From positions 62,001 through 126,000 of the IMG/VR virus record IMGVR_UViG_3300026521_000471: a DNA stretch of 64,000 bases; one strand, written 5' to 3'. Below are positions 1 through 64,000 of the stretch, one piece after another; within the stretch, counting starts at the first letter, position 1; each line of letters begins with the position of its first letter. The position numbers and the translations under genes were made by a program. Under the pieces are notes generated by a model. It did not search any database and was not told the DNA's origin. It was given only the letters and a program-made list of their open reading frames with translations.

Positions 1-2
1 TA

Positions 3-554
3 TCTGAACAAATAGATTATCTTAAAAAACAGTTTGAAGATAGAAGTAAGAAGTTTAAGAATTCAACATATGTAAAATTTTTAGGTGAACGAACTATTAA
101 AAATATTGAAACTATACGCACTGCAGAATCTATTGCCAAAAGAAAATTAGAGGTACTAAAAAATAAAAATTTAATCAAGCGACCTATAGCTTTTTTTGAA
201 AGAGCCGCAACATTATATCTTGGTAAAACAGGCGAAGATATTATGACCGATATGTATAAATTGGGTTATACAAGTAAAGATATTCATATATTAGCTATCG
301 AATATTTATTCTTTTTACTAAAGGTAGTTAAATTAAATGAGGAAGGTGGACATTATACATCACCAATTTTACCTATTCTAAATGGTGAAGACACTAATAG
401 TCTATCTTATATTGAACCAGATCTTCTTAGACTTATGGCAAATCATATGTTTATTCATACTATAAACATTACAACTGATTATAAATTTGATGACCCAGTT
501 AAAAAAGAAGAAGATCCTATTGAAATTCCTAGTATAGTTTACGTTATGGAATAA
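3..554 (+). CDS. Hypothetical protein, 5'-truncated by the window edge
   Basis: The frame of listed ORF 243..554 stays open back to base 3 (SEQIDYLKKQFEDR...). Confidence 0.65.
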   Translation, partial: SEQIDYLKKQFEDRSKKFKNSTYVKFLGERTIKNIETIRTAESIAKRKLEVLKNKNLIKRPIAFFERAATLYLGKTGEDIMTDMYKLGYTSKDIHILAIEYLFFLLKVVKLNEEGGHYTSPILPILNGEDTNSLSYIEPDLLRLMANHMFIHTINITTDYKFDDPVKKEEDPIEIPSIVYVME

Positions 555-566
555 AAAAGGGTTATA

Positions 567-899
567 ATGATTAATTCAATAGATTTTACAAAAGTACGAC
601 CCAACCAAACATTATACTTGGTTCGATATAGTCAAAAAGAACATCCTGATGTAATTGATATAAAGTTTAAAGGATATGATAAGACAAAGCAAATTATAGA
701 ATATGAGTATGAAACCCCAAAAGGATTAAAACTTAAACGTATTCCAATACGCAAGGCTAATTTCCGTATTTTTATAGATTCTGATGAGATGGCTAGAACA
801 TTATATGATTGCTTTGAAAAACGAGAGATTAAACCGTCTGAAAAATATACTGAAATATTTAATCAAAGTCAAAATAATAGACCAGAAATATGGATATAA
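567..899 (+). CDS. Hypothetical protein, C-terminal PExxI tag (RPEIWI*)
   Basis: ORF track; AAGGG RBS; shared C-terminal motif. Confidence 0.7.
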   Translation: MINSIDFTKVRPNQTLYLVRYSQKEHPDVIDIKFKGYDKTKQIIEYEYETPKGLKLKRIPIRKANFRIFIDSDEMARTLYDCFEKREIKPSEKYTEIFNQSQNNRPEIWI

Positions 900-1198
900 T
901 ACCTGTAAGTTATGATAATGGTATAGGACGATTGTTAGTTTCTATTGAATCTATAACTGGGACATTTGCATATCAAAAAGTTATTAATAGACATATAATA
1001 GAAACGCTTAATTGGTTTTATGATGATATAGCATACACACCCCATAAAATAATTAAGGGATTGATTATAGAAAAAGCAGCACTTGAAAAGAATATTATAT
1101 TATGTCATTCATCAAAATATTATGCAGCTATTCTATTTACTATAAATCATTTAGAAAATAAATTCCCAGTTGAAACATATCCAGAATTATATATTTAA
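890..1198 (+). CDS. Hypothetical protein, C-terminal tag YPELYI*
   Basis: ORF track; overlaps the stop of the previous gene. Confidence 0.7.
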   Translation: MDIIPVSYDNGIGRLLVSIESITGTFAYQKVINRHIIETLNWFYDDIAYTPHKIIKGLIIEKAALEKNIILCHSSKYYAAILFTINHLENKFPVETYPELYI

Positions 1199-1250
1199 TC
1201 TTTTTATAAGGTTTGATTATTTATAATTAATTATAAAGAAGGAGATAGAA

Positions 1251-1427
1251 ATGGACAGAACTAAATATACTGAAGAAATATTTAATGAGATAAAAAAATT
1301 ATCTGAAAGAGATTTACGAGTCGGACAAACCTTTGAAATTATAAGAGGACAGGCTGGAGATTTATTTTCTATGGAAAATTATAAATTGCTTGAACTCTTA
1401 AAAAATCTAAATGCATCCTTTAAATGA
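1251..1427 (+). CDS. Small hypothetical protein (58 aa, MDRTKYTEEIF...)
   Basis: Not in ORF track; AAGGAG RBS and TAAG-N11-TATAAT promoter upstream; stop overlaps the next ATG. Confidence 0.65.
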   Translation: MDRTKYTEEIFNEIKKLSERDLRVGQTFEIIRGQAGDLFSMENYKLLELLKNLNASFK

Positions 1428-2032
1428 TGAAATTAACACTTTCAGAACTTATTAATTTAATTGATGAAAATAACAGTCCATTTTATATTCTTGTAGCCGG
1501 TTCAGTAGGTAGTGGAAAATCTTATTTAGTTAATCAATATTTATCTCATTTAAAATTAATTGATCCGGATATGTTTACAATGCAATTGGGGGATGGGATA
1601 TATGATAGTAAAAATGTTGCTAAATCTATGAGTTTAGTTAAGAAAACAGTAAAAACATATTTAGATGATAAAATATCATTTATTCAACAAGGAACTTCAG
1701 CTAACTTACAATCAACAATTAATAAATTAATATTAGCAAAAGAAAAAGGGTATAATACTGTATTATTTTACGTCGATACCATTCCTGATAAAGCAGAAGA
1801 ATATATTAAAATGAGAGTATCAAATAATGGTCATGGTTCAACAATTACTAAAGATAAAATAAATCGTACTTATGAAGGATCGAATTTTACTTATCGATTT
1901 TTAACTTCTGAAGTTAAAAATGTCTTTTCAATAGAAGAAAAAGAAAGAATTGATGAAATATTGAATAAATTTAAGTTATCCAGAGATAAATTGAGAAGTA
2001 ATTTAGATTATTTTATTAGAATTGAAAATTGA
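1424..2032 (+). CDS. P-loop kinase, zeta-toxin/AAA_33-like
   Basis: Walker A VAGSVGSGKS followed by IDPD, typical of zeta-toxin-like kinases. Confidence 0.7.
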   Translation: MMKLTLSELINLIDENNSPFYILVAGSVGSGKSYLVNQYLSHLKLIDPDMFTMQLGDGIYDSKNVAKSMSLVKKTVKTYLDDKISFIQQGTSANLQSTINKLILAKEKGYNTVLFYVDTIPDKAEEYIKMRVSNNGHGSTITKDKINRTYEGSNFTYRFLTSEVKNVFSIEEKERIDEILNKFKLSRDKLRSNLDYFIRIEN

Positions 2033-2068
2033 ATTATTTTGATATAAATAAAATAAAAAGGATTTTTA

Positions 2069-2500
2069 ATGAGACTTAATAACATTATTAAAACAAGTAA
2101 AAATAATTTAAACGAATCAACTATTGATATAATTGTAGGTAACAAATTATCAGATATAGTAACATCGAATAAAGTACCTAAACACTTTATCAAATTAGAA
2201 AATGAATTAGCAGTAGGTAAATTTGAGGGTGATATATATAACTTATATACATCTTTATATTCTCAGCTTAAAAAATATAAAGGAAACCCATGTATTGTAA
2301 ATTACGTGGATGGAATTGAATTTCAAATTATAGAAATTGATAAATCAGGGCTAAATATCATGACGTATGATTTTTGGGATAATATTAATGAAGTAGGTGA
2401 TGATTTTGAAACCACTAAACCAATATCTGTAAAGCCAGATAAAACTGTAAAACATATAAAAATGCCATTTGATTTTAGTATTATTTCACAATTTTTATAA
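2069..2500 (+). CDS. Hypothetical late protein
   Basis: TATAAATA at 2043-2050; N-terminus MRLNNII...NES. Confidence 0.65.
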   Translation: MRLNNIIKTSKNNLNESTIDIIVGNKLSDIVTSNKVPKHFIKLENELAVGKFEGDIYNLYTSLYSQLKKYKGNPCIVNYVDGIEFQIIEIDKSGLNIMTYDFWDNINEVGDDFETTKPISVKPDKTVKHIKMPFDFSIISQFL

Positions 2501-2572
2501 AATTGTATAATTATTATTAAGGTATGAGATAATTTCAATAACCCTAAAAGATAAATTCAATAGGACTTAATA

Positions 2573-3424
2573 ATGAAAGAAATAAATAAAACTGTTGTAC
2601 GTAAAACCTTCTTAGATTTTGCAAAAGCACACAATTTAACAAATGGGAATTTAATAGACACCCTCAGTAATTATGGGAATATAGATTTCTTTAATAATAT
2701 TACATTATCTATATTAGATAAACCTGCTTTTACTCACGATAAAAATAATTCTAATAATATATCGGCACTTACCTATGTTCCTCATAGTGTTAAAGATAAA
2801 TTTGTGGAGTCTGTCGAGATTATATCATTTAATAATCTCTATCAGGGAATAATACATAATATGGAATTTAATTATGAGAATTACCCAAAATTTTTAAGGT
2901 TATTATTTGAAGTACGTAAAGACCTAAAAAAAGAATATTCCGAAACACACAATAATTTATTTGATACAACTCAAATGCTTATTAAATTATATTTAAATAT
3001 GGTTTATGGAATGATTGATAATGAGCGGTCAATTCTAACATCATCGAATAGCACTCCACGAAGTTATATAACAAAAGTGGGTACTGAAGCTGTATTAACC
3101 ATCGTTTCTTTTTTATTAAATAAATCATATCCAATTTTTTATATTGATACTGATGAAATTCACACCAATAAATTAACAGATGCAGACTTTAATGAATTAG
3201 ATTCACTTATTTCTAAAAACCTAAATAATATCAATACTAGTATAACTACAATCGATCGTGAAAATGAAATAAGAAATGCTTATTACATAGCTAAAAAAAG
3301 GTTCTTAATAGGTAATATGAATAGCAGAGGTATGAAAACACCAGATATCAATGATATTTTAAAAGAGAATAAGAAATTTTTTGGACATAAATATCCGGAT
3401 ATTTTTCCAGAATACCGTATTTGA
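2573..3424 (+). CDS. Family B DNA polymerase palm/finger-like fragment, probably inactive
   Basis: Motif B KLYLNMVYG, motif C YIDTDE; motif A degenerate (ISFNNLYQGII, no catalytic Asp); only 283 aa; ends FPEYRI. Confidence 0.6.
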   Translation: MKEINKTVVRKTFLDFAKAHNLTNGNLIDTLSNYGNIDFFNNITLSILDKPAFTHDKNNSNNISALTYVPHSVKDKFVESVEIISFNNLYQGIIHNMEFNYENYPKFLRLLFEVRKDLKKEYSETHNNLFDTTQMLIKLYLNMVYGMIDNERSILTSSNSTPRSYITKVGTEAVLTIVSFLLNKSYPIFYIDTDEIHTNKLTDADFNELDSLISKNLNNINTSITTIDRENEIRNAYYIAKKRFLIGNMNSRGMKTPDINDILKENKKFFGHKYPDIFPEYRI

Positions 3425-3461
3425 AATAATTTATATAAATAAACTAAAAAAGGAACACCTA

Positions 3462-3773
3462 ATGAAAAAAGAAACGTTAAAATCAATTTTTAATAATATA
3501 GAATTGAATGAAAGAGTTTTAGAGCCTGCAGGTTGGTTACATTTTGATAAAGAGTGTTTAGCACAAGAAAAAATCAAAATTTTAAAGAAATTTAATTTAG
3601 AAGAATTTGAAATTATAAACTTTTTAAATAGTATGCCGAATTCTCGAAATGTTAATGATACTATTAGAAAAATTGGTGCAAAAGGTGGATTAGAAAGATT
3701 CTTAAGATATAATCCAGTAGAAAAAAGTTTAACAAAACAAGTAATAGAACGGATGATTAAAAGAGGTTATTAA
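3462..3773 (+). CDS. Hypothetical late protein
   Basis: ORF track 3381..3773; start moved to ATG 3462 after TATAAATA 3434-3441 and AGGA RBS. Confidence 0.6.
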   Translation: MKKETLKSIFNNIELNERVLEPAGWLHFDKECLAQEKIKILKKFNLEEFEIINFLNSMPNSRNVNDTIRKIGAKGGLERFLRYNPVEKSLTKQVIERMIKRGY

Positions 3774-3829
3774 ATATTATTTAAGCTAAATTTGAATATA
3801 ATTATTTAATAATTTATAAAGGGATTAAT

Positions 3830-5131
3830 ATGGGTGGAAACGCAAGATTTATAGATAGACAAACGGGTAAAGATAAAGGGTTTGCTGAAAAAATTGATTT
3901 AAATAAAATCCCTAGAGATACTATAATCAATGAAGTAACAACTTGTTTATTGTCTATTAATAAAAAAATTAATGAGAAAAAAGGTAATTATTTGTGGCCT
4001 GATATTGAAATCATTAAACAAGGCTATATATTTAATGGTTCCAGTTTTTCATTATTTGATAGAACTATATCAGATGAGGATTTTATTAAATTTAAACCCT
4101 TAGTCGGTGACATTGATGTTACATTTCCAAAAGAATATATGAAAGATTTATGGGATGTTTTAAATGACTTGGAAAATGTTGAACTTTCTAAAAATATTAC
4201 ATATATGGGACATAAAAATTCTACAATTGAACCAAGTAAAGCTGGTAATCTTAATCAAATAAATGCTGTATTTCGATTTGATAATGATGATATATCTACA
4301 TATATACAAATAGACTTTGAAGCCTCTGAATATCATGACAATATGCCAACTGAATGGACAATGTTTTCACATAATTCAGATTGGGAAGATATAAAAAATG
4401 GATTTAAAGGTGTGATGCATAAATTCACTTTAATTAATCTTGCTAGAGCATCTTCAAAAATGACTGATATAAAAGTGGTTACACCGACACAAGTCAAGAA
4501 AATAGAAGATGTAACATCTATTGAATATGCAGACTTTCTAAAACAAAGTAAAAAAAATAAGCTTGCAAAAGTTTCTACTAAAAAAGATTTCATAAACCCC
4601 ACAAATTTAGCTTTTTCTGTTGATAAAGGTGTGCGATTGAAATTCCGTCAATTATTCCATAAAGATGGAGTACCAGCAAAAATCGATAATTTATCGGTTT
4701 TTGTTTTTGTAGCGCCAAATGAATCAAAATATGAAACAGATTTAAAAACCATTTTTAGTTTATTTTTTCATACGGAACCAGAAGCCAATGACCTTATTAA
4801 TTTCAGATCATTTGTAGGTGTAGTTGGGTTAATGAAAAAATATCTAAATCAATCAATCATTGAAGATTTTTTTATTAATCATCTTATCAAAAAATCACTA
4901 TTTGGTGAAGGAGCTCAAGGCTTAGAACGTAATAATCCTACTGAGGATAAAAAAATCAAAACAAATATGATTAATAAATTATATTCTGAATTTGATTATT
5001 TAAAAAAGTTCAATAATGAAGTTGAAGATCTTAAAACCAGATATTATGCAGCTTATAAAATGTATGATGAAACCGAAGGTAAATTTATCTCTAAATCTTT
5101 TTCTCAAATATTCGAATCAGTTAATATATAG
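3830..5131 (+). CDS. Pol-beta-superfamily nucleotidyltransferase-like jumbo-phage protein
   Basis: FNGSS...VGDIDV and QIDFE acidic motifs; MGGNA start typical of this phage family. Confidence 0.55.
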   Translation: MGGNARFIDRQTGKDKGFAEKIDLNKIPRDTIINEVTTCLLSINKKINEKKGNYLWPDIEIIKQGYIFNGSSFSLFDRTISDEDFIKFKPLVGDIDVTFPKEYMKDLWDVLNDLENVELSKNITYMGHKNSTIEPSKAGNLNQINAVFRFDNDDISTYIQIDFEASEYHDNMPTEWTMFSHNSDWEDIKNGFKGVMHKFTLINLARASSKMTDIKVVTPTQVKKIEDVTSIEYADFLKQSKKNKLAKVSTKKDFINPTNLAFSVDKGVRLKFRQLFHKDGVPAKIDNLSVFVFVAPNESKYETDLKTIFSLFFHTEPEANDLINFRSFVGVVGLMKKYLNQSIIEDFFINHLIKKSLFGEGAQGLERNNPTEDKKIKTNMINKLYSEFDYLKKFNNEVEDLKTRYYAAYKMYDETEGKFISKSFSQIFESVNI

Positions 5132-5133
5132 GG

Positions 5134-5141
5134 TATAAATA
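5134..5141 (+). promoter_or_regulatory. T4-type late promoter TATAAATA (representative copy)
   Basis: Same octamer just upstream of RBSs at 2043, 3434, 8113, 10479, 15405, 18696, 19708, 22644, 27524, 54022. Confidence 0.7.
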
Positions 5142-5161
5142 AAAGAAAAAGGAGTCTTTTT

Positions 5162-5398
5162 ATGAAAATCAAAGATTTACTAGAAGGTAGTCGTCCAATA
5201 GTTTCAAAAGTGATATGCTCTGATGGAACTGAAAAAGGTTTTGTATGTAATAAAAAAACATATAATTTCCTACATAATATAGAACAGTCAGATAAAAATT
5301 CTATAACAACTTGGGCTAATAAATATTGTAAAGGTACATGGAAAGTAGAAACAACAAATGATTATGTTGGAGAAGAAAGATATGGAGGGAAAGAATAA
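5162..5398 (+). CDS. Hypothetical late protein (MKIKDLLE N-terminus)
   Basis: ORF track; late promoter and AAGGAG RBS. Confidence 0.7.
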   Translation: MKIKDLLEGSRPIVSKVICSDGTEKGFVCNKKTYNFLHNIEQSDKNSITTWANKYCKGTWKVETTNDYVGEERYGGKE

Positions 5399-5727
5399 TG
5401 TTAAGGGAACAAATATTAAAAGATTTTCCTAGTTGGTCTCCAGAAAAACAACTAGCAGAATTCCAAGGTTATAAATCATTAGGTTCTTTTTCACCTTTCA
5501 CAGAAGATGACTATCTAGTTATGGAAGCAGTAATGAATAATCAAAATGTTGCTATTGAATGTGAGAATGGAGTATGTTCTATTAAAGATATAGAAAATGA
5601 AGTAGAAGAATTTGTAGAAATTAACTATAAAGAATTATTAGAATCGATTTTAAAAGAAATTGAAAATAGCAATGATACAAATTTAATAGAAAATATTGAA
5701 AAAATTATAAATGAAAGGTTACATTAA
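5398..5727 (+). CDS. Hypothetical acidic protein
   Basis: ORF track; TAATG coupling to the upstream gene. Confidence 0.65.
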   Translation: MLREQILKDFPSWSPEKQLAEFQGYKSLGSFSPFTEDDYLVMEAVMNNQNVAIECENGVCSIKDIENEVEEFVEINYKELLESILKEIENSNDTNLIENIEKIINERLH

Positions 5728-5745
5728 GTTTTTATTTTGTATAAT
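5724..5745 (+). promoter_or_regulatory. Host-sigma70-type promoter TTAAG-N11-TATAAT (representative copy)
   Basis: Same spacing at about 3781, 6565, 6837, 8058, 15844, 18581, 18944, 34234, 45511, 51358, 54822. Confidence 0.7.
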
Positions 5746-5779
5746 TAAAATGTTAAAAGGTAGTTTTTAATTTAACAAT

Positions 5780-5851
5780 TAACTTGTAGCTATAATGGTA
5801 GAGCGGAGTGTGAAGTTCCTCGCGATATTGGTTCGATTCCAATCAAGTTAA
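5780..5851 (+). pseudogene. Degenerate tRNA-like cloverleaf (anticodon ambiguous, GUG or UGA)
   Basis: Acceptor TAACTTG/CAAGTTA, D arm GCTA..GGTA-GAGC, T arm ATTGG-TTCGATT-CCAAT; irregular anticodon arm, no CCA. Confidence 0.5.
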
Positions 5852-6210
5852 TGGATGATCTCAGGCTATTAATTTATTTTAATAGGAATCGCAAAGAATC
5901 ATCAAATAATTGTTAAATTTAATCTATATATAATAGACAGTAGTTGCAGGAATTGAATTCTCCTAAGACGACTCAATGTGCTAATAATGAAAGGTTAGCA
6001 GTCGCTATATTCTCTGTAAGTGAGATAAGTATGGAAATAAGTTGGTAAAACCAAATGACACCATAAACATTTAAGAAATGTAGTTTGATAATTAGTATGA
6101 AATAACAACCTACGGTTATCAGAGGGTCATCCGACAGATAATTAAGTTTATCTGACCCGTACCTTGGAATAGGTCTAGCGATATTATATATATTTTATAA
6201 ACTATCTTTA

Positions 6211-6375
6211 AATAATTTTACCGAAGCCTCTCGTTAGGTTGGGGTTCGATTCCCTACGAAAAAGTAGCTCTTTTTCATAACTTGGAGGAACCTAAGTGAT
6301 GCCCGAAGTTGAGGTTCGATTCCTCTGTAAGGGTAGCTCCCTTTGTAATACATGGTGGGCTTCGGTAAAATTATT
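6211..6375 (+). ncRNA. Structured RNA: 18-bp terminal stem enclosing two T-loop + GUAGCUC-hairpin units
   Basis: Perfect IR 6211-6228/6358-6375; two units GG-TTCGATT-CC ... stem-GTAGCTC-stem with compensatory stems. Confidence 0.6.
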
Positions 6376-6419
6376 ACAAACAAAAATAAATAAGTATATC
6401 TTATGATCGAGGTGTACTT

Positions 6420-6557
6420 ATGAAACTAGTAATAATTTTTTTACTCCTTTTGCTTTTTACAGGATGTAAAGAACCTACAAAAGAGGAAAAAGCTAAAAAA
6501 CAAGAACAAGCTAAGTTATTATTAATTCTAGATTCAATAGAAAATCAAAAAAATTAA
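6420..6557 (+). CDS. Small lipoprotein (45 aa)
   Basis: Not in ORF track; GAGG RBS; MKLVIIFLLLLLFTG-C lipobox. Confidence 0.65.
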   Translation: MKLVIIFLLLLLFTGCKEPTKEEKAKKQEQAKLLLILDSIENQKN

Positions 6558-6671
6558 TATAATTTTAAGGTTACTTTTTGTATAATATCAATATAAGTTT
6601 TAGTTTCAACTATTTTAAATAGTAGTTAGAAGATTTAGGTTTAAGAAATTAGACCTTCTACTAAGACTTAT

Positions 6672-6818
6672 AAATTAACTTTTTAGTGTTACCAAATAAA
6701 AAAGATATAGCAGCTTAACTGCCTCTACTTTATAAATGTTAGAACACTCCTTTATTTTTTAGAACTCCTTTGTTGGGTTATTTGAGTTACTAATTTGGTA
6801 GCACTAAAAAGTTAATTT
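6672..6818 (+). ncRNA. Long hairpin RNA with two anti-Shine-Dalgarno CUCCUU motifs in the enclosed region
   Basis: 26-bp IR 6672-6697/6793-6818 with one G.U; CTCCTT at 6747 and 6765. Confidence 0.5.
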
Positions 6819-6865
6819 TAAAAAATTAAGTTTATTTTAAGAACTTTTTTTGTATAATTACTTTA

Positions 6866-7790
6866 TCGAAACTGATACCACTAAGAAATCTTTGGATTTT
6901 TTAATGGTGCTAGTCACCCATAGTATGATATGGATAACGGGGATAGTATCCCCCGAAGACGGATTTGACAATTCCGTGCTACTTAATTGTAGTCAATTCA
7001 TACAAGCTGACACTTAGGTAGGTTTGTTGCCTATCGGATACTGAAATGTGTCCTATTAGTGAAGTATTGGAATCTGCAGACTAACAATCTGCGTATGTGA
7101 GAGCCATTCGGTGTAGCATACAGAAGCTAGGGATAGTGAAAGGTTCATCCAACAATACGAATTAAGAATAGTGAACAGTAGAATAGGTGTTTGAGTGTAA
7201 AAACAAAGGCTGCTATTCAATACAATAGTATGAGTCCATAAGGCTTACTGCTAGAAGTATGGTGGAAATCGAAAGATGGAAGCAAAGGGTGTGTTGTATT
7301 CTGAAGGTCATACTTTGGAGCAACTGAGCAGACACACCCTTGTCATTATCGTATAGCTCAGGGTAGAGCGTTTTCATTTTAAGGAAAAGGTCGAAGAGTC
7401 GAATCTTCTACGGAAATATTAAAACGGAAAGTTCTGCTCCCTATGTAAAAGGTCGAAAGACCCGACGAAAATAGCCTAATCGCTGACAGTTTAACTGAAT
7501 TGGCGACAATTAGTACCTCCCAAGGGGAAAGTTGTTTGATAGGATGCAGCATTTATTGGGGTAGCTCCTCATTAACGGCCTGTAAGAAGGACGGAAGAAT
7601 GTTGATAATCGAGTAGTCACATAGTAGAGAGGAAATGCTACCTCTGTAAAAAACAAAGCGGCTATGGGAATCAACTATAATGTACTGGGGACAGTAGTTA
7701 TAGTGGATAAGGAGAGAACCTTTTATGGGGACATAATTGGATAATGCTCTGAATGGATTTCTACTAAAAGGTGTAATCTCAACCTTTTAA
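6866..7790 (+). ncRNA. GOLLD-like giant ornate RNA
   Basis: About 900 nt ORF-free, GC-enriched, hairpin-dense region after promoter 6837-6858; GTGTG..TGTATTCT..AGCAACTGAG..ACAC, CGAGTAGT and 3' GTAATCTCA hairpin resemble GOLLD as I recall it; next to tRNAs, with an embedded tRNA. Ends approximate. Confidence 0.7.
7347..7416 (+). tRNA. Degenerate tRNA-Lys(UUU)-like element embedded in the GOLLD-like RNA
   Basis: TAGCTCAGGGTAGAGC D arm, TTTTC-ATTTTAA-GGAAA anticodon arm, aberrant T loop (GTCGAAT), no CCA. Confidence 0.55.
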
Positions 7791-7937
7791 AATAAAATTT
7801 TAATGAGAAAGAATTATAGATAAAGATTACATCGTAATTTTTGAAACAATTGACAGGAACCCGTTCGATTCGTGGTTTTGGAAGCTGGTGCCACTTTAAG
7901 TCTTTATTGCTTCTATCTTTCTCATTAAAATTTTATT
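7791..7937 (+). ncRNA. Structured RNA closed by a perfect 22-bp stem, apical GTTCGATTC T-loop
   Basis: IR 7791-7812/7916-7937. Confidence 0.5.
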
Positions 7938-8057
7938 TAAATATAGTTTAATACAATTTTTATTAATTGAAAATATCTATTCAATTAAGTTTGAGGTGAA
8001 ATAGAAGATTGAGTGAAAGTCTCATATTTAAATAAAATTTAAATTTTTAAGTGTAAA

Positions 8058-8097
8058 TTAAGAAAAATTATTGTATAATTACAGTAATTAAAAAGAA
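8058..8097 (+). promoter_or_regulatory. Promoter of tRNA array 1
   Basis: TTAAG-N11-TATAAT; 8068-8097 is identical over 30 nt to 18591-18620. Confidence 0.7.
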
Positions 8098-8151
8098 AAA
8101 AATAAAAAGTGATATAAATAAAATCACAAAATAAAAATAAGGAGAACGGTT

Positions 8152-8241
8152 ATGAAAATAGTATCAATATTTAACAATTATTTAAACATATTTTATTCGG
8201 CACTAATATCGTACTCTTCTTATTTTAGAGTCTTTCACTAA
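8152..8241 (+). CDS. Leader peptide A (29 aa, MKIVSIFNNYLNIFYSALISYSSYFRVFH)
   Basis: AAGGAG RBS; Ser x5, Tyr x4, Phe x4, Ile x4 (all ATA), one TTA, matching the downstream tRNAs. Confidence 0.8.
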   Translation: MKIVSIFNNYLNIFYSALISYSSYFRVFH

Positions 8242-8330
8242 GAGATAAATTCATTTTTATCCCTTAGTGAAGAACTTAGGGATAAATTGAAAATCTTTCA
8301 AAAATCCCCTATTTTCTTTACAAATTACTT
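8236..8330 (+). promoter_or_regulatory. Attenuator-like switch A
   Basis: Box 1 CACTAAGAGATAAA (8236-8249) and arm 3 (8275-8286) both pair with arm 2 TTTATCCCTTAGTG (8256-8269); C-rich, G-poor tract follows. Confidence 0.7.
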
Positions 8331-8331
8331 T

Positions 8332-8422
8332 GGAGAGTTGGCAGAGTTGGTCGATTGCACCGGTCTTGAAAACCGGCGACGTGTAACAGCGTCCGAGAGT
8401 TCGAATCTCTCACTCTCCACCA
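8332..8422 (+). tRNA. tRNA-Ser(UGA)
   Basis: Type II cloverleaf, CCGGT-CTTGAAA-ACCGG, encoded CCA. Confidence 0.95.
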
Positions 8423-8426
8423 TTTT

Positions 8427-8511
8427 GGAAGCGTAGTCAAGTGGTCAACGACGGCAGACTGTAAATCTGCTCCCTATGGGTTCGGTGGTTCAAATCCACC
8501 CGCTTCCACCA
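8427..8511 (+). tRNA. tRNA-Tyr(GUA)
   Basis: GCAGA-CTGTAAA-TCTGC, V arm, CCA. Confidence 0.95.
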
Positions 8512-8570
8512 TAGAAAAAAATAAAAAATTAAGTTAATCTAAAGGATTAATTTGGTATAATAACTTTATA

Positions 8571-8743
8571 AATTGATTGAAATATGAAAACTTGAAAACG
8601 GATTAAACTGTGGTGGTTTATGATGTGGCGAAGTTGTAAACAAAAGAGCCCGGACCATTAGTAAAAGACTAACCATCTTTGAAAGTGGTACGGAAGCTGT
8701 TTGGATGAAGACGGGTACTAAAGTTTTCATTTTTCAGTCAATT
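8571..8743 (+). ncRNA. Structured RNA domain closed by a ~23-bp stem, abutting the permuted tRNA
   Basis: IR 8571-8593/8721-8743 with G.U on the + strand; GC-enriched multibranch interior. Confidence 0.5.
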
Positions 8744-8776
8744 GATTGAGAATTAAACTAAGAAAATACATCGAAG

Positions 8777-8869
8777 TAAAACCGCTGACATATTGTCTTG
8801 TTGGTTCGAGTCCAACCTTCCCCACCAGTTTATATGGGTGAAGTGGTGAAATTGGTAAACACGGCGGAT
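8777..8869 (+). tRNA. Circularly permuted tRNA, best reconstructed as Leu(UAA): 3' half 8777-8827, spacer, 5' half 8836-8869
   Basis: 3' half has V arm, T arm and CTTCCCC-A-CCA; the downstream 5' half GGG(T)GAAG-TG-GTG-AAATTGGTAAA-CAC-GGCGGAT complements both acceptor and anticodon stems; flanks 8744-8772 and 8867-8901 pair. Confidence 0.65.
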
Positions 8870-8920
8870 GATAAAATATTTCTTAGGATTCAATCTCAAT
8901 CAGGTCTGAAATAAAAAAGC

Positions 8921-8997
8921 GGACAATTAACTCAGTTGGTTAGAGTCACCGCCTCATAAGCGGGAGGTCGCTGGTTCGAGTCCAGCATTGTCCACCA
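8921..8997 (+). tRNA. tRNA(CAU), probably Ile2 (lysidine type, reads AUA)
   Basis: CTCATAA loop, GTCGCTGGTTCGAGTCCAGCA Ile2-like T arm, CCA; leader A uses ATA four times. Confidence 0.85.
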
Positions 8998-9673
8998 TCA
9001 ATACAAAAGTATCATTCAAAATCATTTTAATTTCACGCTCCTTTAAAACTATTAAATTATTAACAACGTCCCATTTTGCTTTATCTCTTTCTCGTTCATA
9101 TCCTTTAACTTCAATAAATATATTTAAATCGGGAATATAAAAATCTGGAAAATATAAGTGTTTTCTTCCTTTCCATTCATATTCAAATGGTTCTGTATCT
9201 CTAATATAGTTAATATCATGTTCCACTAAATATTTTGCTACTATCACTTCCCATGTTCCATGAAATTTATCTCCATTAAATTCAATTATTTTTACTCTAC
9301 CACAAACGTTATTAGCAGAATAACTATCTGGATTATTACGAACCATATCTCTCATTCGTTCTGATTGTTCAATTTTATACTTAGTACTTTTCATATATGC
9401 TTGAAAATTATCTGACATAAAGCCTTGAGGTTCCCAACCATTAATTTCCATATTATGATGTTTGGTCCAATAATGATTTCTAAATTGACCAATAGTTTTA
9501 AAATGTTTATCGCATTTATTACAAATATACTGATTATTATCTATATTAAGAAATTTATCTGACAACATATCTCTTTGATTTTTTTCACAAGCTTTTGTAC
9601 CTATATGACTTTTTAATTTAGTTAAAGAACTAAACTCTTTTCCACAATCAGAACATATTTTTGAGTCATTCAT
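8954..9673 (-). mobile_element. Free-standing homing endonuclease-like gene (C2H2 zinc fingers + PD-(D/E)XK domain)
   Basis: CSDC..H, CNKC..H..H fingers; YFPDFYIPDLNIFIEVKG nuclease motif; antisense insertion in the tRNA cluster. Confidence 0.7.
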
Positions 9674-9702
9674 TAGTCTTCCCTTTTTTGTATAATTTAA
9701 TT

Positions 9703-9768
9703 AGAAGGACAGCAACTCATACTTCCCGAGTTGTTTCTTAATTGGTGCAAACAATTAAGATTACTTCT
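9703..9768 (+). ncRNA. Conserved three-way-junction RNA antisense to an endonuclease 5' UTR (copy 1)
   Basis: AGAAG-GACAG-[stem]-TT-TCTTAA[stem]TTAAGA-TTA-CTTCT, repeated with covariation at 28593-28655; TGTATAAT just upstream. Confidence 0.6.
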
Positions 9769-10265
9769 TTATTACTCTTATTTATACTTATTTTTAATCA
9801 ATTTTAGAAACTTTCTAATATTTTCAAAGGAATTTAAGTTTATTTTAATATATATTATTGTATAATATTATAAATAAAAAGGTTATTAAAAATTATATTA
9901 GCCCACCATTAAAATAATTGATTGCTTAAAGATTTCTTTGAAATTTTTCAGCAGTTAATAGAAATATTAACTTTAGCAAATGAGCCCAAGTATCACCCGA
10001 AGCTATTAAGTAGGGATTGCCTCTCCATTGGAAGATGGCTTGGGAGCCGATTTAAACCGAAGTACAACTCTGTACAAGGACAGTTTTAAAACTGGTGGTT
10101 ATGTGCTTTATTCCTAAAAGCAATGAGTAAAAATTAAGCGTGAAAAATAAAACTCAAAAATAAGGACAGAAAGATGAATTTTACATTTAGTAAGTCCTAC
10201 TATAAATCAGTCTAATTCAATAGGGTTTGTAGTAGGACGTTAATATAATAACAGAAAACTACAAA

Positions 10266-10341
10266 CCCGTTGAAGCTAACTAAGTAGAAGCGCTGGTCTG
10301 AAAAACCAGAGGAGTTGGAGCGTTACCAACCAGCGGGACCA
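10266..10341 (+). tRNA. Non-canonical tRNA-Phe(GAA)
   Basis: Full cloverleaf and CCA, CTGGT-CTGAAAA-ACCAG; no GG in the D loop, T loop AGCGTTA. Confidence 0.75.
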
Positions 10342-10352
10342 TTTTAATTAAT

Positions 10353-10430
10353 GGGACCGTCGAATATCCGGTGACTGTTCGTTGGACTGAAAATCCAAAG
10401 GTAGAGGTTCGACTCCTCTCGGTCCCACCA
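10353..10430 (+). tRNA. tRNA-Phe(GAA)
   Basis: TTGGA-CTGAAAA-TCCAA, T loop TTCGACT, CCA. Confidence 0.9.
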
Positions 10431-10507
10431 TTTAATTTCTTCATTATTACTATAAATATAAAAATCACTCCGATAATCTATAAATAAAAATAAAAAAGAG
10501 ATTAATT

Positions 10508-10798
10508 ATGACTTTAAAAGAATTTAATTATAATGGCTTTGGAGAAGATGATCATCTTAATCCTGATGGAAGTAGAAAACCCTGGCCTCATAAAAGAAAA
10601 GTAGATCCTAATGAGGAAAAAAGAAATAATATTGAATCCGAAATAAAAAAGCTAGAAACTCAATTAACTCGATTAAATAGAAAAATATCAAATACTAAAA
10701 ATCCAAAACAAAAATTTGCTTTAACCAATGATAGACGAGCACCTCTTATAGCAAAGATCCAAAACTTAAAATCAGAATTAAAAAAAATTGTAAAATAA
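10508..10798 (+). CDS. Hypothetical basic coiled-coil late protein
   Basis: ORF track; TATAAATA at 10479. Confidence 0.65.
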   Translation: MTLKEFNYNGFGEDDHLNPDGSRKPWPHKRKVDPNEEKRNNIESEIKKLETQLTRLNRKISNTKNPKQKFALTNDRRAPLIAKIQNLKSELKKIVK

Positions 10799-10816
10799 AA
10801 CCAAAAAGGTTTTATT

Positions 10817-11527
10817 ATGAAAATTGGATTTACAGCAAGCTCATTCGACTTACTCCATGCTGGACATATAGTAATGCTTAAAGAGAGTAAGGAAAATTGC
10901 GATTATTTAATAGTGGGTTTAAATGTCAATCCACATAAAAATGGTCGTTACCCAGTACAAAATGTAGTAGAAAGATATGCTCAATTAGAAGCAGTTAAAT
11001 ATATTGACAAAATTATTCCATACAATTCAGAATCCGAATTAGTAGATTTATTAACTTTATACAAAATAGATATAAGATTCATAGGTGAAGATTATAGAGA
11101 TAAGTCATTTACTGGAGATCACTTACCAATAGAAATTTTCTATAATTCTAGACAACACCGATTTAGTTCATCAGGTTTAAAAAAAGAAGTAGTTAAAAAT
11201 CAAGAAACACCATCTTTAGTAGGTGAAGTTATAAAGGACAATGACACTTATACTTTAATTGACAATACAGAATTAAAAAATTTAGTTGTTTCATCTACGG
11301 TTCTAAAACCATCGCAACATACTAGAGGGCATAAACATGAAGGAATTGAAGAAGTTTATATTTTTCAATCTGGCTTTGGGCGTATTGAAGTGGGTGATGA
11401 GATTAAAGAAGTTAAGGCTGGAGATACAATAATTATTCCAGATGGTCAATTTCATAAAGTTTATAATGATTCTAGTACTGAGGATTTCTCATTTATCGCC
11501 ATATTTAATGATAAACGTAGTCACTAA
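10817..11527 (+). CDS. TagD-like cytidylyltransferase fused to a cupin domain
   Basis: FDLLHAGH (HxGH) and FSSS motifs; C-terminal cupin GHKH..EEVY...IPDGQFHKV. Confidence 0.8.
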   Translation: MKIGFTASSFDLLHAGHIVMLKESKENCDYLIVGLNVNPHKNGRYPVQNVVERYAQLEAVKYIDKIIPYNSESELVDLLTLYKIDIRFIGEDYRDKSFTGDHLPIEIFYNSRQHRFSSSGLKKEVVKNQETPSLVGEVIKDNDTYTLIDNTELKNLVVSSTVLKPSQHTRGHKHEGIEEVYIFQSGFGRIEVGDEIKEVKAGDTIIIPDGQFHKVYNDSSTEDFSFIAIFNDKRSH

Positions 11528-11828
11528 AAAATAATTTTTAAAATTATAAATAATGTATAATAATAATTATAATTTATAATATGAATGGATCTTTTTGAAA
11601 TTGTTTTTCCTATAATTTAATATAACCAAGACGAATAACTGTTTTATATTTTAAGTTATATTTAAAATTTATTTTGTATAATTCTTATTATAGTTTTATT
11701 TGAAACATTTCTAGTGTTTCGATCGACTAAATAGTAAGTCACCCATTTTTAATGGGAAATTATGAGTGCAATTCTCTATCGGAACAAAAAAAATAAAATA
11801 TGTTGAGAAATCAACAAGGAGATTTGTT

Positions 11829-12593
11829 ATGAACAAAACTAAATTAATAATTGTGGGTTTAGTTACAGCTTTAATACTAAGTGGTTGTGGTGATTCAACG
11901 AAGAGCAATATAGATGAAAATTATGTGGTGAAGGTCTCAAGAGGACCAGTTTATGGTGCCGAAGTTAAGGATAGTGCAGACCCTGCTAATATAGCAGTTG
12001 AGATTGAAGGAACTAACACATATCGATTTGCTGTCTCAGAAGACGAAATTGTGCTACCAGTTACTGCTAATGGTGGATTTATTGACGTAAATAACGATGG
12101 AAAAATCGAAGCCGGTGTAGATATGAAATTAAATATGGAGTTGCGTTCTTATACTGAAAACTTAACACCAATTACGACTTATTTGGCAACTGAAGCAAAT
12201 AATACAATAAGAGATGCGAAATTAGATAGTCTTACAAAGTTAGTAAATAATTCAATAGATGACATAAACGTTTCTGATACTGATTTACTTAAAGCAACAG
12301 AAGATGCTTCAACAGAGGCACAATTAGTTATCAATGCGGTTTACAGTAAAATAATTGAAGCTCAAAATTCAAACAGTTCTTTGGAGTTAGATACTGATTC
12401 AGCACAAGCAGACCTAATAGGGAAACTTACGGATTTATCAAATCGTTTGAATACATTCGATGATAATTTAACAGACGCAGAAATTGCTGTAGAACTTGAA
12501 AAGCAAACTATGACTGAGTTAGACATCGATCCTATTTTAGAGGCCGACTTAAATCTAACAACAGAACTTAACATTACAGATATTAGTAGTTAA
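11829..12593 (+). CDS. Host-like lipoprotein
   Basis: Start moved to MNKTKLIIVGLVTALILSG-C lipobox; EF-hand-like DVNNDG. Confidence 0.7.
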   Translation: MNKTKLIIVGLVTALILSGCGDSTKSNIDENYVVKVSRGPVYGAEVKDSADPANIAVEIEGTNTYRFAVSEDEIVLPVTANGGFIDVNNDGKIEAGVDMKLNMELRSYTENLTPITTYLATEANNTIRDAKLDSLTKLVNNSIDDINVSDTDLLKATEDASTEAQLVINAVYSKIIEAQNSNSSLELDTDSAQADLIGKLTDLSNRLNTFDDNLTDAEIAVELEKQTMTELDIDPILEADLNLTTELNITDISS

Positions 12594-12611
12594 ATTTATT
12601 TTAATTCAAAG

Positions 12612-12631
12612 GGAGAGTAATCATACTCTCC
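12612..12631 (+). terminator. Hairpin after the lipoprotein gene (possible terminator)
   Basis: GGAGAGT-AATCAT-ACTCTCC. Confidence 0.5.
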
Positions 12632-12645
12632 TCACCCTCTTTTAT

Positions 12646-12685
12646 GGAAGTGTAACCGAGAGTTCGAATCTCTCCACTTCCACCA
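12646..12685 (+). ncRNA. 40-nt tRNA minihelix (acceptor stem + T arm + ACCA)
   Basis: GGAAGTG-TAACC-GAGAG-TTCGAAT-CTCTC-CACTTCC-A-CCA; all 12 bp perfect. Confidence 0.7.
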
Positions 12686-13025
12686 TTCTAATTTTTTATC
12701 AAATCAATTAATTTCTAAAATTATAAATAATGTATAATAATATTTAAAAGGGTTTTCGTGTACAAAAGCGATATGATAACTCTTACTAAATATGCTATGG
12801 AATTGGTTTAGTTGGGCTAAGGATAAAGGAAGGTTATAATGGAATACCATTATTATCAAATCTAATTGTAATAGCTCCTACGCAGATTTATTACAAAAAT
12901 TTGCTGAGAAGATATCACGAAAACAAACAACTATATTAAAATTGAAGATTGATTTGTTTAAAGTATCAGCCATCTTTGGTGAAGATACCCGTTGATAATT
13001 CTATACACCACATTAAGGAAAATAT

Positions 13026-15212
13026 ATGAAATGGAATATTAATAAAAAATTAAAAGCCATGACAATCATTCCGAGTATAATAATGATATTTGGATTTGGT
13101 TATCTGGTTTATACCGATTATAATGAATATCGAGATTTAGTTGTTTTAGAAAAAACAGTTAAAATCGATACACATATTAATCATTTAGTGCATTTCTTGC
13201 AACAAGAAAGAGGAGCTAGTGCTGGATACGTAGCATCCAATGGTAAAAAATTTAAAAATCAACTATCTGAAATTCGTAAAAAAACTGATACAAAATTCAC
13301 TATCTTAGAGAAAGCATTAAAAGGTAACAGAAATCATTTTACATTAGAAATGTCTAGAAAAATAGATGAGGCACTTCAAATGTATAACGAACTTTCCGTT
13401 ATGCGAAGTAGTATTGATAATTTAACAATAACCGTTCCAGAAACTGTTAAATACTTTAGTTCCATGAATGCAACCTTTTTAGATTTTATTAAACTAAGTA
13501 AAGATTTATCTAATGATAATGAATTTTCAAAACAACTTTCAGTAATTACAGCTATTAGTGCTACAAAAGAATTAGCAGGTAAAGAAAGAGCTGTTATGAC
13601 AAGTGTTTTTGCTAAAGATAAATTTATAGATGGTTTCTATGCACAATTTAAAACTTTAGTAGCATTACAGAAAAGTTATATGGAAAGTTTTAGATTACTT
13701 GCAACTCCAACAGCAATTAAAATTCTTAATGAAATATCTTCTACTTCTCCTTTTTTAGACGTTGAAGAAATGCGAAAGATTGCAATGGAACGAAATAAAG
13801 ATGGGGCTTTTGGTGTTGACTCGGTAAGATGGTTTGATACTATGACTAAAAAAATAAATGGTATGGAACAAATCGAACATAAATTAGAAAATATTCTTCT
13901 AGATGAAATTGATAGTCAAATGAAATATTTATTGTCGATGGTTATTACAATGTTTATCCTTGCAGTCTTAATTACATCTAGTTTAACTTATGCAGGGTAT
14001 AAATTTAATAAATTTTTAATCGATAGAGTGAACAAGATGAATATTATTTTAGAAGATTCTATTAATACTCATAGCTATGATGAACAATTATTAATTTCTA
14101 ATGATGATGAATTATCAAAGATAGAAAATGCAATTAATAAAATGTTTGTGAGTTTAACTGAAGCTGCAGAGGCTAGAAGAATTTCGGATATTGAAATAAA
14201 GAAAAAAGCTGAAGAAACTGCAAAACTATTAGCAAGAAATAATATGAATCTTAAACTGAATAAACTAATGAGTACGCATACAACCGATAACCTAAATGAT
14301 ATTAAAGATGGGCTGAGTGATGGGACTGAAGAATTAGAAAAAATTAATGAAATTAATGATAAAGCCCAAGATAATTTTAATTCTGTTATTGCGGCTAAAA
14401 ATACTATGGTTACTACTTTAGAAACCGTTTCTGAAGGAATGAATTCTACAACAGAAAGAGCGGAACAATTAGAAGAATCTGTTAATGAAATTGCAAGCAT
14501 TATTGGTTTAATCAAAGATATTTCTGAACAAACAAACTTACTTGCACTTAATGCAGCTATTGAAGCAGCAAGAGCGGGTGAGCATGGACGAGGTTTTGCC
14601 GTGGTTGCTGATGAAGTTCGTAAACTAGCTGAGAGAACAGCTGTTGCAACTAAGAATGTAGAAGCGAGTATTAATATCGTTAAACAAAATACTTCTGAAA
14701 TGAATGAAAGTACTGAACAAATGACAGAAAGTATTAAAGATGCTCAAGAGGTATCTCATACTCTAGATGTAGAATTAGACACCTTAATATCTATCAATAG
14801 AAATAATACTGTTAGAAATAATATGATTAGTGAAGATATTCTTGTTACCCTTACTAAATTAGAACATGTTATTTTTAAAATAATGGGTTATAATAGCGTT
14901 TTAGAAGAATGTACAAAATGTGAACCTGTCACTCATGAAGCTTGTAGATTTGGACAATGGTATAAAACTGAGGGAAAAAATAGATATAGTAAAAATTCAT
15001 CTTTTAGAAGTATCGAAATACCGCATAAAGAAGTCCACGAAAATGTTAGAAAAGCCGTTGAATTAATAGGCAAAAAAGATGATGATACTATTATTCGATA
15101 CTTTGAGATCGTAGAAGTAAATTCTAAAAAATTATTTGATCTTTTGACAAGAATAGTTAAAGAAGAAAATGATAAAATGGTTCTGGAGATTAATGATGGA
15201 AAAAATAAATAA
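13026..15212 (+). CDS. Methyl-accepting chemotaxis protein with NIT sensor and C-terminal CZB domain
   Basis: [17 protein letters not shown] (NIT)-TM-HAMP; [35 protein letters not shown] signalling tip; [16 protein letters not shown]. Confidence 0.9.
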
Positions 15213-15387
15213 ACCACAGTTAGAAGATTTTAACTTATTAATTCAAAGCGAAGAGGGAATCAATGCCCTTTTCGATTATGTTCGACATTTAGATAAACAA
15301 CACGCTCAAGATAAAAGAGAGATAAAATATTTAAACGATTATATTGAAAAGCTAGAAGCTACAATTAGTAAATTAAGAAAAAGATAA
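15193..15387 (+). CDS. Small coiled-coil protein
   Basis: ORF track 15169; GGAG RBS favours ATG 15193. Confidence 0.55.
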
Positions 15388-15431
15388 TTTAATTTATTTA
15401 AAATTATAAATAAGAATAAAGGAGATGTATT

Positions 15432-15824
15432 ATGAAAGTACAAAATATTATACCAATATACCAACAACCAAAAATAGAAGATATGGTTGGACAACAAAAA
15501 CAGGAATACCCAAAACCTAGTGTTCCGCCTGAATTACCAAATGAAAACCCAGTAGAATCTCAAGATAAAAAAGAAGATTCTACTAATACAACTCCATCTT
15601 TAACAGATGGACAAACTTTAGCAGTAAAAGCTAATTCAGTTCAAGGTAAAATAGATGCTTATGCTGCTGGAACAGGAATAGATAGAAATGATAATACGCC
15701 TGATTTATCTAATAATCAATTCCAACGAACAATAGACGATCTTAATCAATATAGAGAAATTCAAGATAAAGTTCAGAAACAAAATGGTATCAAAGAATAT
15801 CAATCTATTTTGGGAATGAATTGA
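15432..15824 (+). CDS. Hypothetical late protein
   Basis: TATAAATA 15405, AAGGAG RBS. Confidence 0.7.
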   Translation: MKVQNIIPIYQQPKIEDMVGQQKQEYPKPSVPPELPNENPVESQDKKEDSTNTTPSLTDGQTLAVKANSVQGKIDAYAAGTGIDRNDNTPDLSNNQFQRTIDDLNQYREIQDKVQKQNGIKEYQSILGMN

Positions 15825-15859
15825 TATATTTTTTAAGGTTTTTTTAAGGTTTTTTTATG

Positions 15860-17050
15860 TATAATTTCCTAAGTAAGTTACTAATATTTAGTGTAATTCG
15901 GATATGATTCCATCTTACTATAAAAATCAAAGTTTCACAAAGATCGGGCTTTGTAGGTTAATTAGTTTTGCCTTAGAATAGGTGATCTTTATCGTCAGTA
16001 TATCCATTATATCGATAGTAGAGCGAAAGCGTAGAAGCTGATATAAAGGTGCGATGCCACACAATTAGAATAGTATTAAAGTTGCTACTACCTCAGGACG
16101 AGCAGTTTGATTCTGATGGGTTCGAGTCCCATGATTGAGGAAGGAAGGTTAAGTTCGAGTCTTAACAGTAGCAACTTTTAATTTATTTAAGTTAAGTGTA
16201 TTACTTAGTTTAATTAAATTAAAACATCGGGAAATATTGGTATGGAATCCAATGGTGAATAAATTATTTTTTTCATTTCGACTAAGAACCAGTAGGAAGG
16301 TCACCCGAAATAGTTTAGCAGTTAAAGGTAGATTTGAAACTGTTAAGTAATATTAGCAATTGCAAGCCAATATGAAAATTTAATGGATTAAATAATGAAT
16401 TGAGGGCTTTCTTTGGGTTCTGCAGCGAAAAAGAAAGAACGGTTGCAAACACGTAAAAATGTTGGGAATAATATAATAGTATATTAAATATGCCGACTGG
16501 ATACCGTCTCAGTATGAGCTTAACTCAATTCATTATTTAGTCTATTATAAATAAATTAGTAGCTTCAAGAAATTAAGTTTGATAGTAAAAGCAAATTCTT
16601 TTTAGAATTGAGTGTTAGTGCAAGTCTAACCTAGTTGAATTTATAATAGACATTTTAATCATTTTATAAAGATTACCCTAACCGATAAGGAAATTAGTAC
16701 TAGCCTTATTCGTACAGTTGTACTTATATAATAATTACCTATACGTAAAAAATTGATTTTGGTGATGGATAAGAATTATAATACTAAAGAACCGTTTGAA
16801 CCAATAATCAGAAGAACTGTCTCTCTGAGCAATGGGTAATCTTTATAAGGTGATTAGACTCCATAATTTTTCGTTTTTAGATTACCTCCGAAGGGGTTTA
16901 AAAAATTATGCCTTTTCACCGGTTTTAAATACCATTGGCAGTCGGAGATTGATAAAAAAGTATTGCTTTTTTATTAAGGTTTGTAAGTGAACTAATCAGA
17001 CGTAGAATTTAAGAGTAAGATAATTTCAAGCTATTAAATGACAACCATAA
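15860..17050 (+). ncRNA. ORF-free array of tandem stem-closed structured RNA modules
   Basis: Promoter 15844-15865; perfect IRs 16078-16089/16167-16178, 16390-16404/16524-16538, 16540-16552/16639-16651, 16664-16678/16834-16848. Confidence 0.55.
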
Positions 17051-17135
17051 AATTAAGTGAGTTTTTGGTCTCACTTAAAAATACTTTTTGACTTTATTGT
17101 ATAATAATATATAATCTAATAATAAAGGAATATAT

Positions 17136-17882
17136 ATGTCATATGATTGGTCTAAATACTCTGCATCATCCGATTCTAAAACTCTTAATAGTACAAATCA
17201 ACCAACACTTAAAGAACTTCGAGAAGCATTAATACGACCTTTAGGCGAAAGTATTAATGAAGCAATTGAAGAACATGTATCTACTGCAATGGCAAAAATC
17301 ATTACAGGTAATAATAACGCTGACTCAGCTTTAAGTAACTCTTTGAATAATCAATTAAAAGTTAATGAATCATCATTAGAAAATATATTAAAAAATAATG
17401 AAATATCATTAGAAGCACGAATTAAAAAAACCACAGAAATTATTACTGGTATATTAGTAGGAATATATGATGAAGATATAATAGAAGATACCTTAAAATC
17501 TATCGATATTAATAACTTAACATCAATTAATGATAATTGGGATGGTTTAGAAAAGGGTGCGTCATTTATGAAAAATGACATAAAAAGAAATTCTAATTTT
17601 ACCATGGATAATGGGACGGAACATAATCCAGTAGATCCATTGATTGAATTAACAAGAGCCGTAAAAAGTCTAGTTGTGCAACATACTTGGATGTCAGTAA
17701 AATCTGATAAACAGGCTAGCAATATGGGTGTTGCTGTAGATGGTGTTGTTTCTGAAGCCTTTTACAATGATGCAAAAGCCGCAAATAGAAAAGTAGCAGA
17801 AGATACAGTTCATCAGATTTTAAATTTAGATGGTACACATGATGATGACGGAATTTATCCAAATAATCAGGGATTTGAATAA
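17136..17882 (+). CDS. Hypothetical protein
   Basis: ORF track; AAGGA RBS; coupled to the PAAR gene. Confidence 0.75.
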   Translation: MSYDWSKYSASSDSKTLNSTNQPTLKELREALIRPLGESINEAIEEHVSTAMAKIITGNNNADSALSNSLNNQLKVNESSLENILKNNEISLEARIKKTTEIITGILVGIYDEDIIEDTLKSIDINNLTSINDNWDGLEKGASFMKNDIKRNSNFTMDNGTEHNPVDPLIELTRAVKSLVVQHTWMSVKSDKQASNMGVAVDGVVSEAFYNDAKAANRKVAEDTVHQILNLDGTHDDDGIYPNNQGFE

Positions 17883-18178
17883 TGGGTACTTTAGCGGGTA
17901 GAGTCCCAGATTTAAATACAGGTCACCCACCTTGTTTTACACCTACCGTAGCTATTACAGGTTCTCCAACAGTATTTGCAAATTCATTACCAGCTCATAG
18001 AATGGTTGATTTACATATCCCACATCCTTGTCCTGGAATACCACCACATCCAGTATTTCAAGCGATAGGATGTTCGAGAGTATATGTAAATTCATTAATG
18101 TGGGCTGGAGTTGGACATCCTCAATTATGTCTATCTTTATTATTAACCGGTTCACCGACAGTATTTGTATGTATTTAA
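17882..18178 (+). CDS. PAAR-repeat tail-spike tip protein (T4 gp5.4-like)
   Basis: GH..C.PT..ITGSPTVFANSLPAHRM.D...PH.C and terminal TGSPTVF repeat. Confidence 0.85.
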   Translation: MGTLAGRVPDLNTGHPPCFTPTVAITGSPTVFANSLPAHRMVDLHIPHPCPGIPPHPVFQAIGCSRVYVNSLMWAGVGHPQLCLSLLLTGSPTVFVCI

Positions 18179-18191
18179 AGGAGAGAAATAA

Positions 18192-18578
18192 ATGGACTTA
18201 ACACAAGATGAAATGACAAAATTAAAAAAATTATTAAAAAGTATAAAGTCAATCGAGTCGTCAAATAATATAGATACTATCACGTTTAATAAAACGGTAG
18301 TACTAGAATCTGAAGATAACTTTATAACAATCGCAAATGGTTTTGCAATAACTCAAGCTAAGCAAGTACACCTAAATCCTTTTGAGACTAAAAAAGATAT
18401 AACAGATTCACTTTTGACGTTAGAAAGTCTAGAGTTTAAGAAAAAAATTGTTGAATCTATTGTTTCAAAATTAAATATTATTGCGTCTATAGATGAAATA
18501 GAAGGGATTGTTTCTGGTAGAATTGATATTAATGATTTAATTGATATTGAATCGTTAAAACAATCACAGTTAAGTTAA
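18192..18578 (+). CDS. Hypothetical protein
   Basis: ORF track; AAGGAG RBS. Confidence 0.7.
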   Translation: MDLTQDEMTKLKKLLKSIKSIESSNNIDTITFNKTVVLESEDNFITIANGFAITQAKQVHLNPFETKKDITDSLLTLESLEFKKKIVESIVSKLNIIASIDEIEGIVSGRIDINDLIDIESLKQSQLS

Positions 18579-18580
18579 TT

Positions 18581-18620
18581 TTAAGAACATTTATTGTATA
18601 ATTACAGTAATTAAAAAGAA
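18581..18620 (+). promoter_or_regulatory. Promoter of tRNA array 2
   Basis: TTAAG-N11-TATAAT; 30 nt identical to the array-1 promoter. Confidence 0.7.
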
Positions 18621-18733
18621 TTTAACATTTTTTAAAAAGAATTTCAAAATTTTAGCTAATTTAAGGTTAAAAAAAGAAAACTTTTTGTATAATGTTATAA
18701 ATAAAAATAAAAATTAAATCAAGGAGAATAGTA

Positions 18734-18841
18734 ATGAAAACTATTACACTACAAAATAAAAATATTACTACTATTCATAATGCCAATAAACCGGCGGTCC
18801 TTGAAATTATTAAACAAGAACAGGATAAACAGATTCTGTAA
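18734..18841 (+). CDS. Leader peptide B (35 aa, MKTITLQNKNITTIHNANKPAVLEIIKQEQDKQIL)
   Basis: AAGGAG RBS; 33 of 34 non-Met residues are amino acids served by array-2 tRNAs; Ile only ATT, Leu only CTN. Confidence 0.8.
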   Translation: MKTITLQNKNITTIHNANKPAVLEIIKQEQDKQIL

Positions 18842-18935
18842 GAGATAATTAATCTTATCTTTTACAGAATTGGTTTTCTGTGAGAGATAAGATATTCTAA
18901 ATATCTATTCTCCCACAAAACCTTTTCAATTTTTA
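18834..18935 (+). promoter_or_regulatory. Attenuator-like switch B
   Basis: Box 1 (18834-18848) and arm 3 (18876-18893) both complement arm 2 (18852-18869); C-rich tract follows. Confidence 0.75.
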
Positions 18936-18990
18936 ATATTATTTTAAGATAATTAATTGTATAATTCACTATATCAATTAAGGATTTAAA

Positions 18991-19113
18991 ATGGTTTACT
19001 TTATAACTAGTATTCTGATTCCATCAGTAGTACTTTTAGGTTTAATGTATGTTGTGTATCATCAATATGGTGAAATGAAATACAAAAGTGAAAAACGAAA
19101 AAATAAAAATTAA
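18991..19113 (+). CDS. Small membrane protein (40 aa)
   Basis: Own promoter at about 18944, AAGGA RBS, one hydrophobic helix and a basic tail. Confidence 0.55.
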   Translation: MVYFITSILIPSVVLLGLMYVVYHQYGEMKYKSEKRKNKN

Positions 19114-19225
19114 GGAACGAGTCAATGAAAGACAAGAGCGACAAGTGTCGTAAAACAATTCAAACTCTGTTTTCTTAAATAGTCATTAAAAGTGATTGTT
19201 TAGGATGCGGAGTATAAACTATTCC

Positions 19226-19302
19226 GTATCCGTAACTCAACTGGATAGAGTATTCGGCTTTTAACCGAAAGGTTGTGAGTTCAAGTCTCACCGGATACAC
19301 CA
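19226..19302 (+). tRNA. tRNA-Lys(UUU) copy 1
   Basis: TTCGG-CTTTTAA-CCGAA, CCA; D loop carries A20. Confidence 0.9.
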
Positions 19303-19304
19303 TT

Positions 19305-19380
19305 GGGTGTATAGCTCAGTTGGTAGAGCACATCACTTTTAATGATGGGGTCTAGGGTTCAAATCCCTATGCACCCACCA
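19305..19380 (+). tRNA. tRNA-Lys(UUU) copy 2
   Basis: CATCA-CTTTTAA-TGATG, CCA. Confidence 0.93.
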
Positions 19381-19464
19381 ATGTAGCATTTTACTAAGAA
19401 GATTAGATTCTTTTTATTAAAGTGTTATTGTTAGGACGCTAACATAACTCTTAGGAGTATTTTT

Positions 19465-19539
19465 ATAGTAGTAATAACCTTTGTCGGTTTCTCCTTACTA
19501 AGGAAATGAGTTCGAGTCTCATTAAAGGCTTACTACTAT
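19465..19539 (+). ncRNA. D-armless tRNA-like element in a long closing stem
   Basis: ATAGTAGTAA/TTACTACTAT stem, CCTTT/AAAGG, anticodon-like hairpin and T arm TGAG-TTCGAGT-CTCA. Confidence 0.45.
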
Positions 19540-19599
19540 ATCAAAAAGTAATAGCGTGGAGTAATTAACCACAAAATTATATACTCCGATTTTAAATAT

Positions 19600-19675
19600 T
19601 GCGGAGTGGAGCAGTTGGTAGCTCGCTGGGCTCATAACCCGGAGGTCATTGGTTCAAGTCCAATCTCCGCCACCA
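19600..19675 (+). tRNA. Initiator tRNA-fMet(CAU)
   Basis: 1:72 mismatch (U.C), three G-C pairs closing the anticodon loop, CCA. Confidence 0.93.
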
Positions 19676-19719
19676 AATTTTAAAAATTAGATTTTTTTAA
19701 CAATGTGTATAAATAGATT

Positions 19720-20008
19720 ATATATACATTTTTAAGAGAATTAAAGATGGAAATTACATCGAATTATTGGAAATTAGGAAACAACTTTCCATTGATTTTA
19801 TCTCTTACAACCGAGAAAAAGCCATAAATTGAGTGGTGTTGTAAAACTAAGAGTTGTCTAAGTTACCTGAAAGAATGGTTATTAAATAGATGCACCCAGT
19901 AAGAAAGTGCCGGGCATCAACTAAACTTAATATTATTAATTTAATATGAATGACAAACGGGCGGAGTATGGTATAAACAGGGCAGCTCAAAATTTATAAA
20001 TGTATATG
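19720..20008 (+). ncRNA. Unidentified structured RNA between fMet and Ala tRNAs
   Basis: Late promoter 19708; terminal stem 19722-19731/19998-20007; several internal hairpins; no convincing ORF. Confidence 0.4.
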
Positions 20009-20013
20009 AAAAT

Positions 20014-20089
20014 GGGGCATTAGCTCATCTGGGAGAGCGCTACCCTTGCAAGGTAGAGGCGAACGGTTCGAGTCCGTTATGCTCCACCA
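20014..20089 (+). tRNA. tRNA-Ala(UGC)
   Basis: G3.U70, CTTGCAA loop, CCA. Confidence 0.95.
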
Positions 20090-20171
20090 TTTTTAAAAAT
20101 TTATTAAAGCTTTTAATAAAAGTTTTAACAAGTTTTTACTTGAAAATAAAAATTAAATTAAGGAAATTAGT

Positions 20172-20330
20172 ATGAGAACAATTAATACAATTACAACTAC
20201 TGTAAATACACTTATTAATAACACTATTGATACTCATGCAAATGATATTATTAATATTCATACTAATGAACAAATTCTGGATATTCAGCCGAATATTCAA
20301 GAAGATGAGCAGGAACCAATCTTTCTGTAA
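20172..20330 (+). CDS. Leader peptide C (52 aa, MRTINTITTTVNTLINNTIDTHANDIINIHTNEQILDIQPNIQEDEQEPIFL)
   Basis: AAGGA RBS; 47 of 51 non-Met codons are Ile/Thr/Asn/Asp/Gln/Glu/Leu(CTN)/His/Pro, the downstream tRNA set; no Lys, ATA or TTA. Confidence 0.85.
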   Translation: MRTINTITTTVNTLINNTIDTHANDIINIHTNEQILDIQPNIQEDEQEPIFL

Positions 20331-20430
20331 GAGATAACTTAAACTTTATCCCTTACAGAGAGATTTGTAGGGGATAAAAGAAACAAACTTTCCACTTTCT
20401 TTTCTCAATCCTTTACAAACTCTCTAAATT
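20324..20430 (+). promoter_or_regulatory. Attenuator-like switch C
   Basis: Box 1 (20324-20337) and arm 3 (20364-20377) both complement arm 2 (20345-20359); long G-free C/T-rich tract follows. Confidence 0.75.
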
Positions 20431-20435
20431 ATTAT

Positions 20436-20519
20436 TGTGATATGCGCCGAATGGTAAGGTAGCCGACTGTTAATCGGTCGAGAGAAATCTCATTGCTGGT
20501 TCGAATCCAGCTATCACAG
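20436..20519 (+). tRNA. tRNA-Asn(GUU) with an unusual long variable arm
   Basis: GCCGA-CTGTTAA-TCGGT, V hairpin GAGA-GAAA-TCTC, G73; followed by CC then the next tRNA. Confidence 0.85.
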
Positions 20520-20521
20520 CC

Positions 20522-20598
20522 CGTCCCTTAGCTCAGTTGGTTAGAGCGTTCCGCTGATAACGGAGAGGTCGGAAGTTCAAATCTTCCAGGGACGACCA
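20522..20598 (+). tRNA. tRNA-Ile(GAU)
   Basis: TTCCG-CTGATAA-CGGAG, CCA. Confidence 0.95.
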
Positions 20599-20612
20599 TA
20601 AAAATTAAATAC

Positions 20613-20689
20613 GGTCTGTTAGTTCAGTTGGTTAGAACGCAACCCTGTCAAGGTTGAGGTCACCGGTTCGAGTCCGGTACAGATCGCCA
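20613..20689 (+). tRNA. tRNA-Asp(GUC) copy 1
   Basis: CAACC-CTGTCAA-GGTTG, G73, CCA. Confidence 0.95.
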
Positions 20690-20693
20690 TTAC

Positions 20694-20767
20694 TGAGGTA
20701 TCGTCTAGTGGTAGGACATCTGGTTTTGGTCCAGAGAGCGGGGGTTCGAACCCCTCTACCTCGTCCA
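20694..20767 (+). tRNA. tRNA-Gln(UUG) copy 1
   Basis: TCTGG-TTTTGGT-CCAGA, CCA. Confidence 0.93.
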
Positions 20768-20780
20768 TTGTGTATTTTGC

Positions 20781-20851
20781 TGGGCTATCGTCTAGTGGCA
20801 GGACTCCGTCTTTTGGCGGCGGTAACATAGGTTCGAATCCTATTAGCCCAT
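20781..20851 (+). tRNA. tRNA-Gln(UUG) copy 2
   Basis: CCGTC-TTTTGGC-GGCGG; no encoded CCA. Confidence 0.9.
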
Positions 20852-20895
20852 CAAAGTACATTGTACTTTTATCAATGAAGATATAAAAATAAAAC

Positions 20896-20970
20896 GGCTC
20901 CATGGAGAAGTGGTTATCTCATCGCTCTTTCACAGCGAAATCTCGGGTTCAAATCCCGATGGAGTCACCA
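20896..20970 (+). tRNA. tRNA-Glu(UUC) copy 1
   Basis: TCGCT-CTTTCAC-AGCGA, CCA. Confidence 0.95.
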
Positions 20971-20979
20971 AATTTAATT

Positions 20980-21062
20980 GCCGAAATGGTGGAATTGGTA
21001 GACACGCTAGACTTAGGATCTAGTGCTTTTGCGTGAGAGTTCGAGTCTCTCTTTCGGCACCA
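20980..21062 (+). tRNA. tRNA-Leu(UAG)
   Basis: CTAGA-CTTAGGA-TCTAG, V arm, CCA. Confidence 0.95.
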
Positions 21063-21132
21063 TTATATCAATTTATTGATGAAGCCTTAATTTAAATATT
21101 AAAGTTTCACAAATAAATTGTTACGAGCTTTA

Positions 21133-21232
21133 GAATCGCACATAGGATACGCGGCCTATGTAGCAGAAGTACCCACTTTAAGGAGGGAGATAGATTTCAA
21201 GGGATTGAAATTGAATATCCAGAATGCGATTC
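21133..21232 (+). ncRNA. Unidentified multibranch RNA inside tRNA array 2
   Basis: Closing stem GAATCGCA/TGCGATTC with three internal hairpins. Confidence 0.45.
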
Positions 21233-21242
21233 ATTAAAAAAT

Positions 21243-21319
21243 GTCGATGTATATCAACTGGTTAGATTGCCACCCTGTCAAGGTGGAGGTTGTGGGTTCG
21301 AGTCCCATCATTGACGCCA
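21243..21319 (+). tRNA. tRNA-Asp(GUC) copy 2
   Basis: CCACC-CTGTCAA-GGTGG, G73, CCA. Confidence 0.92.
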
Positions 21320-21322
21320 AAT

Positions 21323-21397
21323 GCTTCGTTCGACTATCGGCTAGGTCATTAGGTTTTCATCCTAAAAAGAGGGGTTCGATTCCCCTACGAAGTACCA
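21323..21397 (+). tRNA. tRNA-Glu(UUC) copy 2
   Basis: TTAGG-TTTTCAT-CCTAA, CCA. Confidence 0.92.
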
Positions 21398-21410
21398 TTT
21401 TTTATTATAA

Positions 21411-21488
21411 CGGGGTGTGGGAAAGTTTGGTTAATCCGCTACTTTTGGGAAGTAGAAATCCTCAGTTCGAGTCTGAGCACCCCGACCA
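21411..21488 (+). tRNA. tRNA-Pro(UGG)
   Basis: C1-G72, TTTGGGA loop, CCA. Confidence 0.93.
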
Positions 21489-21501
21489 TTTACATATCAA
21501 T

Positions 21502-21577
21502 GCCGATTTAGCTCAGTTGGTAGAGCAACTCACTTGTAATGAGTAGGCCTGGAGTTCAAATCTTCAAATCGGCACCA
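21502..21577 (+). tRNA. tRNA-Thr(UGU)
   Basis: ACTCA-CTTGTAA-TGAGT, CCA. Confidence 0.95.
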
Positions 21578-21595
21578 CTTCTAATTGTTAAATAT

Positions 21596-21673
21596 GGTAG
21601 TAGTAGCTCAGTTGGTTAGAGCGACGGTTTGTGGCACCGTAGGTCGTGGGTTCGAATCCCATCTATTACCCCA
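21596..21673 (+). tRNA. tRNA-His(GUG)
   Basis: G-1:C73, ACGGT-TTGTGGC-ACCGT, CCA. Confidence 0.95.
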
Positions 21674-21675
21674 TT

Positions 21676-21762
21676 GTCGATATGGTGAAATTGGTAAACA
21701 CACTACCTTGAGGGGGTAGCGCCTATTAAGGTTTGAGAGTTCGAATCTCTCTATCGACACCA
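21676..21762 (+). tRNA. tRNA-Leu(GAG)
   Basis: CTACC-TTGAGGG-GGTAG, V arm, CCA. Confidence 0.95.
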
Positions 21763-21833
21763 TCTTTTAATTCTCCTTTCAATCAAATTTCATTAAATCT
21801 TAGAATAAATAAAAATAAAAAAAGAGGTTTCAA

Positions 21834-22076
21834 ATGAATCTTAAATCAATTATCGAATCATCTTATGAAGATAGAGTTTGTGAATGCAATAATATTTCCA
21901 GAGGTGAGTTATTAAAGCAATCTTCATTCAATCAAGCATTAACAGCAAAAGAAGTAATAGAATCTTTAGTGAAAAAAGGATGTGGATGCTGTTTAAAAAA
22001 TAAAGACGATTGGGAAAATTCTTCATGTAGAGAAAAAAAAGAATTAGTTATTCATTACTCAGATATAATCAGATAA
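21834..22076 (+). CDS. BFD-like [2Fe-2S]-binding protein
   Basis: VCECNNIS...GCGCC pattern. Confidence 0.65.
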   Translation: MNLKSIIESSYEDRVCECNNISRGELLKQSSFNQALTAKEVIESLVKKGCGCCLKNKDDWENSSCREKKELVIHYSDIIR

Positions 22077-22146
22077 TATATTAAAATCATTTATAAATAA
22101 TATTGATTTGTTTTACAAATTACTATTTTATAAATGGAGAAAATTT

Positions 22147-22596
22147 ATGTATAATTTTGGAAAAAGAAGTAGAAGCAGACTTGACACTTGTCACCCAGAC
22201 TTAATTAAGATTATGGAAGAAGCTATTAAAGTTTTTGACTTTTCTGTTTTGGAAGGCATTAGAACTACTGAAAAACAACAAGAATATTTTGAAACAGGTA
22301 GAAGTAAATTAGATGGCATTCATAAACTATCTAAACATCAAGACCATGGAGATGGTTTATCTCATGCAATCGATATTATGCCTTATAAAAAAGGGACAAA
22401 TGCTTTTAGTGGAAAAGAGAAAGATAAAGCAAGGTTTTATTTCTTGGCAGGATTGATTAAAGGTATTACTTATAGACTTTTAGAAGAAGGAAAAATTTCA
22501 CATACTATTAGATGGGGTGGAGATTGGGATTCCGATGATATCTTTAATGATCAAAATTTTGATGATTTACCTCACTTTGAGTTAAAAGCTATTTAA
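22147..22596 (+). CDS. Endolysin, M15 L-Ala-D-Glu peptidase family
   Basis: EGIRT..Q, SKH, HAIDI, WGGDW, DLPHFEL; start moved to ATG 22147. Confidence 0.88.
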   Translation: MYNFGKRSRSRLDTCHPDLIKIMEEAIKVFDFSVLEGIRTTEKQQEYFETGRSKLDGIHKLSKHQDHGDGLSHAIDIMPYKKGTNAFSGKEKDKARFYFLAGLIKGITYRLLEEGKISHTIRWGGDWDSDDIFNDQNFDDLPHFELKAI

Positions 22597-22683
22597 TATA
22601 AGAAATTTACCTACTCTTTGACTAAATTTAATATAAAATTAAGTATAAATAAATTAAAATTAAATTAAAAAAGAGCAGGTAAT

Positions 22684-22980
22684 ATGTACAAATTTAAACC
22701 CTCCCCTCTTGTTGAAAAACTATACGAAGAAATTAACAAATCAATAAATTCATCATCAGAAATAGAATCTTATATTGTAGATGGTATAATCAGCGGATTA
22801 TTATTAGAATATATGGAAGCAACTAGTAAAAATCAAGAATTTAATGGATTTGGTTCTCTTAATGCCGATGACTTTGATAAACTTGTGGGTTTAATTGATG
22901 AAGAAAATGCACCTTTTGAGGACATAACGCCGATTGAAGAAGTATTAGGTAATATAGATAGCTTTGAAAATGAGGATTAA
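22684..22980 (+). CDS. Hypothetical acidic late protein
   Basis: ORF track; TATAAATA 22644. Confidence 0.65.
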   Translation: MYKFKPSPLVEKLYEEINKSINSSSEIESYIVDGIISGLLLEYMEATSKNQEFNGFGSLNADDFDKLVGLIDEENAPFEDITPIEEVLGNIDSFENED

Positions 22981-22983
22981 TAT

Positions 22984-25131
22984 ATGCAACTGAAAGATTT
23001 ATTATGTGAAAAAATCACTCCAACTGATAAAGATATTATCGATTGTGTTACAGCTGTTGGTATAAAAGGTATGTATTTAAATGCCACCGATAAAAAAGAG
23101 TTACCAAAAAATAATAAAGTTTTAAATTCCTATAATAAAATACAAAATGATTTTATGTTCATTATGAAAAAATTTACTACATTGACTAAATTTTATTTTA
23201 GAGAATCAGATAAAACAATGAAAGGTAATACTGAGAAAGCAGCACAATATCTATTATTAAATAAAGATAAATATAACACAATTAAATCAACATATGACTT
23301 TATTGAAAAGAGTATTAAAACATTTAAAAGTAATACTAAAAAGATAAAAAAAATTATTAATAATTCTAGGAAATCTAAAAATGAAAAACTACTTTTAGAT
23401 TTAGATATTCTGGAATCTAAATTAACTAAAACATTAAGTTTAATAAATTATACAGAAAGAACTTTGGATAATGTGAAATCTGTTTTAGATTTAGTAGAAA
23501 AACCTAATTTCCAATCAGCATTCGGAATTGTTACAACTTTAAAAGCCAAAAATAAAGTTTTAACTGAAAATGCTATGCTTGACATAAGTATCCCGAATCT
23601 AGATAAAGTTGTAACCAATGATGAAAAATTAGAAACTTTTTTATTAGATTATTATCGAATAGAAGAAAAATTTGATGGGACAAAACTGACGTTATGGCGA
23701 AATAGCAATGAATGGGAAGAAGATTATCGTAAAAATTGGGTAGTTTCATTTAAAAACCAAATTTTATATCCAGCTGAATTTGACAAGATTGATAGAAATA
23801 TTATTAAAAAATATTCATTAGGTATTTCACAATATGCATTTATTCATGATCACCTTAAAAGATTTCATAAAAATACTAAAGATATACCAACAAATACTGA
23901 ATTCTTTATAGAATTTATACAAAATAAATTAACCACTACTAGAGATTATAAAAAACAACATGATCTATTTCTTATTGCTTATTCACCTGCTAAGGGAAGT
24001 ATTGAGGGTGGCATGCTAAAGACCTCCCCTATTGGGTTTTTTCAGCAGGATTTAAATATATTTAGTGAAATCTTATCTTTAAAAATGCCTCCCGTAGTTT
24101 TTCATGGACAAATAAATTCTGAAGAAAATTTTACGAAAGGCATTAAAAATAATAATCTTATGAATGCTTGGATTAGTAATAAACATTTATTTGAGAAAAA
24201 TAAATATGATACTATTAAGAAAACATTATTATCATTTGAATCTATATTAGGTGGAAAAACTGAGGGAGTAGTACTTCATTCTTCTAGTGGCACAATGTTT
24301 AAATTTCTACAAGATGACCAACATGATAAAAGTGTAAGATTTGCTAAAAAATTAAGATTTCAAAATAGCAAAGAAATTGAAGAAAAATATTGGTCTGAAA
24401 TTTATATTTTAGCTAAGGAAAATATAGACAATATAGAAAATCTTAATAGTAATAATTATGAAATAAATCTTAGTAAAATAGTTAAAGCTATTTATAGTAT
24501 TAAAGATAATAGAATTAAAAGTCTTTTTACCTTTAAATTTAAAGCCATGAAAAAAGAAGATAAATTGACTGATGATAAGGCTTTAATACAAAAGATTAGA
24601 GATGATTTGCATTTAACATCAAAACAATTACTTATGGATAAGCTTCCTGAAAATCAGAACGCACTTTTTATTGGGAAATTAAGAGTACCTACTAAAGCTC
24701 ATACTGATATTATTAGAAAAGCTATAGACAAGTATAATCATGTGATTATTTGTATTGTGAAAGCCAAAAAAGATAATAAACTGTCTTTAAACTTAGAATA
24801 TCAAAAAAAGATTCTAAAAAGATTATTTGGTGAAAAAGTAACTATTATTGAACATAGTACTGGAAACTTAACTTCAATTATAAATAAATCACCAAAAAGA
24901 ATTAAATTCTTATTAACCGGTACTGATAGAATTGAAAGTTATAAAGGTCAGTTAAAAAGACATCCTCAGATCAATATGATTGAAATAGAAAGGGATGAAG
25001 AATCAGTTGATAATATTTCAGCCACAAAAACAATAGATTATATTAGAAATAATAATATAAGTGGTTTTAAGGAAATGGTGGATATAGAAATATGGGATGA
25101 ATTTGAGAATATAAGAGAGGTGTTAAAATGA
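22984..25131 (+). CDS. ATP-dependent ligase-like nucleotidyltransferase fused to an HxGH cytidyltransferase-like domain
   Basis: Motif I IEEKFDGTK, EFFIEF, EGVVL, FKF; C-terminal GKLRVPTKAH...GTDR. Confidence 0.65.
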   Translation: MQLKDLLCEKITPTDKDIIDCVTAVGIKGMYLNATDKKELPKNNKVLNSYNKIQNDFMFIMKKFTTLTKFYFRESDKTMKGNTEKAAQYLLLNKDKYNTIKSTYDFIEKSIKTFKSNTKKIKKIINNSRKSKNEKLLLDLDILESKLTKTLSLINYTERTLDNVKSVLDLVEKPNFQSAFGIVTTLKAKNKVLTENAMLDISIPNLDKVVTNDEKLETFLLDYYRIEEKFDGTKLTLWRNSNEWEEDYRKNWVVSFKNQILYPAEFDKIDRNIIKKYSLGISQYAFIHDHLKRFHKNTKDIPTNTEFFIEFIQNKLTTTRDYKKQHDLFLIAYSPAKGSIEGGMLKTSPIGFFQQDLNIFSEILSLKMPPVVFHGQINSEENFTKGIKNNNLMNAWISNKHLFEKNKYDTIKKTLLSFESILGGKTEGVVLHSSSGTMFKFLQDDQHDKSVRFAKKLRFQNSKEIEEKYWSEIYILAKENIDNIENLNSNNYEINLSKIVKAIYSIKDNRIKSLFTFKFKAMKKEDKLTDDKALIQKIRDDLHLTSKQLLMDKLPENQNALFIGKLRVPTKAHTDIIRKAIDKYNHVIICIVKAKKDNKLSLNLEYQKKILKRLFGEKVTIIEHSTGNLTSIINKSPKRIKFLLTGTDRIESYKGQLKRHPQINMIEIERDEESVDNISATKTIDYIRNNNISGFKEMVDIEIWDEFENIREVLK

Positions 25132-26732
25132 AAATTTCCGATTTAAAAGGATTAAAAAAAGATGATAAACTTCGTTTTTTACAATCTGTGGATATTGAAA
25201 AATTAGATGATGAAATTTTAAAGAAATTATCTAATGATGCGGCAATCGACGTCCGTTTAAAAATAGCTCGTAAATGCCCTTCATCGAAAATTTTATTAGA
25301 TATGATGTTTAATAAAAAAAATTGGAAACCTCATATTATATCAGAAATTTATATGAATAAAGCATTTACTATTGAAAATAAGATAGAGTTTATTAAGTCT
25401 AAAAAATGGCAGGAGAACTTATTTCCATTTCACCAAGTAAAATTTGATTTGGTTAGAGATCTAAACAATCCTGAATCAAACGACGATTTTATTGATTTAA
25501 TTATATCTTTTTTAGAAGAAGATCCGGAAGGAACTCCTATAAATTTTGTACGTAATGCTATATATGGGACTTCAAAAGAAGAATTATTAAAGATTATAAA
25601 CCTAACAATGATGAAAAAAGACAATTATTTAAATTTATTTTTAGGACATTCCCATGTAATAAATCTATTATCTGTAAAGGAATTAAGAAATCTATTTAGT
25701 AAATATGCTGATAATAGTATAACTTTTATTCACTTTGAAAGTCCATTTTATAGATCAATTATAAATGATGAGATTTTTAAGAAACTATTAAAAAATAGTG
25801 ATTATATAGGTCAAAATAGTTTTAGTTTAATTAGTTTAGATTCTAAAATTGTATTCTTTAATAATCCTGATATTTCTCAATATATCTATGATGATATATT
25901 AAATGAATATATTAATGCCGATATTAAACTGCGCATGGCTATTGGTTCTAAAAAATATAATGAAATAGTTAAATATATTAAATTAACAGAAGATACTAAT
26001 AAAAAGGTTATTAACTTTGCTTTAGAATTGAAAAAACTAGATGCTGATTTAGCTAACACAATATGGTTTTCTTATATATCAAATGAAACGGCTATTTTCA
26101 AATTGGTAAAAGACAATCTTAAATTTTTTAATAATAGTGCTAGAAATCTAGCCTTTTTATCAGATAATAAATCCTTTAAAGATGATGAAGTAAATGAACT
26201 TGTAGATGAAGCTATAAATAATTCGGATAACCCTACTGAAAAGACTTTATCGCTTTTTAAACATATGCTAATAAATGGTGAGGCTCCTAGAAATGACTTA
26301 ATAAATAAAGTATGGGAGATTATAAAAGATACAAAAGTTGAAAGAGAAGATAGTGTAAATAGTGATGACCCAATAACAAATATTTTTAAACGATTTTTTA
26401 ATACTTCTGCAACAAAAAATAGTTATGGGCAAAAAGCTAAAGTACCAAAAGAAATTCAAATTGAAAAAGCTTTAGAATATTATATGAAATTTATGATTCC
26501 AGATTGGTTAGTTTACTCTGATGATTTACCAGAAGAATTATGGGAAGAAATCTTAGACCATCCAAAATTAAAAGATTTGATTGTTGCACCTCATAGTTCA
26601 GACTTTTTTATTTCATTAAAGGAACAAATTTTAACTGGTAAGTATCAAGCAAAATTCGGTATGAAATATTATGAACAAACAAATGATGAAAGATATATAC
26701 CTGAAGAAGTAAAAAATATATTTTTATTTTAA
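25128..26732 (+). CDS. Helical-repeat hypothetical protein (possibly virion-associated)
   Basis: LRV-like repeat near the N-terminus; C-terminal RYIPEEVKNIFLF. Confidence 0.6.
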   Translation: MKISDLKGLKKDDKLRFLQSVDIEKLDDEILKKLSNDAAIDVRLKIARKCPSSKILLDMMFNKKNWKPHIISEIYMNKAFTIENKIEFIKSKKWQENLFPFHQVKFDLVRDLNNPESNDDFIDLIISFLEEDPEGTPINFVRNAIYGTSKEELLKIINLTMMKKDNYLNLFLGHSHVINLLSVKELRNLFSKYADNSITFIHFESPFYRSIINDEIFKKLLKNSDYIGQNSFSLISLDSKIVFFNNPDISQYIYDDILNEYINADIKLRMAIGSKKYNEIVKYIKLTEDTNKKVINFALELKKLDADLANTIWFSYISNETAIFKLVKDNLKFFNNSARNLAFLSDNKSFKDDEVNELVDEAINNSDNPTEKTLSLFKHMLINGEAPRNDLINKVWEIIKDTKVEREDSVNSDDPITNIFKRFFNTSATKNSYGQKAKVPKEIQIEKALEYYMKFMIPDWLVYSDDLPEELWEEILDHPKLKDLIVAPHSSDFFISLKEQILTGKYQAKFGMKYYEQTNDERYIPEEVKNIFLF

Positions 26733-26770
26733 ATATATATTGTATAAATATAAACAAAAGGAGAAATAAT

Positions 26771-27532
26771 TTGAAAAAAATAATATTACTAATGTTGCTA
26801 GGAGGCTTATTATTTTCAGCTACATTACCAAAAACATTTTCTAGTGCAAAAAACATGTCGGTTAGATTATATAGCACGTACCATTTAAAAACATTTTATA
26901 CTGATAGCAATATGAGTTTAGCTGCTAAGATTCACCAAAAAAAATTCCCGTATAAATCAACTGTTGATTTATATTTAAAATTAGATAACTCGCCGTATAA
27001 AGGAACAAAATATGTTTCGAGAGGTCAAAAAATTGAATGGGAACATATTACTCCAGCATCATGGTTTGTAACATCAGATCCAGCGATTAAAGAAGCTTGG
27101 GATAATGGCGATCCTAAATGTACCACATCATCTGGTAAAAAATATAAAGGTAGAAAATGTGCTGAAAAAGTTTCAAAACTCTTTAATTTAATGGAGTCGG
27201 ATATGTATAATTTAGTACCTGTGATAGGTGCTCTAAATGCTATGAGAAGCGATAAGCCATATGGCATTATAGATGGAGAGATACGTGAATTTGGTGAAAC
27301 ATTAGACGTAGAAATTAATAAAGATAAAATTGAAATTATGCCTAGTAGAAGAGGTGATGTAGCGAGAGTTTTATTATATATGCATAAAAGATATGGAGTT
27401 ATATTCCCTGACCATAATAATACCGTCTTAATGTTAAATCAATGGGATTTAGATGATCCAATGAGTCCATGGGAAAAAGAAAAAAATAATATTTTAAATA
27501 AAACTTACGGTACGGATTTTATATATAAATAA
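26771..27532 (+). CDS. endA: Secreted endonuclease I (EndA/Dns family)
   Basis: Signal peptide; IEWEHITPAS, DMYNLVPVIGALNAMRS, RGDVARVLLYM. Confidence 0.85.
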   Translation: MKKIILLMLLGGLLFSATLPKTFSSAKNMSVRLYSTYHLKTFYTDSNMSLAAKIHQKKFPYKSTVDLYLKLDNSPYKGTKYVSRGQKIEWEHITPASWFVTSDPAIKEAWDNGDPKCTTSSGKKYKGRKCAEKVSKLFNLMESDMYNLVPVIGALNAMRSDKPYGIIDGEIREFGETLDVEINKDKIEIMPSRRGDVARVLLYMHKRYGVIFPDHNNTVLMLNQWDLDDPMSPWEKEKNNILNKTYGTDFIYK

Positions 27533-27550
27533 TAATAAACTCAAGGGAAG

Positions 27551-27919
27551 ATGATGACTATACACGAAATGAATGAAGAATTAAATGAAATGATTACAAT
27601 GAAAGATATAAAAAATAAAGCTAAAGATACATTAGATGCTGCTAAACAATTTGGTAAAGATACAAAGAGAGAAGTAATAGAAACGGCTAAGATGATAAAG
27701 GTTGCGAAAGATGCTCTTAAACACGCATTATCAAAGGGTATTACTGAAAAGCCATCAAAAGAGGAAATTTTGAATGCTAAGAATCAGTTAAAAGATATTG
27801 GTAAAATAACTGCATTATTACCTTTATTTGCAGCACCAGGTGGGGGTTTAGCTATTGCAGCATTATTTAAGTTAGCTGAAAAAAATGGATATAAACTTGC
27901 ACCATCAAAATCATTTTAA
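27551..27919 (+). CDS. Hypothetical late protein
   Basis: ORF track; TATAAATA 27524. Confidence 0.65.
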   Translation: MMTIHEMNEELNEMITMKDIKNKAKDTLDAAKQFGKDTKREVIETAKMIKVAKDALKHALSKGITEKPSKEEILNAKNQLKDIGKITALLPLFAAPGGGLAIAALFKLAEKNGYKLAPSKSF

Positions 27920-27960
27920 TTTTGTATAATAATATATAGAATTTAAAACATGGAGTAAAT

Positions 27961-28251
27961 ATGAAAATATTACAAAAATGGTGGAATGTTATTAAAAGCT
28001 GGTTAAGTCTTTCCGATGAAAGTAGTACACCTCCTAAAAAAGCGAAAACTAAATCTAAAAAGAAAGTGAAAAAAGATGATTATTTAACTATGATTCTAGA
28101 AGCAAAGAAAACAGAAGATGAAGTTGGTAAAAGAAGATATATGTCAAGATTAGCCAACAATCTTACAAAAGCTATTGCATCAAATGATTCATCAGCAATA
28201 GATATAGCTGAAAAACGTATTAGAAACTATCTAAATAAAAGAAAGAAGTAA
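27961..28251 (+). CDS. Hypothetical basic protein
   Basis: ORF track; GGAG RBS. Confidence 0.65.
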   Translation: MKILQKWWNVIKSWLSLSDESSTPPKKAKTKSKKKVKKDDYLTMILEAKKTEDEVGKRRYMSRLANNLTKAIASNDSSAIDIAEKRIRNYLNKRKK

Positions 28252-28265
28252 TTTTCTTTCTTCTC

Positions 28266-28562
28266 TTACAACTCTCTTATTTCCCAACCTTTTAGTTTTC
28301 TCTTTGAAGCATAAATTACAAAACTATTATCATTCATTTTAAAAGCAGCATACAATAGTTTATTATTATCAGAATGAATCTTCATTAATAATAAATGTGC
28401 TATCATGTGTTCTTCTGGAAATAATGCAACTTTGTTATTATTAGCATCTGTACCATCAATACATTTTGGAATTATGTGATGTACTTCTCTGTATTCGGAT
28501 TTAAGGATACTTCTATTTTGAGCTTTTGAGATAAGTTTCTCGTAATGGAGTTTGTAGTTCAT
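28266..28562 (-). mobile_element. HNH homing endonuclease (short or truncated)
   Basis: MNYKLHYEKLI..EVHHIIPKC..G.D..NN.V.L..EEH..AH.LL; start moved to ATG 28562. Confidence 0.75.
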
Positions 28563-28592
28563 TTTGTCAACCTTTAATTGTATAATTATTGA

Positions 28593-28655
28593 AGAAGGAC
28601 AGTTAGGAGTCAACCCCTAATTTCTTAACTATTCGTAGTAGTTAAGATTACTTCT
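28593..28655 (+). ncRNA. Conserved three-way-junction RNA (copy 2)
   Basis: Same junction sequence as 9703-9768 with different, still pairing stems. Confidence 0.6.
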
Positions 28656-28755
28656 CTTTCTACTATTCTTTATACTCCAAAACTACTAAATTACTTAACT
28701 TTCCAAAAAAAAATTGTAAAATAAAATATATTTAATATAAACATAAGGTCAAAAA

Positions 28756-29358
28756 ATGATAATCAGAAAACTATTTAAATTTGAAGGTGCACATATTGTG
28801 AGAAATTGTTCATCAGTAAGATGTAAGAAATCAATCCACGGACACAGCTATGTTGTTGAAGTATTTTTCACAGCAAAGGGTTTTGATAATGGACAAATGT
28901 TATTAGACTTTGGTTTAATGAAAGGAACTATCAAAGATATAGTTGATTCTTTCGACCATGCTTATTCTATGTGGAATAAAGAGAGTGATGAATTCCAAAA
29001 ATTTATGATGGAAAATTCAGATAGATATATTACTATGCCAGTATCACCAAGTGCAGAAGCATACTCACTAATGTTATTATTTATTATTGATAGAATTGTT
29101 AAAGCGACTGAATTTAATAATGGCGAACAAGGTGTGGAGGTATCAAGTGTCAGGGTTGCAGAAACTGTAACCGGTTGGGCTGAGTCTTTTAGAGATGATT
29201 TAGATTGGGTAGATTTTAAGTTAGAAGATATAGTATTTTCAGATGGAGTTAAAGCTGAATGGAATAACCCAGAAATGTATGATAAATTAATATCGTTTCA
29301 TTCTGATAGTTCTTTACCTAAACCATTTATAAACTCACCGGTAGAACAGCAGGTTTAA
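28756..29358 (+). CDS. queD: 6-carboxy-5,6,7,8-tetrahydropterin synthase QueD (long, Campylobacterota-like form)
   Basis: FKFEGAH..RNC...C...IHGHSY, DFG, FDH, PSAE, ET motifs. Confidence 0.9.
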   Translation: MIIRKLFKFEGAHIVRNCSSVRCKKSIHGHSYVVEVFFTAKGFDNGQMLLDFGLMKGTIKDIVDSFDHAYSMWNKESDEFQKFMMENSDRYITMPVSPSAEAYSLMLLFIIDRIVKATEFNNGEQGVEVSSVRVAETVTGWAESFRDDLDWVDFKLEDIVFSDGVKAEWNNPEMYDKLISFHSDSSLPKPFINSPVEQQV

Positions 29359-29505
29359 CAATGTTTTGTGAAATCTGTAAGTGAGGTGAGAATTGTTATA
29401 ATAGTACTAAGGAATACCTAAGAGTACATTGTAACTTTCACAGCCAATCTTTTCCAGAAAAACATAATTGAGTAGATTTAAAGAAAAGAAGATAAAGGGG
29501 GGGTA

Positions 29506-29820
29506 ATGAACGAATTTATAATTACTGATATTCGCACTCAGATGGATTATAATGAAATGTCGTTTAATGGCTATACTCAAATAGATGGTATGGGTGTACC
29601 ATCTGTTGAATTAACTCTTAGACCAAGAATACCAGATACAGAACTTTTAAGAAAACTTTCAAATATTGTTCAAGCCGGGCGAACAGTTATTCTCAATGAT
29701 GCAGAATATCATTCATTATTGGGCGAATTCAAAGATGAATTTATTATTTTTATGAACGAAAAATATCCTGAAAAAGTATTAGCAAAACCTGAATCATGGG
29801 ATAAGTTAATAAATTTTTAA
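29506..29820 (+). CDS. Hypothetical protein
   Basis: ORF track; subterminal YPEKVL. Confidence 0.6.
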   Translation: MNEFIITDIRTQMDYNEMSFNGYTQIDGMGVPSVELTLRPRIPDTELLRKLSNIVQAGRTVILNDAEYHSLLGEFKDEFIIFMNEKYPEKVLAKPESWDKLINF

Positions 29821-29863
29821 GTAAGATTATATTATAATTGATTAATATTTAAAAAGGGACAAT

Positions 29864-30457
29864 ATGAATATAAAATCTGAACTTAAAAAGAATCAAAATA
29901 AATTTCTACCATTTTTGACATTACCTACTATACTATTTGCTTTAATTACAGCTATAGCTATATCAATTCTTACATTTCTTGTCGGGCAAGTATTATGGTT
30001 TAAGTTACTTTTTATAATTCTCTCAATAATAGGTGTGCTTGTTTATGTTTATGATAACAATAGAGATAAAAAAGATAAGTCCTATACTCTTAAACAAGGG
30101 TGGACATATACAATCCTTGTACTTATTTTTTTAGAAATGCCACTATATTTGATCGCAAATCAAGAACATACTCTACCTATATCAGTAATATCGGAAATTA
30201 AAACTAAAAAAGGTGATAAAGTAGATCCAAATTGCGAAAGCAACTGCAAATATAAAAAAATCAAATATTTAAAGCTTAGTCTTTATAACAGAGAAAATAA
30301 TGAGCAACTGGGTTATAGAACATTTGATTCTTTAGATGATCCAAGAAGTACTATTTATGATGGTATTGTTTCAAAACACATATACTTTGATTATATACCG
30401 TTTTTAGTTTTTGAAGAAAAATTTAATTACATTTATAAAGATAAATTAAATGACTGA
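29864..30457 (+). CDS. Membrane protein
   Basis: Three hydrophobic segments. Confidence 0.65.
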   Translation: MNIKSELKKNQNKFLPFLTLPTILFALITAIAISILTFLVGQVLWFKLLFIILSIIGVLVYVYDNNRDKKDKSYTLKQGWTYTILVLIFLEMPLYLIANQEHTLPISVISEIKTKKGDKVDPNCESNCKYKKIKYLKLSLYNRENNEQLGYRTFDSLDDPRSTIYDGIVSKHIYFDYIPFLVFEEKFNYIYKDKLND

Positions 30458-30833
30458 AGATGATTTCAATAATCTAAAAATTGGTGATATTGTTTATAAC
30501 TATAAAACTGTAAATCCTAAATATTTAGGGTCTATTAATGCAGCAGTTATAAAAAAAAGAGTTATTTCAATAAACTTGAAAAATGGCAAAAGAGTTATTG
30601 GTTTAGAACACGGCGGCATTATTATGAAAGCATTTTTGAATAGATTTGAAACCGACAAAAATACACTAATTTATCTAAAACTTAAAGACATAAAAAGAAA
30701 ATTATTTAACTTGAAACAAAGTCAAAATAAAGATGTCGTAACAATACGAGCTGTTGAATATAAATTAGAGAAAATTTTAAATCAAAAAAATGTTAAAAAA
30801 GTTTTAGATTTATACCCAGAAATCTTAATATAG
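30450..30833 (+). CDS. Hypothetical protein, C-terminal tag YPEILI*
   Basis: ORF track. Confidence 0.65.
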   Translation: MTEDDFNNLKIGDIVYNYKTVNPKYLGSINAAVIKKRVISINLKNGKRVIGLEHGGIIMKAFLNRFETDKNTLIYLKLKDIKRKLFNLKQSQNKDVVTIRAVEYKLEKILNQKNVKKVLDLYPEILI

Positions 30834-30843
30834 GAGCACTACA

Positions 30844-31080
30844 ATGAAAATTAAAATAAAAGATGAAATGGATGATATTAGATTAAAAGTTTCTCATCAA
30901 GAACTTTTATTAATTCTTGATGCTTTAGAAGAATATGATTATGACAAAGTTGATATTGAAGAAATAAACTATAAACTATTTGACAAGGATGAATTTCTTG
31001 ATAATGATAGTCTTGGCAAACAATTATATAGAATGATCAAAAAAATTCGCTGTAAAATAGAAGATATTAATCCTTGGTAA
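30844..31080 (+). CDS. Hypothetical protein
   Basis: ORF track; AGGAG RBS. Confidence 0.65.
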   Translation: MKIKIKDEMDDIRLKVSHQELLLILDALEEYDYDKVDIEEINYKLFDKDEFLDNDSLGKQLYRMIKKIRCKIEDINPW

Positions 31081-31090
31081 TATAAACAAA

Positions 31091-31618
31091 ATGAGATTTT
31101 ATACTGGTATTGGATCGAGAGAAACCCCACAAGAAATTTTAGAATATATGAAAAGTATATCAACTCGTCTTAGATTACTTGGTTATATTCTAAGAAGTGG
31201 TGGAGCCGATGGTGCTGATAAAGCATTTGAATCAAATGCAAAAAGACTTAAAGAGATTTACCTGCCCTGGAAAGGTTTTAATAACAATGATAGTGATTTA
31301 TACAATATCGATAATAACGCATTAGAATTAGCTTCCCATTTACATCCTGGATGGGATTATTTGAAACAAGGTGCTAGAAAACTTATGGCGAGAAATTGTT
31401 ACCAAGTTTTAGGTGCAGATTTAGAAACACCCTCCGATTTTGTTATTTGTTGGACTCCAGATGGTTGTGAAACTCATAAAGATAGGAAAAACAAAACTGG
31501 TGGTACAGGTCAAGCAATTTCTTTAGCAAATTTAGCCGAAATTAGAGTATATAATTTATTTAATGATGAATCTATTGATGAATTAGAAAACTTATTATCT
31601 AAATTGGAAAATCAATGA
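31091..31618 (+). CDS. SLOG-superfamily (DprA/YspA-like) protein
   Basis: YTGIGSRETP, LRSGGADGAD, GGT..A motifs. Confidence 0.75.
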   Translation: MRFYTGIGSRETPQEILEYMKSISTRLRLLGYILRSGGADGADKAFESNAKRLKEIYLPWKGFNNNDSDLYNIDNNALELASHLHPGWDYLKQGARKLMARNCYQVLGADLETPSDFVICWTPDGCETHKDRKNKTGGTGQAISLANLAEIRVYNLFNDESIDELENLLSKLENQ

Positions 31619-31863
31619 AACAATTTATAGGTTACAACGGTAAGGTTGTTGAAGTAGAATCTATCTGTGGCTATTATAATAGAACTATGAGTGTCGAACT
31701 TAAAGATGGTACAAGAATATCTGGTATTAATACTATCTATCATTGTGATAGAAATGGAAAATCGTTATCAACCAATGAATATTTAAATTGGAATGATGAT
31801 TTTTTCCCATATGAAAATGGGATATTTAAAAGTGAAAGGTTAAAGAAAAATGAAAGAAATTAA
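31615..31863 (+). CDS. Hypothetical protein
   Basis: ORF track; ATGA overlap. Confidence 0.6.
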   Translation: MKQFIGYNGKVVEVESICGYYNRTMSVELKDGTRISGINTIYHCDRNGKSLSTNEYLNWNDDFFPYENGIFKSERLKKNERN

Positions 31864-32050
31864 GAGAGTGTCATTTAGAATCTTAGAAAAAGAAGGAACA
31901 GATATGGATCCGTACATATCAGATGAAATTGAAGATATCATGGATACGTATAGAATAAAAGAAAAAAATATTATTAATATAACCGAAAACAAAATTGGCG
32001 AAACATACCATATTTCAATTTATTATCGCAAAAAGTTTAAGGCTAAATAA
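31850..32050 (+). CDS. Hypothetical protein
   Basis: ORF track. Confidence 0.55.
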   Translation: MKEIKRVSFRILEKEGTDMDPYISDEIEDIMDTYRIKEKNIINITENKIGETYHISIYYRKKFKAK

Positions 32051-32086
32051 ATGTTAATATTTGTATAATTAAGGAAAGGATTAAAT

Positions 32087-32353
32087 ATGTCTAAATTTAT
32101 TATTCATAGAAAAGACAATATCTTGGAAATTGTTGATAAAGATATACGTTTAAAATTTTATGGAAATGTAGTTAATAGTTTTTGTAATTATATAAAAGAT
32201 AGCAAAATTGTTAATACAGCTTTTACAAATGAACAATGGATTGCATCAAATAAAATTAATAAACATTATGAGAATGAAATAACTCTTAAACGAAAAGATA
32301 AAATAATAACATTTTATAGCTCTCAGATACCTGATGGCTTGAACTATTTTTAA
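32087..32353 (+). CDS. Hypothetical protein
   Basis: ORF track; AAGGA RBS. Confidence 0.6.
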   Translation: MSKFIIHRKDNILEIVDKDIRLKFYGNVVNSFCNYIKDSKIVNTAFTNEQWIASNKINKHYENEITLKRKDKIITFYSSQIPDGLNYF

Positions 32354-32363
32354 AAGGAAAGAA

Positions 32364-34214
32364 ATGAGAACAAACTATAATTTAGAAATTAGAAAAAATT
32401 ATATAGATAAGGAAGTTACGGTTTCGGGGTGGGTTAATTCAATCCGTGACCATGGTGGCGTTTACTTTATTGATTTAAGAGATACTTCCGGTATTGTACA
32501 AATTGTTGCAAATCCAACTTCTTTAACAGAAGATGAATATGAAAAGTATCACGCTTTAAGAGATGAGTGGGTAATTGAAGTTACTGGTAAAGTTAGACTT
32601 CGTGGAGAAGGTCTTGAAAATCCAAAATTATTAACTGGTGAAATTGAAATTGTTGCAGAAGATTTAAAAATTCTAAGTAAAGCAAAAACATTACCGTTCC
32701 AACCTGGAGACGAATCTGTTAATGATGATTTAAAGCTTAAATACAGATATTTGGATATGAGAGATAACAAACTGCAGGATACTCTTACTAAAAGAAGTGA
32801 TATGGCGTTTAATATCAGAGTTGCTCTGCATAACGAATTAGATTATGCGGAAATCGAAACTCCAATCTTAATGAAGTCATCTGAAGGTGGAGCAGAAGAA
32901 GTATATGCCACTTCTAAACTATTTCCTGGAGAATTCTATTCACTGCCACAATCACCACAATTATATAAACAGTTACTTATGATTGGTGGGAGAGAAAAGT
33001 ATTATTCATTTGCAAAATGCTTTAGAGCTGAAAGTGCTCGTAAAGATAGAAACATCGAATTCACACAAATAGATATGGAACGATCTTTTTCAGATAGAAA
33101 TGGTATTTTAAAAGATGTTACTAAAGTTTTAACTGCAGCTTTTGAAACAACCAATGTCGATTTTGATAAAATTAATAATGATGTTAGAGAAACAGTCCGG
33201 TGGCTTGATAGTATTAGTATTGAAGGTGAAATTGATTCTTCAGCTGATATTTTAATTCCTATGATCAAATACAATGACGCATTAAACTACTTCGGTAGTG
33301 ATAAGCCGGATTTACGTTTCAAAATGTCATTGATTGAAGCTAAGAAACTTTTTATTAATACTGATTTTACGGTTTTTAAAGATATTGCTAAAAAGGATAA
33401 TACAGTTGTTAAAGCTTTAGTGGCTAAAAATGCAGACTATCCAGACAAACTATCTAAAAAGAAAATTAAAGATTTAGAAAAATTTGTTAGTGAATTTGGA
33501 GCTAAAGGTTTAGCTTATTTTCAAATGAAAGAAGAAGGCCTAAAAGGTCCTTTAACTAAATTTCTAAAACAAGTGGATTTAGATTTAATCCAAATTGAAT
33601 GTGAATTAGAAGTAGGTGATATTGTTTTCTTTGGAGCAGGTGATAAAGATACCGTTTTAGATTACATGGGTCGACTAAGAATTAAAATAGCAGAAGAGTT
33701 AAATTTAATTAATGATAAATTCATACCATTATTTGTTACTGATTTTCCTATGTTTGAAAAAGGTAAAGACGGCACAATTAAAGCTATGCACCATCCATTT
33801 ACAGCACCTATAATGGAATCTTATACAAATTATTTAAATGATGAATGTGACCTTACAGAAATTCTTACTGATAGTTATGATCTTGTTTTAAATGGTGTGG
33901 AATTAGGTGGTGGTTCAGTAAGAATTTATGATGAAGAGTTACAAGAAAATATATTTAAGATTATGGGGCTTACTGATGAGGAAATAAAAGAAAAATTTGG
34001 TTTCTTTACAGAGGCTTTACAGTATGGTACTCCGCCACATTGTGGATTTGCTTTTGGTTTTGATAGATTAGTTTCACTATTATTAAAAAAAGAAACTATT
34101 AGAGAAGTAATAGCATTTCCTAAAAATCAAAGTGGTCTATGTCCTATGTCTGAATCACCAAATAAACCGGATGTTAATCAATTAAAAGAATTAGGTTTAA
34201 GAATAAAATCTTAA
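32364..34214 (+). CDS. aspS: Aspartyl-tRNA synthetase, bacterial type, probably non-discriminating (Asp/Asn)
   Basis: RDHGG..FIDLRD OB fold, LPQSPQLYKQLLM, CFRAE, EFTQIDME, GAD insert, PPHCGFAFGFDRL. Confidence 0.97.
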   Translation: MRTNYNLEIRKNYIDKEVTVSGWVNSIRDHGGVYFIDLRDTSGIVQIVANPTSLTEDEYEKYHALRDEWVIEVTGKVRLRGEGLENPKLLTGEIEIVAEDLKILSKAKTLPFQPGDESVNDDLKLKYRYLDMRDNKLQDTLTKRSDMAFNIRVALHNELDYAEIETPILMKSSEGGAEEVYATSKLFPGEFYSLPQSPQLYKQLLMIGGREKYYSFAKCFRAESARKDRNIEFTQIDMERSFSDRNGILKDVTKVLTAAFETTNVDFDKINNDVRETVRWLDSISIEGEIDSSADILIPMIKYNDALNYFGSDKPDLRFKMSLIEAKKLFINTDFTVFKDIAKKDNTVVKALVAKNADYPDKLSKKKIKDLEKFVSEFGAKGLAYFQMKEEGLKGPLTKFLKQVDLDLIQIECELEVGDIVFFGAGDKDTVLDYMGRLRIKIAEELNLINDKFIPLFVTDFPMFEKGKDGTIKAMHHPFTAPIMESYTNYLNDECDLTEILTDSYDLVLNGVELGGGSVRIYDEELQENIFKIMGLTDEEIKEKFGFFTEALQYGTPPHCGFAFGFDRLVSLLLKKETIREVIAFPKNQSGLCPMSESPNKPDVNQLKELGLRIKS

Positions 34215-34276
34215 AACATATATTAAAGTTTTTTTAAGACTCTTCTTATTATAATATGTAATAAGGAGTCTTAAAA

Positions 34277-34870
34277 ATGACAATTATACAAGCAACTCGA
34301 CAAATTATTAGAATTTATATACCAATTATAGAAGATGCATTTATCAAATCAACTAAAAAGTCAAAAACTAAAAATTTATTTATAATTCTATCAATGTGCC
34401 ATACTATTTTAGATAATACTTATGATGAAGATATAAATCAAACCAAAAATAAAATGACTGATGATAAAATTAGTAGATGGTTGGGTTTTATACAAGGTAT
34501 TATGAAAGTTTATAATATTTTAGATATTGAAACTGAAAGAAATACAACCAGAGCATTATTTCATAAAGTTTATAGCGATAATAATATCGAAAAACCTATA
34601 TCGATTACAGCTAAATTTAATGATATAATATTCCATATTGTAGATATGCAAGATTTTAATAATCGATGTGTTAAAAAGTATAATGTTAGATCTTATAAAG
34701 AACTTTCTAAGGACAAATTATTAAAAATTTGTTTTAAAATTATGAAGAAAAGTAAACCCAGAGTTTACAAAATGTTAAAAAAATTAAACTATACTTATGA
34801 GTTTAGAACTGAAAATCCAAACATATATTCATTTGTTTTTATCAATCCAAGGTTAAAAAATGATTCTTGA
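34277..34870 (+). CDS. Hypothetical protein
   Basis: ORF track; KISRWLGFIQG motif. Confidence 0.7.
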   Translation: MTIIQATRQIIRIYIPIIEDAFIKSTKKSKTKNLFIILSMCHTILDNTYDEDINQTKNKMTDDKISRWLGFIQGIMKVYNILDIETERNTTRALFHKVYSDNNIEKPISITAKFNDIIFHIVDMQDFNNRCVKKYNVRSYKELSKDKLLKICFKIMKKSKPRVYKMLKKLNYTYEFRTENPNIYSFVFINPRLKNDS

Positions 34871-35138
34871 TGAATTTATCGATTATATAAATCTAGGTTT
34901 TTATTTTAAAGCTCATGAACTACTCGAAGAAAACTTATGGATAAAAAATGATAAGAGTAAGAAGAATTTATATTATAAGGGTTTGGTCAATGCTGCCGTT
35001 GCAATGGAACTTATTAAAAGAGGGAAAATAGAACAAGGGAAAAAAGTCTGGAAAACATATTTAAAATACAAAATAGATTCCTTCTATGAATTAAACTTTA
35101 GAGTTGAAAGAGCATATGAAAAACTTACTAAATTTTAA
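34860..35138 (+). CDS. DUF309-like protein
   Basis: YFKAHELLE..W and YKGLVNAAVA motifs. Confidence 0.7.
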   Translation: MILDEFIDYINLGFYFKAHELLEENLWIKNDKSKKNLYYKGLVNAAVAMELIKRGKIEQGKKVWKTYLKYKIDSFYELNFRVERAYEKLTKF

Positions 35139-35349
35139 AAACTTAAAATGGTTAGCATCAATTATAGGATTTATAGGAGCTATGACTATCGCACTTAATA
35201 CACCATATTCTAAATATGCTTTTATGATGTTTATTATATCATCAACCATATGGATAATAGCAGGTTATAAAGTTCGTGATTGGGCATTAGTATTTCTTAA
35301 TATTGGCTTTTTTATAGTCGATATTATTGGTTTATGGAGGTGGTTTTAA
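35116..35349 (+). CDS. Small three-TM membrane protein
   Basis: Hydrophobic; start moved to ATG 35116. Confidence 0.6.
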   Translation: MKNLLNFKNLKWLASIIGFIGAMTIALNTPYSKYAFMMFIISSTIWIIAGYKVRDWALVFLNIGFFIVDIIGLWRWF

Positions 35350-35829
35350 ATGGGAAAAGGTAATTATAATGGTAAACCTCACGAAATGGTTATGTTCTTT
35401 TTAAATAAAGACTTTGACATTGATTGTGATTTATCACCTTTTATCAAACAAAATAATATTTTTATTAGTACTATTAAATACCAAAATTACAAATTTATTT
35501 TTGAAACCAAACATTTTAATATCAATATTCTAGCCGAAGAGATAATAGAAAAACTTTCAGAGTTAAATATAAAAGACTTTCAATATAAAATTATTTACGA
35601 TAATGCTCTAAGACGAGATGCTATTTCTGTCTTATATGAAAAAATCAACCATAAAAATTTTGATATTGACATCGGATTTACTTATTTTAACCCCTATCTA
35701 TCAGAATATAGTATTTTAATTTCAATAAACGGTCATAAATCTACTTATAAAACAGGTAAATTAAATGAACCCCATATTATGAATATAGGACACCTTTATA
35801 TGAATTTATTTCCCGAATATACTATCTAA
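35350..35829 (+). CDS. Hypothetical protein, C-terminal tag FPEYTI*
   Basis: ORF track. Confidence 0.65.
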   Translation: MGKGNYNGKPHEMVMFFLNKDFDIDCDLSPFIKQNNIFISTIKYQNYKFIFETKHFNINILAEEIIEKLSELNIKDFQYKIIYDNALRRDAISVLYEKINHKNFDIDIGFTYFNPYLSEYSILISINGHKSTYKTGKLNEPHIMNIGHLYMNLFPEYTI

Positions 35830-35867
35830 TTTTTGTATAATTAATATAAAAATGTTAAGGAAACTGT

Positions 35868-37421
35868 ATGGCTAAAACTAAATTAGTAAATGGTGTTAAA
35901 CTTGATTATGTTGCCGGTTCTTTTGCCAGTTTTGCCAAAATTAATAATTCTAATAAAGAACTGAAAGAAGAAAATATTAAAGATTATATAGGACTTATGA
36001 AATTTATAGAAGGTAAGCTCAAGGGTTATATAAATGTTAGCACTTTATTTAATGCTTATCAAGAAGAAGGGGATGGTCGATCTATAAAAGAACATAATAA
36101 TTTTGGTTATGATAAAGTTTATGCTGATTCTGGTGGATTACAAGTCCTTACAGCAGGTAAAACTATCAATGATGAAGTTAAAGAAAAAGTTTATACAGTC
36201 CAAGCTAAATATTCAGACTATGCTATGACATTTGATGAAATGCCTATAATGATAGCTAAAGACTTAGGTAAAAAATCAAAAATCGGCGATTATGGACAAG
36301 TCTTTGTTGATGAGTTAGTAGAGAAAAATGCGGAATTATCTGCAATGCATATTCAAAAACAAATAGATATGTTTGAATCATTAAATACATCCACTAAAAT
36401 TTTACCAATCATACATGGATATGACATTGATTCATATTTACGTTATGCTAAATCTATTTTTAATAACCTAGATCATATAGGACATCATATTCAAGGGATG
36501 TCTATTGCATCGTTAAGTGGTCATGCGGATAATAAAGTGGGGATAATGAAAGTATTTGACTTTGTGCCAAAGATATTAAATAGTGGTGAGATTAATCCTC
36601 AATATTTAGAACATATTCATTTACTAGGTGTTGCATCTTCACAAAGAATAATACCTATTATTATGATGATTAAAAAAGGATTATTACCAATTAAAACACT
36701 TTCATTTGATAGCACCGCAATAACAAAAGCATACACATTTGGTAGAGCATATCAGACCATAGAAGAATATAAAAATCCGAGGGACTTTAGTACAGAAGTA
36801 ACATTAAAAAGTTATAAAAATAAAGAGTTTCCAAACATAAAACAATTATATCAGAGTATGTATGATACGTTTAAAGATTATGAAAATTTTATGTTTGATG
36901 ATTGGGAAGATATAGCAAAACATTCACCAAATAATGGCGATAAACGGGCTTTAAAAGATCAATATTTGGAAGAAGGCTTAGAATATCAAAGAAAATACTT
37001 ACAGCAAGTAAGGATAGCTAATCTATATCATCATTATACTTATGTTTCCATGCTAGAAGGCTATATTGACGATGAACTTAGTATAACAGAATTGTTTGGT
37101 TATAATAAAACTGTTGAAACTATGATGCAATCATTTGAGAGTGTAAACACACTTGAAGAATTATCAGAAATGTGCGAATATTTTTATAATTTTGCTAAAG
37201 TCGGTCGAACAGATTTAAGAATTAAAAAAGTAAAAACGGTTAAAGAGTTTAAAGAAAAATATGAAGAAGAAGGTATTGATGTATATGCGGAATTAGGTAT
37301 CGACAAAGACGTTGAAATCCTAAGTGAAGAATTAAAAAAACCTTGGATTAAATCTTCAATAAAAAGAGCAAAAGGGGAAGATTATCCTCATGGTGAGGAA
37401 CCAACCAATGCACTTTTTTAA
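35868..37421 (+). CDS. TGT-fold guanine transglycosylase paralog 1 (DpdA-like)
   Basis: YADSGGLQ, FDEMP, HIHLLG, SFDST; ends TNALF*. Confidence 0.8.
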   Translation: MAKTKLVNGVKLDYVAGSFASFAKINNSNKELKEENIKDYIGLMKFIEGKLKGYINVSTLFNAYQEEGDGRSIKEHNNFGYDKVYADSGGLQVLTAGKTINDEVKEKVYTVQAKYSDYAMTFDEMPIMIAKDLGKKSKIGDYGQVFVDELVEKNAELSAMHIQKQIDMFESLNTSTKILPIIHGYDIDSYLRYAKSIFNNLDHIGHHIQGMSIASLSGHADNKVGIMKVFDFVPKILNSGEINPQYLEHIHLLGVASSQRIIPIIMMIKKGLLPIKTLSFDSTAITKAYTFGRAYQTIEEYKNPRDFSTEVTLKSYKNKEFPNIKQLYQSMYDTFKDYENFMFDDWEDIAKHSPNNGDKRALKDQYLEEGLEYQRKYLQQVRIANLYHHYTYVSMLEGYIDDELSITELFGYNKTVETMMQSFESVNTLEELSEMCEYFYNFAKVGRTDLRIKKVKTVKEFKEKYEEEGIDVYAELGIDKDVEILSEELKKPWIKSSIKRAKGEDYPHGEEPTNALF

Positions 37422-37785
37422 TAAAATTAAATCATTTATAAAAGGATTAGAATTAACTAAATTCGATAAAATCTTCTTTATAGGATATATTAGTTTATGG
37501 ATATATTATTTATTTAGTGGAATGAGTTATTTAACTGCTGGCGGTATATTATTAATTCTTGGAGCATGGCTAGTTTTTAAAGGTGAAATTTTTGTTGCAA
37601 CTTTAAACTATGTTATAGCCGATATAATGTGGGTTTTAAATGCTATTAATATAGGTGATAATGAAGGTACTATTTTCATTATAATTGGTATGCTTTTAGG
37701 TATTGCAGCAACTTATAAAATGCAAATTGGATCTTTAGCAAAATCATTAAAAATAGAAAAAAATTGTAAAATAAAACTAAAATAA
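37408..37785 (+). CDS. Membrane protein
   Basis: Multiple hydrophobic segments; start moved to ATG 37408. Confidence 0.6.
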   Translation: MHFFNKIKSFIKGLELTKFDKIFFIGYISLWIYYLFSGMSYLTAGGILLILGAWLVFKGEIFVATLNYVIADIMWVLNAINIGDNEGTIFIIIGMLLGIAATYKMQIGSLAKSLKIEKNCKIKLK

Positions 37786-37797
37786 AAAAGGATTAAT

Positions 37798-38562
37798 ATG
37801 ATACCTATTATGGAAATGTTTGGCCCAACTATACAAGGTGAGGGTGCAAGAAGTGGTGTAATTTCATATTTTTTAAGAGTTGGTGGGTGTAATTTTACTT
37901 GTAAAGGTTTTGGTGTGGCATATACCGATCCTGATGGCAATGAAAAGTTTGGATGTGATAGTTATTATGCCGTTGACCAAAAATTTAAGAAGTCATGGGA
38001 TTTTTTAAACTATAAAGAAATTGTTAATAAAATGAATATAATTCTGAATAAAGGGGCTCATGGTATTTTTAAACCTGATATAATTATAACCGGTGGAGAA
38101 CCACTAATGTATTGGAATAATGAAGACTTTCAAAACGTATTAATTTACTATATATCAAGAGGTTATAAAATCACGATTGAAACTAATGGTAGTATTGATA
38201 TTGATTTCACAAAAGATTATCAAAAAGAAATTATGTTTTCTATGTCGGTTAAATTAAAAAATAGTGGTGAAGCAGAACATAGAAGAATTAATATAAAAAA
38301 TCTTACTAATATACTTGAAAATTCTAAATATAGTTATTTTAAATTTGTTATTGGTAATGATATGAATGATGTAGAAAAAGAAATTATAGATATTTTAGAC
38401 AGCATTCCATATTATACTGATGTTTTTGTAATGCCTATGGGAGAAACTACCGATGGGATTGAAAAACACGCTTTAAAAACTGCTGAATTAGCTATTAAAA
38501 ATAATTGGAAATATAGCGATAGATTACATATTAGATTATGGAATGATAAACCGGGTGTTTAG
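37798..38562 (+). CDS. queE: 7-carboxy-7-deazaguanine synthase QueE (radical SAM)
   Basis: EMFGPTIQGEG, FLRVGGCNFTC...CDS, ITGGEP, IETNG, RLHIRLW. Confidence 0.92.
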   Translation: MIPIMEMFGPTIQGEGARSGVISYFLRVGGCNFTCKGFGVAYTDPDGNEKFGCDSYYAVDQKFKKSWDFLNYKEIVNKMNIILNKGAHGIFKPDIIITGGEPLMYWNNEDFQNVLIYYISRGYKITIETNGSIDIDFTKDYQKEIMFSMSVKLKNSGEAEHRRINIKNLTNILENSKYSYFKFVIGNDMNDVEKEIIDILDSIPYYTDVFVMPMGETTDGIEKHALKTAELAIKNNWKYSDRLHIRLWNDKPGV

Positions 38563-38579
38563 ATTTAAGAGGAAAATAT

Positions 38580-39929
38580 ATGAGTAAATTTAAAAATACA
38601 GAACTAATTGTCGATTATGTTCTTTCAGGATTCGGAGCTTCATTTCGATTAGGCTCACCAAATGAAGCTTACGCTAGAGGTGTTGCAGAAGAATTATTTA
38701 GTTCTACTAAATTTTTAGAATCAGAAACTAGAGGCGATAATATTGAAATGAGTGCATTGTTTAATGCATATACAGAAGATAGAATGGCGGAACAGTTAAA
38801 TGGGTTTAATCTTAATTTAAGAGATCTATATACTGGGGGTATGTATGTTGATTCTGGAGGATTACAGGTTTTAACACAAGGCAAAACTATCGATGAAGAA
38901 ATGAGAAAAAAAATATATAAAACTCAGGCTTCATATGGTGATTTTGCTATGAGTTTTGATGTTATTCCTTCTGAATTTGTAAATGGCGAAAAAATATATT
39001 TTCCGGAGCGAGTAGCTGATGCGGGAACACAAGCTGGAAAAAATTTAATTGAACAAATTAAAGCATTTAAAGAATACAATACCTCTTGTAAAATCATGCC
39101 AATCATTCAAGGATTAGGTGAAAGTGACATGGATTTATATGCTAATAATATGTTTAGCCAACTATCTAAAGATGAATTGGATTATATCACAAGTGTCGCT
39201 TTTGGTGGTGGTACAAGTGGTTTTGAATTTTTAAATAGAATGATGAATGCTCATCATTCAAAAATTTTATCACAAAAAATGAATCATGTGCATTTACTAG
39301 GGATTACAGGCTTTTCTAGACTATTACCGCCTATTATTGCAGCAATGAATGGAATTCTTCCAGATGTTAATAGAATTTCTTTTGATAGTACAACAATATC
39401 AAAGACTTATGTATTAGGGATGGTATGGCCAGAAGTTGAGGATGTTATTTCTGGTAATGTTAAAGCTGGTGCAAGTACATCGTTAGGCAAAGTAAGAAAT
39501 AAAACTGTTGAAGCTCATTATGAAAAAATGTGGAATTGGTGGAAAAAAAATCCTAATAATATTTTTGATGGTGTTGAAGATCTTTTAGAACATTCCGTAT
39601 ATAACTCTAAAGGTTTTACAACTGGATACCAACAAACAGAAAATTTATCATTAGAAGATGGAATCAAAACAATTACCCAAAAGCATGTTTTTGTATATTA
39701 TAACACATATAATTTTATCAATATTTTAAAAGGATATATAAAAGGCGAGGTACCATTATCCAACTTGTTAGGTAAGAATCAAAAAGGTATTTTCTTATTT
39801 GAACAATTAGAGAGTATTACTGATGTAAACGATTATAATGAGTGGTTTATAGATGTTAAAAAACATATAAAGATTGATGTTCCATCTGTTGGTTCAGATA
39901 AAGGACAATCAACAAATATTTTATTTTAG
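38580..39929 (+). CDS. TGT-fold transglycosylase paralog 2
   Basis: LFNAYTE, YVDSGGLQ, FDVIP, HVHLLG, SFDST; ends TNILF*. Confidence 0.8.
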   Translation: MSKFKNTELIVDYVLSGFGASFRLGSPNEAYARGVAEELFSSTKFLESETRGDNIEMSALFNAYTEDRMAEQLNGFNLNLRDLYTGGMYVDSGGLQVLTQGKTIDEEMRKKIYKTQASYGDFAMSFDVIPSEFVNGEKIYFPERVADAGTQAGKNLIEQIKAFKEYNTSCKIMPIIQGLGESDMDLYANNMFSQLSKDELDYITSVAFGGGTSGFEFLNRMMNAHHSKILSQKMNHVHLLGITGFSRLLPPIIAAMNGILPDVNRISFDSTTISKTYVLGMVWPEVEDVISGNVKAGASTSLGKVRNKTVEAHYEKMWNWWKKNPNNIFDGVEDLLEHSVYNSKGFTTGYQQTENLSLEDGIKTITQKHVFVYYNTYNFINILKGYIKGEVPLSNLLGKNQKGIFLFEQLESITDVNDYNEWFIDVKKHIKIDVPSVGSDKGQSTNILF

Positions 39930-41519
39930 GTGATATTGATGGCTACAAGTAAAAAACAAATAAATGGTATTACTTTAGATTATGTTTCTGGTTCATTACG
40001 ACCTTTCTTAAAAATAGGTTCTGGTAGTACAGATGCTATAAAGCATGAGGGAGTTGAAGATTTTAAGAAACTACTAGATTGGTCTCAAACACATTTAAAA
40101 GGTTACTTTGTACTATCAACACTTTTTAATGCGTTTCAAGAAGAAAAAGATGGTAAAGTATTAAAAGAAGAAAACAAACTTAATCATGACGCAATTTATG
40201 CCGATTCTGGTGGATTACAAGTCCTCACTAGAGGATTAGAAATTACAGATGATATTAAATTGAAAGTATATGATACTCAAGCTAAATATTGTGATTTTGC
40301 CATGACATTCGATGAAATGCCTTTAAAAGTTATAGAAAATCAAGATCAATTTGGTAAATCAATTATTGATAATAACAGGGTTGTTCATATCAAAGAAATG
40401 GTAGGTATATCTGCAAAAAATTCAGCAGCACATATTCAACAGCAAATTGATGTATTTGAAAAACTTAAGACGAATACAAAAATATTACCTATTGTACATG
40501 GTTTTAGTGAAGAAACATATATCGAATACGCCGAAACAATTATGAAAAACTTACATAATATTAAGGAACATATCCAAGGTATGGCTATTGCTTCATTATC
40601 AGCATCAGCGGATAATAAGGTAGGTATAATGAAAGTTTTTGATTATGTACCAACTCTTATGAATGCTAAAGAGATAAAAGAAGAGTATAGACAACATGTC
40701 CACTTACTAGGAGTAGCTTCATATCAAAGAATAATTCCAGTTATGATGATGGCTAAAAAGGGTATTTTTGATACCGTTAAAAGAATTTCATTTGATAGTA
40801 CTGCACTTACAAAATCATATACATTTGGGCGTGTATATGCTAGTGTTGAAGAAATGAAAAATCCTAAAGATTATGAACCTCTTTTATCATTAAATCATTG
40901 GAAAGATCCTCATTCAAAAAATATTAGACAATTTTATAATAACGTACACAATTTACTCAAAGACTACCCCGATTATATTTTTGAAGATGTTGAAGATTTG
41001 ATGAACCATTCACAAAATAATGGTGAGAAATTAAAAGTTAGTGAACAATTTAAAAAATATGGAACTGAATATGAAAGAAAATATCTGGCTCAAGTGAGAT
41101 ATAATAGCATTTATAATATGATTCAGTATTTAAGTGTTATTGAAGCTTATTTAGAAGATGAACTGGCTGTAGCTGATATATTCTCATATAATGGGACAGT
41201 AAGATTTATGTTTGAAACCTTTGAGCATAATGCACATACAAAAGAAGATTTTAAAGAGATGTGTAACTATTTTTATACAACGGCTACAACAGGAAGAACG
41301 AACCTCAATTATATAATAATGGACACTTTAGAAGAATTTGAAAAAAGTGAATATGGAAATAATCCCGATGTAAAATCGGACCCATTAGCCGAATTAGGAG
41401 TAGGGGAAGTACCAAAACATGAAAAAGGGTATGTTCGACCAGATCTTTTAGCTCGACGAGCTAAAAGAGCACCTAGAGATTTTAAAGAAGATGGAAATCC
41501 ATCAGATTCTCTTTTTTAA
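39930..41519 (+). CDS. TGT-fold transglycosylase paralog 3
   Basis: YADSGGLQ, FDEMP, HVHLLG, SFDST; closest to paralog 1; ends SDSLF*. Confidence 0.8.
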   Translation: MILMATSKKQINGITLDYVSGSLRPFLKIGSGSTDAIKHEGVEDFKKLLDWSQTHLKGYFVLSTLFNAFQEEKDGKVLKEENKLNHDAIYADSGGLQVLTRGLEITDDIKLKVYDTQAKYCDFAMTFDEMPLKVIENQDQFGKSIIDNNRVVHIKEMVGISAKNSAAHIQQQIDVFEKLKTNTKILPIVHGFSEETYIEYAETIMKNLHNIKEHIQGMAIASLSASADNKVGIMKVFDYVPTLMNAKEIKEEYRQHVHLLGVASYQRIIPVMMMAKKGIFDTVKRISFDSTALTKSYTFGRVYASVEEMKNPKDYEPLLSLNHWKDPHSKNIRQFYNNVHNLLKDYPDYIFEDVEDLMNHSQNNGEKLKVSEQFKKYGTEYERKYLAQVRYNSIYNMIQYLSVIEAYLEDELAVADIFSYNGTVRFMFETFEHNAHTKEDFKEMCNYFYTTATTGRTNLNYIIMDTLEEFEKSEYGNNPDVKSDPLAELGVGEVPKHEKGYVRPDLLARRAKRAPRDFKEDGNPSDSLF

Positions 41520-41559
41520 AAATGTAAAATTAATATAAAATATTAAAAAAAGGATATAT

Positions 41560-42594
41560 ATGAAAATAGCTATTATTGGTGCTGGATGGTATGGATGTCA
41601 TATAGCTTCAATTTTAAAATCGTACGCTGTTGATATAACTATTTTTGAACAAGAAGATGATATTTTTAAACATGCATCATCAAAAAATCAAAATAGACTT
41701 CATTTGGGTTTTCATTATCCTAGATCTTCAATAACACGACTGCAGTCAAAACAGGGTTTTAAAAATTTTAAAAAAGAGTATGATTTTTGTTGTAGTCCTA
41801 TAAGTAAAAATTTCTATGCAGTAGATAATCAACGATCTTTAATAGACTTTGAAACATTTAAAATTATTATGGAACACGATCTGGATTTTAAAATAAAAGA
41901 TAATACGGACAGACTACAAAACTTATCTGGATTAATTAATACTAAGGAAGAAGTTATTAATTTTGATATTGCCATAGAACACTTTAAAGAATTATTGTCA
42001 GGCGATTTAAGATTAAACTGTAAAATTGAAAATGCAGATATTCAAAATTGTGATGATTATGTCCAAATTAAAGATGAAAATTTTGATTATTTAATCAACT
42101 GTACTTGGGCTACTTTTAGAAATAATTTCAATATTGACGCTTTTTATGAATCATGTATTGTTTTACTTTATAAAACATCACATCACGAAAATGATTTCGC
42201 TATAACTATTATGGATGGTGAATTTGTATCTCTATTTCCATATACTGAAAACGGGGTGTACACACTCACATCTGTAAAAAATACAGTTCTAAAAAGAGAT
42301 AAAAGTTATAAAAAAATTATAGATTTTCAAAATAATTTATCGGATGATTTTATACAAGAAATTATTAAAAAAATGGAAGCTGAAATGATATATTATTATC
42401 CAGATTTTTTAATAGATTTTGAATTTAAAGACTATTTTCTTACAACAAAAAGTAAACTTAATGTACAAACTGATTCTCGTGAAGTGGTAGTAAAACATAA
42501 TAATCGAGAGATTTTTGTATTTTCTGGAAAAATAGATACTATCTTTGAAGCTGAAAAAGAAATTTTAAAAATACTAGGATTAAAAAATGAATAA
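41560..42594 (+). CDS. FAD-dependent oxidoreductase (DAO-like)
   Basis: IAIIGAGWYG, ASSKNQNRLHLGFHYPRS, SGKID. Confidence 0.85.
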   Translation: MKIAIIGAGWYGCHIASILKSYAVDITIFEQEDDIFKHASSKNQNRLHLGFHYPRSSITRLQSKQGFKNFKKEYDFCCSPISKNFYAVDNQRSLIDFETFKIIMEHDLDFKIKDNTDRLQNLSGLINTKEEVINFDIAIEHFKELLSGDLRLNCKIENADIQNCDDYVQIKDENFDYLINCTWATFRNNFNIDAFYESCIVLLYKTSHHENDFAITIMDGEFVSLFPYTENGVYTLTSVKNTVLKRDKSYKKIIDFQNNLSDDFIQEIIKKMEAEMIYYYPDFLIDFEFKDYFLTTKSKLNVQTDSREVVVKHNNREIFVFSGKIDTIFEAEKEILKILGLKNE

Positions 42595-43255
42595 TAAAAT
42601 ATGTATCATTGGCGGTACCTCCAATATTTCAAAATCATTTATAAAAATGGTTGAAAATAATTTTGATATTATAACGGTTGGTAAAAGCTCTAATAATGAT
42701 ATTGAATTTGATATTAATAATGGAAATTTTAATAATATTAATAAAATACCTTTAAATTGTTCGTATTATTTAATTGCTGCAGGCATATTATACCCAAAAA
42801 AGATTATCGAACAAACAAATAATGAGATTTTAAATAGTATATCTTTAAATCTTTTATTTCCGACTTATTTAATTGAACAGATATTAGATATTAATGAAGA
42901 TGTAAGAATTGTAGTGGTTGGTTCTGAATCGGGTAAAAAAGGTTCATATGACACAACTTACTTTTTAAGTAAAGCAGCTTTAAAATCTTATATACAAGAA
43001 AAACATATTAAATCTAAAAACCAATCACTAAATATGATTGCTCCATCGGTTATACTGGATACAAAAATGACACAAGATCGGGACGATTTAGAAGAAGTAT
43101 TAGAAAGAGCAAAAGATTTACCAAAAGAAAGATATTTAATGAGTGAAGAAGTCGCTAAACTTATTTATTATTTATTTTTTGAGGATTCAGGGTATATTAA
43201 TAACGAAGTTATTAATATGAATGGTGGTAAATTTGCAAGAATGAATTACAGATAA
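42587..43255 (+). CDS. Short-chain dehydrogenase/reductase
   Basis: IIGGTSNIS Rossmann, S and YxxxK (YFLSK). Confidence 0.8.
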   Translation: MNNKICIIGGTSNISKSFIKMVENNFDIITVGKSSNNDIEFDINNGNFNNINKIPLNCSYYLIAAGILYPKKIIEQTNNEILNSISLNLLFPTYLIEQILDINEDVRIVVVGSESGKKGSYDTTYFLSKAALKSYIQEKHIKSKNQSLNMIAPSVILDTKMTQDRDDLEEVLERAKDLPKERYLMSEEVAKLIYYLFFEDSGYINNEVINMNGGKFARMNYR

Positions 43256-43265
43256 GGAAAGGGAT

Positions 43266-44705
43266 ATGAAACAATATAAAAAACGAATAGCATTTATTAT
43301 ATCATCACAACATTTTATAATACATGGTGGTATAGGAACATTTGCACGAGCTTTCGTAGATATGTGCAATGATTTAGATTATAAAGTCGACTATATAATG
43401 GATAAAGCTCCGGCTAATAAAGATTTAGAAGAATACATACTTAAAAATAATGGAAATATTTTATACCCTCACAAAGACTTGTCTTATAAAGGTCATAATG
43501 CAAGGTTTGTTTTCTCAGATAGTATGAATTTAGAAAAAACTATAAACTTTAGGGATTCGTTTTTACAATCATTTAAGAATGCAATTTATGATGTTATCAT
43601 CATAAATTCTAATGATGCTATATTACCAATATTAATAACCGGGATTCAGAGTATTGCACCGACAATAGTATATTCTCATAGTGGTGAACTAGTTTTTGTA
43701 AATGAAAAACATGATCCAGTCTTTAAAAAGTCTGTAGTCGAAATTTATAAACAATTAATGTGTTTGGATGATATTATAATCGGAACTCATAGTGACCATA
43801 ATAAAGCTATCATAGAAAATAACTTTCCAGATATAAATGTCAAAACATTACCTTTAAGGATAGCTGATAAGGGGTTATTAGACTCCATAGATCCGAATAT
43901 TGAAAAAAATGGCGTGTTATTTGTAGGTCGTTATGAACCAAGAAAAAATCCCGACACATTTTTAAAAGGTGTTTCTGAAGCAGGACTAAAAATCTTAATA
44001 ATGACAAATGATAACGGGGCTAAAAAATTTGAAGCTAAACTTTTAGCTTTAGGTTATGAAAAATTTAATGAAAGAAAAAATGATCCACTGCAAAATGATG
44101 GAAAAGTATATGAAATAAAATTTGGTATATTTGGAAAAGAAAAAGAAGCTTTCATGAATAAAGCTAGGCTTTCTTTCCAACCTGCTATTTTAGAATCATA
44201 TGCATATAGTACAGTTGAAGCATTACATTGTTGTAGAACCGTAGTACTTGATGAATATTCGTGGGGTAAAAATTTCAAAGGGTTAGCATATTTTACAAAT
44301 AAAAAGACAATGAGTGAAGATTTAAAACGTTGGCATGATGAAGATTATGATATGGAACAGCAATTAGAAAAAATGCGAAAAATTTATAATGATGGTGCGC
44401 AGTATTGGACAGATATATTTGAAGAATATTCCGCTTTAAATTTAAACCCTAAAAAAGTAACAAAAACTAAGTTATACAAATTATTGGATGAACAGAAGGA
44501 TTTTGTATCCATTTCATATATACTTGAAACGCTACTAAATAGAGATTTAAATTGGATAGCTATTGATGATGCTGAAATTTTTTATAAAATTATTAATGAA
44601 TTGGATATTGTTCATACTGATAAAGAAACTTTTATAGCATTAAAAAATAAAAAATTCAAATTTAATATATCGGACGAAGTTGATGGTTCCGAATTATTAT
44701 TTTAA
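43266..44705 (+). CDS. GT-B glycosyltransferase
   Basis: HGGIGTF, LFVGRYEPRKN, ESYAYSTVEAL; ends SELLF*. Confidence 0.8.
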   Translation: MKQYKKRIAFIISSQHFIIHGGIGTFARAFVDMCNDLDYKVDYIMDKAPANKDLEEYILKNNGNILYPHKDLSYKGHNARFVFSDSMNLEKTINFRDSFLQSFKNAIYDVIIINSNDAILPILITGIQSIAPTIVYSHSGELVFVNEKHDPVFKKSVVEIYKQLMCLDDIIIGTHSDHNKAIIENNFPDINVKTLPLRIADKGLLDSIDPNIEKNGVLFVGRYEPRKNPDTFLKGVSEAGLKILIMTNDNGAKKFEAKLLALGYEKFNERKNDPLQNDGKVYEIKFGIFGKEKEAFMNKARLSFQPAILESYAYSTVEALHCCRTVVLDEYSWGKNFKGLAYFTNKKTMSEDLKRWHDEDYDMEQQLEKMRKIYNDGAQYWTDIFEEYSALNLNPKKVTKTKLYKLLDEQKDFVSISYILETLLNRDLNWIAIDDAEIFYKIINELDIVHTDKETFIALKNKKFKFNISDEVDGSELLF

Positions 44706-44743
44706 AATGATATTTGTATAATACATATAAAAAGGTTAAAAAA

Positions 44744-45493
44744 ATGAAAATATACCAAATCGAAATAACAAATGCATGTCAATTTAGATGTGATTACTGC
44801 CCTAGAACAACAGCTATGACTAGAAAAGTAGGCTCTATGTCTAATGAAACGATTAACAGAATAGCTGATGTACTAACTAGTGATTCAATTCGACTTCACC
44901 ACTATGGCGAAAGTTTAATTGAGTTGGATAAAACTCTTTATGCGATTAAAGCATTAAAAAATAAAAACCCAGAATTGGTTATAGAATTAAATACAAATGG
45001 TGAGTACTTAACCCCAGAAACGACAGATAAACTATTTGAGGCCGGCCTTTCAAAAGTTAATTTATCATATCATTTCCCACCAAGTATTAAACACTTAAAA
45101 AATATTGATCCAAAATATAGAGAACGAATTGAAGTTATGAAAATAGCCCACTTATCTGAAATTGAAAAGTATAAAAATGAGTTAAAAGAAGTAAAAGAAA
45201 TAGGATACAAAGTAATCTTAAAACAATTAAGAGACTTAGGTCAAGTTAATGCAGATAGTGCAGGAAAAGGTAATGCATGGAAAGAATGTTCTTTTATAAA
45301 AAATAATGAATTCGTAGTATTATGGGATGGACGTATTGTCACTTGTTGCGAAGTATTTGATGGTGAACCAGAAGAAATACTAGGATCAATTTTTGATGAC
45401 TCTTTACCAGAAAAAAATAAATATATTTCTAAATGTGCTACTTGTATGGGTTATGGAAATGGCGATATTGAAACTGAAAAAATAAATATTTAA
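44744..45493 (+). CDS. Radical SAM protein with SPASM/Twitch-like C-terminus
   Basis: EITNACQFRCDYC, HHYGES, C..WDG..VTCC...C..C; start moved to ATG 44744. Confidence 0.85.
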   Translation: MKIYQIEITNACQFRCDYCPRTTAMTRKVGSMSNETINRIADVLTSDSIRLHHYGESLIELDKTLYAIKALKNKNPELVIELNTNGEYLTPETTDKLFEAGLSKVNLSYHFPPSIKHLKNIDPKYRERIEVMKIAHLSEIEKYKNELKEVKEIGYKVILKQLRDLGQVNADSAGKGNAWKECSFIKNNEFVVLWDGRIVTCCEVFDGEPEEILGSIFDDSLPEKNKYISKCATCMGYGNGDIETEKINI

Positions 45494-45554
45494 GGGTCTA
45501 TTAAGGTATTACTACTTATAATATTTAATACCATTATAAGGAGGTTCATACCAT

Positions 45555-48035
45555 ATGAACGCAGATTTAGAAAAAACACATAGTACCTTACCAGCACACC
45601 CTGTTGGGCAGGCTATAACTACGAAAACCAAAGTAATAGAATTTGCTGAAAAAATCGTAAATTCTCAACTAGGAGAAATTACTGGCGCATTCATAGATAC
45701 CGATACAATGCACCTTTGTTTAAAATATTCAAGTAGTAAAACTGCTCTCACAGCAAAAATGAATAATAAAAAAGAAGATATTTTAACCCCTATTTTCTTA
45801 AAAGCAAAAGGTAAAAATATTCAAGATTATACCTTTAATGTAATTCTAAACTCATCCGATAGTTCAACAAAAATACGTACAGATGCAGCATTAATTGAAC
45901 ATGGAATATTATATGCTATTGAATCAAAATTTTCTGAATCCATTTCAGAAAAAAAGATTATTGATCTATTGAATGAACTTCGTAATAAACACTTGAAAAG
46001 TTTTTATACAGCTTTAAAAGATGACAAACTATATCTTAATTTAGTAAAACAAAATTACATGCCTGTAACAGATATTATAATGACTGGCAAAATAATAGAA
46101 AACCCAATATTACTTGAAGCTTATGCTGATGAAGCATATATAAGTGAGATGGATATTCTGGATATTATAGAAAAATTTGGTCACTATATGCGCTCATACA
46201 AAATGAAACTCAAAGAGGGTGTTAATATCAATGATGATATATTTGATGATAAATCAAAAATGGTAAAGCCACAATTTGTAGAATTTGAATATATATCAGA
46301 CCACCTATATAATTTATTTGATGTAGAAATTGCTGCTAGAATCGATACATCTTCTACCGAACCAATAAGTGCTATTACTCATATGAAATTAGAAAAAGCA
46401 TTTGAAATGATTGGACAAAATGGTAATGTTGAAGATGGTCTAGGTAATAATAGAGCGAAGAAAAAGTGGAATGATCCGGCTAGAATTGGTTTATTTTATG
46501 ATCAACTAAACACTTATATAAATGAAATGGAATCAGGGTCATTTAATCATCATGCCCGTCACGATGCGTACGTAACAGCGACAAAACAACGTACTCTACT
46601 CTATAGACATTTTGAAGAACATATAACTAAAGATTTTGAGATAGATAAAGTTAGTGGTAAGTTGAAAGAAGTAAAAGTTAAATCAATTACTCCTTCAAAC
46701 ACTAAACTTATAATTAGTTCAGGGAATATAACTGTTGCTAATTCGCAGCATTTAGTTGAAAATAGATTACTCATAAAACAGTTGGCTTATTATTTTATCG
46801 AAACATCAATATATGGCAAATTTCATTATAATCCATGGGAACGTGATGAATTAATTAAAGAAGTTTATGATTGCAATAAAGGTTTGATTGATAAAGTTTT
46901 AGATAGATTTAAAGAACATTTTTTATCAAAAAAATTCAAAGATACTGATAAATCAAAAATAAAAGAGATGATTGAAAGATGGGGCGATGATAGAATCCCT
47001 GTAAGATTTGTAACTGAAGAGGGTGATATAATCAACCAATTTATAACTTCATCAAATACAGGTTTATCGGCTACAAAAAACCAAGAAATACTAGCTCCAT
47101 ATAAAACAGAGCAAAATACTATTAGAAGTATTATAGCCGATTATCAGATTGATAATAAAAATATTTCATTAGCATTAACACATAGTGATATTAGAAAAAT
47201 TTCTGCTAAGTTAAATTATAATGAAAATATAATAACATTAGTTAATCTTATATCTGATAATCCTCTGTATTGGGATGATGAACAGAAAAAAACAAAAATC
47301 GATTCTATGAACACAGTTGATTGTACTTATACAGTATCACTCACTAAAAAAATGGCTAAATCCTTTGCCCAATTATTTATTAAGGGTGATGATAAACTTC
47401 AAGATAACTTGTTAAAGTATGAAAAACTTATAGAGACAGAATTGGCTAAAGACGACTACGATGAATTGATACTAAAATCATTTGAAAATAGCGTCGCCGA
47501 TTTAAAAAGCCAATTAGAAGGACATTACAGTCATCATAGACTATTCCATTTGAAAAAATATGCCCACCTACAATTAGAAGCTATTATTAAGGTCATTAAT
47601 GTTTTTGAAAAAGTATATAAAATGGACCAATATAATGAACGTATGAGAGATTTGACAATTGCAAGCAACGATAATACTGTGTTAGTTTCAGAACACGACT
47701 ATACTAAAGGTCGCTTGGTCGGTTTATTCTTTAATGCTTTAAAAATATTAAAAACTAAAAAAGCCAATTATTGGCATGATGAAGATGAAATGATTCGATA
47801 TTTTAAATTGTTTATAGAAACCCTAGAAGATGTCCGATTATTATATAGAAATATTAATGGCGACATTGTAACGGTAACAAAATTATTCAAAGAGACCATA
47901 TATCCTAAGAATATAGATACCAACAATAGTAATATTGTATTATCTACCTTTAAAGTATCAGTAACCGATCTTACAGATAATATTATAAAAGTGTTTAAAT
48001 CGAAAATAATAAATACTAATCAAAATAATGTATAA
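45555..48035 (+). CDS. Large hypothetical protein (826 aa)
   Basis: Long ORF with its own promoter; no motif I can assign firmly. Confidence 0.75.
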   Translation: MNADLEKTHSTLPAHPVGQAITTKTKVIEFAEKIVNSQLGEITGAFIDTDTMHLCLKYSSSKTALTAKMNNKKEDILTPIFLKAKGKNIQDYTFNVILNSSDSSTKIRTDAALIEHGILYAIESKFSESISEKKIIDLLNELRNKHLKSFYTALKDDKLYLNLVKQNYMPVTDIIMTGKIIENPILLEAYADEAYISEMDILDIIEKFGHYMRSYKMKLKEGVNINDDIFDDKSKMVKPQFVEFEYISDHLYNLFDVEIAARIDTSSTEPISAITHMKLEKAFEMIGQNGNVEDGLGNNRAKKKWNDPARIGLFYDQLNTYINEMESGSFNHHARHDAYVTATKQRTLLYRHFEEHITKDFEIDKVSGKLKEVKVKSITPSNTKLIISSGNITVANSQHLVENRLLIKQLAYYFIETSIYGKFHYNPWERDELIKEVYDCNKGLIDKVLDRFKEHFLSKKFKDTDKSKIKEMIERWGDDRIPVRFVTEEGDIINQFITSSNTGLSATKNQEILAPYKTEQNTIRSIIADYQIDNKNISLALTHSDIRKISAKLNYNENIITLVNLISDNPLYWDDEQKKTKIDSMNTVDCTYTVSLTKKMAKSFAQLFIKGDDKLQDNLLKYEKLIETELAKDDYDELILKSFENSVADLKSQLEGHYSHHRLFHLKKYAHLQLEAIIKVINVFEKVYKMDQYNERMRDLTIASNDNTVLVSEHDYTKGRLVGLFFNALKILKTKKANYWHDEDEMIRYFKLFIETLEDVRLLYRNINGDIVTVTKLFKETIYPKNIDTNNSNIVLSTFKVSVTDLTDNIIKVFKSKIINTNQNNV

Positions 48036-48059
48036 TTATTAATAAAAAGGATAACTGAT

Positions 48060-48413
48060 ATGGCTGTTAAGCAATTAAATAATTTTGTATGGATTACAAC
48101 GAGTTTTGAGGGGTTTCATAAATACCCCGATGCTCCTGAAGAGGTTTCATTTTTAAAAGAAAGACACAGACATATATTCAAACTTAAAATTTGGATTGAA
48201 GTATTTCATAATGATAGAGACATTGAATTTATTCTTTTTAAAAGATTTATTGATTCATTAATAGTTGAAAATGAAATGGATTATAAATCATGTGAAATGA
48301 TTTCTGATGATCTCGCAAATTGGATTAATGAAAAATTTCCAAAGCGGACTATAAAAATTGAAGTTTCTGAAGATGGAGAAAATGGCTCTTATAAAGAATA
48401 TGAAGCTATATAG
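48060..48413 (+). CDS. QueD-like T-fold protein
   Basis: FEGFH.YP.AP, HRHIF, DRDIEF, SCEM, SEDGENG phage QueD-paralog pattern. Confidence 0.75.
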   Translation: MAVKQLNNFVWITTSFEGFHKYPDAPEEVSFLKERHRHIFKLKIWIEVFHNDRDIEFILFKRFIDSLIVENEMDYKSCEMISDDLANWINEKFPKRTIKIEVSEDGENGSYKEYEAI

Positions 48414-48421
48414 GTTTAGAC

Positions 48422-49510
48422 ATGAAAAATATTTTTTTAGTTGATATTGAATATATACCAACCCGTTATTCTTCACAATGGAAAGAATGGATTCCAGAAG
48501 AAATTAATAAATCCGAGTTATTAAATTGTGTTGTAATAGATGGTCCGGATAACAAAGATTATGAAACAACCCCTGGTGGGTTTTTCAATTTCTTTGAAAC
48601 TAATTTATATAAAATGGTGCAAGGGCAAAAAATAGCAAAACTCTTTATGGAAGATAAAGTCAATGATGGTGATATATTCTTATTTACTGATGGTTGGCAT
48701 CCTGCAGTAATATCTTTAAGACAAATGATAAATCTCTCTAAGAAAAAAATTAAAATGATGGGTATGTTTCATGCTGGGGCTTATGACCCAGCAGATATAT
48801 TGGGACAAACTTGCAGAGATAATTTTTTAAATATTGAATTAGGTTACTTAGATTGCTTAGATACGGCTATATTTGCTACTAAATTTAGTAAACAACTTAT
48901 GCTTGACAATCTTATTATTGATGATGTGAAAAAAAATGAATTAGATAAAAAAATGGTAGTGACAGGTTTCCCATATAATTTTGATCATTTATATCAAAGT
49001 AAAAATAAATCTAACAATATTTTATTTCCTCACAGAATAAGTCCAGAAAAACATATTGAACTTTTTAGAAAAAAAGATAAAATATCAGAACAATACAACA
49101 CTATTGAGGAATTACTTCCCAATTTTGAAGCAATTGTTACTTTAGAAATAACAAAAAATAAAGATGAGTTTCATGAATTATTAGCTAACTCAAAATATAG
49201 TGTTAGTTTCGCAGATCAAGAAACTTGGGGCATTTCAGTATTTGAATCATTAATGAGTGGATGCTTGCCAATTATACCAAATAAATTAAGTTATAATGAA
49301 ATGTATTCAGATGAACTTAAATATGATCCATATGATGAAAATGGTAATGAAGATATATATAACTGGCCTATAAAAGTTAAAAAAGTTATTGACCGTTTAG
49401 AACAATTAACACTAGAAGATAAACAAAAAATAATAGATAAAAATATAAAATATTTAAAAGAATATTATTGTACTTTTGAGTATATTTTAGATTTACTAAT
49501 TATAGGATAG
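48422..49510 (+). CDS. Glycosyltransferase (commonly paired with the QueD-like gene in phages)
   Basis: TRYSSQW, DGWHP, HAGAYDP, FPHRISPEK, QETWGIS..E. Confidence 0.8.
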   Translation: MKNIFLVDIEYIPTRYSSQWKEWIPEEINKSELLNCVVIDGPDNKDYETTPGGFFNFFETNLYKMVQGQKIAKLFMEDKVNDGDIFLFTDGWHPAVISLRQMINLSKKKIKMMGMFHAGAYDPADILGQTCRDNFLNIELGYLDCLDTAIFATKFSKQLMLDNLIIDDVKKNELDKKMVVTGFPYNFDHLYQSKNKSNNILFPHRISPEKHIELFRKKDKISEQYNTIEELLPNFEAIVTLEITKNKDEFHELLANSKYSVSFADQETWGISVFESLMSGCLPIIPNKLSYNEMYSDELKYDPYDENGNEDIYNWPIKVKKVIDRLEQLTLEDKQKIIDKNIKYLKEYYCTFEYILDLLIIG

Positions 49511-49803
49511 AGTCCATCTAATTTCAAAGTTAAATTCAAGACTATTATCGAATACAGGATATGAATTTAACTTAATTTTTATTAAATTCCTTTTGCAACG
49601 TCTATTTAGATTTAACTCCATTAAATCTAATTTTTAATAGCTTTATAATTCACCCCCCACTTATTTTCTTATAAATATTTTTTAATATTTCTACTATTTT
49701 ATCATAATATCATTTATCATATTAAAATAGGATTTTGACTTTTTTTGTATAATATTATCTATACAAATTCACTCAATAAAAGAGTTACCAAGGATAAAAA
49801 ATT

Positions 49804-51350
49804 ATGACACAAAATAATATTTCAAATATTAAATCTACTATCGAGAATGATCCAAAAGGATTGAAATTAGAGCTTGTAATTTCGGGCATACCTTAGGCTA
49901 CTTTAAATTAAGAAGTCAGCACGATGATTTATTTAGAATTACAGCATTATCTTTACGAAAATGCCTAGACTATATTGAAGAAAAATTACCAGGCAATGTT
50001 TTATTACAGGGTCTATTCAATGCATACACAGAGGAAGTCATGGCTCGTAGAGCAAGTGAAGAATCAATTAATGTACCGTTCAAATCTATCTTCCCACATG
50101 GATTGCATGCTGATTCAGGTGGTTTACAAATGGTTACTTTAGGTAAGGGTACTGTTGAAAAAGAAGATAGACTTAAAATCTATGAAACACAAAGTAAGTA
50201 TGCTGATTATGCTATGAGCTTTGATGAAATTCCTGCAGTATTTATTGATGATGTTAAATACTATATGCAAAGTCTAATTGAAGAAAAAGGTATTGAGTCA
50301 GGTAATAATCTCAGGGAACAATTTGATTATTTTGCTACAACCGATTCAACTTGTAGAATTGTACCCATCGTACAAGGTTGGGGGATAAAAGACACAAATA
50401 CATTCGCTAAAGGATTATTTGCACAATTTACTGATGAAGAAAAAAGCAAAATGGATATTTTTGCTTCGGGTTTCCAAAGTACATCTGTTTATGCATCGGC
50501 GAAAAGGGCATTCGACTTATACAGAGTTGAGTCAATACCTGAAAATGCTAAACAACATCTGCACCTTTTAGGGGTAACAGGTTTTAAAAGGTTAATACCT
50601 ATTTTGATACTAATCAAAAATAATATGACTGAGGGTTTAAAATCTCTATCATTTGATTCGGTTACACTTTCTATGAGTTATGTTATGGGTGGCACTGTTC
50701 CTTCTGTTGATGATTTTAAAAATGGTAAGGGCAAAATAAAATTAGGTAAAAAACGTAATAAAGATGTGGATGCTTATTGGCAAGAAATTTTTGATTTTTG
50801 GAAAGACGATCCAGAATTCCCTTTTGATGATTTAAATGATATGATGGAACATAGCTATTATAATTCAAATGGATTAACTAGTGGTTACCAACAATATGAG
50901 CATTTTTTACAAGCTGATGAAGATGGCAATTTTACTAAAAAAAATAAAAAAATAGCTGATTTTCATTTTGCTAAAGTATTGAAGCAAGAGCAGTATTATA
51001 TTTTATATCAAGTTCATAATTATGTACAAATATTAGAATCCTTTTTAGAAGATGATATTAAACTTGAGCATATTTTTAAAGGTAAAGATCTAGTATTATT
51101 CCAAGCTTTAGAAAAAGTTACAACTGATGATGATTTTAATGATTGGTATGAATACCTTAAAAAATCTACAGGTTTTTCAATTTTAACTATGAATTCTGAA
51201 GCAAAATCATCAGAGGAAACAACTAATTTATTATTTGATGACTCAAATAACGAACCTATAAAAGAAAGAAAAAAACAACCATCTAGAGTAGCTAAAAAAC
51301 CGACTAAAGTAGAAGAAGATAATATTGATGCTATGAATGATTTATTTTAA
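49804..51350 (+). CDS. TGT-fold transglycosylase paralog 4, with a -1 frameshift near 49885-49893
   Basis: 49804-49896 encodes LELVISG and the 50040 frame extends upstream through LFNAYTEE, both conserved in the paralogs; HADSGGLQ, FDEIP, HLHLLG, SFDS; ends MNDLF*. Confidence 0.75.
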
Positions 51351-51405
51351 TTATTATTTAAGGGAATTCTTCTTATAATAGATTTAATTATACTAAAGGA
51401 TTTAA

Positions 51406-51726
51406 ATGAATTTTTATATTGAATTTTATAAACGTGTTGATGAAAGAGTTAATCATACATTAACAGGATTTTTACTTTTACTCGAAAGTATTTTATTAGG
51501 AATAATTTTATATTTTACAATTTTTACAAGTGATACAAATGCATGGGTACTAACTTTTATTATAGCATGGCTTATGTCATTACTTATTAATGTTACTCTA
51601 TTTGGTGTGTTTGTAATGATTAAGCATTTTTTAAAATGGATTAATACCGATTTAAAAAATGCTATAAATGAAACTCATGCGTCATTTGGTACTATACCTA
51701 GTAAACATGGTAGAATTAAATTTTAA
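51406..51726 (+). CDS. Two-TM membrane protein
   Basis: Hydrophobic segments; own promoter at 51358. Confidence 0.6.
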   Translation: MNFYIEFYKRVDERVNHTLTGFLLLLESILLGIILYFTIFTSDTNAWVLTFIIAWLMSLLINVTLFGVFVMIKHFLKWINTDLKNAINETHASFGTIPSKHGRIKF

Positions 51727-51733
51727 ATTATAA

Positions 51734-52018
51734 ATGAAATATCTTATAATAGAAGAGACCTTATTAATTGCCAAAGTTGAGAAAATATCTCATGGGTTTA
51801 ATTCTACAAGTGTAGTATATAGAAATCCAATTTCCGATAAAGTTTCAGAAACTACTTGGCCTACATATCATGCTAAAAAAATATTATTTGAAACATTTAT
51901 TGATGCAATAGCATATATTATAAAACATTTAGATAAGACATCTAATCTTGAGTTTAAACAACGAGTATTTGAGTATGAGTATATTCTATTAAACAACTAT
52001 CCGGAGAAATTATTATGA
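51734..52018 (+). CDS. Hypothetical protein, C-terminal tag YPEKLL*
   Basis: ORF track. Confidence 0.65.
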   Translation: MKYLIIEETLLIAKVEKISHGFNSTSVVYRNPISDKVSETTWPTYHAKKILFETFIDAIAYIIKHLDKTSNLEFKQRVFEYEYILLNNYPEKLL

Positions 52019-52542
52019 AATATACACAAAAAGGCCTAATGCGCTTTTTTAGAGATAATGAGGTATCTGAAATTGAGGTCTTTATAAGTTATGTTGGAGA
52101 TTATAGAAAAAATGGACGTAAAACTATATCGACCTTGTTTACTATTATCAATCCTCAAAAAATTATTATTAAAGAATCTATTTTCGGAAAAATACTATTT
52201 GATGATATTGATGATGAAGATACTAGTAAAGCCTCTGCTCTTTTTGGATTTGATATAAATCGCAGTAATAATCCATTATATCCTAATGATGGTAGCATTA
52301 TTAATAATTTTGATACTCACTCAGATATATTAGATATAAATAATAATAAATTCGATTTTGATGGAGATTTAATTAATAGAATTTTCTTCTTCACAAAAAA
52401 AGAGGAAGCAGAAATACACTTCGTTAAGTTACTTAATCATTACCTTAAAGGGGTTGGGTTAAGCGAAGCATTATCAGAAAGAGATAAAATTTTAAATAAA
52501 TTAAAGGATACAAATCCCGAAAAGATTTTAGAATTGATTTAA
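52015..52542 (+). CDS. Hypothetical protein (ends NPEKILELI*)
   Basis: ORF track; ATGA overlap. Confidence 0.65.
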   Translation: MKYTQKGLMRFFRDNEVSEIEVFISYVGDYRKNGRKTISTLFTIINPQKIIIKESIFGKILFDDIDDEDTSKASALFGFDINRSNNPLYPNDGSIINNFDTHSDILDINNNKFDFDGDLINRIFFFTKKEEAEIHFVKLLNHYLKGVGLSEALSERDKILNKLKDTNPEKILELI

Positions 52543-52640
52543 GTTATCTTTAAATAGATTTTTTGTATAATAAATAAAACAAAATTCATACTGTTATTGG
52601 ATTCAACTAAAGTTGAAAGGAATAACAAAGGAGAACACTT

Positions 52641-54005
52641 ATGATTAATTTTAAAACACTTCAAACTGATTTCTATCAGATTTCAATGGCTTTCGCTTAT
52701 GTACTTTCAAATAAAGCAAATGTAACAACTGGTTTTGAGGGCTTTGTAAGAAATGTAAAAGCGGCTGTAAACCCAAACAGAGATTTTTATATCTTTAGTG
52801 GAGAGCAGGAAGTAAAAGACTACATCGAAACTGTAAAAAAAGAAATCAGAGACCCACAATTCATAGAAACTTTTATTGAGCTTATAGAACCTAAAATAAC
52901 TGCTAAGAATAAAGAGGATCTTATTCAAGAATTTAGAGAAAAATGGAAAACTCTTGATTTTGATTTTGAGTATAACGTAGTTGCAGAAGGCTCTATTGTA
53001 TTTCCTTTTGTACCTGTTTTTCAATATAAAGGACCTAAAATTTGGGGGCAACTTATTGAAACTTATGTTACAAATATTTACAACGGTAAAACAGCATTTG
53101 CTACTCTTAAAAAACTTAAAGAAGAAGATAAAGCATTTGTAACAGATAGTGAATTTATTTTCATTAAAGGTATTATGGAAAATAATCCTTTTGCTATAAA
53201 TGAATACACTAAAAATCTTGAGAGAACTGCTGAGGAATTTAGAAAGTCAACAGATAAAATCCTTCTTGAAGCAGCATTTAGAAGAGCACCAACAAAAATT
53301 ATAGCAGATGTAGCATCTAATGTAGCTATTAGTAAAGGTTGGGATGGTACTTCAAATGTTTCAAATGTTCTTAATGGTATGATTACAGCTGATAAAGTTG
53401 GTGGTACAATGGCTCATGCTTTTGTAATGAGTTTTGAAAATGAAAGAGATGCCTTTAAAGCATGGGATAGAATCTTTCCTGGAACAACAATGCTTATCGA
53501 TACTTATGACGTTGAAAATGCAGCAAAAATGATTAAAGAGATGGTTGATAACGGTGAGATAACTAAACCGAACGATCTTAGAATTGATAGTGACCCTATT
53601 GATGATTACTGTAAACTCGTTTACGATATTTTTGATAATGCTATTGGTATCTTTGTAAGTGGCGATATGGACACAGAAAAATTTGAAATCCTAGATGGAC
53701 AAAATATTCCATATAGTAAAGCTATGGCTGGAACAAAATATGTTTATGAAAACTATATCGCATCAAAACTTAATAGTGGTTTTGTTTACAAAATCGTAGA
53801 GTACATTAATGAGGATGGGAAAACTATTAGACCTGAGAAAAAAGCAAATGGGAAATCAAATTACCCTGGACTTAAAATGGTAAGTTATGATGAGTTTAGA
53901 AATATTCTTACTATTTGGAATAATACAGATAAAGGACAGTTTGGGTTTTCAGGAATGAGTAAAATCAAACCAGATTCAAAAGTTGAATTCAAAACTTCTT
54001 CATAA
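52641..54005 (+). CDS. pncB: Nicotinate (or nicotinamide) phosphoribosyltransferase
   Basis: LQTDFYQISM, FRRA, GTMAHAFV, LIDTYD, LRIDS, SGD motifs. Confidence 0.8.
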   Translation: MINFKTLQTDFYQISMAFAYVLSNKANVTTGFEGFVRNVKAAVNPNRDFYIFSGEQEVKDYIETVKKEIRDPQFIETFIELIEPKITAKNKEDLIQEFREKWKTLDFDFEYNVVAEGSIVFPFVPVFQYKGPKIWGQLIETYVTNIYNGKTAFATLKKLKEEDKAFVTDSEFIFIKGIMENNPFAINEYTKNLERTAEEFRKSTDKILLEAAFRRAPTKIIADVASNVAISKGWDGTSNVSNVLNGMITADKVGGTMAHAFVMSFENERDAFKAWDRIFPGTTMLIDTYDVENAAKMIKEMVDNGEITKPNDLRIDSDPIDDYCKLVYDIFDNAIGIFVSGDMDTEKFEILDGQNIPYSKAMAGTKYVYENYIASKLNSGFVYKIVEYINEDGKTIRPEKKANGKSNYPGLKMVSYDEFRNILTIWNNTDKGQFGFSGMSKIKPDSKVEFKTSS

Positions 54006-54055
54006 AAAAATACCACTTCTTTATAAATATTAACATATAGAGAGGTGGGTCAAAT

Positions 54056-54805
54056 ATGTTAGCAAAAGTTACAAAAAAAGTAAAAAATTTCATTCAAAAT
54101 CTAGAAGTTGTTTCTCCTAAAGACTACAACAAATACTTTAATGACATTGCATTTGATATGGGTATAGAAACAAGCGAATTTGATTGTGATATGTCTAATG
54201 CTATTGATAAACATCGTGACACTTTAGAAGAAAATACATCTCTTGCTATAAATGCTATTAATACTCGTGATGTAAAAGCTCTAGAACTTGTAAACGATAA
54301 TATGAGTAAATTAAAAAAAGAAATTATAGAACTTAAAGAATTAGTATATAAAGACGAATTAACTCAAGTATATAATAGAAAATATATTACTGATAATATA
54401 TTATCTGGAGATTATTTTAAAATTAATGGTCTTATGGTTATTCTTGACATGAATAATCTTAAAAAAATCAATGATACCATTGGACATGTAGCTGGAGATA
54501 AGGCTATAATCTATCTTTCTAAAGAACTAAAGAATTTAACAGAAAATACTATTAGATTTGGAGGAGATGAATTTCTATTATTTTTTGATGACATTGATTT
54601 AGAAGATTGCTTCTTAAAACTACATAAATTACGTGAAAAAATAAGTACCAAAATATTTCGCTTTAAAGGTGTTGAATTTAATATTAGTTTTGCTTTCGCT
54701 GCTATAGCTATCGACCCATCAAAAAAATTCAAAGAAACTCTTGAAATTGTAGATAATGAAATGTATAAAGATAAAGAAAGAGTTAAAAATATGTTAAACA
54801 AATAA
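54056..54805 (+). CDS. Diguanylate cyclase (coiled coil + GGDEF)
   Basis: DELTQVYNR, D..NLKKINDTIGHVAGD, RFGGDEF, ADxxMY-like VDNEMYKDK. Confidence 0.9.
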   Translation: MLAKVTKKVKNFIQNLEVVSPKDYNKYFNDIAFDMGIETSEFDCDMSNAIDKHRDTLEENTSLAINAINTRDVKALELVNDNMSKLKKEIIELKELVYKDELTQVYNRKYITDNILSGDYFKINGLMVILDMNNLKKINDTIGHVAGDKAIIYLSKELKNLTENTIRFGGDEFLLFFDDIDLEDCFLKLHKLREKISTKIFRFKGVEFNISFAFAAIAIDPSKKFKETLEIVDNEMYKDKERVKNMLNK

Positions 54806-54860
54806 AAAAAATAATTTTATTTTAAGTTCTTCTTTGGTATAATCTTTAGAAGGATTTAAA

Positions 54861-55691
54861 ATGAATATACACTTTACAAATAAAAGTCTTTTTTACGATT
54901 TAAATAAACAATCAATAGCAACAGTAAAAGTTGGATCTCATATGTATGGTCTAAATAATGAACGTAGTGATATAGATTATCTATCAATTTATATAGAACC
55001 TATTAAAAATAGAGATAGTTTTATGTGGACTCATCACCAACTACAATTTAAAGACGATAAGATAGATTATAATTTTTCATCAATCCAAACTTTTATAAGA
55101 AATACTTTAACAGGTGATGCTACAATCAATTTTGAAGTAATTCATTCCAAAGATTTACTTCAAACTGATTTAGCATGGCTTTATGAATATAAAGATTTTT
55201 TTATAAATTACAATATAATTAAAAGTTATTTAGGATTAGCTAAACGAGATTTAAAATATTGGAATAAAGATACAAAAAATGCTAAATTTCATAATGGAGA
55301 ATCCAATAAAAAATTATCTCATTTTGTTAGAGGTGTTTTATTTGCTAAACTACTACTAGAAGATAATTTTGATTTTAATTTAGAAATTAAACATACTTTT
55401 TCAGAATTTAAATATAATGATTTAGAATTATTATCAAGAATAAAAAATGGTTCATTAGATTTTTCATTTGATTATCTTATATCGATTATTAGTTCATATA
55501 TGGAACAACTAAGAATTTTAAATAATAAAAAATTAGAAGAAGGAGCAATCCATAGATATATGAAAACCGATATTTTAGCAAAATTAGATATAGAGATCCA
55601 AAAAACAGTTGAAAAATTAGATACCGAGATCAATTTTTTAGATTATGATGATTTATTTTATAAAGCGTTAGAAGAAGGGGTTGAGTATTGA
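54861..55691 (+). CDS. Predicted nucleotidyltransferase
   Basis: VGSHMYGLN..RSDIDY motif. Confidence 0.8.
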   Translation: MNIHFTNKSLFYDLNKQSIATVKVGSHMYGLNNERSDIDYLSIYIEPIKNRDSFMWTHHQLQFKDDKIDYNFSSIQTFIRNTLTGDATINFEVIHSKDLLQTDLAWLYEYKDFFINYNIIKSYLGLAKRDLKYWNKDTKNAKFHNGESNKKLSHFVRGVLFAKLLLEDNFDFNLEIKHTFSEFKYNDLELLSRIKNGSLDFSFDYLISIISSYMEQLRILNNKKLEEGAIHRYMKTDILAKLDIEIQKTVEKLDTEINFLDYDDLFYKALEEGVEY

Positions 55692-56287
55692 AAGAGTTAA
55701 TTAAAGCAACTAAAAAATTTGATAATTTCTTAAAAATGCAATTATATGTCATTTTTATAATCAGTATGAGTTGGTCTTTGATACTACCTTTAATAACTAA
55801 ATTACAAGGATTACTTTGGGCTACTAGTATTATTTCTATTTTTTTAATATTGACTAAATTAACAGCTTTTATAGCTCCAAGATTTAAAAATATTAAATTG
55901 CATTTAGCATATAGAAATCTAATTATATTAGATGGACTTTATCTTCTAAGTCTTTCAACATATTTTATAAGCCCGTTGTTATTCTTGTATGTTGAAGGTG
56001 TATTAATGTTAATCTATACAATTATAATGTCGGTTTTTGGTATTAGATATGATGCCTTTTTAATGAAAAAATACGATATTACTACTTTTGAAAACGTTCA
56101 ATATGCTGAACGTATTTCAATGGCAACAGCATCAATCATAGGTTATTCTATTGTTGTACTATTAGATCTGTTTACAAATAGTATTTCAACAGTTTTATAC
56201 GTTTTCATTATAATTTTATTAATCAATCTATTGATGCAGATTTACAATTATATATTTTATTGGAAAAGGTTGAATATTGGAAATTAA
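55688..56287 (+). CDS. Multi-TM membrane protein (MFS-like half)
   Basis: About six hydrophobic segments. Confidence 0.65.
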   Translation: MKELIKATKKFDNFLKMQLYVIFIISMSWSLILPLITKLQGLLWATSIISIFLILTKLTAFIAPRFKNIKLHLAYRNLIILDGLYLLSLSTYFISPLLFLYVEGVLMLIYTIIMSVFGIRYDAFLMKKYDITTFENVQYAERISMATASIIGYSIVVLLDLFTNSISTVLYVFIIILLINLLMQIYNYIFYWKRLNIGN

Positions 56288-56591
56288 AGTTGGTAATATA
56301 AAATACGTAGTTAATAAAGACAAATATATTATAGCTAAAGTATATGTTTCGGAAATACTTGATGATGCTATTGTAGTACAAAATATAATTGAAGAAGATC
56401 TATGCCCGGCATTACTAAGAATACCAAATACACATAAAAATATAATATTTGATACTTATCACAATGCTAAAATTATGTTTGGTGCTCTCATCTTTAAAGA
56501 GGGGAAAAATATAAATGCCAAAATTGATTATAAATCATTTGATTCATTTGTAAAATATACAGAAAGATTTAGCCCAGAGCTATTAATTTAG
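56277..56591 (+). CDS. Hypothetical protein, C-terminal tag SPELLI*
   Basis: ORF track. Confidence 0.6.
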   Translation: MEIKVGNIKYVVNKDKYIIAKVYVSEILDDAIVVQNIIEEDLCPALLRIPNTHKNIIFDTYHNAKIMFGALIFKEGKNINAKIDYKSFDSFVKYTERFSPELLI

Positions 56592-56600
56592 GAGATAACA

Positions 56601-57095
56601 ATGAATTGTATAGGATTATTTGGTACTTGCGGTAACAGTAAATGGAGAGATAGTTTCATTAAAGATTTTAAAGAACGAGATATTGAATGTTTTAACCCTT
56701 TAGTAGAAGATTGGAAACCAGAAGACGCTGTAATTGAAGCAGAACATTTAGCTAATGATAGCATTTTATTATTCCCAATAACAAAAGAAACGTACGGTGT
56801 AGGATCATTATCTGAAGTAGGTTTTGGAATATTAAACGCTATAAAAATAGATGATAGACGTGATTTCATAGTTATGATCGAAAGTGAATTAGATGATGAA
56901 TTAATGAAAGATAAAGAAAGAGCTAAAGAAAGTTTAAGAGCAAGAGCATTAGTTTTAGAACATCTTAAAAAACATAATTTTTCCAACGTGTATCTTGTTG
57001 ATACATTTGATGAAATGGCAAATGCTGCTAGAGTTCTATATCGAGCGAATTCTATTCGATCACAAATGGATAAATTTTCAATTAAAAATAAATAA
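56601..57095 (+). CDS. Nucleoside 2-deoxyribosyltransferase-like protein
   Basis: IGLFGTC...WR...FNP.V.DW...E...SLSEVG pattern. Confidence 0.7.
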   Translation: MNCIGLFGTCGNSKWRDSFIKDFKERDIECFNPLVEDWKPEDAVIEAEHLANDSILLFPITKETYGVGSLSEVGFGILNAIKIDDRRDFIVMIESELDDELMKDKERAKESLRARALVLEHLKKHNFSNVYLVDTFDEMANAARVLYRANSIRSQMDKFSIKNK

Positions 57096-57135
57096 TTGTA
57101 ATAAATAATTCTAGAATATAAACTAGGATTATTAA

Positions 57136-57513
57136 ATGACATTAACACAATTAAACGAATTTAACTTATTTGGTAATAAGAACAAAGAACTTAAATTTAA
57201 AAAACAAGGTGACTTTATTGAATTTGATTTGAGTGATAATAGATTCAAAAAAGATAGTATCAAATTTATTAAAATACGTAAACGAGATGGTTATCCAAAT
57301 TTAGTAGGGCAATACAGAGCATTTATTAGAGCTAGAGGTCATGTATTCAAAGTTATAGACCCAAATTTTGATAACTTAATTCGAGAAATTATAAGAACCC
57401 TAAAAGATTTAAGAATAATGGCTAAAAGTAGTAGAACAGAAACAGCACCAGCAGATATTCCATATATAGAAGTAAAAGACTTTAAAGGAATTAAAGCTTA
57501 CCTTGATAAATAA
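57136..57513 (+). CDS. Hypothetical protein
   Basis: ORF track. Confidence 0.65.
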   Translation: MTLTQLNEFNLFGNKNKELKFKKQGDFIEFDLSDNRFKKDSIKFIKIRKRDGYPNLVGQYRAFIRARGHVFKVIDPNFDNLIREIIRTLKDLRIMAKSSRTETAPADIPYIEVKDFKGIKAYLDK

Positions 57514-57660
57514 TGTTAATTTTAGATATTATGACATATACAATCTTATTTATACCCATAGTATATTTGATAATTACTAAGGGTACAGATCATTCATTTA
57601 TGGATAAGATTATAAACCTCCGACGTTAAAATTGTAAAATACCTTAAAAAGGTATAAATT

Positions 57661-58059
57661 TTGACAACAACAGATATTTTTTTAAACCCCTTAGAAGAAA
57701 AGTTTTATAAATCAGGATTTGAATATTATAAAGAAGTAGGACATATCGATAATGAGATTTTAGAACCTCTTTCAGAATTAAATTCTATTAATGGCTTAGC
57801 TTCATTATATTCATGCCAATCTCATCCAGAAAAAAACATTAATAGCAGTTATTTAATAATAAAATTTTCGGAAGAATTAACATACCCCATCACAAATGCT
57901 ATTTACGATATTAAAGAAAAATATAACTTGGAAATAGAATGGTATAACTCATGCTACTATAATTTTGAAACATCATATTTCATTGATAATGTTGTGATTA
58001 TTAGAGGTGGAACTGATTATAGATATTTTCAAGCTCTTTCTAATTTAATAATTGACTGA
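57661..58059 (+). CDS. Hypothetical protein (YSCQSH motif)
   Basis: ORF track; TTG start. Confidence 0.6.
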   Translation: MTTTDIFLNPLEEKFYKSGFEYYKEVGHIDNEILEPLSELNSINGLASLYSCQSHPEKNINSSYLIIKFSEELTYPITNAIYDIKEKYNLEIEWYNSCYYNFETSYFIDNVVIIRGGTDYRYFQALSNLIID

Positions 58060-58082
58060 TTTTTTTGTAAAATAAATTAAAA

Positions 58083-58343
58083 ATGAATAAAAGGATAGAA
58101 TTAATGGCTAAAGAAAATAATACTGAAGAGGTTATGAAAGTACAGATTTTTAATAATGTGTATGATTACAATCAATTATCAGACGACACAAAAAAAATGT
58201 TTATTTTACAGGATGATATAAGACGAGATTTAGCGTTTCATCACGCTAGAGCAGATGCAGCTCTAATGCATATTAGACAAAATTTAGAAGATTTAATTAA
58301 AAATGAAACCCCAATCGGTACAGTTGATAAAGGAGAAAAATAA
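58083..58343 (+). CDS. Hypothetical protein
   Basis: ORF track. Confidence 0.6.
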   Translation: MNKRIELMAKENNTEEVMKVQIFNNVYDYNQLSDDTKKMFILQDDIRRDLAFHHARADAALMHIRQNLEDLIKNETPIGTVDKGEK

Positions 58344-58669
58344 TGAGTAAAGTAAGAAAAGTTTATAAACTAATAGATAAATCGGTTATTTTAGGAACAG
58401 AATTAGAATCATCTGAATCTACAATAACTGTTGGTACACCAGTAAGTTTAACACAAGTCGTTAATCCACAAACAGGAGAACCGGAGATCGCATTTTTACC
58501 AATGGATTTAATATTCGCTGATGTTCAAGATTCAAAAAATCATGTAACATTAAAACAATCTCATATTATGTGGGAAAAAGATATGGCTGATTTTCCAGCT
58601 TATGATGCAAACTATGTACAAACAACAACTGGTATTGAGCCTGTTACATCTGGTATAATTAAGGGGTAA
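58343..58669 (+). CDS. Hypothetical protein, possible Sm-like fold
   Basis: Beta-rich pattern resembling Sm-like proteins of T4-like phages (recall only). Confidence 0.5.
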   Translation: MSKVRKVYKLIDKSVILGTELESSESTITVGTPVSLTQVVNPQTGEPEIAFLPMDLIFADVQDSKNHVTLKQSHIMWEKDMADFPAYDANYVQTTTGIEPVTSGIIKG

Positions 58670-58672
58670 GTT

Positions 58673-58891
58673 ATGGTATTAACATTAGACGAAGCAAAAG
58701 CACATATTCAATATTATAAAGTTGCACATCCAAATCATTTTAAAGATATTGGTGGTGAAAATATAACTGATGAAAAAATTGAAGAAGCTCTTAGAATTAC
58801 TGAGGTTATTGCCGGTGGACTACCACAATCTGAAGATGAGATTTTTATAAATGAGTTAAAAAGAATTTGTAATGACACTCAACGAAGCTAA
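58673..58891 (+). CDS. Hypothetical protein (paralog of the next gene)
   Basis: TLDEAK..Y..P..F / TLNEAK..Y..P..IF similarity. Confidence 0.6.
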   Translation: MVLTLDEAKAHIQYYKVAHPNHFKDIGGENITDEKIEEALRITEVIAGGLPQSEDEIFINELKRICNDTQRS

Positions 58892-59126
58892 GCAATTTTA
58901 TAGTAAATTTAAATCAAATTATCCTGAGAAAATATTTTCATTATCTGCAAATATTGAATTATCAGATGATAAATTGGATACAGCTATTTTTTTAGCTGAA
59001 CAATTTTGGTTAAGTGAAAATATATCAGAAGAATCGGCATTTGAAAAAGCATTAAATTTCTTAATTAAAGAATCAAGGAACGATACAAATGAAGAAACTA
59101 AAAGAGATCGAATTCAAAACAACTAA
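58872..59126 (+). CDS. Hypothetical protein
   Basis: ORF track. Confidence 0.6.
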   Translation: MTLNEAKQFYSKFKSNYPEKIFSLSANIELSDDKLDTAIFLAEQFWLSENISEESAFEKALNFLIKESRNDTNEETKRDRIQNN

Positions 59127-59206
59127 TGTAGAATCTTTTATTGAAGAATGTAGGACTTTAAAAATAAACTATGTAGGCATTATGAATTATTTAAGGACAG
59201 AGCATA

Positions 59207-59722
59207 ATGGATAAATTAACAGAACAATATCGACAAACAGATTCTCATTTTTATTTTTGGAATACTATATATTCGCAATGGTACACATCAAAAAATCAAA
59301 TCAATGATAATGGTGTAAGCTATCCAAATGCTGAGAAATATATGATGGTTGCAAAAGCTAAACATTTCGATGATGATAAAATATTAGAAAAAATGTTAAA
59401 AACTGATAACCCAAAGGAAGTTAAAGCACTTGGTAGAAGGGTTAAAAATTTTAACGATGAAAGTTGGGATAAAGTTAAGGAAGATATTGTTACCAAAGCA
59501 AATTACCTTAAATTTAAACAAAACTCAGATTTATTAAAGATACTCATGGAACATAAAGATTTAATTCTTGTAGAGGCTTCACCAGTTGATAAAATTTGGG
59601 GTATTGGTTTACATTTTTCCGATAATAAAGTACTGGATGAATCAAAATGGCGTGGAAAAAATCTACTAGGAAAATGTATAATGAAAGCTAGAGATTTAAT
59701 ATTAAAAGAAGAGGAAAAATAA
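59207..59722 (+). CDS. NADAR-family protein (YbiA-like)
   Basis: SQWY, AEKYMM..KA, LGR.V.NF, W, KF.QN, LVEASP.D.IWGIG, G.NLLG. Confidence 0.9.
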   Translation: MDKLTEQYRQTDSHFYFWNTIYSQWYTSKNQINDNGVSYPNAEKYMMVAKAKHFDDDKILEKMLKTDNPKEVKALGRRVKNFNDESWDKVKEDIVTKANYLKFKQNSDLLKILMEHKDLILVEASPVDKIWGIGLHFSDNKVLDESKWRGKNLLGKCIMKARDLILKEEEK

Positions 59723-59725
59723 AAT

Positions 59726-61351
59726 ATGAGTAAAAAGAAAATTAAAGATTTAATTATTGGCACGGAAGCTAGAGATGCATTAGCACAAGGAGTAGAATCA
59801 GTTGTTAATGCAGTTGGTACTACACTTGGACCAAAAGGTCAAAATGTATTAATTGATAGTGGACATCCTATGGCACCTTCAACAATCACAAAGGACGGTG
59901 TAACAGTTATTAGAAATCTTCAGTTATCAGATTATACAGAAAATTTAGCAGTAAAAATTCTAAGACAAGCATCAGAAAAAACTGTTGATGAGTGCGGTGA
60001 CGGTACAACTACTACTGCTATTTTGGGTGGAGCAATTTATACAGAAGGCCTTAAGCATTTAGCAAGTGGAGCTAATCCCGTTATGATTAAAAGAGGTATT
60101 GATAAAGTAGTTAGTAAACTAATTGAATCTCTTGATAATATTAAAGTTGATGTGACTACTGATGATCAAATTAGAAATGTCGCGACAATTTCTGCTAATG
60201 GTGATGAAGAAATTGGTAGTCTAATTGTTCAAGCTATGGATAAAGTTGGGAAAGATGGAGTTATTACTGTTGAAAATGGTAAATCTATGAATGATGAATT
60301 AGAAACAACTGATGGAATGAAAATTGATAGAGGATTTGCTAGTGCATACTTTGTTACTAATCCTGAAAAAAATATCGCTGAATTACAAAATCCATTAATT
60401 CTTGTTACTGATTATGAATTCCAAACAGCAAATGATGTTGTTCCACTTTTAGAAGCAGCACATAGTAAATCAAGACCATTATTAATTATCTCTGAAGGTG
60501 GAAGTGCAGAAGCATTACAAACTCTAATCGTTAATAAATTGAAAGGTGTTATTTCTGTTTGTGCTATTGATGCACCTGGTTTTGGTGCTAGAAAAAAAGA
60601 ATATCTAAAAGATATTGCTGCAATGGTAGGAGCTGAGTTCGTATCTGCTGATTTAGATATTTCTATTGAACAAATTACAGCCGATATGATGGGTTCATGT
60701 GAAAAAGCGATTATATCAAAATTTGATACAACATTAGTAAATAGTCAACCTAGAGGAACATCAAAAGATGATAGATTAGCGGAGTTACAAGGTCAAATCA
60801 AAGTTGCTGATAATCAATATGATATTGAATTTTATAAAGAACGTATTGCTAAAATGACTGGCGGTGTAGCTGTTATTCGAGTTGGTGGTGCTTCAGAAAC
60901 AGAAGTTGAAGAGAAAAAAGATAGGGTCGATGATGCTCTTGGTGCTACTCATGCAGCAGTTGAAAGTGGTATTGTAATTGGCGGTGGATGTGCATTATTA
61001 CATGCTGCCGAAAGTGTAAATGTTAAAGATTTAAATATTGCTAATTCTGATGAAGCTGCGGGTGTACAAATTATATTAGAAGCTATCAAACAACCACTTA
61101 AATTAATTGTTGAAAATGGTGGAGGAAGTGGAGATTTTGTATCTGAAACTGTTATTAGAAATACTGATATAGAAGGGTATGGATTTAATGCAGCGACTGA
61201 AGAGTATGGCGACCTTTTTGAAATGGGTATTATTGACCCAGTAAAAGTAACAAAATCAGCTCTTAAAAATGCTGCATCAGTTGCTACATTACTACTAACA
61301 TCAAAAACTATCTTAATGAAACAAAATCAAGCAACAGCTGTTCATGGCTAA
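59726..61351 (+). CDS. groEL: Chaperonin GroEL
   Basis: TLGPKG, ITKDGVTV, GDGTTT, APGFG, GGG, GIIDP. Confidence 0.97.
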   Translation: MSKKKIKDLIIGTEARDALAQGVESVVNAVGTTLGPKGQNVLIDSGHPMAPSTITKDGVTVIRNLQLSDYTENLAVKILRQASEKTVDECGDGTTTTAILGGAIYTEGLKHLASGANPVMIKRGIDKVVSKLIESLDNIKVDVTTDDQIRNVATISANGDEEIGSLIVQAMDKVGKDGVITVENGKSMNDELETTDGMKIDRGFASAYFVTNPEKNIAELQNPLILVTDYEFQTANDVVPLLEAAHSKSRPLLIISEGGSAEALQTLIVNKLKGVISVCAIDAPGFGARKKEYLKDIAAMVGAEFVSADLDISIEQITADMMGSCEKAIISKFDTTLVNSQPRGTSKDDRLAELQGQIKVADNQYDIEFYKERIAKMTGGVAVIRVGGASETEVEEKKDRVDDALGATHAAVESGIVIGGGCALLHAAESVNVKDLNIANSDEAAGVQIILEAIKQPLKLIVENGGGSGDFVSETVIRNTDIEGYGFNAATEEYGDLFEMGIIDPVKVTKSALKNAASVATLLLTSKTILMKQNQATAVHG

Positions 61352-61378
61352 TAATTAATTTTTATTTAATAATCCTTT

Positions 61379-61834
61379 TTGTATAATAATATAAAAGGAT
61401 TATTAATGACTATAATTGAAATGCTTGAAACTCCAGAAAAATATATTCCACACGGCGATTATTGCTATTATAACAACACCAACTGTCCATTTTGGGAATT
61501 AAAAAGTGGTGAATATCCTCCACAAGAAGATGGATATTGTCATTACTTACACGAATCTGATTGGGATTATAATGAACGGTCTAAAGCTGAAATTGTTTAT
61601 GCTAAAAATCCAGATCTAATAGGTACAAATGTAAATGACTACTTTGATGATGATATTGACCCAATATCAGGAAAGAAAACACATTTCCCAGTAAGTTTAT
61701 TATTCGATCAAGTAAAAAGTTGTAATGTAAATATGGATGGTTATGACGATACTATTATTATTCAATATGATTCTGATACAGGTGAAAAAAATGAAATTTC
61801 CATAGGAGATTTAAAAAAGACTAACAATGCTTAA
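61379..61834 (+). CDS. Hypothetical Cys-containing protein
   Basis: IPHGDYCY..CPFW..YC..VKSC pattern; true start may be 61406. Confidence 0.65.
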   Translation: MYNNIKGLLMTIIEMLETPEKYIPHGDYCYYNNTNCPFWELKSGEYPPQEDGYCHYLHESDWDYNERSKAEIVYAKNPDLIGTNVNDYFDDDIDPISGKKTHFPVSLLFDQVKSCNVNMDGYDDTIIIQYDSDTGEKNEISIGDLKKTNNA

Positions 61835-62228
61835 AATAGAAACTTCAACAAATAAATCGTCTAAATCTATGTTTATAAAAGGGATTATCCACTTTACGGA
61901 TAATGAATTAAATTTTGAAGTTCTACAAGAAGAATTCTTTTTTAATTTCTTGGAAAAGAATGGGGAATTCTTATCCCAATCCGATTTTGATATTCGCCTT
62001 GAATACGATTTAAAAGAGTTTGAGTGGGATATTAATCCTAAAGAAGATGAAGTGTACGGAGTGCTATGGGAATTTAAATTACACTCTAACAAATCTTGGA
62101 CGGATTGTGGTTATGAATATGATAGTGAGATAGAAACTATTAATTTAACTTTTGATCTTTTTGACTTAGAAGCTACTAATAGGGTTTTAAATGATGAAAG
62201 ATATTTTAGCTTTGAAGGAGATAATTGA
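61827..62228 (+). CDS. Hypothetical acidic protein
   Basis: ORF track. Confidence 0.6.
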   Translation: MLKIETSTNKSSKSMFIKGIIHFTDNELNFEVLQEEFFFNFLEKNGEFLSQSDFDIRLEYDLKEFEWDINPKEDEVYGVLWEFKLHSNKSWTDCGYEYDSEIETINLTFDLFDLEATNRVLNDERYFSFEGDN

Positions 62229-62668
62229 TGATATGCCCAATTTGTAATAAAGGTAAGGCATTACCAAATGAAAAACAACCTCAGCCTGGAACACATGCTT
62301 ATACCATAGTTTATGATTGTGGTACAAAGATTGATTATGCTTATGGGTATGATGATTATGAAGAAGTTACAGTTAAATGTACCGATAAAAAAACCAATTC
62401 AAATGAAAAACCAAAACCACAAGAAAAAAATAATAAATTATCTTCAATAATATTTGAACACAAAGGTTTATTTCCGGAATCGGATATACATTTAGTTCAT
62501 AAAGTTTTAGGATTTATGGTTGAAGCTATTGAAGATGCCCCTAAAAATAAAAGAGATATTCAATCTTTAAATGGTTCGGAGTTAATGAAAGAAGTTATGA
62601 AAAAAGGTAAAGGATCACTCAATCCAAACACAGTTGAAAAAATTATTAAATTTATTAAGGAGATATAA
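62225..62668 (+). CDS. Zinc-ribbon protein with a GatB/YqeY-like C-terminal tail
   Basis: CPIC..C..C N-terminus; LMKEVMKKGKGSLNP resembles the GatB VMKxxKGKANP tail. Confidence 0.5.
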   Translation: MMICPICNKGKALPNEKQPQPGTHAYTIVYDCGTKIDYAYGYDDYEEVTVKCTDKKTNSNEKPKPQEKNNKLSSIIFEHKGLFPESDIHLVHKVLGFMVEAIEDAPKNKRDIQSLNGSELMKEVMKKGKGSLNPNTVEKIIKFIKEI

Positions 62669-62670
62669 TA

Positions 62671-63192
62671 ATGAAATTAAAAGACTTAATCAATGAAGAA
62701 AAAGAAACTAAAGGGACTTATGCAGGTGTATTACTTAGTCAAGACGATGAAGATAAAATCATCTCAATAGTGAAAGAAATGGGAATACCTAATCCTATTC
62801 CTCGAAAAGATATTCATATTACACTTTTGTATAGTAGAAAGGTACTACCAGATTATAAACCAAATGAAAATTTAGATATTTGGGCATATCCGACTGAATT
62901 TCATATTTTTAATGGTGGTAATGGTAAAGATATTCTTGTATTAAAGATTGACTCTCCTGATTTAGTTAAAAGACATAAAGAGTTGATGAAAGAACATGAA
63001 GCTACTTATGATTTCCCAGAATATATCCCACATATCACATTAAGTTATGATTTAGAAGATTATTTAAATACAGAAGATGATAGACTTAAAGCCATTAATG
63101 AAAAATTTAAAAGTTTATTACCTAAAGAGTTTCATTTAGTTAGAGAATACGTAGAAGATTTAAATTTAGATTGGGAGAATAGTAATGACTGA
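62671..63192 (+). CDS. 2H phosphoesterase, T4 gp57B/Acb1 (anti-CBASS)-like
   Basis: Two HxT motifs (HITLLYS, PHITLSY) in about 170 aa with the T4 57B-like layout. Confidence 0.75.
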   Translation: MKLKDLINEEKETKGTYAGVLLSQDDEDKIISIVKEMGIPNPIPRKDIHITLLYSRKVLPDYKPNENLDIWAYPTEFHIFNGGNGKDILVLKIDSPDLVKRHKELMKEHEATYDFPEYIPHITLSYDLEDYLNTEDDRLKAINEKFKSLLPKEFHLVREYVEDLNLDWENSND

Positions 63193-64000
63193 AAATCTGT
63201 TAAATTATATTAAAGAGTTATCACTTAATGATAAAAAAACTTTAATTCAAAAAGTCACTAAGCTATTTGAAGAAGGTGGTGAACTTTCTAAAGTAGTTTT
63301 ACCATTTGAAGGAGCTTATGCTACAAATCATAGAGTAGTAAACAAACAAAAGATTCTTGAAGAATGTGCTGATGTTTTTCTAGTAAACCAAAGTATAATG
63401 TATAGTGCCGGGTTTACTGATGAAGAATTCAATGATATGGTTTTAAAGAAAGCTCAAGTATGGAATGGATTACAAGTTAAAGAAGATAGAGCATTAGCAA
63501 AAAGTGATTTGATGCCTTATGAAATTCATATTACAGTTAATGCTGAAAATGGCATTGATATAGAACAATATAAAAAAGATTGTAAATTTATCGGTGTTAA
63601 ACCTATTGTACTTGATTTACAAGATAAATCCGGTGAACCTGTTATGGATGATGTAATGACTTCATCTAAAATTGTTGGTAATAATGGTGAAGCATTTGAA
63701 GAAATGAAAAGAATTTCTAATCATCTAACTTCACTAGGTTATAATGTAATTAGAGAAAAGATTGAAGCCAGTTATTGGCATACTAAAGCACCTTTTAAAA
63801 TTGATGGCGATACAAAAATGCCAGAGGGATGCTATTTTGAATGCCACCTAAACGTTTCTTGTACAGATGAAAAATTACCTCTACTATCAACTATAGCAAA
63901 AAATACAAATTGTCATCTTTCAAAAAATAAATTTAAAGTATTTGATGATGGAAGCTTTACAATTATGATGACTTATCGAAGCTATGACCAAATGTTTGAA
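63185..64000 (+). CDS. MazG-like pyrophosphohydrolase fusion protein, 3'-truncated by the window edge
   Basis: Not in ORF track (no stop in the window); KLFEEGGEL...EECADV motifs, then a second domain (YEIHITV). Confidence 0.7.
   Translation, partial: MTENLLNYIKELSLNDKKTLIQKVTKLFEEGGELSKVVLPFEGAYATNHRVVNKQKILEECADVFLVNQSIMYSAGFTDEEFNDMVLKKAQVWNGLQVKEDRALAKSDLMPYEIHITVNAENGIDIEQYKKDCKFIGVKPIVLDLQDKSGEPVMDDVMTSSKIVGNNGEAFEEMKRISNHLTSLGYNVIREKIEASYWHTKAPFKIDGDTKMPEGCYFECHLNVSCTDEKLPLLSTIAKNTNCHLSKNKFKVFDDGSFTIMMTYRSYDQMFE

What the first reader, a model, noticed from the sequence alone, without database searches (positions are those of the whole stretch)
6866..7790. GOLLD-like giant RNA carrying an embedded, degenerate tRNA-Lys(UUU)
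About 900 nt of promoter-driven, ORF-free, densely structured sequence with segments resembling GOLLD RNA. Established: GOLLD RNAs are phage-associated, tRNA-linked, sometimes contain a tRNA in the variable region, form multimeric cages by cryo-EM, and have unknown function. The passenger here (7347-7416) has a UUU anticodon but a broken T loop and no CCA, so it is more likely displayed than used. Inference: a cage presenting a Lys anticodon arm could decoy Lys-specific anticodon nucleases such as PrrC or PARIS AriB.
Basis: partly seen in the sequence, partly recalled or inferred. Interest (0 to 1): 0.62.

Follow-up and report, generated by a model that had tools for sequence, protein, structure and literature searches.

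The report
Phage GOLLD RNA with tRNA-like insert
This is a divergent but genuine GOLLD RNA, a giant cage-forming phage RNA of unknown function, found in RNA libraries from hydrothermal vents; its internal linker carries a Lys-anticodon tRNA look-alike that is not an ordinary tRNA gene.

Summary
Window 7284-7785 matches the whole Rfam GOLLD model (110.7 bits, E 8e-30), though below the curated cut-off of 150. The 5' part (about 6866/6913-7283) is homologous to the 5' domains of GOLLDs that pass the cut-off. The record is a 224-kb, 27.9% GC virus contig from a vent metagenome. Contigs identical to 6917-7772 occur in four vent or biofilm RNA libraries, with almost nothing on the flanks.

The insert at 7347-7416 sits between P13 and P15. 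Published cryo-EM places that linker inside the cage, so "displayed" is doubtful. Embedded tRNAs and pseudo-tRNAs in GOLLD are already published.

In about 30 related GOLLDs the insert keeps its D, anticodon and T stems with compensatory changes. None has CCA, whereas 184 of 215 free tRNAs beside them do. Pair 2:71 is unpaired in 20 of 22. The anticodon loop is a hot spot of change: Lys mostly, but also Leu-, Arg-, Asp-, Asn- and Phe-like.

The window's copy also has a 6-nt T loop and A53-U61. One RNA contig bridges the whole insert, so an uncut form exists.

The Lys-nuclease decoy idea is untested. The phage's Pnkp/Hen1 RNA-repair genes make it plausible, not shown. Verdict: new member of a known kind.

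The parts
6850..6858 (+). Promoter-like extended -10 motif TTGTATAAT. It predicts a transcription start near 6866.
   Evidence: The motif occurs 21 times in the window against 3.75 expected (0 of 100 shuffles reach 21). Twenty of the 21 copies are on the + strand, and the copies whose surroundings I looked at (5737, 6578, 6850, 8071) lie between genes, ahead of RNA genes. A 39-nt direct repeat links this promoter region to the one at 6548-6586.
6866..7283 (+). GOLLD 5' domain, the variable half. The first about 45 nt (6871-6914) form an extra hairpin that relatives lack, so the 5' end is uncertain between 6866 and about 6913.
   Evidence: nhmmer matches the 5' domains of GOLLDs that pass the Rfam cut-off: L037 E 7e-5, L021 1e-4, L042 9e-4. 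In a 16-sequence alignment, 113 consensus pairs are predicted and 64 show compensatory changes. The window forms 85 of 139 consensus pairs, 30 of them changed on both sides; the middle part (7010-7170) fits poorly.
7284..7341 (+). P13/P14 hairpin (Rfam model positions 1-62). It is the last helix before the linker. Its apical loop is UCAUA-like and lacks the conserved run of A.
   Evidence: cmscan alignment; alignment columns 505-561 of A1.
7347..7416 (+). tRNA-like element in the P13/P15 linker. Cloverleaf with anticodon UUU (7378-7380), a 6-nt T loop (7398-7403), A53-U61, an A2.A71 mismatch, discriminator A, and no CCA.
   Evidence: RF00005 at 43.8 bits. ARAGORN does not call it. On its own it folds as a cloverleaf with a 4-bp acceptor stem. 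Closest to the embedded elements of L042 and L075, at 70-71% identity.
7417..7440 (+). Conserved 3' end of the linker (AAACGGAAAG followed by a CUGCUCC-like motif). It corresponds to the AAAGCGAAAG motif of relatives.
   Evidence: Alignment A4, columns 25-50; Rfam consensus.
7441..7466 (+). 5' strand of the P15 pseudoknot (7441-7446 plus 7464-7466). It is interrupted by a window-specific 17-nt GNRA hairpin (7447-7463).
   Evidence: All 10 aligned GOLLDs lack these 17 nt (columns 51-67). The split strand is exactly complementary to 7616-7624 (read). cmscan misaligned this spot, which costs score.
7616..7624 (+). 3' strand of the P15 pseudoknot (GUCACAUAG), just after the conserved GAGUAG.
   Evidence: It makes 9 Watson-Crick pairs with 7441-7446 and 7464-7466. 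The helix covaries in L008, L007 and L011.
7441..7787 (+). Conserved GOLLD 3' domain (P15-P27). It ends in the P27 hairpin 7767-7787 with loop GUAAUCUCA.
   Evidence: RF02032 alignment through model position 416. The window forms 60 of 83 consensus pairs, 20 changed on both sides, against 68-71 of 83 for four outgroup GOLLDs that pass the cut-off. nhmmer: L039 E 9e-16, L008 E 1.5e-15.
6917..7772 (+). Stretch covered by contigs from RNA libraries. This is the minimum extent of the RNA seen in vent and biofilm metatranscriptomes.
   Evidence: In four runs from four studies, contigs with 0 differences lie on 6917-7202, 6970-7219, 7190-7481 and 7452-7772. No contig lies on 7839-8172, and only sparse ones lie on 6176-6836.
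7787..7941 (.). Long hairpin directly after the GOLLD 3' end, with 26-nt arms 96% complementary and a 103-nt spacer. Possibly a transcription stop or barrier. Its membership in the unit is uncertain.
   Evidence: Inverted repeat I2. Folds at -42.4 kcal/mol, and no other copy exists in the genome. No RNA contigs lie beyond about 7838.

Best explanation
Window about 6866-7787 (+) is the gene of a GOLLD RNA. It belongs to a divergent branch of the GOLLD subgroup that carries a tRNA-shaped module in the linker between its two domains.

Shown here:
- It is homologous over both domains to GOLLDs that pass the Rfam cut-off.
- It has a phage-type promoter motif of its own.
- It lies among the tRNA genes of a 224-kb, AT-rich virus record from a hydrothermal vent.
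- Contigs from RNA libraries of vent communities lie on it and hardly at all on its flanks.
- The tRNA-like module is still joined to both flanking domains in at least one RNA-library contig.

Inferred from published cryo-EM of other GOLLDs: the RNA assembles into a closed homomultimer of 12-14 copies, and the linker, and hence one tRNA-like module per copy, lies in the lumen.

Inferred from comparison: the module is not a decoding tRNA. It has no CCA in genomes whose free tRNAs encode CCA. Its acceptor end is systematically frayed. Its anticodon loop changes quickly and sometimes illegally. A proper free tRNA with the same anticodon exists wherever the array is well sampled.

Most likely mechanism (inference): the module is a tethered tRNA mimic kept for its shape. 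It would give the cage interior a multivalent binding site for something that recognises tRNA. The partner is unknown. A host tRNA-cleaving defence nuclease is one candidate among several; others are RNase P, modification enzymes and the ribosome. In this particular phage the module has decayed further (T loop), so its interaction may be weakened.
For: Identity:
- RF02032 matches full length at E 8e-30.
- nhmmer links both halves to loci that score 170-207 bits with RF02032.
- Consensus helices are kept with many double changes.
- The P15 pseudoknot is intact around a 17-nt insertion.
- Folding z-score is -6.0.

Context: 22 tRNAs plus a tmRNA in the genome, and a recurring promoter motif.

Expression: identical contigs in 4 RNA runs from 4 studies cover 6917-7772. 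Contig 7190-7481 bridges the whole insert.

The module is not an ordinary tRNA:
- 0 of 23 embedded elements end in CCA, against 184 of 215 free tRNAs in the same loci and 19 of 22 in the window.
- The cloverleaf D, anticodon and T stems are 97-100% paired with compensatory changes.
- Pair 2:71 is unpaired in 20 of 22 and pair 1:72 in 9 of 22.
- The same anticodon occurs as a proper free tRNA in the two loci with 23 free tRNAs (L026, L078), in five less fully sampled ones (L045, L050, L011, L051, L032) and in the window.
- The Leu(UAG)-like inserts have a short variable arm, unlike the free tRNA-Leu beside them.
- Anticodon loops with C33 or A33, C37, or 8 nt occur.
- The anticodon loop is enriched in differences between close pairs. 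In L042 vs L075, 3 of 12 differences fall in the loop, p 9e-5. In L043 vs L051, 5 of 7 loop positions differ, p 8e-4.

Lumen location of the linker, and tRNAs in it: 10.1101/2024.12.08.627333 and PMC12990946.

No separate product from a mycobacterial embedded pseudo-tRNA: PMC6582537.
Against: - The Rfam score is below the curated cut-off (110.7 against 150).
- The P14 apical loop lacks the conserved run of A that makes an intermolecular A-minor contact in the solved cage. The middle of the 5' domain fits the relatives' consensus poorly. Multimer formation by this RNA is therefore unproven.
- The RNA evidence comes from assembled contigs. It shows that an uncut form exists, but cannot show ends, strand or level, and cannot exclude that part of the pool is cut.
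- The window's T loop (6 nt, G54, A53-U61) may prevent the tRNA elbow from forming. That would weaken any shape-based role and favours the relic reading.
- Fast change in the anticodon loop fits relaxed constraint as well as selection.
Confidence: 0.55

Rival explanations
1. One reading: the Lys(UUU) anticodon arm is a decoy or sponge for Lys-specific anticodon nucleases (PrrC-like, PARIS AriB-like, or HEPN nucleases that prefer U). It would spare the phage's and host's real tRNA-Lys.
For: - The anticodon stem-loop is the best-preserved tRNA feature of the window's insert. A strain variant seen in RNA run X7 keeps UUU, and its G>A change at 7384 improves the anticodon stem.
- Lys (CUU or UUU) is the commonest embedded identity in the subgroup, in about 18 of 25 loci.
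- Embedded anticodon loops copy those of free tRNAs of the same phage. The Lys loop CUCUUAA is identical, and the L032 Asp stem-loop is identical except for position 33.
- The phage encodes Hen1 and Pnkp, an Rnl2-like ligase, and two tandem tRNA-Lys(UUU) genes. From general knowledge of Pnkp/Hen1 and T4 Pnk/Rnl1, these are hallmarks of a conflict over tRNA cleavage.
Against: - No nuclease, cleavage product or competition has been seen.
- The linker is inside the cage according to cryo-EM of other GOLLDs, so access is restricted.
- The predominance of Lys may be inherited, because the loci are related.
- Other clades carry Asn, Phe, Asp, Arg and Leu-like loops, some with C33, A33 or C37.
- RNA ligase co-occurs in only 4 of 39 GOLLD virus records.
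- PrrC-type enzymes depend on modified wobble bases (general knowledge). Whether an embedded mimic gets modified is unknown.
- No paper in the library links GOLLD to anticodon nucleases.
Confidence: 0.13
2. Stored cargo: the insert is a real tRNA-Lys precursor kept inactive inside the cage. RNase P and RNase Z would release it, and CCA would be added, when the cage opens. This is the "inhibited storage" idea of PMC12990946 and the "covalently linked tRNAs exposed when open" idea of Kretsch et al.
For: - The element passes the Rfam tRNA cut-off.
- In relatives the D loop, T loop and three stems are canonical and under purifying selection.
- Several embedded elements score 55-70 bits.
- The idea is published.
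Against: - No CCA in any of 23 embedded elements, although neighbouring free tRNAs encode it.
- The 2:71 mismatch is conserved.
- The discriminator base varies (A, C or U) among Lys-type inserts.
- A free tRNA with the same anticodon makes the insert redundant.
- The window copy has a defective T loop.
- An RNA contig bridges both junctions.
- No product was detected in Mycobacterium aubagnense (PMC6582537).
Confidence: 0.08
3. Relic or spacer: the ancestor of this GOLLD subgroup captured a tRNA. In this phage the copy is decaying and now serves only as tolerated filler in a linker that needs no particular sequence.
For: - It has the lowest tRNA score in the window. The T loop is shortened, G53-C61 is lost and the D loop is short.
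- Some GOLLDs that pass the cut-off have no tRNA in the linker, for example L008. ARAGORN called none at the linker position in about 26 of the 39 pattern hits; most of those 26 were not themselves confirmed as GOLLD by Rfam.
- The solved env-38 cage has a disordered linker.
- A hypervariable anticodon loop fits absence of constraint.
Against: - All four helices of the window copy still pair. The T stem change is compensated (A53-U61), and the inner acceptor stem differs from relatives by paired changes (CGUA/UACG against CAAA/UUUG).
- A strain variant improves a pair.
- The module is kept across at least 25 distinct GOLLDs, with 81 cells changed on both sides against 21 in shuffles.
Confidence: 0.22
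4. Chance resemblance: an AT-rich intergenic region that merely resembles GOLLD and holds a tRNA pseudogene.
For: The score is below the Rfam gathering cut-off. The genome search with RF02032 found nothing in the record.
Against: - E 8e-30 over the full model.
- Independent nhmmer links to GOLLDs that pass the cut-off.
- Compensatory pair changes.
- Coverage by RNA-library contigs confined to the element.
- One search is uninformative, because its control rang in no genome.
Confidence: 0.01

Closest known systems
GOLLD RNA (Rfam RF02032; env-38 14-mer and Streptococcus agalactiae 12-mer cryo-EM cages)
   Same: - The 3' domain matches the model end to end, including the GACGAAA...CUAAU, GAGUAG and GUGGAUAAG motifs and the terminal GUAAUCUCA loop.
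- The P15 pseudoknot is present.
- It has a variable 5' domain.
- It is phage-borne, lies beside tRNA genes, and is about 0.9 kb long.
   Different: - It scores 110.7 bits, below the cut-off of 150.
- A 17-nt GNRA hairpin is inserted in the P15 5' strand.
- The P14 loop lacks the run of A.
- There is a possible extra 5' hairpin.
- The host phage is a 27.9% GC vent virus, not a lake or Lactobacillales source.
- Assembly into a cage is not tested.
GOLLDs with an embedded tRNA or pseudo-tRNA in the J13/15 linker (Mycolicibacterium tRNA-Phe, PMC12990946; M. aubagnense pseudo-tRNA, PMC6582537)
   Same: - The insert is in the same position, between P13 and P15.
- It is judged a pseudo-tRNA.
- No evidence of a separate product: Northern blot there, bridging RNA contig here.
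   Different: - The anticodon here is Lys UUU, not Phe.
- The T loop here is shortened.
- The comparison made here (no CCA, conserved 2:71 mismatch, fast-changing anticodon loop, redundancy with a free tRNA) was not in any of the papers I read.
ROOL RNA (the other phage-borne cage-forming RNA)
   Same: Phage-encoded, near tRNA arrays, forms a cage with a disordered internal linker (literature).
   Different: No sequence or structure match to the Rfam ROOL model at E up to 10. It is a different family.
tRNA-like modules embedded in long RNAs (MALAT1 mascRNA; plant-virus 3' tRNA-like structures)
   Same: A tRNA-shaped fold inside a much longer non-coding or viral RNA, used for recognition by tRNA enzymes rather than for decoding (general knowledge).
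   Different: Those are terminal, and are cleaved by RNase P (mascRNA) or aminoacylated (plant viral tRNA-like structures). This one is internal, has no CCA, and is seen uncut.
Phage counter-measures to anticodon nucleases (T4 Pnk plus Rnl1 against PrrC; T5 tRNA-Lys against PARIS; bacterial Pnkp/Hen1 repair)
   Same: The same phage genome carries Pnkp, Hen1, an RNA ligase and duplicated tRNA-Lys(UUU) genes.
   Different: Those act by repairing or replacing tRNA. A decoy role for a GOLLD insert is hypothetical and has no precedent in the papers searched.

Membership tests
GOLLD RNA (RF02032) | Covariance-model score at or above Rfam's gathering cut-off (150 bits) | tested here: not met
   110.7 bits, though full length (1-416) with E 8.1e-30. 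Relatives score 170-207 bits. Part of the shortfall comes from the 17-nt insertion in P15, which cmscan misaligned, and from the changed P14 loop. I file it as a divergent homologue on the rows below, not on this threshold.
GOLLD RNA (RF02032) | Conserved 3' domain helices with compatible base pairs | tested here: met
   60 of 83 consensus pairs are canonical, 20 of them changed on both sides. This is just below the range of four outgroup GOLLDs that pass the cut-off (68-71 of 83), in a sequence-only alignment.
GOLLD RNA (RF02032) | P15 pseudoknot between the linker's 3' end and the strand after GAGUAG | tested here: met
   7441-7446 plus 7464-7466 pair perfectly with 7616-7624. The helix covaries in L007, L008 and L011.
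GOLLD RNA (RF02032) | Conserved terminal and internal motifs (GUGGAUAAG; AAAGG-GUAAUCUCA-CC hairpin; GAGUAG; GACGAAA...CUAAU) | tested here: met
   All are present at 7464-7480, 7611-7616, 7703-7711 and 7767-7787.
GOLLD RNA (RF02032) | A second, less conserved 5' domain upstream of P13 | tested here: met
   nhmmer E 7e-5 to 9e-4 to the 5' domains of GOLLDs that pass the cut-off. 85 of 139 consensus pairs are formed, 30 changed on both sides. The central part is divergent.
GOLLD RNA (RF02032) | Phage or prophage location next to tRNA genes | tested here: met
   Virus record of 224 kb. tRNA or tRNA-like genes lie at 5779-5852 and 8332-8511, with larger arrays downstream.
GOLLD RNA (RF02032) | Transcribed as a stable RNA | tested here: met
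   Identical contigs in four metatranscriptome runs cover 6917-7772 and almost nothing on the flanks. This is contig-level evidence only; strand and ends are not shown.
GOLLD RNA (RF02032) | Self-assembly into a closed 12- to 14-mer cage | not testable with these tools
   Known for env-38 and S. agalactiae GOLLD. Here the P14 loop lacks the run of A used in one inter-chain contact, so assembly cannot be assumed.
tRNA (functional, decoding) | Cloverleaf recognised by tRNA models | tested here: inconclusive
   RF00005 at 43.8 bits, above the cut-off of 29, but ARAGORN makes no call. Alone it folds as a cloverleaf with only a 4-bp acceptor stem, z -0.9.
tRNA (functional, decoding) | Canonical T arm (G53-C61, 7-nt loop beginning U54-U55-C56) | tested here: not met
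   A53-U61 and the 6-nt loop GUCGAA. All 22 relatives have G53-C61, and 21 have a 7-nt loop.
tRNA (functional, decoding) | Intact 7-bp acceptor stem and a 3' CCA, encoded like that of its neighbours | tested here: not met
   A2.A71 mismatch and no CCA, whereas 19 of 22 free tRNAs in the window encode CCA. In relatives, 0 of 23 embedded against 184 of 215 free tRNAs have CCA, and 2:71 is unpaired in 20 of 22.
tRNA (functional, decoding) | Released from its precursor | tested here: inconclusive
   RNA contig 7190-7481 bridges both junctions in three runs with 0 differences. Contigs cannot exclude a processed fraction.
ROOL RNA | Match to the Rfam ROOL model | tested here: not met
   No ROOL hit in 6500-8200 at E up to 10 or in the window at gathering stringency.
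Anticodon-nuclease decoy (functional class, not a sequence family) | Bound or cut by an anticodon nuclease, and protects real tRNA | not testable with these tools
   Only context is available: Pnkp, Hen1 and an RNA ligase in the same genome. No general co-occurrence: 4 of 39 records.

The most novel reading that the evidence does not exclude
GOLLD cages act as anti-defence organelles. The tRNA-shaped modules tethered in the lumen, whose anticodon loops turn over fast and copy those of the phage's own tRNAs, would trap or saturate host tRNA-cleaving nucleases. The window's Lys(UUU) version would be one state of an arms race, in a phage that also repairs cut tRNAs with Pnkp/Hen1.
Probability: 0.12. 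Interest if true: 0.85.

Novelty: new member of a known kind. Interest (0 to 1): 0.4.

Why it matters
GOLLD is among the largest structured bacterial or phage RNAs. It was recently shown to form RNA-only cages, yet its function is unknown.

This case adds four things:
- A divergent member that standard Rfam annotation would miss, from a new habitat (a hydrothermal vent jumbo-size phage).
- Evidence from several independent metatranscriptomes that the RNA is present in natural communities.
- A comparative description of the linker tRNA. It is a conserved tRNA-shaped module without CCA, with a frayed acceptor end, a fast-changing anticodon loop and a proper free twin. This argues that it is kept for its shape, not for decoding.
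- A genomic setting (Pnkp/Hen1, RNA ligase, duplicated tRNA-Lys) that makes the "tRNA warfare" hypothesis for GOLLD concrete enough to test in a tractable GOLLD phage.

None of this settles the function.

Tried and rejected
- The genome search with RF02032 on the window's own record found nothing. Its control rang in no genome, so the blank is uninformative. cmscan on the region finds the match.
- blastn of 6800-7950 against GenBank phages found no match.
- The first 18-nt pattern from the 3' hairpin gave 3 viral hits with no Rfam family. These were chance hits.
- The one metagenome scan returned only the source contig (Ga0256828_1000004, the same length as the record), so no near relatives were obtained.
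- The motif scan GGTAGGTTCGCAAAT gave 50 hits, of which about half were coding-sequence chance hits. Only the 23 that also carry the AAAGCGAAAG motif were used.
- ROOL gave no hit.
- RNA-repair co-occurrence as a general GOLLD trait: the PF09414 ligase occurs in 4 of 39 GOLLD virus records, and in 2 of the 7 that are at least 90% complete. That is not an association I can claim, and I had no GOLLD-free control set.
- RtcB is absent from the genome. T4 Rnl1 (PF09511) was not found, but that control also rang nowhere.
- In context, RNAfold pairs the D-arm 3' strand with the downstream GUUCUGCUCC motif instead of forming the cloverleaf. By inspection, relatives' sequences are not complementary there, so I did not adopt this fold.
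- I considered that the acceptor 5' strand pairs alternatively with the conserved AAAGCGAAAG motif (UUCG/CGAA in the subgroup; the ACGGAA motif is duplicated in the window). It was not conserved outside the subgroup, so I dropped it.
- The two 26-nt-arm hairpins flanking GOLLD are not copies of one mobile element. They share no similarity and have no other copies in the genome.
- A joint from 7219 to 7426 in run X5 has only 25 letters on its shorter side. The tool warns that such joints usually come from other organisms, so I did not interpret it.
- The host was not determined.
Full report
**What is at the coordinates**

A scan of 6500-8200 with all Rfam models gives GOLLD (RF02032) at 7284-7785 on the + strand. 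The match covers the whole model (1-416), scores 110.7 bits and has E 8.1e-30. The curated cut-off is 150 bits, so a standard gathering scan of the window lists only tRNAs. No ROOL match appears at E up to 10.

Inside the GOLLD match, RF00005 (tRNA) matches 7347-7416 at 43.8 bits. That is the weakest of the window's 23 tRNA hits. ARAGORN does not call it.

- The anticodon loop is AUUUUAA, with UUU at 7378-7380.
- The T stem is GAAGA/UCUUC, so the universal G53-C61 pair is A-U.
- The T loop is GUCGAA, 6 nt.
- Pair 2:71 is an A.A mismatch.
- There is no CCA, although 19 of the 22 ARAGORN-called tRNAs of the window encode theirs.

The stretch has no ORF over 57 aa. It folds far better than shuffles, z = -6.0.

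TTGTATAAT at 6850-6858 is one of 21 copies of a motif expected 3.75 times. Twenty of the copies are on the + strand. I read it as this phage's extended -10 promoter. The generic sigma-70 scan did not list the site.

**Is it really a GOLLD?**

The window is part of a 224,467-base virus record with 27.9% GC. No GenBank phage resembles the region by blastn.

I collected GOLLDs from IMG/VR with a two-block pattern from the conserved 3' end. Of 13 loci scanned, 11 score 170-207 bits with RF02032.
- nhmmer links the window's 3' half to L039 and L008 (E about 1e-15). It links the 5' half to L037, L021 and L042 (E 7e-5 to 9e-4).
- In a 3' domain alignment the window forms 60 of 83 consensus pairs, 20 of them changed on both sides. 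Four outgroup GOLLDs that pass the cut-off form 68-71 of 83.
- In the 5' domain it forms 85 of 139 pairs, 30 changed on both sides. Both ends fit well and the centre is divergent. That matches the published picture of a variable 5' domain.

The pseudoknot P15 looked broken in the cmscan alignment but is intact. 7441-7446 and 7464-7466 are exactly complementary to 7616-7624. They are separated by a 17-nt GGUC-GAAA-GACC hairpin that none of ten other GOLLDs has.

That insertion, and a P14 loop without the usual run of A, explain part of the low score. I file the element as a divergent homologue of GOLLD, while noting that it fails Rfam's bit threshold.

**Expression**

The stretch occurs in public runs from hydrothermal-vent, epibiont and biofilm samples, including metatranscriptomes.

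I laid four RNA runs from four studies on 5000-10000.
- Contigs with no differences lie on 6917-7202, 6970-7219, 7190-7481 and 7452-7772.
- The flanks (6176-6836 and 7839-8172) have none, or only sparse low-depth pieces.

These are assembled contigs. They show presence, not ends, strand or level. The contrast with the laid flanks makes carry-over DNA an unlikely source.

Contig 7190-7481 spans the whole tRNA-like insert and both junctions in three runs, so an uncut form exists. A strain variant in run X7 differs at three positions of the insert: 7370, 7382 and 7384. It keeps UUU and turns the U30.G40 pair into U-A.

**Where the insert sits, and what is already known**

The insert lies between the 3' strand of P13 (which ends at 7341) and P15 (which starts at 7441).

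Kretsch et al. (bioRxiv 10.1101/2024.12.08.627333) report three things. GOLLD env-38 is a closed 14-mer. The variable linker is unresolved, but its flanks point into the interior. Phage tRNAs are sometimes present in that linker.

A 2026 review (PMC12990946) describes a Mycolicibacterium GOLLD with tRNA-Phe in J13/15 "pointing inward" and proposes "inhibited storage".

PMC6582537 found a pseudo-tRNA inside the M. aubagnense GOLLD and could not detect its expression as a separate RNA.

So the embedded tRNA is a known feature, and "displayed on a cage" should read "enclosed in a cage".

**What comparison adds**

A motif from the 5' flank of the embedded element retrieved 23 more GOLLD loci, 18 of them unique. 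Bacterial genomes gave six further cases.

On 22 embedded elements the cloverleaf is strongly supported. 91% of cells are paired, against 71% in shuffles and 29-42% with slid partners. 81 cells are changed on both sides, against 21 in shuffles. The D, anticodon and T stems are 97-100% paired.

The acceptor end is systematically open. Pair 2:71 is unpaired in 20 of 22 and pair 1:72 in 9 of 22. The window shares the 2:71 mismatch.

None of 23 embedded elements ends in CCA, whereas 184 of 215 free tRNAs in the same loci do.

A proper free tRNA with the same anticodon is present in the two loci with 23 free tRNAs (L026, L078), in five less fully sampled ones (L045, L050, L011, L051, L032) and in the window, which has two tandem tRNA-Lys(UUU) genes at 19226-19380.

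The embedded identity is mostly Lys(CUU), in about 16 loci, plus Lys(UUU) in L042 and the window. On nearly identical bodies the loop also reads as follows:
- Leu-like UAG, three times on different bodies, always with a short variable arm unlike the free tRNA-Leu next to it.
- Arg UCU (twice) and Arg CCU.
- Asp GUC with C33, and Asn GUU with A33.
- Lys UUU with C37, Phe GAA and His-like AUG.
- An 8-nt loop, three times.

Between close pairs, differences pile up in the anticodon loop. L042 and L075 are 98.7% identical, and 3 of their 12 differences fall in the loop (p 9e-5). In L043 vs L051, 5 of 7 loop positions differ against 13% elsewhere (p 8e-4).

The comparison positions include constrained ones. 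This shows a hot spot, not necessarily positive selection.

The window's element is closest to those of L042 and L075 (70-71% identity), against 64% to its own free tRNA-Lys genes. Together with its position, this suggests inheritance within GOLLD rather than recent capture.

**How it most likely works**

Shown: it is a GOLLD homologue, it is present in RNA libraries from natural communities, and it carries a non-canonical tRNA-shaped module that remains in the transcript.

Inferred from the literature: it forms a multimeric cage with the module in the lumen.

Inferred from comparison: the module is maintained for its fold, not for decoding.

My best reading is a tethered tRNA mimic that offers a tRNA-shaped ligand inside the cage. 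The partner is unknown.

In the window's lineage the T loop has decayed, as it also has in L007, so the elbow may be impaired. That keeps the relic reading alive at about 0.2.

The cargo reading is weakened by the missing CCA, the open acceptor end, the variable discriminator, the redundancy and the bridging contig.

**The decoy idea**

Context is suggestive. The same genome encodes the following:
- Hen1 (Hen1_N, E 1.5e-64).
- An 896-aa Pnkp with kinase, phosphoesterase and ligase domains.
- A 220-aa Rnl2-type RNA ligase.
- 22 tRNAs and a tmRNA.

From general knowledge, Pnkp/Hen1 repairs anticodon loops cut by ribotoxins.

Three things count against the decoy idea. Nothing ties GOLLD itself to that conflict. 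RNA ligase genes occur in only 4 of 39 GOLLD-bearing virus records. No paper in the library joins GOLLD and anticodon nucleases. The enclosed position, the non-Lys inserts in other clades and the loops that break tRNA rules also weigh against it. I give it about 0.13.

**Verdict**

This is a new, divergent member of a known kind, with a known type of insert.

The comparative description of the insert and the natural-community RNA evidence are modest additions. The function remains open.

Noticed in passing
G000:C1 about 165,590-171,310 (L123:1590-2843 and L123:4621-7311); L120:1402-2064: Outside the window, the same phage genome encodes a complete bacterial-type RNA repair pair. Hen1 has Hen1_N at E 1.5e-64 plus a methyltransferase domain. 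Pnkp is 896 aa, with AAA_33 kinase, Metallophos and PNKP_ligase domains. There is also a separate 220-aa Rnl2-type RNA ligase.
   Followed up: partly
window 5775-6175: A second stretch covered by RNA-library contigs lies behind its own TTGTATAAT motif at 5737-5745. It holds a weak tRNA-like element at 5780-5851 (37.4 bits; ARAGORN calls Phe GAA; no CCA), followed by about 320 nt with a sub-threshold RAGATH-33 match at 5962-6062 (33 bits, E 1e-4). It may be another tRNA-linked non-coding RNA.
   Followed up: partly
window 6221-6367: A roughly 150-nt element closed by a 10-bp long-range stem (6221-6230 with 6358-6367). It holds two T-arm-like GGTTCGATTCC hairpins, each followed by a GTAGCTC D-arm-like motif. 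Rfam and ARAGORN do not call it. It may be a permuted or fragmentary tRNA-like structure.
   Followed up: no
window 6672-6818 and 7787-7941: Two unrelated long hairpins bracket the GOLLD gene. Each has 26-nt arms 96% complementary and a spacer of about 100 nt. Each is unique in the genome, and RNA contigs barely cover them: one low-depth contig (6617-6786) reaches into the first and none lies on the second. The first lies between a duplicated promoter region (6548-6586) and the GOLLD promoter.
   Followed up: partly
window, 21 sites (e.g. 2503, 5737, 6578, 6850, 8071, 9688, 18594, 18957): TTGTATAAT occurs 21 times against 3.75 expected, and 20 copies are on the + strand. It is probably the phage's extended -10 promoter consensus, and it marks transcription units that include tRNA clusters.
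   Followed up: partly
window 19226-19380 and 20694-21397: Free tRNA genes come in duplicates for Lys(UUU) (tandem), Gln(UUG), Glu(UUC) and Asp(GUC). The first three are the wobble-uridine tRNAs that several anticodon nucleases prefer (general knowledge). AT-rich codon usage could explain the duplicates equally well.
   Followed up: no
window 13026-15212 (+): The virus record encodes a 728-aa chemoreceptor, with a NIT nitrate/nitrite-sensing domain (E 2e-52), an MCP signalling domain and a CZB zinc-binding domain. This is an unusual auxiliary gene for a phage.
   Followed up: no
window 1424-2032 (+) and 17882-18178 (+): A Zeta-toxin/AAA_33-type kinase (202 aa) lies 5 kb upstream of GOLLD. A small protein with a near-threshold PAAR-motif match (26.9 bits against a cut-off of 27; 98 aa) lies further downstream.
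   Followed up: no
window 7380-7395 and 7442-7457: A 16-nt direct repeat (14 of 16 identical) links the variable-loop/T-stem part of the tRNA-like element to the window-specific hairpin inserted in P15. The insertion might derive from a partial duplication of the insert.
   Followed up: no
L007:5303-5373, L075:418-489, L110 (embedded element about 322 nt before the GOLLD 3' end): Three embedded tRNA-like elements have 8-nt anticodon loops. L007 also shares the window's 6-nt T loop starting with G and its short D loop.
   Followed up: partly
G000:C1:181437-181818 (-); also L032:2635-2985 and L035:11219-11698: The phage encodes a tmRNA. Two other GOLLD-bearing virus contigs carry tmRNA genes within a few kb of their GOLLD, one of them of the permuted alphaproteobacterial type.
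   Followed up: no

Follow-up and report, generated by a model that had tools for sequence, protein, structure and literature searches.

Introduction

Transcription attenuators of amino-acid operons (trpL, hisL, thrL, leuL, ilvL, and pheL) combine a promoter-proximal short ORF, preceded by a Shine-Dalgarno site and enriched in the codons whose decoding is to be sensed, with overlapping RNA helices 1:2, 2:3, and 3:4, the last of which is followed by U residues (PMC1183508). Multivalent sensing is known in this group, as in thrL (Thr, Ile) and ilvL (Ile, Leu, Val). Control is probably not confined to biosynthetic operons, since the pheM leader of the Escherichia coli pheST attenuator appears to use Phe codons to control a gene of the translation apparatus, although it would act on the synthetase rather than on tRNA genes and would sense a single amino acid. 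In the uORF-controlled, Rho-dependent attenuators mgtL-mgtA and corL-corA, completing translation of a short ORF switches the leader fold and exposes a C-rich stretch, whereas stalling hides it; these systems sense Mg2+ or proline and control transporters (PMC12360218). T-box riboswitches likewise sense the state of a specific tRNA and control genes of the same amino-acid and tRNA pathway by an antiterminator-terminator switch, but they bind uncharged tRNA directly, need no ORF, and control synthetase or amino-acid genes. In contrast, how phages regulate the tRNAs they carry is largely unknown, and these genes are usually treated as constitutive passengers.

Here, a 64,000-nucleotide stretch of DNA (the window), corresponding to positions 62001-126000 of a 224,467-bp IMG/VR contig, was analyzed to determine whether short ORFs preceding its tRNA arrays resemble such leaders. 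The window is about 27% G+C and encodes an aspartyl-tRNA synthetase (32364-34214) and a methyl-accepting chemotaxis protein with NIT and CZB domains (13026-15212), indicating that it comes from a huge phage. An earlier note, made from the sequence alone, had claimed that a leader at this locus (leader A) encodes the tRNA content of the first array, that its exclusive use of ATA suggests that a CAU tRNA in the array is the lysidine Ile2 species, and that two RNA segments compete for a third. All three claims hold as far as sequence can show, although a fourth segment and the U-rich tract that follows it had been missed.

Architecture of leader A and array 1

Leader A is encoded by ORF 8152-8241 (+), which comprises 29 codons plus TAA and contains 5 Ser codons (all TCN), 4 Tyr, 4 Phe, 4 Ile (all ATA), one TTA, and one CTA. 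A Shine-Dalgarno site (AAGGAG) lies at 8139-8144, 7 nt before the ATG. About 70 nt upstream of the ATG, at 8071-8079 (+), is the TG-extended -10 promoter element TTGTATAAT, a motif that occurs 21 times in the window against 3.75 expected, with 20 copies on the + strand.

The tRNA genes downstream of leader A, all on the + strand, were identified with ARAGORN and Rfam. They include tRNA-Ser(UGA) at 8332-8422, tRNA-Tyr(GUA) at 8427-8511, a CAU tRNA at 8921-8997, an atypical, weakly scoring tRNA-Phe(GAA) at 10266-10341 (Rfam 44.7 bits), and a second tRNA-Phe(GAA) at 10353-10430. In addition, a permuted tRNA-Leu(UAA) gene occupies 8777-8869, with its 3′ half (8777-8827) upstream of its 5′ half (8836-8869) and an 8-nt linker between them. 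The joined halves give an 84-nt class II cloverleaf that is called tRNA-Leu(taa) by ARAGORN. This gene is conserved in L175, a 221.5-kb contig at about 90-95% identity, and is preceded by a promoter-like element at about 8553 and about 210 nt of conserved, apparently structured RNA (8553-8776). The promoter-like element at about 8553 and a second one at 9858 lie inside the array, such that leader A may control only part of it. The second of these, a TTGTATAAT promoter, is carried by a 915-bp insertion (8984-9898) that is absent from L175, carries a reverse-strand zinc-finger endonuclease-like ORF (8954-9673), and now separates the CAU tRNA from the Phe genes. The adjacent CAU tRNA differs from that of L175 by many compensatory changes, as if it had been replaced together with the insertion.

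The CAU tRNA at 8921-8997 is Ile2-like. In 13 of the 14 E. coli records sampled down the ranking of 5,444, its best match is the annotated tRNA-Ile with anticodon CAU, at 79-82% identity with an identical T arm, and C4-G69, U12-A23, C29-G41, and A73, which are probably identity elements of this species, are present. Thus, the Ile2 assignment has support that is independent of the leader. In contrast, the other CAU tRNA of the window (19600-19675, +) has a 1:72 mismatch and three G-C pairs in the anticodon stem, like an initiator.

The TAA stop (8239-8241) lies inside segment 1 (box 1; 8228-8249, core 8236-8249), which covers the last four codons and the stop. Box 1 and arm 3 (segment 3; 8275-8286) are both complementary to arm 2 (8256-8269, within segment 2 at 8256-8276), and the two alternative hairpins are near-isoenergetic, at -16.6 kcal/mol for 1:2 and -16.4 kcal/mol for 2:3. 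With 1:2 formed, positions 8278-8283 of segment 3 pair with a fourth segment (8304-8309), closing hairpin 3:4 (8278-8309), which is followed directly by a U-rich run at 8310-8321. The anatomy is therefore the four-segment one of classical attenuators. A simple terminator scan did not flag hairpin 3:4 because its loop is too long. Hairpin 2:3 was rejected as an intrinsic terminator because it is followed by A-rich rather than U-rich sequence.

Recurrence of the leader in the window and in related contigs

Of the 28 codons considered in leader A, 18 are cognate to the tRNAs of array 1, against 23% in the genes of the window (binomial 4.7e-6). However, among 240 short ATG ORFs in the window, leader A ranks first only narrowly (0.64 against 0.636), because spurious ORFs in AT-rich DNA are also rich in Phe, Tyr, and Ile, and its composition alone is therefore weak evidence. 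The same design, with the same segments, occurs twice more in the window, and the exact 10-mer that holds the stop is found on the + strand only at these three leaders. Leader B (18734-18934, +) consists of ORF 18734-18841, the same four segments, and a U-tract at 18923-18934; it adds Lys and Ala codons and precedes Lys, Lys, initiator-like Met, and Ala tRNAs, followed by array 2b. Leader C (20172-20425, +), with ORF 20172-20330, precedes 13 tRNAs of nine amino acids: Asn, Ile(GAU), Asp, Gln, Glu, Leu(CUN), Pro, Thr, and His. Cognate codons account for 33/34 in leader B (against the whole of array 2) and 47 of 51 in leader C, and leaders C and B are the two top-ranked short ORFs for their codon set. 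A table of the three leaders against three codon sets gives a chi-square p = 1.8e-15.

Searches for relatives in INPHARED phages returned only tRNA and endonuclease fragments, scans of IMG/VR with two motif patterns and three neighboring proteins returned only the source contig itself or unrelated phages without tRNA arrays, and GTDB genomes gave two chance hits. The contig carrying a homolog of the 96-aa protein downstream of the array has no tRNAs. Relatives came from three other routes, among them a profile search with the leader peptides and look-ups of homologs of the neighboring 433-aa protein. Together these gave about 20 leaders on independent metagenome contigs, including L175 and the more distant L202, L205, L207, L181, and L185. 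In nine leaders from contigs L072, L099, L131, L141, and L175, the Shine-Dalgarno site, the reading frame, and the position of the stop inside box 1 are kept. The frame and the stop position are also kept in the leaders found later, despite indels and a peptide identity between lineages of 14-69%. The promoter element is conserved in L175, and a similar motif lies upstream of the L202 leader. This recurrence of the design and of the codon bias puts the feature well beyond chance.

Codon content of the leaders and their arrays

Codon choice in the leaders follows the downstream anticodons. Five A-type leaders use ATA for all 15 Ile codons and TCN for all 36 Ser codons, B-type leaders use ATT for 26 of 26 Ile codons and CTN for 11 of 11 Leu codons, and C-type leaders use ATT or ATC for 48 of 51 Ile codons and have no Lys in 259 codons. 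For comparison, in the genes of the window ATA is 34% of Ile codons, TTA or TTG 67% of Leu codons, and Lys 9.9% of all codons. The match is nevertheless imperfect: 10 of 28 codons in leader A are not cognate, the A-type leader of L205, whose array is cut by the contig end, is only 48% cognate, and the C-type leader of L185 (L185:3558-3710, equal to L131:3564-3716) uses ATA 3 times and TTA 6 times although only Glu, Gln, Pro, and His tRNAs are visible downstream, which is either an exception to the codon match or a sign of a recently reshuffled array. Base composition was rejected as the cause of the bias, since AAA, TTA, ATA, and TAT are the commonest G-free codons yet, this exception aside, are absent from C-type leaders. 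Where homologous leaders differ, the replacement codons stay in the cognate set (C-type 93/113 against 42% expected, B-type 55/58 against 55% expected), while the amino-acid changes are chemically arbitrary. Selection therefore acts on codon identity, not on the peptide.

The decisive test for leader A was provided by L202, in which the neighboring protein is 54% identical. Its array consists of Ser(UGA), Tyr(GUA), Asp(GUC), Val(UAC), Phe, Phe, and a CAU tRNA with the C1-A72 mismatch of initiators (L202:17943-18020), and thus holds Asp and Val tRNAs in place of Ile2 and Leu(UAA). The L202 leader has the same box 1, arm 2, and arm 3, and contains 10 Ser, 5 Tyr, 4 Phe, 5 Asp, and 6 Val codons, with no Ile and no TTA. 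It is 30/34 cognate to its own array but only 19/34 to that of the window, and Asp is 5/34 there against 0/92 in the other A-type leaders (p = 0.0011). In L175, the one non-cognate Leu codon of the window's leader, CTA, is ATA.

Conservation of the alternative hairpins

Helix 1:2 is 97.5% paired over 16 leaders, against 43-52% when the partner is slid; six pairs change on both sides, and none of 500 shuffles reaches the observed covariation score. Helices 1:2 and 2:3 are near-isoenergetic in A, B, and C. Within C-type leaders, 2:3 (95.8% paired) and 3:4 (91.5% paired) are kept, but with little variation, whereas between A, B, and C segments 3 and 4 differ in sequence but keep their pairing. 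Segment 4 is present, with sequence changes, in all four A-type lineages (window, L202, L205, and L207), and in each of them hairpin 3:4 is followed by a U-run. A U4 or U5 run is found at this position in three of six B-type leaders (window, L141, and L185), the B-type leader of L175 coming with its 2:3 fold and those of L181 and L188 not having been folded. In contrast, C-type leaders have no clear U-tract.

Proposed mechanism

These results suggest that leader A is a ribosome-mediated (leader-peptide) transcription attenuator that gates transcription from the promoter at 8071 into a tRNA array, and that leaders B and C do the same job for array 2. This reading is considered likely, although regulation is inferred from sequence in the absence of expression, 3′-end, or ribosome-profiling data. 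Because the ORF is written mainly in the codons that the downstream tRNAs read, ribosome transit time would report how well those codons are being decoded. A ribosome at or near the stop masks segment 1 and leaves segment 2 free to pair with segment 3, whereas if the ribosome is absent or lagging, helix 1:2 forms and segment 3 pairs with segment 4 into a hairpin that, with its U-tract, looks like an intrinsic terminator. Compared with the attenuators of amino-acid operons, the regulated genes would be tRNAs rather than biosynthetic enzymes, five to nine amino-acid species would be sensed with synonymous-codon resolution, cognate codons fill the whole ORF, and the element is in a phage and present in several copies per genome. 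In addition, the stop is located in the 5′ part of segment 1, with arm 2 starting 17 nt after it, and not between segments 1 and 2 as in trpL, such that a terminating ribosome cannot mask segment 2. The position of the stop relative to the first helix is closer to the mgtL-mgtA and corL-corA class, although Rho involvement here is only an inference from composition. No T-box, group I intron, or other cis-regulator was found by Rfam in 5700-10500.

The direction of the proposed control is not settled. The homeostatic direction, in which slow decoding gives more tRNA, is favored, although only about as likely as not, because every known codon-biased leader works that way and supply would then follow demand. 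Read literally, however, the position of the stop implies that timely translation favors helix 2:3 and read-through, and a lagging ribosome favors 1:2 plus the terminator-like 3:4 hairpin. Under this opposite, licensing arrangement, tRNA genes would be transcribed only while their codons, that is their amino acids and charging, are well served, a codon-specific counterpart of stringent control. It is supported by the position of the stop in every leader, by the U-runs after 3:4 in A-type lineages and three B-type leaders with nothing terminator-like following 2:3, and by the spread of cognate codons over the whole ORF rather than next to segment 1, which fits a cumulative-delay race. It remains a tentative alternative, since no known codon-biased leader works in this direction, supply would fall when demand rises, C-type leaders lack a U-tract, and the outcome depends on kinetics of ribosome release and polymerase pausing. 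The homeostatic direction could still be reached if ribosome release is fast relative to polymerase progress, so that moderate lag opens helix 1:2 at the right moment. A model in which only the last codons are sensed, as in trpL, was rejected, since the codons at positions -9 to -3 are fixed by helix 1:2 and are partly non-cognate (Val and His in A, Phe in C), and it would not explain the purity of the whole ORF.

Homeostatic control could alternatively act through Rho, as in mgtL-mgtA (PMC12360218), where uORF translation restructures the leader and unmasks a rut site, as it does in corA. In this case, full translation would give helix 2:3 and leave segment 4 and its surroundings as 44-63 nt of unstructured, C-rich, G-poor RNA on which Rho can load, whereas a stalled ribosome would leave segment 1 free, so that 1:2 and 3:4 form and hide that stretch. 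With arm 3 sequestered, the stretch up to the next feature is indeed unstructured in A and B but keeps a short hairpin in C, its C-minus-G excess is in the top 0.6-0.9% of window 55-mers for all three leaders, and the model works for C-type leaders without a U-tract. This version is doubtful, however, because segment 4 must be pyrimidine-rich anyway to pair with the purine-rich segment 3, the stretch is short for a rut site, the conserved U-tracts in A- and B-type leaders are left unexplained, and the host and its Rho are unknown. It is very unlikely that the ORFs instead encode functional small peptides or are chance ORFs, with hairpins that are ordinary terminators, processing sites, or protein-binding repeats unrelated to translation. 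In favor of this view, leader A is hydrophobic and aromatic, like a membrane peptide, its composition alone is not exceptional for AT-rich DNA, and B-type hairpin 1:2 was flagged by the terminator scan. In contrast, the poorly conserved peptides with chemically unrelated replacements that stay in the cognate codon set, the fixed position of the stop, and the change of leader content with array content argue against this view, and peptide function cannot explain the synonymous choices (ATA against ATT, CTN against TTA, TCN against AGY).

A broader possibility, judged slightly more likely than not, is that phage tRNA arrays are under codon-by-codon feedback, each gated by a translated leader that spells out the anticodon set behind it and is rewritten when tRNAs are gained or lost. 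This would be the first leader-peptide attenuator shown to control tRNA genes and the most multivalent one known (up to nine amino acids), and it could be a direct sensor of tRNA depletion, for example by host anticodon nucleases. No published precedent for leader-peptide control of tRNA arrays was found in six literature searches, although attenuator-like leaders, possibly with a Phe-codon mini-ORF, may have been described in the 1980s upstream of the E. coli tRNA-Phe genes pheU and pheV. A leader that reads out the decoding of the codons served by the array would extend attenuation from amino-acid operons to stable-RNA genes and give the phage a supply-and-demand or licensing control over translation capacity. 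It also offers a natural sensor with synonymous-codon resolution, a sequence-only way to assign ambiguous tRNAs (here, CAU as Ile2), and a way to delimit tRNA transcription units in uncultured phages.

Other features of the tRNA regions

A conserved mini-ORF of 13-15 codons rich in Phe, Ser, and Tyr lies just before the two Phe tRNAs in the window (10175-10216, +), in L175, and in L202 (L202:17443). It is followed by two overlapping hairpins with a different sequence from box 1, and it may be a fourth, smaller attenuator. Just upstream of leader A, 7284-7785 (+) is a full-length match to GOLLD RNA (RF02032) at 110.7 bits, below the gathering score of 150 (E = 2.3e-29), in which the weak tRNA at 7347-7416 is embedded. 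The tRNA with the Asn anticodon GUU at 20435-20522 (+) is 84-88 nt long, with a long variable arm (class II shape) and no encoded CCA, which is unusual for Asn. G+C-richer, gene-free stretches between the tRNAs (5850-7280, 9899-10170, 19380-19560, 19830-20010, and 21063-21240) have no strong Rfam match, with only a weak RAGATH-33 hit at 5962-6062; 6234-6345 holds two T-arm-like motifs, and 9990-10050 is conserved in L202 (17350-17410). These are probably further small RNAs or split tRNAs. Permuted (two-piece) tmRNA genes were also observed on four unrelated viral contigs (L041, L042, L044, and L045) that share the cytidylyltransferase-cupin protein.

What the first reader, a model, noticed from the sequence alone, without database searches (positions are those of the whole stretch)
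8152..21762. Codon-barcoded leader-peptide attenuators that appear to gate phage tRNA arrays (candidate new system)
Seen: three short ORFs missed by the ORF track (8152-8241, 18734-18841, 20172-20330) each have a strong RBS and end in the same stop box (TAAGAGATAA). Each is followed by arm 2, which can pair either with the stop box (1:2) or with a downstream near-copy of it (2:3), then by a C-rich, G-poor tract and tRNA genes. The peptides are unrelated in sequence, but the codons of each mirror its own downstream tRNAs: A uses Ser/Tyr/Phe/ATA-Ile/TTA; B and C use ATT-Ile and CTN-Leu only, although ATA and TTA are abundant in the rest of this window; C has no Lys, and the Lys tRNAs lie upstream of it. 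The promoters of A and B share 30 identical nt. Established: ribosome-mediated attenuation (trpL, hisL, thrL, pheM) senses charged tRNA through leader codons, normally for one to three amino acids and for biosynthetic or synthetase operons. Inference: the phage reads out the availability of a whole tRNA panel and transcribes replacement tRNAs only when ribosomes stall, for example after host anticodon-nuclease defence or starvation. I do not recall this being described for tRNA arrays or phages. No U-tract follows the 2:3 hairpins directly, so Rho-dependent termination or a processing switch is as plausible as intrinsic termination.
Basis: partly seen in the sequence, partly recalled or inferred. 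Interest (0 to 1): 0.96.

Follow-up and report, generated by a model that had tools for sequence, protein, structure and literature searches.

The report
Codon-matched leader switches before phage tRNA arrays
A jumbo phage places short translated leader ORFs, built almost only from codons read by the tRNA genes downstream and ending inside a four-arm RNA switch, in front of its tRNA arrays; this looks like amino-acid-operon attenuation re-used to sense a whole panel of tRNAs.

Summary
The three ORFs, their ribosome-binding sites, the shared stop box and arms 2 and 3 are where stated. There are exactly three copies in 64 kb.

The "C-rich tract" pairs with arm 3, which gives the 1:2 / 2:3 / 3:4 layout of an attenuator.

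Relatives in at least seven metagenomic phage lineages keep all three leader types. Peptide sequences drift, but codon content stays matched to the downstream tRNAs:
- C has 47 of 51 residues from its array's nine amino acids (P about 1e-9).
- B and C types use ATT/ATC for Ile in 80 of 80 codons and CTN for Leu in 30 of 30, with ATA/TTA present only out of frame.
- A types use ATA and TCN.

Where lineages have repartitioned their arrays (L088, L064/L083), the leaders changed to match. The true leader-to-array pairing is the best of 40,320 permutations. In L088 the arm sequences are entirely different, yet the fold flips in the same way.

Best reading: a ribosome-transit sensor. A ribosome that reaches the stop box in time gives 2:3; a late one leaves 1:2 plus 3:4.

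The direction and output of the switch (intrinsic termination, Rho or processing) are unresolved. I found no description of this in the searched literature.

The parts
8071..8079 (+). Promoter-like extended -10 (TTGTATAAT) upstream of leader A
   Evidence: The motif occurs 21 times in the window against 3.75 expected, 20 of them on the + strand. About 30 nt around it are shared with the B promoter.
8152..8241 (+). Leader ORF A (29 codons). Rich in Ser (TCN), Tyr and Phe; all Ile codons are ATA. SD AAGGAG at 8139-8144.
   Evidence: S+Y is 9/28 against a background of 0.108. Six homologues have divergent peptides but the same codon bias.
8228..8248 (+). A arm 1. Includes the last four codons and the stop box TAAGAGATAA.
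   Evidence: Folds. The 1:2 pairing is 93.8% paired over 19 homologues, with 3 pairs changed on both sides.
8255..8277 (+). A arm 2. Pairs with arm 1 (-20.9 kcal/mol) or with arm 3 (-14.0 kcal/mol).
8274..8285 (+). A arm 3. A near-copy of arm 1 that pairs with arm 2 or arm 4.
8304..8320 (+). A arm 4 (ATCCCCTA) plus a U-rich run. This is the 3' half of a terminator-like 3:4 hairpin.
   Evidence: All six A-type homologues have a GGG/CCC stem followed by 4-7 U.
8332..8511 (+). tRNA-Ser(TGA) and tRNA-Tyr(GTA), directly downstream of switch A
   Evidence: Every A-type leader whose downstream tRNAs could be read (five of six; none was detected in L074) is followed by Ser and Tyr tRNAs.
18594..18693 (+). 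Two TTGTATAAT promoter-like sites upstream of leader B
18734..18841 (+). Leader ORF B (35 codons). 33 of 34 residues come from the amino acids of arrays B and C. Ile is ATT only and Leu is CTN only.
18832..18848 (+). B arm 1 with the stop box
18852..18869 (+). B arm 2
   Evidence: 1:2 -20.3, 2:3 -22.6 kcal/mol
18876..18893 (+). B arm 3
18910..18934 (+). B arm 4 (CTCCCACAAAACC) followed by TTTTCAATTTTT
   Evidence: Conserved in seven B-type homologues. In L064 an A-to-G change in arm 3 is matched by a U-to-C change in arm 4.
18957..19113 (+). Further promoter-like site and a 40-aa membrane-protein ORF, lying between switch B and the Lys tRNAs
   Evidence: Conserved in L041, L045 and L043.
19226..20089 (+). 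Array B: tRNA-Lys x2, initiator-like tRNA-Met and tRNA-Ala, with unidentified structured RNAs between them
20172..20330 (+). Leader ORF C (52 codons). 47 of 51 residues are N, I, D, Q, E, L, P, T or H. No Lys, Ser, Tyr or Gly.
   Evidence: (binomial 1e-9; 0 of 200,000 gene windows)
20318..20337 (+). C arm 1 with the stop box
20345..20359 (+). C arm 2
   Evidence: 1:2 -21.7, 2:3 -19.5 kcal/mol
20364..20383 (+). C arm 3
20396..20425 (+). C arm 4, within a G-free tract that starts at 20381 and runs to about 20430. 3:4 is -21.8 kcal/mol. No U-run follows.
20435..21762 (+). Array C: Asn, Ile(GAT), Asp, Gln x2, Glu, Leu(TAG), Asp, Glu, Pro, Thr, His, Leu(GAG)

Best explanation
Each element is a cis-acting sensor of ribosome transit time in front of a phage tRNA operon.

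How the sensor is built. A promoter drives a short, strongly initiated ORF. The ORF is written almost only in codons read by the tRNAs encoded downstream on the same transcript. B reports arrays B and C together, and C reports array C alone. The stop codon lies inside arm 1, and arm 2 starts 16-19 nt after it.

How it switches:
- A ribosome that reaches the end of the ORF covers arm 1 but not arm 2. Arm 2 then pairs with arm 3 as arm 3 emerges.
- A ribosome slowed anywhere in the ORF by a shortage of one of those tRNAs arrives too late. The lowest-energy fold, 1:2 plus 3:4, locks in.

The choice between the two folds sets how much RNA polymerase, or how much intact precursor, continues into the tRNA genes.

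What is shown:
- the ORFs are under frame-specific selection;
- codon content matches the downstream tRNA set and co-varies with it;
- the four arms and their alternative pairings are conserved, even where the arm sequences differ.

What is inferred: the coupling to transcription, and the direction of the response.

My estimates for the direction, as shares of the whole:
- Feedback, shortage gives more array RNA: about 0.55. Within this, about 0.35 for a route where the 2:3 state exposes the G-free arm-4 tract to Rho or a nuclease and 3:4 hides it, and about 0.2 for a classical stall on arm 1 that prevents a 3:4 terminator.
- The opposite sign, efficient decoding licenses read-through of a 3:4 terminator: about 0.25.

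The confidence given here is for the sensor itself, whatever its sign.
For: Translation:
- All 17 full-length leaders have an ATG and AAGGAG/AAGGA.
- The ORFs stay open across lineages with length changes in whole codons.
- In B and C leaders ATA, TTA and TAT occur 17-31 times each out of frame and never in frame.

Codon matching:
- C 47/51 (1e-9), B 33/34 (2.5e-5), A S+Y 9/28 (2e-3; 101 of 200,000 gene windows).
- Ile is ATT/ATC in 80 of 80 codons and Leu is CTN in 30 of 30 in B/C types. In A types Ile is ATA in 20 of 22 and Ser is TCN in 35 of 35.

Co-variation:
- L088 leader 1 has 41 of 41 residues in the union of its two arrays, which include Tyr and Phe but not Leu or His. Leader 2 has 32 of 35 in its six-amino-acid array (2e-12).
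- The L064 B leader lost Thr, Asp and Asn and gained Ile and Gln, in step with its array.
- The true leader-to-array pairing is the best of 40,320 permutations.

Structure:
- 1:2 is 93.8% paired and 2:3 is 95.2% paired, against about 50% when the partners are slid. Both have pairs changed on both sides.
- 3:4 is predicted in all 19 homologues.
- The L088 switches have unrelated arm sequences (no model hit). They still flip 1:2, then 2:3, then 1:2 plus 3:4 as the RNA lengthens.
- The same flip, and the effect of a ribosome mask, are seen in the window.
- Energies have the ordering of classical attenuators.
Against: - There are no expression data. Termination, pausing and Rho involvement are all unobserved.
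- Only the A and B types have a U-rich run after 3:4. The C type and both L088 switches do not. Canonical terminators are in any case barely above chance in this phage, 10 found against 4.9 expected.
- B, and the C-type switches of L045 and L043, are followed by another promoter-like site. The switch therefore cannot be the only control of the arrays.
- Ribosome-mask folding shows that only stalls in the last 4-6 codons open arm 1. This fits a classical stall model poorly for type A, whose Ser/Tyr codons lie just upstream of that window.
- Covariation rests on few independent events.
- The L083 C-type leader matches the ancestral array better than its own reduced array.
Confidence: 0.75

Rival explanations
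1. Same sensor, opposite sign. The 3:4 hairpin is a terminator, and only a ribosome that decodes the leader quickly reaches arm 1 in time to form 2:3 and let polymerase through. The arrays are then licensed, or amplified by their own products, through efficient decoding of their own codons.
For: The geometry supports it: the stop codon is inside arm 1, the spacing to arm 2 is 16-19 nt, and cognate codons run through the whole ORF, so any delay favours 1:2 plus 3:4. In A and B types 3:4 is followed by a U-rich run.
Against: It gives a counter-intuitive response, with less tRNA made when tRNA is short. There is no U-run in the C type or in L088. In A types the U-run pairs with an upstream A-run and changes together with it, AAGAA/UUCUU against AAUAA/UUAUU. 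It may therefore be part of the helix rather than a terminator tail.
Confidence: 0.25
2. The switch controls processing or stability of the tRNA precursor rather than transcription termination, for example through access for RNase E, RNase III or RNase P near arm 4.
For: Arm 4 ends 10-25 nt before the first tRNA in A and C. Several switches lack a U-run. Promoters downstream of some switches argue against simple transcriptional gating.
Against: No cleavage signal is recognisable. The co-transcriptional flip-flop of folds is what a kinetic, transcription-coupled decision needs.
Confidence: 0.12
3. The ORFs encode small functional peptides, and the hairpins are ordinary 3' stabilisers or terminators. 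On this view the match to the tRNAs is incidental.
For: The N-termini (MKTI, MRTI) and C-termini (the last 5-7 residues) are conserved within the B and C types.
Against: A-type peptides are almost unalignable yet keep their Ser/Tyr/Phe/ATA content. Synonymous codon choice is exclusive and array-specific. Composition tracks array content across lineages. The conserved C-termini coincide with arm 1. There are no Pfam or PHROG matches.
Confidence: 0.04
4. Untranslated repeats at the DNA or RNA level, such as protein operators, recombination sites or homing-endonuclease targets. The ORFs would then be accidental.
For: Arms 1 and 2 form a near-palindrome in the DNA. HNH-type endonuclease genes are inserted in the arrays.
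Against: G-U pairs work only on the + strand, and model scores are 68-80 bits on the + strand against 34-43 on the - strand. Codon avoidance is frame-specific. SD and ATG are conserved. The L088 switches keep the topology with different sequences.
Confidence: 0.03

Closest known systems
Ribosome-mediated transcription attenuators of amino-acid operons (trpL, hisL, thrL, leuL, ilvL, pheL) and of pheST (pheM)
   Same: Both have a short leader ORF with a strong ribosome-binding site, enrichment for codons cognate to what the operon supplies, and mutually exclusive 1:2 / 2:3 / 3:4 hairpins with the same energy ordering. A and B types also have a U-rich run after 3:4.
   Different: The regulated genes here are tRNA genes in a phage. 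The leader reports 2 to 11 amino acids at once, down to the choice of synonymous codon. Cognate codons fill the whole ORF rather than a run inside segment 1. The stop codon lies inside arm 1, too far from arm 2 for a terminating ribosome to mask arm 2. Several copies lack a U-tract.
Leader-ORF control of Rho-dependent termination (Salmonella mgtA/mgtL and mgtCBR/mgtP; E. coli tnaC)
   Same: In both, the speed of leader translation, set by particular codons, chooses between alternative stem-loops that hide or expose a single-stranded C-rich, G-poor tract. This would explain switches that have no U-tract.
   Different: No rut site, boxA or Rho dependence has been shown here. The known systems sense one amino acid or ligand and control protein genes. 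This comparison is from my own knowledge and was not tested.
pyrBI / pyrE attenuation (coupling of polymerase and the lead ribosome)
   Same: In both, the outcome depends on whether the lead ribosome is close enough behind the polymerase to prevent a hairpin.
   Different: There the variable is polymerase speed, set by UTP. Here it would be ribosome speed, set by tRNA supply.
T-box riboswitches
   Same: Both would adjust translation-related genes to the state of specific tRNAs.
   Different: T-boxes bind uncharged tRNA directly and need no ORF. No T-box or other Rfam family matches here.
tRNA gene clusters of T4-like and T5-like phages
   Same: Both are clusters of phage tRNA genes interspersed with small RNAs and homing endonucleases, transcribed from upstream phage promoters.
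   Different: I know of no leader-peptide switch described for them, and four full-text searches found none. The region of Vibrio phage Va1 that I fetched has no copy.

Membership tests
Classical leader-peptide transcription attenuator | Short leader ORF with a functional translation start | tested here: met
   ATG plus AAGGAG/AAGGA in 17 of 17 leaders. Frame-specific codon selection. ORFs kept open with whole-codon indels.
Classical leader-peptide transcription attenuator | Leader enriched in codons cognate to the regulated function | tested here: met
   P values range from 2e-3 to 2e-12, and the true pairing is the best of 40,320 permutations.
Classical leader-peptide transcription attenuator | Mutually exclusive hairpins 1:2, 2:3 and 3:4 | tested here: met
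   Rests on prediction plus covariation; there is no probing.
Classical leader-peptide transcription attenuator | 3:4 is an intrinsic terminator (G+C-rich stem followed by a U-tract) | tested here: inconclusive
   A types and B types have a U-run. C types and both L088 switches do not. The simple scan did not:4; it called B's 1:2 hairpin instead.
Classical leader-peptide transcription attenuator | Regulatory codons placed so that a stalled ribosome masks segment 1, and the stop codon placed so that a terminating ribosome masks segment 2 | tested here: not met
   Only the last 4-6 codons open arm 1. The stop codon lies 16-19 nt before arm 2, beyond the ribosome footprint.
Classical leader-peptide transcription attenuator | Read-through responds to the supply of charged tRNA | not testable with these tools
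   Needs expression assays.
Rho-dependent leader-ORF attenuation (mgtA/tna type) | Rho loading site whose exposure depends on leader translation | tested here: inconclusive
   G-free C/U-rich tracts of 32-56 nt overlap arm 4. They are also simply the 3' strand of a purine-rich hairpin. Rho dependence cannot be tested here.
T-box riboswitch | Specifier loop and T-box sequence that bind tRNA | tested here: not met
   No Rfam match at gathering or E-value thresholds.

The most novel reading that the evidence does not exclude
These phages run a tRNA-pool homeostat. Each array is preceded by a leader that reads out, codon by codon, the decoding speed of exactly the tRNA species encoded downstream. 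The leader raises array output when any one of them runs short, for example after host tRNA decay or cleavage by an anticodon nuclease. That would be the first attenuator known to control tRNA genes, and the first to integrate up to eleven amino-acid channels in one leader.
Probability: 0.42. Interest if true: 0.92.

Novelty: new variant of a known kind. Interest (0 to 1): 0.86.

Why it matters
How phages regulate the tRNAs they carry is largely unknown. Leader-peptide attenuation has been tied to amino-acid biosynthesis and a few synthetase genes, each sensing one to three amino acids.

This family shows selection writing a multi-channel codon "barcode", down to synonymous codons, that follows the tRNA content of the operon as arrays are reshuffled. 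If it is functional, it would mean three things:
- Phages monitor decoding capacity for their own tRNA set.
- There is a natural, compact and reprogrammable sensor of the availability of specific tRNAs.
- Annotators gain a rule: an SD-ORF whose stop codon lies in a hairpin just before tRNA genes. The rule can find such controls elsewhere and predict which tRNAs are co-transcribed.

Tried and rejected
- Nucleotide search of GenBank phages found only tRNA-level matches.
- Single-protein scans of IMG/VR returned only the source contig.
- The two-arm pattern in IMG/VR gave 38 stretches. All were chance palindromes except the three copies in the source contig.
- The three-arm pattern in one genome per species gave only chance hits, so I saw no cellular copies.
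- A search with leader C as a protein found only three entries.
- Rfam has no family for the leaders, and Pfam and PHROGs have none for the peptides.
- The fetched region of Vibrio phage Va1, a 33% relative, has no tRNA array or switch.
- I looked for a leader before the L088 Met/Met/Thr/Arg cluster and found none. Not every array has one.
- The idea that 2:3 or 1:2 is the terminator was rejected for A and C, which have no U-run after them. B's 1:2 is followed by GGTTTTCTGT and was flagged by the simple scan, so it stays open for B.
- Predicted pairing of ORF-internal segments with the SD or start region is noted but not relied on, because both partners are invariant.
- I could not put the A-type 3:4 outer helix into one alignment register for a formal pair count. 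That covariation is by inspection only.

Full report
CONTEXT. The window is bases 62001-126000 of IMG/VR contig IMGVR_UViG_3300026521_000471, which is 224,467 bp long. It has about 28% G+C, and nearly all genes are on the + strand. A 715-aa marker protein is 33% identical to proteins of Campylobacter CP220-like phages and Vibrio Va1-like phages. A more distant relative carries a Gp23-type capsid gene. This is therefore a T4-like jumbo phage. It encodes a chemoreceptor, an aspartyl-tRNA synthetase and a chaperonin. The nearest named cellular chemoreceptor comes from a Sulfurimonas MAG at 37% identity, which is a weak hint that the host is a Campylobacterota. The window holds 22 tRNA genes found by ARAGORN and two more tRNA-like hits from Rfam.

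THE OBSERVATION. Each region folds 3.6-4.9 sd better than shuffled sequence. A covariance model built from 19 homologues finds exactly three copies in 64 kb. It scores 68-80 bits on the + strand and only 34-43 bits on the reverse strand. Leaders A and B lie downstream of TTGTATAAT, a motif present 21 times in the window against 3.75 expected.

The "C-rich, G-poor tract" pairs with arm 3, so the lowest-energy fold of each region is 1:2 plus 3:4.

RELATIVES. No close relative exists in GenBank phages or IMG/VR. Protein searches and one metagenome pattern scan recovered homologues of all three leader types:
- a sister phage at 86% marker identity (L041/L068, 221.5 kb);
- more distant contigs L045/L046/L055, L043/L052, L067, L073, L064/L083-86, L070, L071, L074, L075 and L090;
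- a 331-kb phage, L088.

In every full-length copy the ORF has an ATG and an AAGGAG-like site. The ORFs stay open although their lengths differ (A 28-37, B 34-44, C 50-60 codons). The one apparent frameshift, in L067, still ends at the second TAA of the stop box.

Every A-type leader whose downstream tRNAs could be read (five of six; none was detected in L074) precedes tRNA-Ser and tRNA-Tyr. B types precede Lys, Lys and Ala. C types precede the large array.

CODON BARCODE. The background is 12,509 codons from 36 long ORFs of the window.
- Leader C has 47 of 51 residues in the nine amino acids of array C. The background fraction is 0.526, the binomial tail is 1e-9, and none of 200,000 same-length gene windows reaches this count.
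- Leader B has 33 of 34 residues in the union of arrays B and C (2.5e-5). This fits a transcript that runs through both arrays.
- Leader A has 9 of 28 residues that are Ser or Tyr, against a background of 0.108.

At codon level, over all homologues:
- B and C types use ATT/ATC for Ile in 80 of 80 codons, matching tRNA-Ile(GAT).
- B and C types use CTN for Leu in 30 of 30 codons, matching tRNA-Leu(TAG) and (GAG).
- Window genes use ATA for 34% of Ile codons and TTA/TTG for 67% of Leu codons.
- A types use ATA in 20 of 22 Ile codons and TCN in 35 of 35 Ser codons.

The avoidance is frame-specific. In B and C leaders ATA, TTA and TAT occur 17-31 times each out of frame and never in frame. The reading frame is therefore under selection. 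A-type peptides are hardly alignable yet keep the same composition. This pattern is what a regulatory leader would show, not a functional peptide.

CO-VARIATION.
(1) In L088 the tRNAs are partitioned differently. Leader 1 is followed by Glu, Asp, Tyr, Gln, Asn, Lys, Lys. Leader 2 is followed by Glu, Ile, Ala, Pro, Ile, Phe, Ala, Thr, Pro.
- Leader 1 has 41 of 41 residues in the union of the two arrays (8e-9). It contains Tyr and Phe, which B and C leaders of the window clade lack. It has no Leu or His, which those leaders contain.
- Leader 2 has 32 of 35 residues in its own six amino acids (2e-12). It has none of Lys, Asp, Tyr, Gln or Asn, whose tRNAs lie upstream of it.

(2) In the L064/L083 lineage two tRNA-Ile(GAT) genes and a tRNA-Gln sit in the B array.
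- The B leader there is dominated by Lys, Ile (all ATT), Gln and Ala, and has lost Thr and Asp.
- The C-type leader now lies downstream of the Ile tRNAs, and no Leu tRNA is in sight. It uses ATA for 3 of 5 Ile codons and TTA for 6 of 10 Leu codons.

(3) I scored eight leaders against eight downstream anticodon sets. The true pairing has the highest total score of all 40,320 permutations. Two leaders (L083-C and L071-A) match a relative's fuller set slightly better than their own.

RNA SWITCH. Over 19 homologues:
- The 1:2 pairing is 93.8% paired, against 41-53% when partners are slid. Three pairs changed on both sides (CAC..GTG in A types against CTG..CAG in B and C types).
- The 2:3 pairing is 95.2% paired, with two pairs changed on both sides. 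One of them is C-G to U-A, at a position where arm 1 stays A.
- A 3:4 hairpin is predicted in all 19.

By inspection, 3:4 shows matched changes as well. TAGGG/CCCTA in some A types is TTGGG/CCAA or CCCA in others. L064 has an A-to-G change in arm 3 with a U-to-C change in arm 4.

Energies in kcal/mol for 1:2, 2:3 and 3:4 are:
- A: -20.9, -14.0, -12.5
- B: -20.3, -22.6, -18.4
- C: -21.7, -19.5, -21.8

As the RNA lengthens, the best fold goes from 1:2 to 2:3 (in B and C) and then to 1:2 plus 3:4. The two L088 switches have unrelated arm sequences and are not hit by the model. They still show the same three-step flip, with the stop codon again in arm 1. This is the strongest structural evidence.

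The first base of the stop codon lies 16-19 nt before arm 2 in all five designs. That is just beyond a ribosome's downstream footprint.

MECHANISM. Shown: the leaders are under frame-specific selection of the kind translation imposes, are matched to downstream tRNAs, and end in a conserved four-arm switch. Inferred: ribosome position selects the fold.

Folding with a ribosome mask shows that only an A site in the last 4-6 codons, or at the stop, opens arm 1 and gives 2:3. Cognate codons fill the whole ORF, and the terminating ribosome covers arm 1 but not arm 2. The simplest logic is therefore a race:
- A ribosome that arrives in time gives 2:3.
- A delayed ribosome leaves 1:2 plus 3:4.

The output step is open. 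In A and B types 3:4 is followed by a U-rich run and looks like an intrinsic terminator. With the race logic, that would make efficient decoding the ON signal. C types and L088 have no such run. In A types the run pairs, and changes together, with an upstream A-run. Canonical terminators are barely above chance in this phage.

If the single-stranded G-free arm-4 tract exposed in the 2:3 state is instead an entry site for Rho or a nuclease, then shortage is the ON signal, as in mgtA-type leaders. A classical stall on arm 1 remains possible for codons near the 3' end of each ORF. In B and C types those codons are all cognate apart from one structurally constrained Phe.

I put feedback (shortage gives more array RNA) at about 0.55, licensing at about 0.25, and other outputs or no regulation at about 0.2.

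Additional promoters lie after switch B and after the C-type switches of L045 and L043. The switches therefore modulate the arrays rather than solely gate them.

COMPARISON AND NOVELTY. The anatomy is that of a leader-peptide attenuator. Membership in the classical family fails on two points: the placement of the regulatory and stop codons, and, for several copies, the absence of a U-tract. There is no T-box or other Rfam family. Four full-text searches found no report of leader-peptide control of tRNA genes or of phage tRNA arrays. That is absence in the searched library, not proof of novelty. I class this as a new variant of a known kind, with an unusual target (tRNA genes) and an unprecedented multi-amino-acid, synonymous-codon-level barcode.

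LIMITS.
- All structures are predictions.
- Covariation rests on few events.
- The background for L088 used 3,003 codons.
- The identity of the CAT tRNA at 8921 as an ATA reader rests only on my recollection of its resemblance to tRNA-Ile2.
- The host is unknown.

Noticed in passing
window 7284-7785 (+): Strong sub-threshold match to GOLLD RNA (110.7 bits, E 2e-29, gathering score 150). A tRNA-like element is embedded at 7347-7416, and TTGTATAAT promoters lie upstream at 6578 and 6850.
   Followed up: no
window 8780-8885 (+); also L068 and L075: A tRNA 3' half (T-arm and an acceptor end with CCA) is followed within 8 nt by a 5' half that resembles a type II tRNA. The order looks like a permuted or split tRNA(Leu)-like gene. 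It is conserved in two relatives. Rfam gives only weak hits to permuted tmRNA (E 0.6).
   Followed up: partly
window 19125-19178 (+); L045, L043, L064: A conserved 17-19 codon ORF with an SD, rich in Lys codons (it starts MKDKSDK), lies just before the pair of tRNA-Lys genes. The nucleotides are conserved even where the C-terminal frame differs. A hairpin after it includes the first 7-9 nt of tRNA-Lys. It may be a further mini-leader.
   Followed up: partly
L071 1071-1139 and L075 3519-3575: A short SD-ORF with three or four ATA codons runs into a tRNA-Ile(TAT)-like gene. That gene has an unusual anticodon loop, which ARAGORN reads as TAT in L071 and as ATA in L075. This looks like a different leader design with the same codon-matching idea. 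It is absent from the window.
   Followed up: partly
window 8954-9673 (-); L041 5742-6527; L064 2557-3390; L089 8551-9393: Zinc-finger/HNH-type homing-endonuclease-like genes are inserted in or beside the tRNA arrays. One overlaps the 3' end of the CAT tRNA. The insertions differ between relatives, which fits the observed reshuffling of arrays.
   Followed up: no
window 19400-19545, 19730-20010, 21100-21240 (+): Conserved non-coding stretches lie between tRNAs, with no Rfam match. The 19730-20010 element follows a TATAAATA (T4-late-like) motif at about 19708. It starts with a TAAGAGA/TCTCTTA hairpin whose insert varies in size between relatives.
   Followed up: no
window 13026-15212, 32364-34214, 59726-61351 (+): The phage carries a chemoreceptor (NIT, MCP signalling and CZB domains), an aspartyl-tRNA synthetase and a Cpn60-type chaperonin. 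The chemoreceptor is conserved in relatives at 46-82% identity.
   Followed up: partly
window 5962-6062 (+): Weak match to RAGATH-33 RNA (33 bits, E 5e-4), in a region with several tRNA-like fragments (5779-6340).
   Followed up: no
window 20435-20522 (+): tRNA-Asn(GTT) is called at 88 nt with a long extra arm, which is unusual for Asn. The homologue in the sister phage is 83 nt.
   Followed up: no
L043 (GCA_029935755.1, contig of 496 kb) and L088 (contig of 331 kb): Relatives that carry the same leader system sit on very large contigs. If these are phage genomes, they are among the larger ones known.
   Followed up: no
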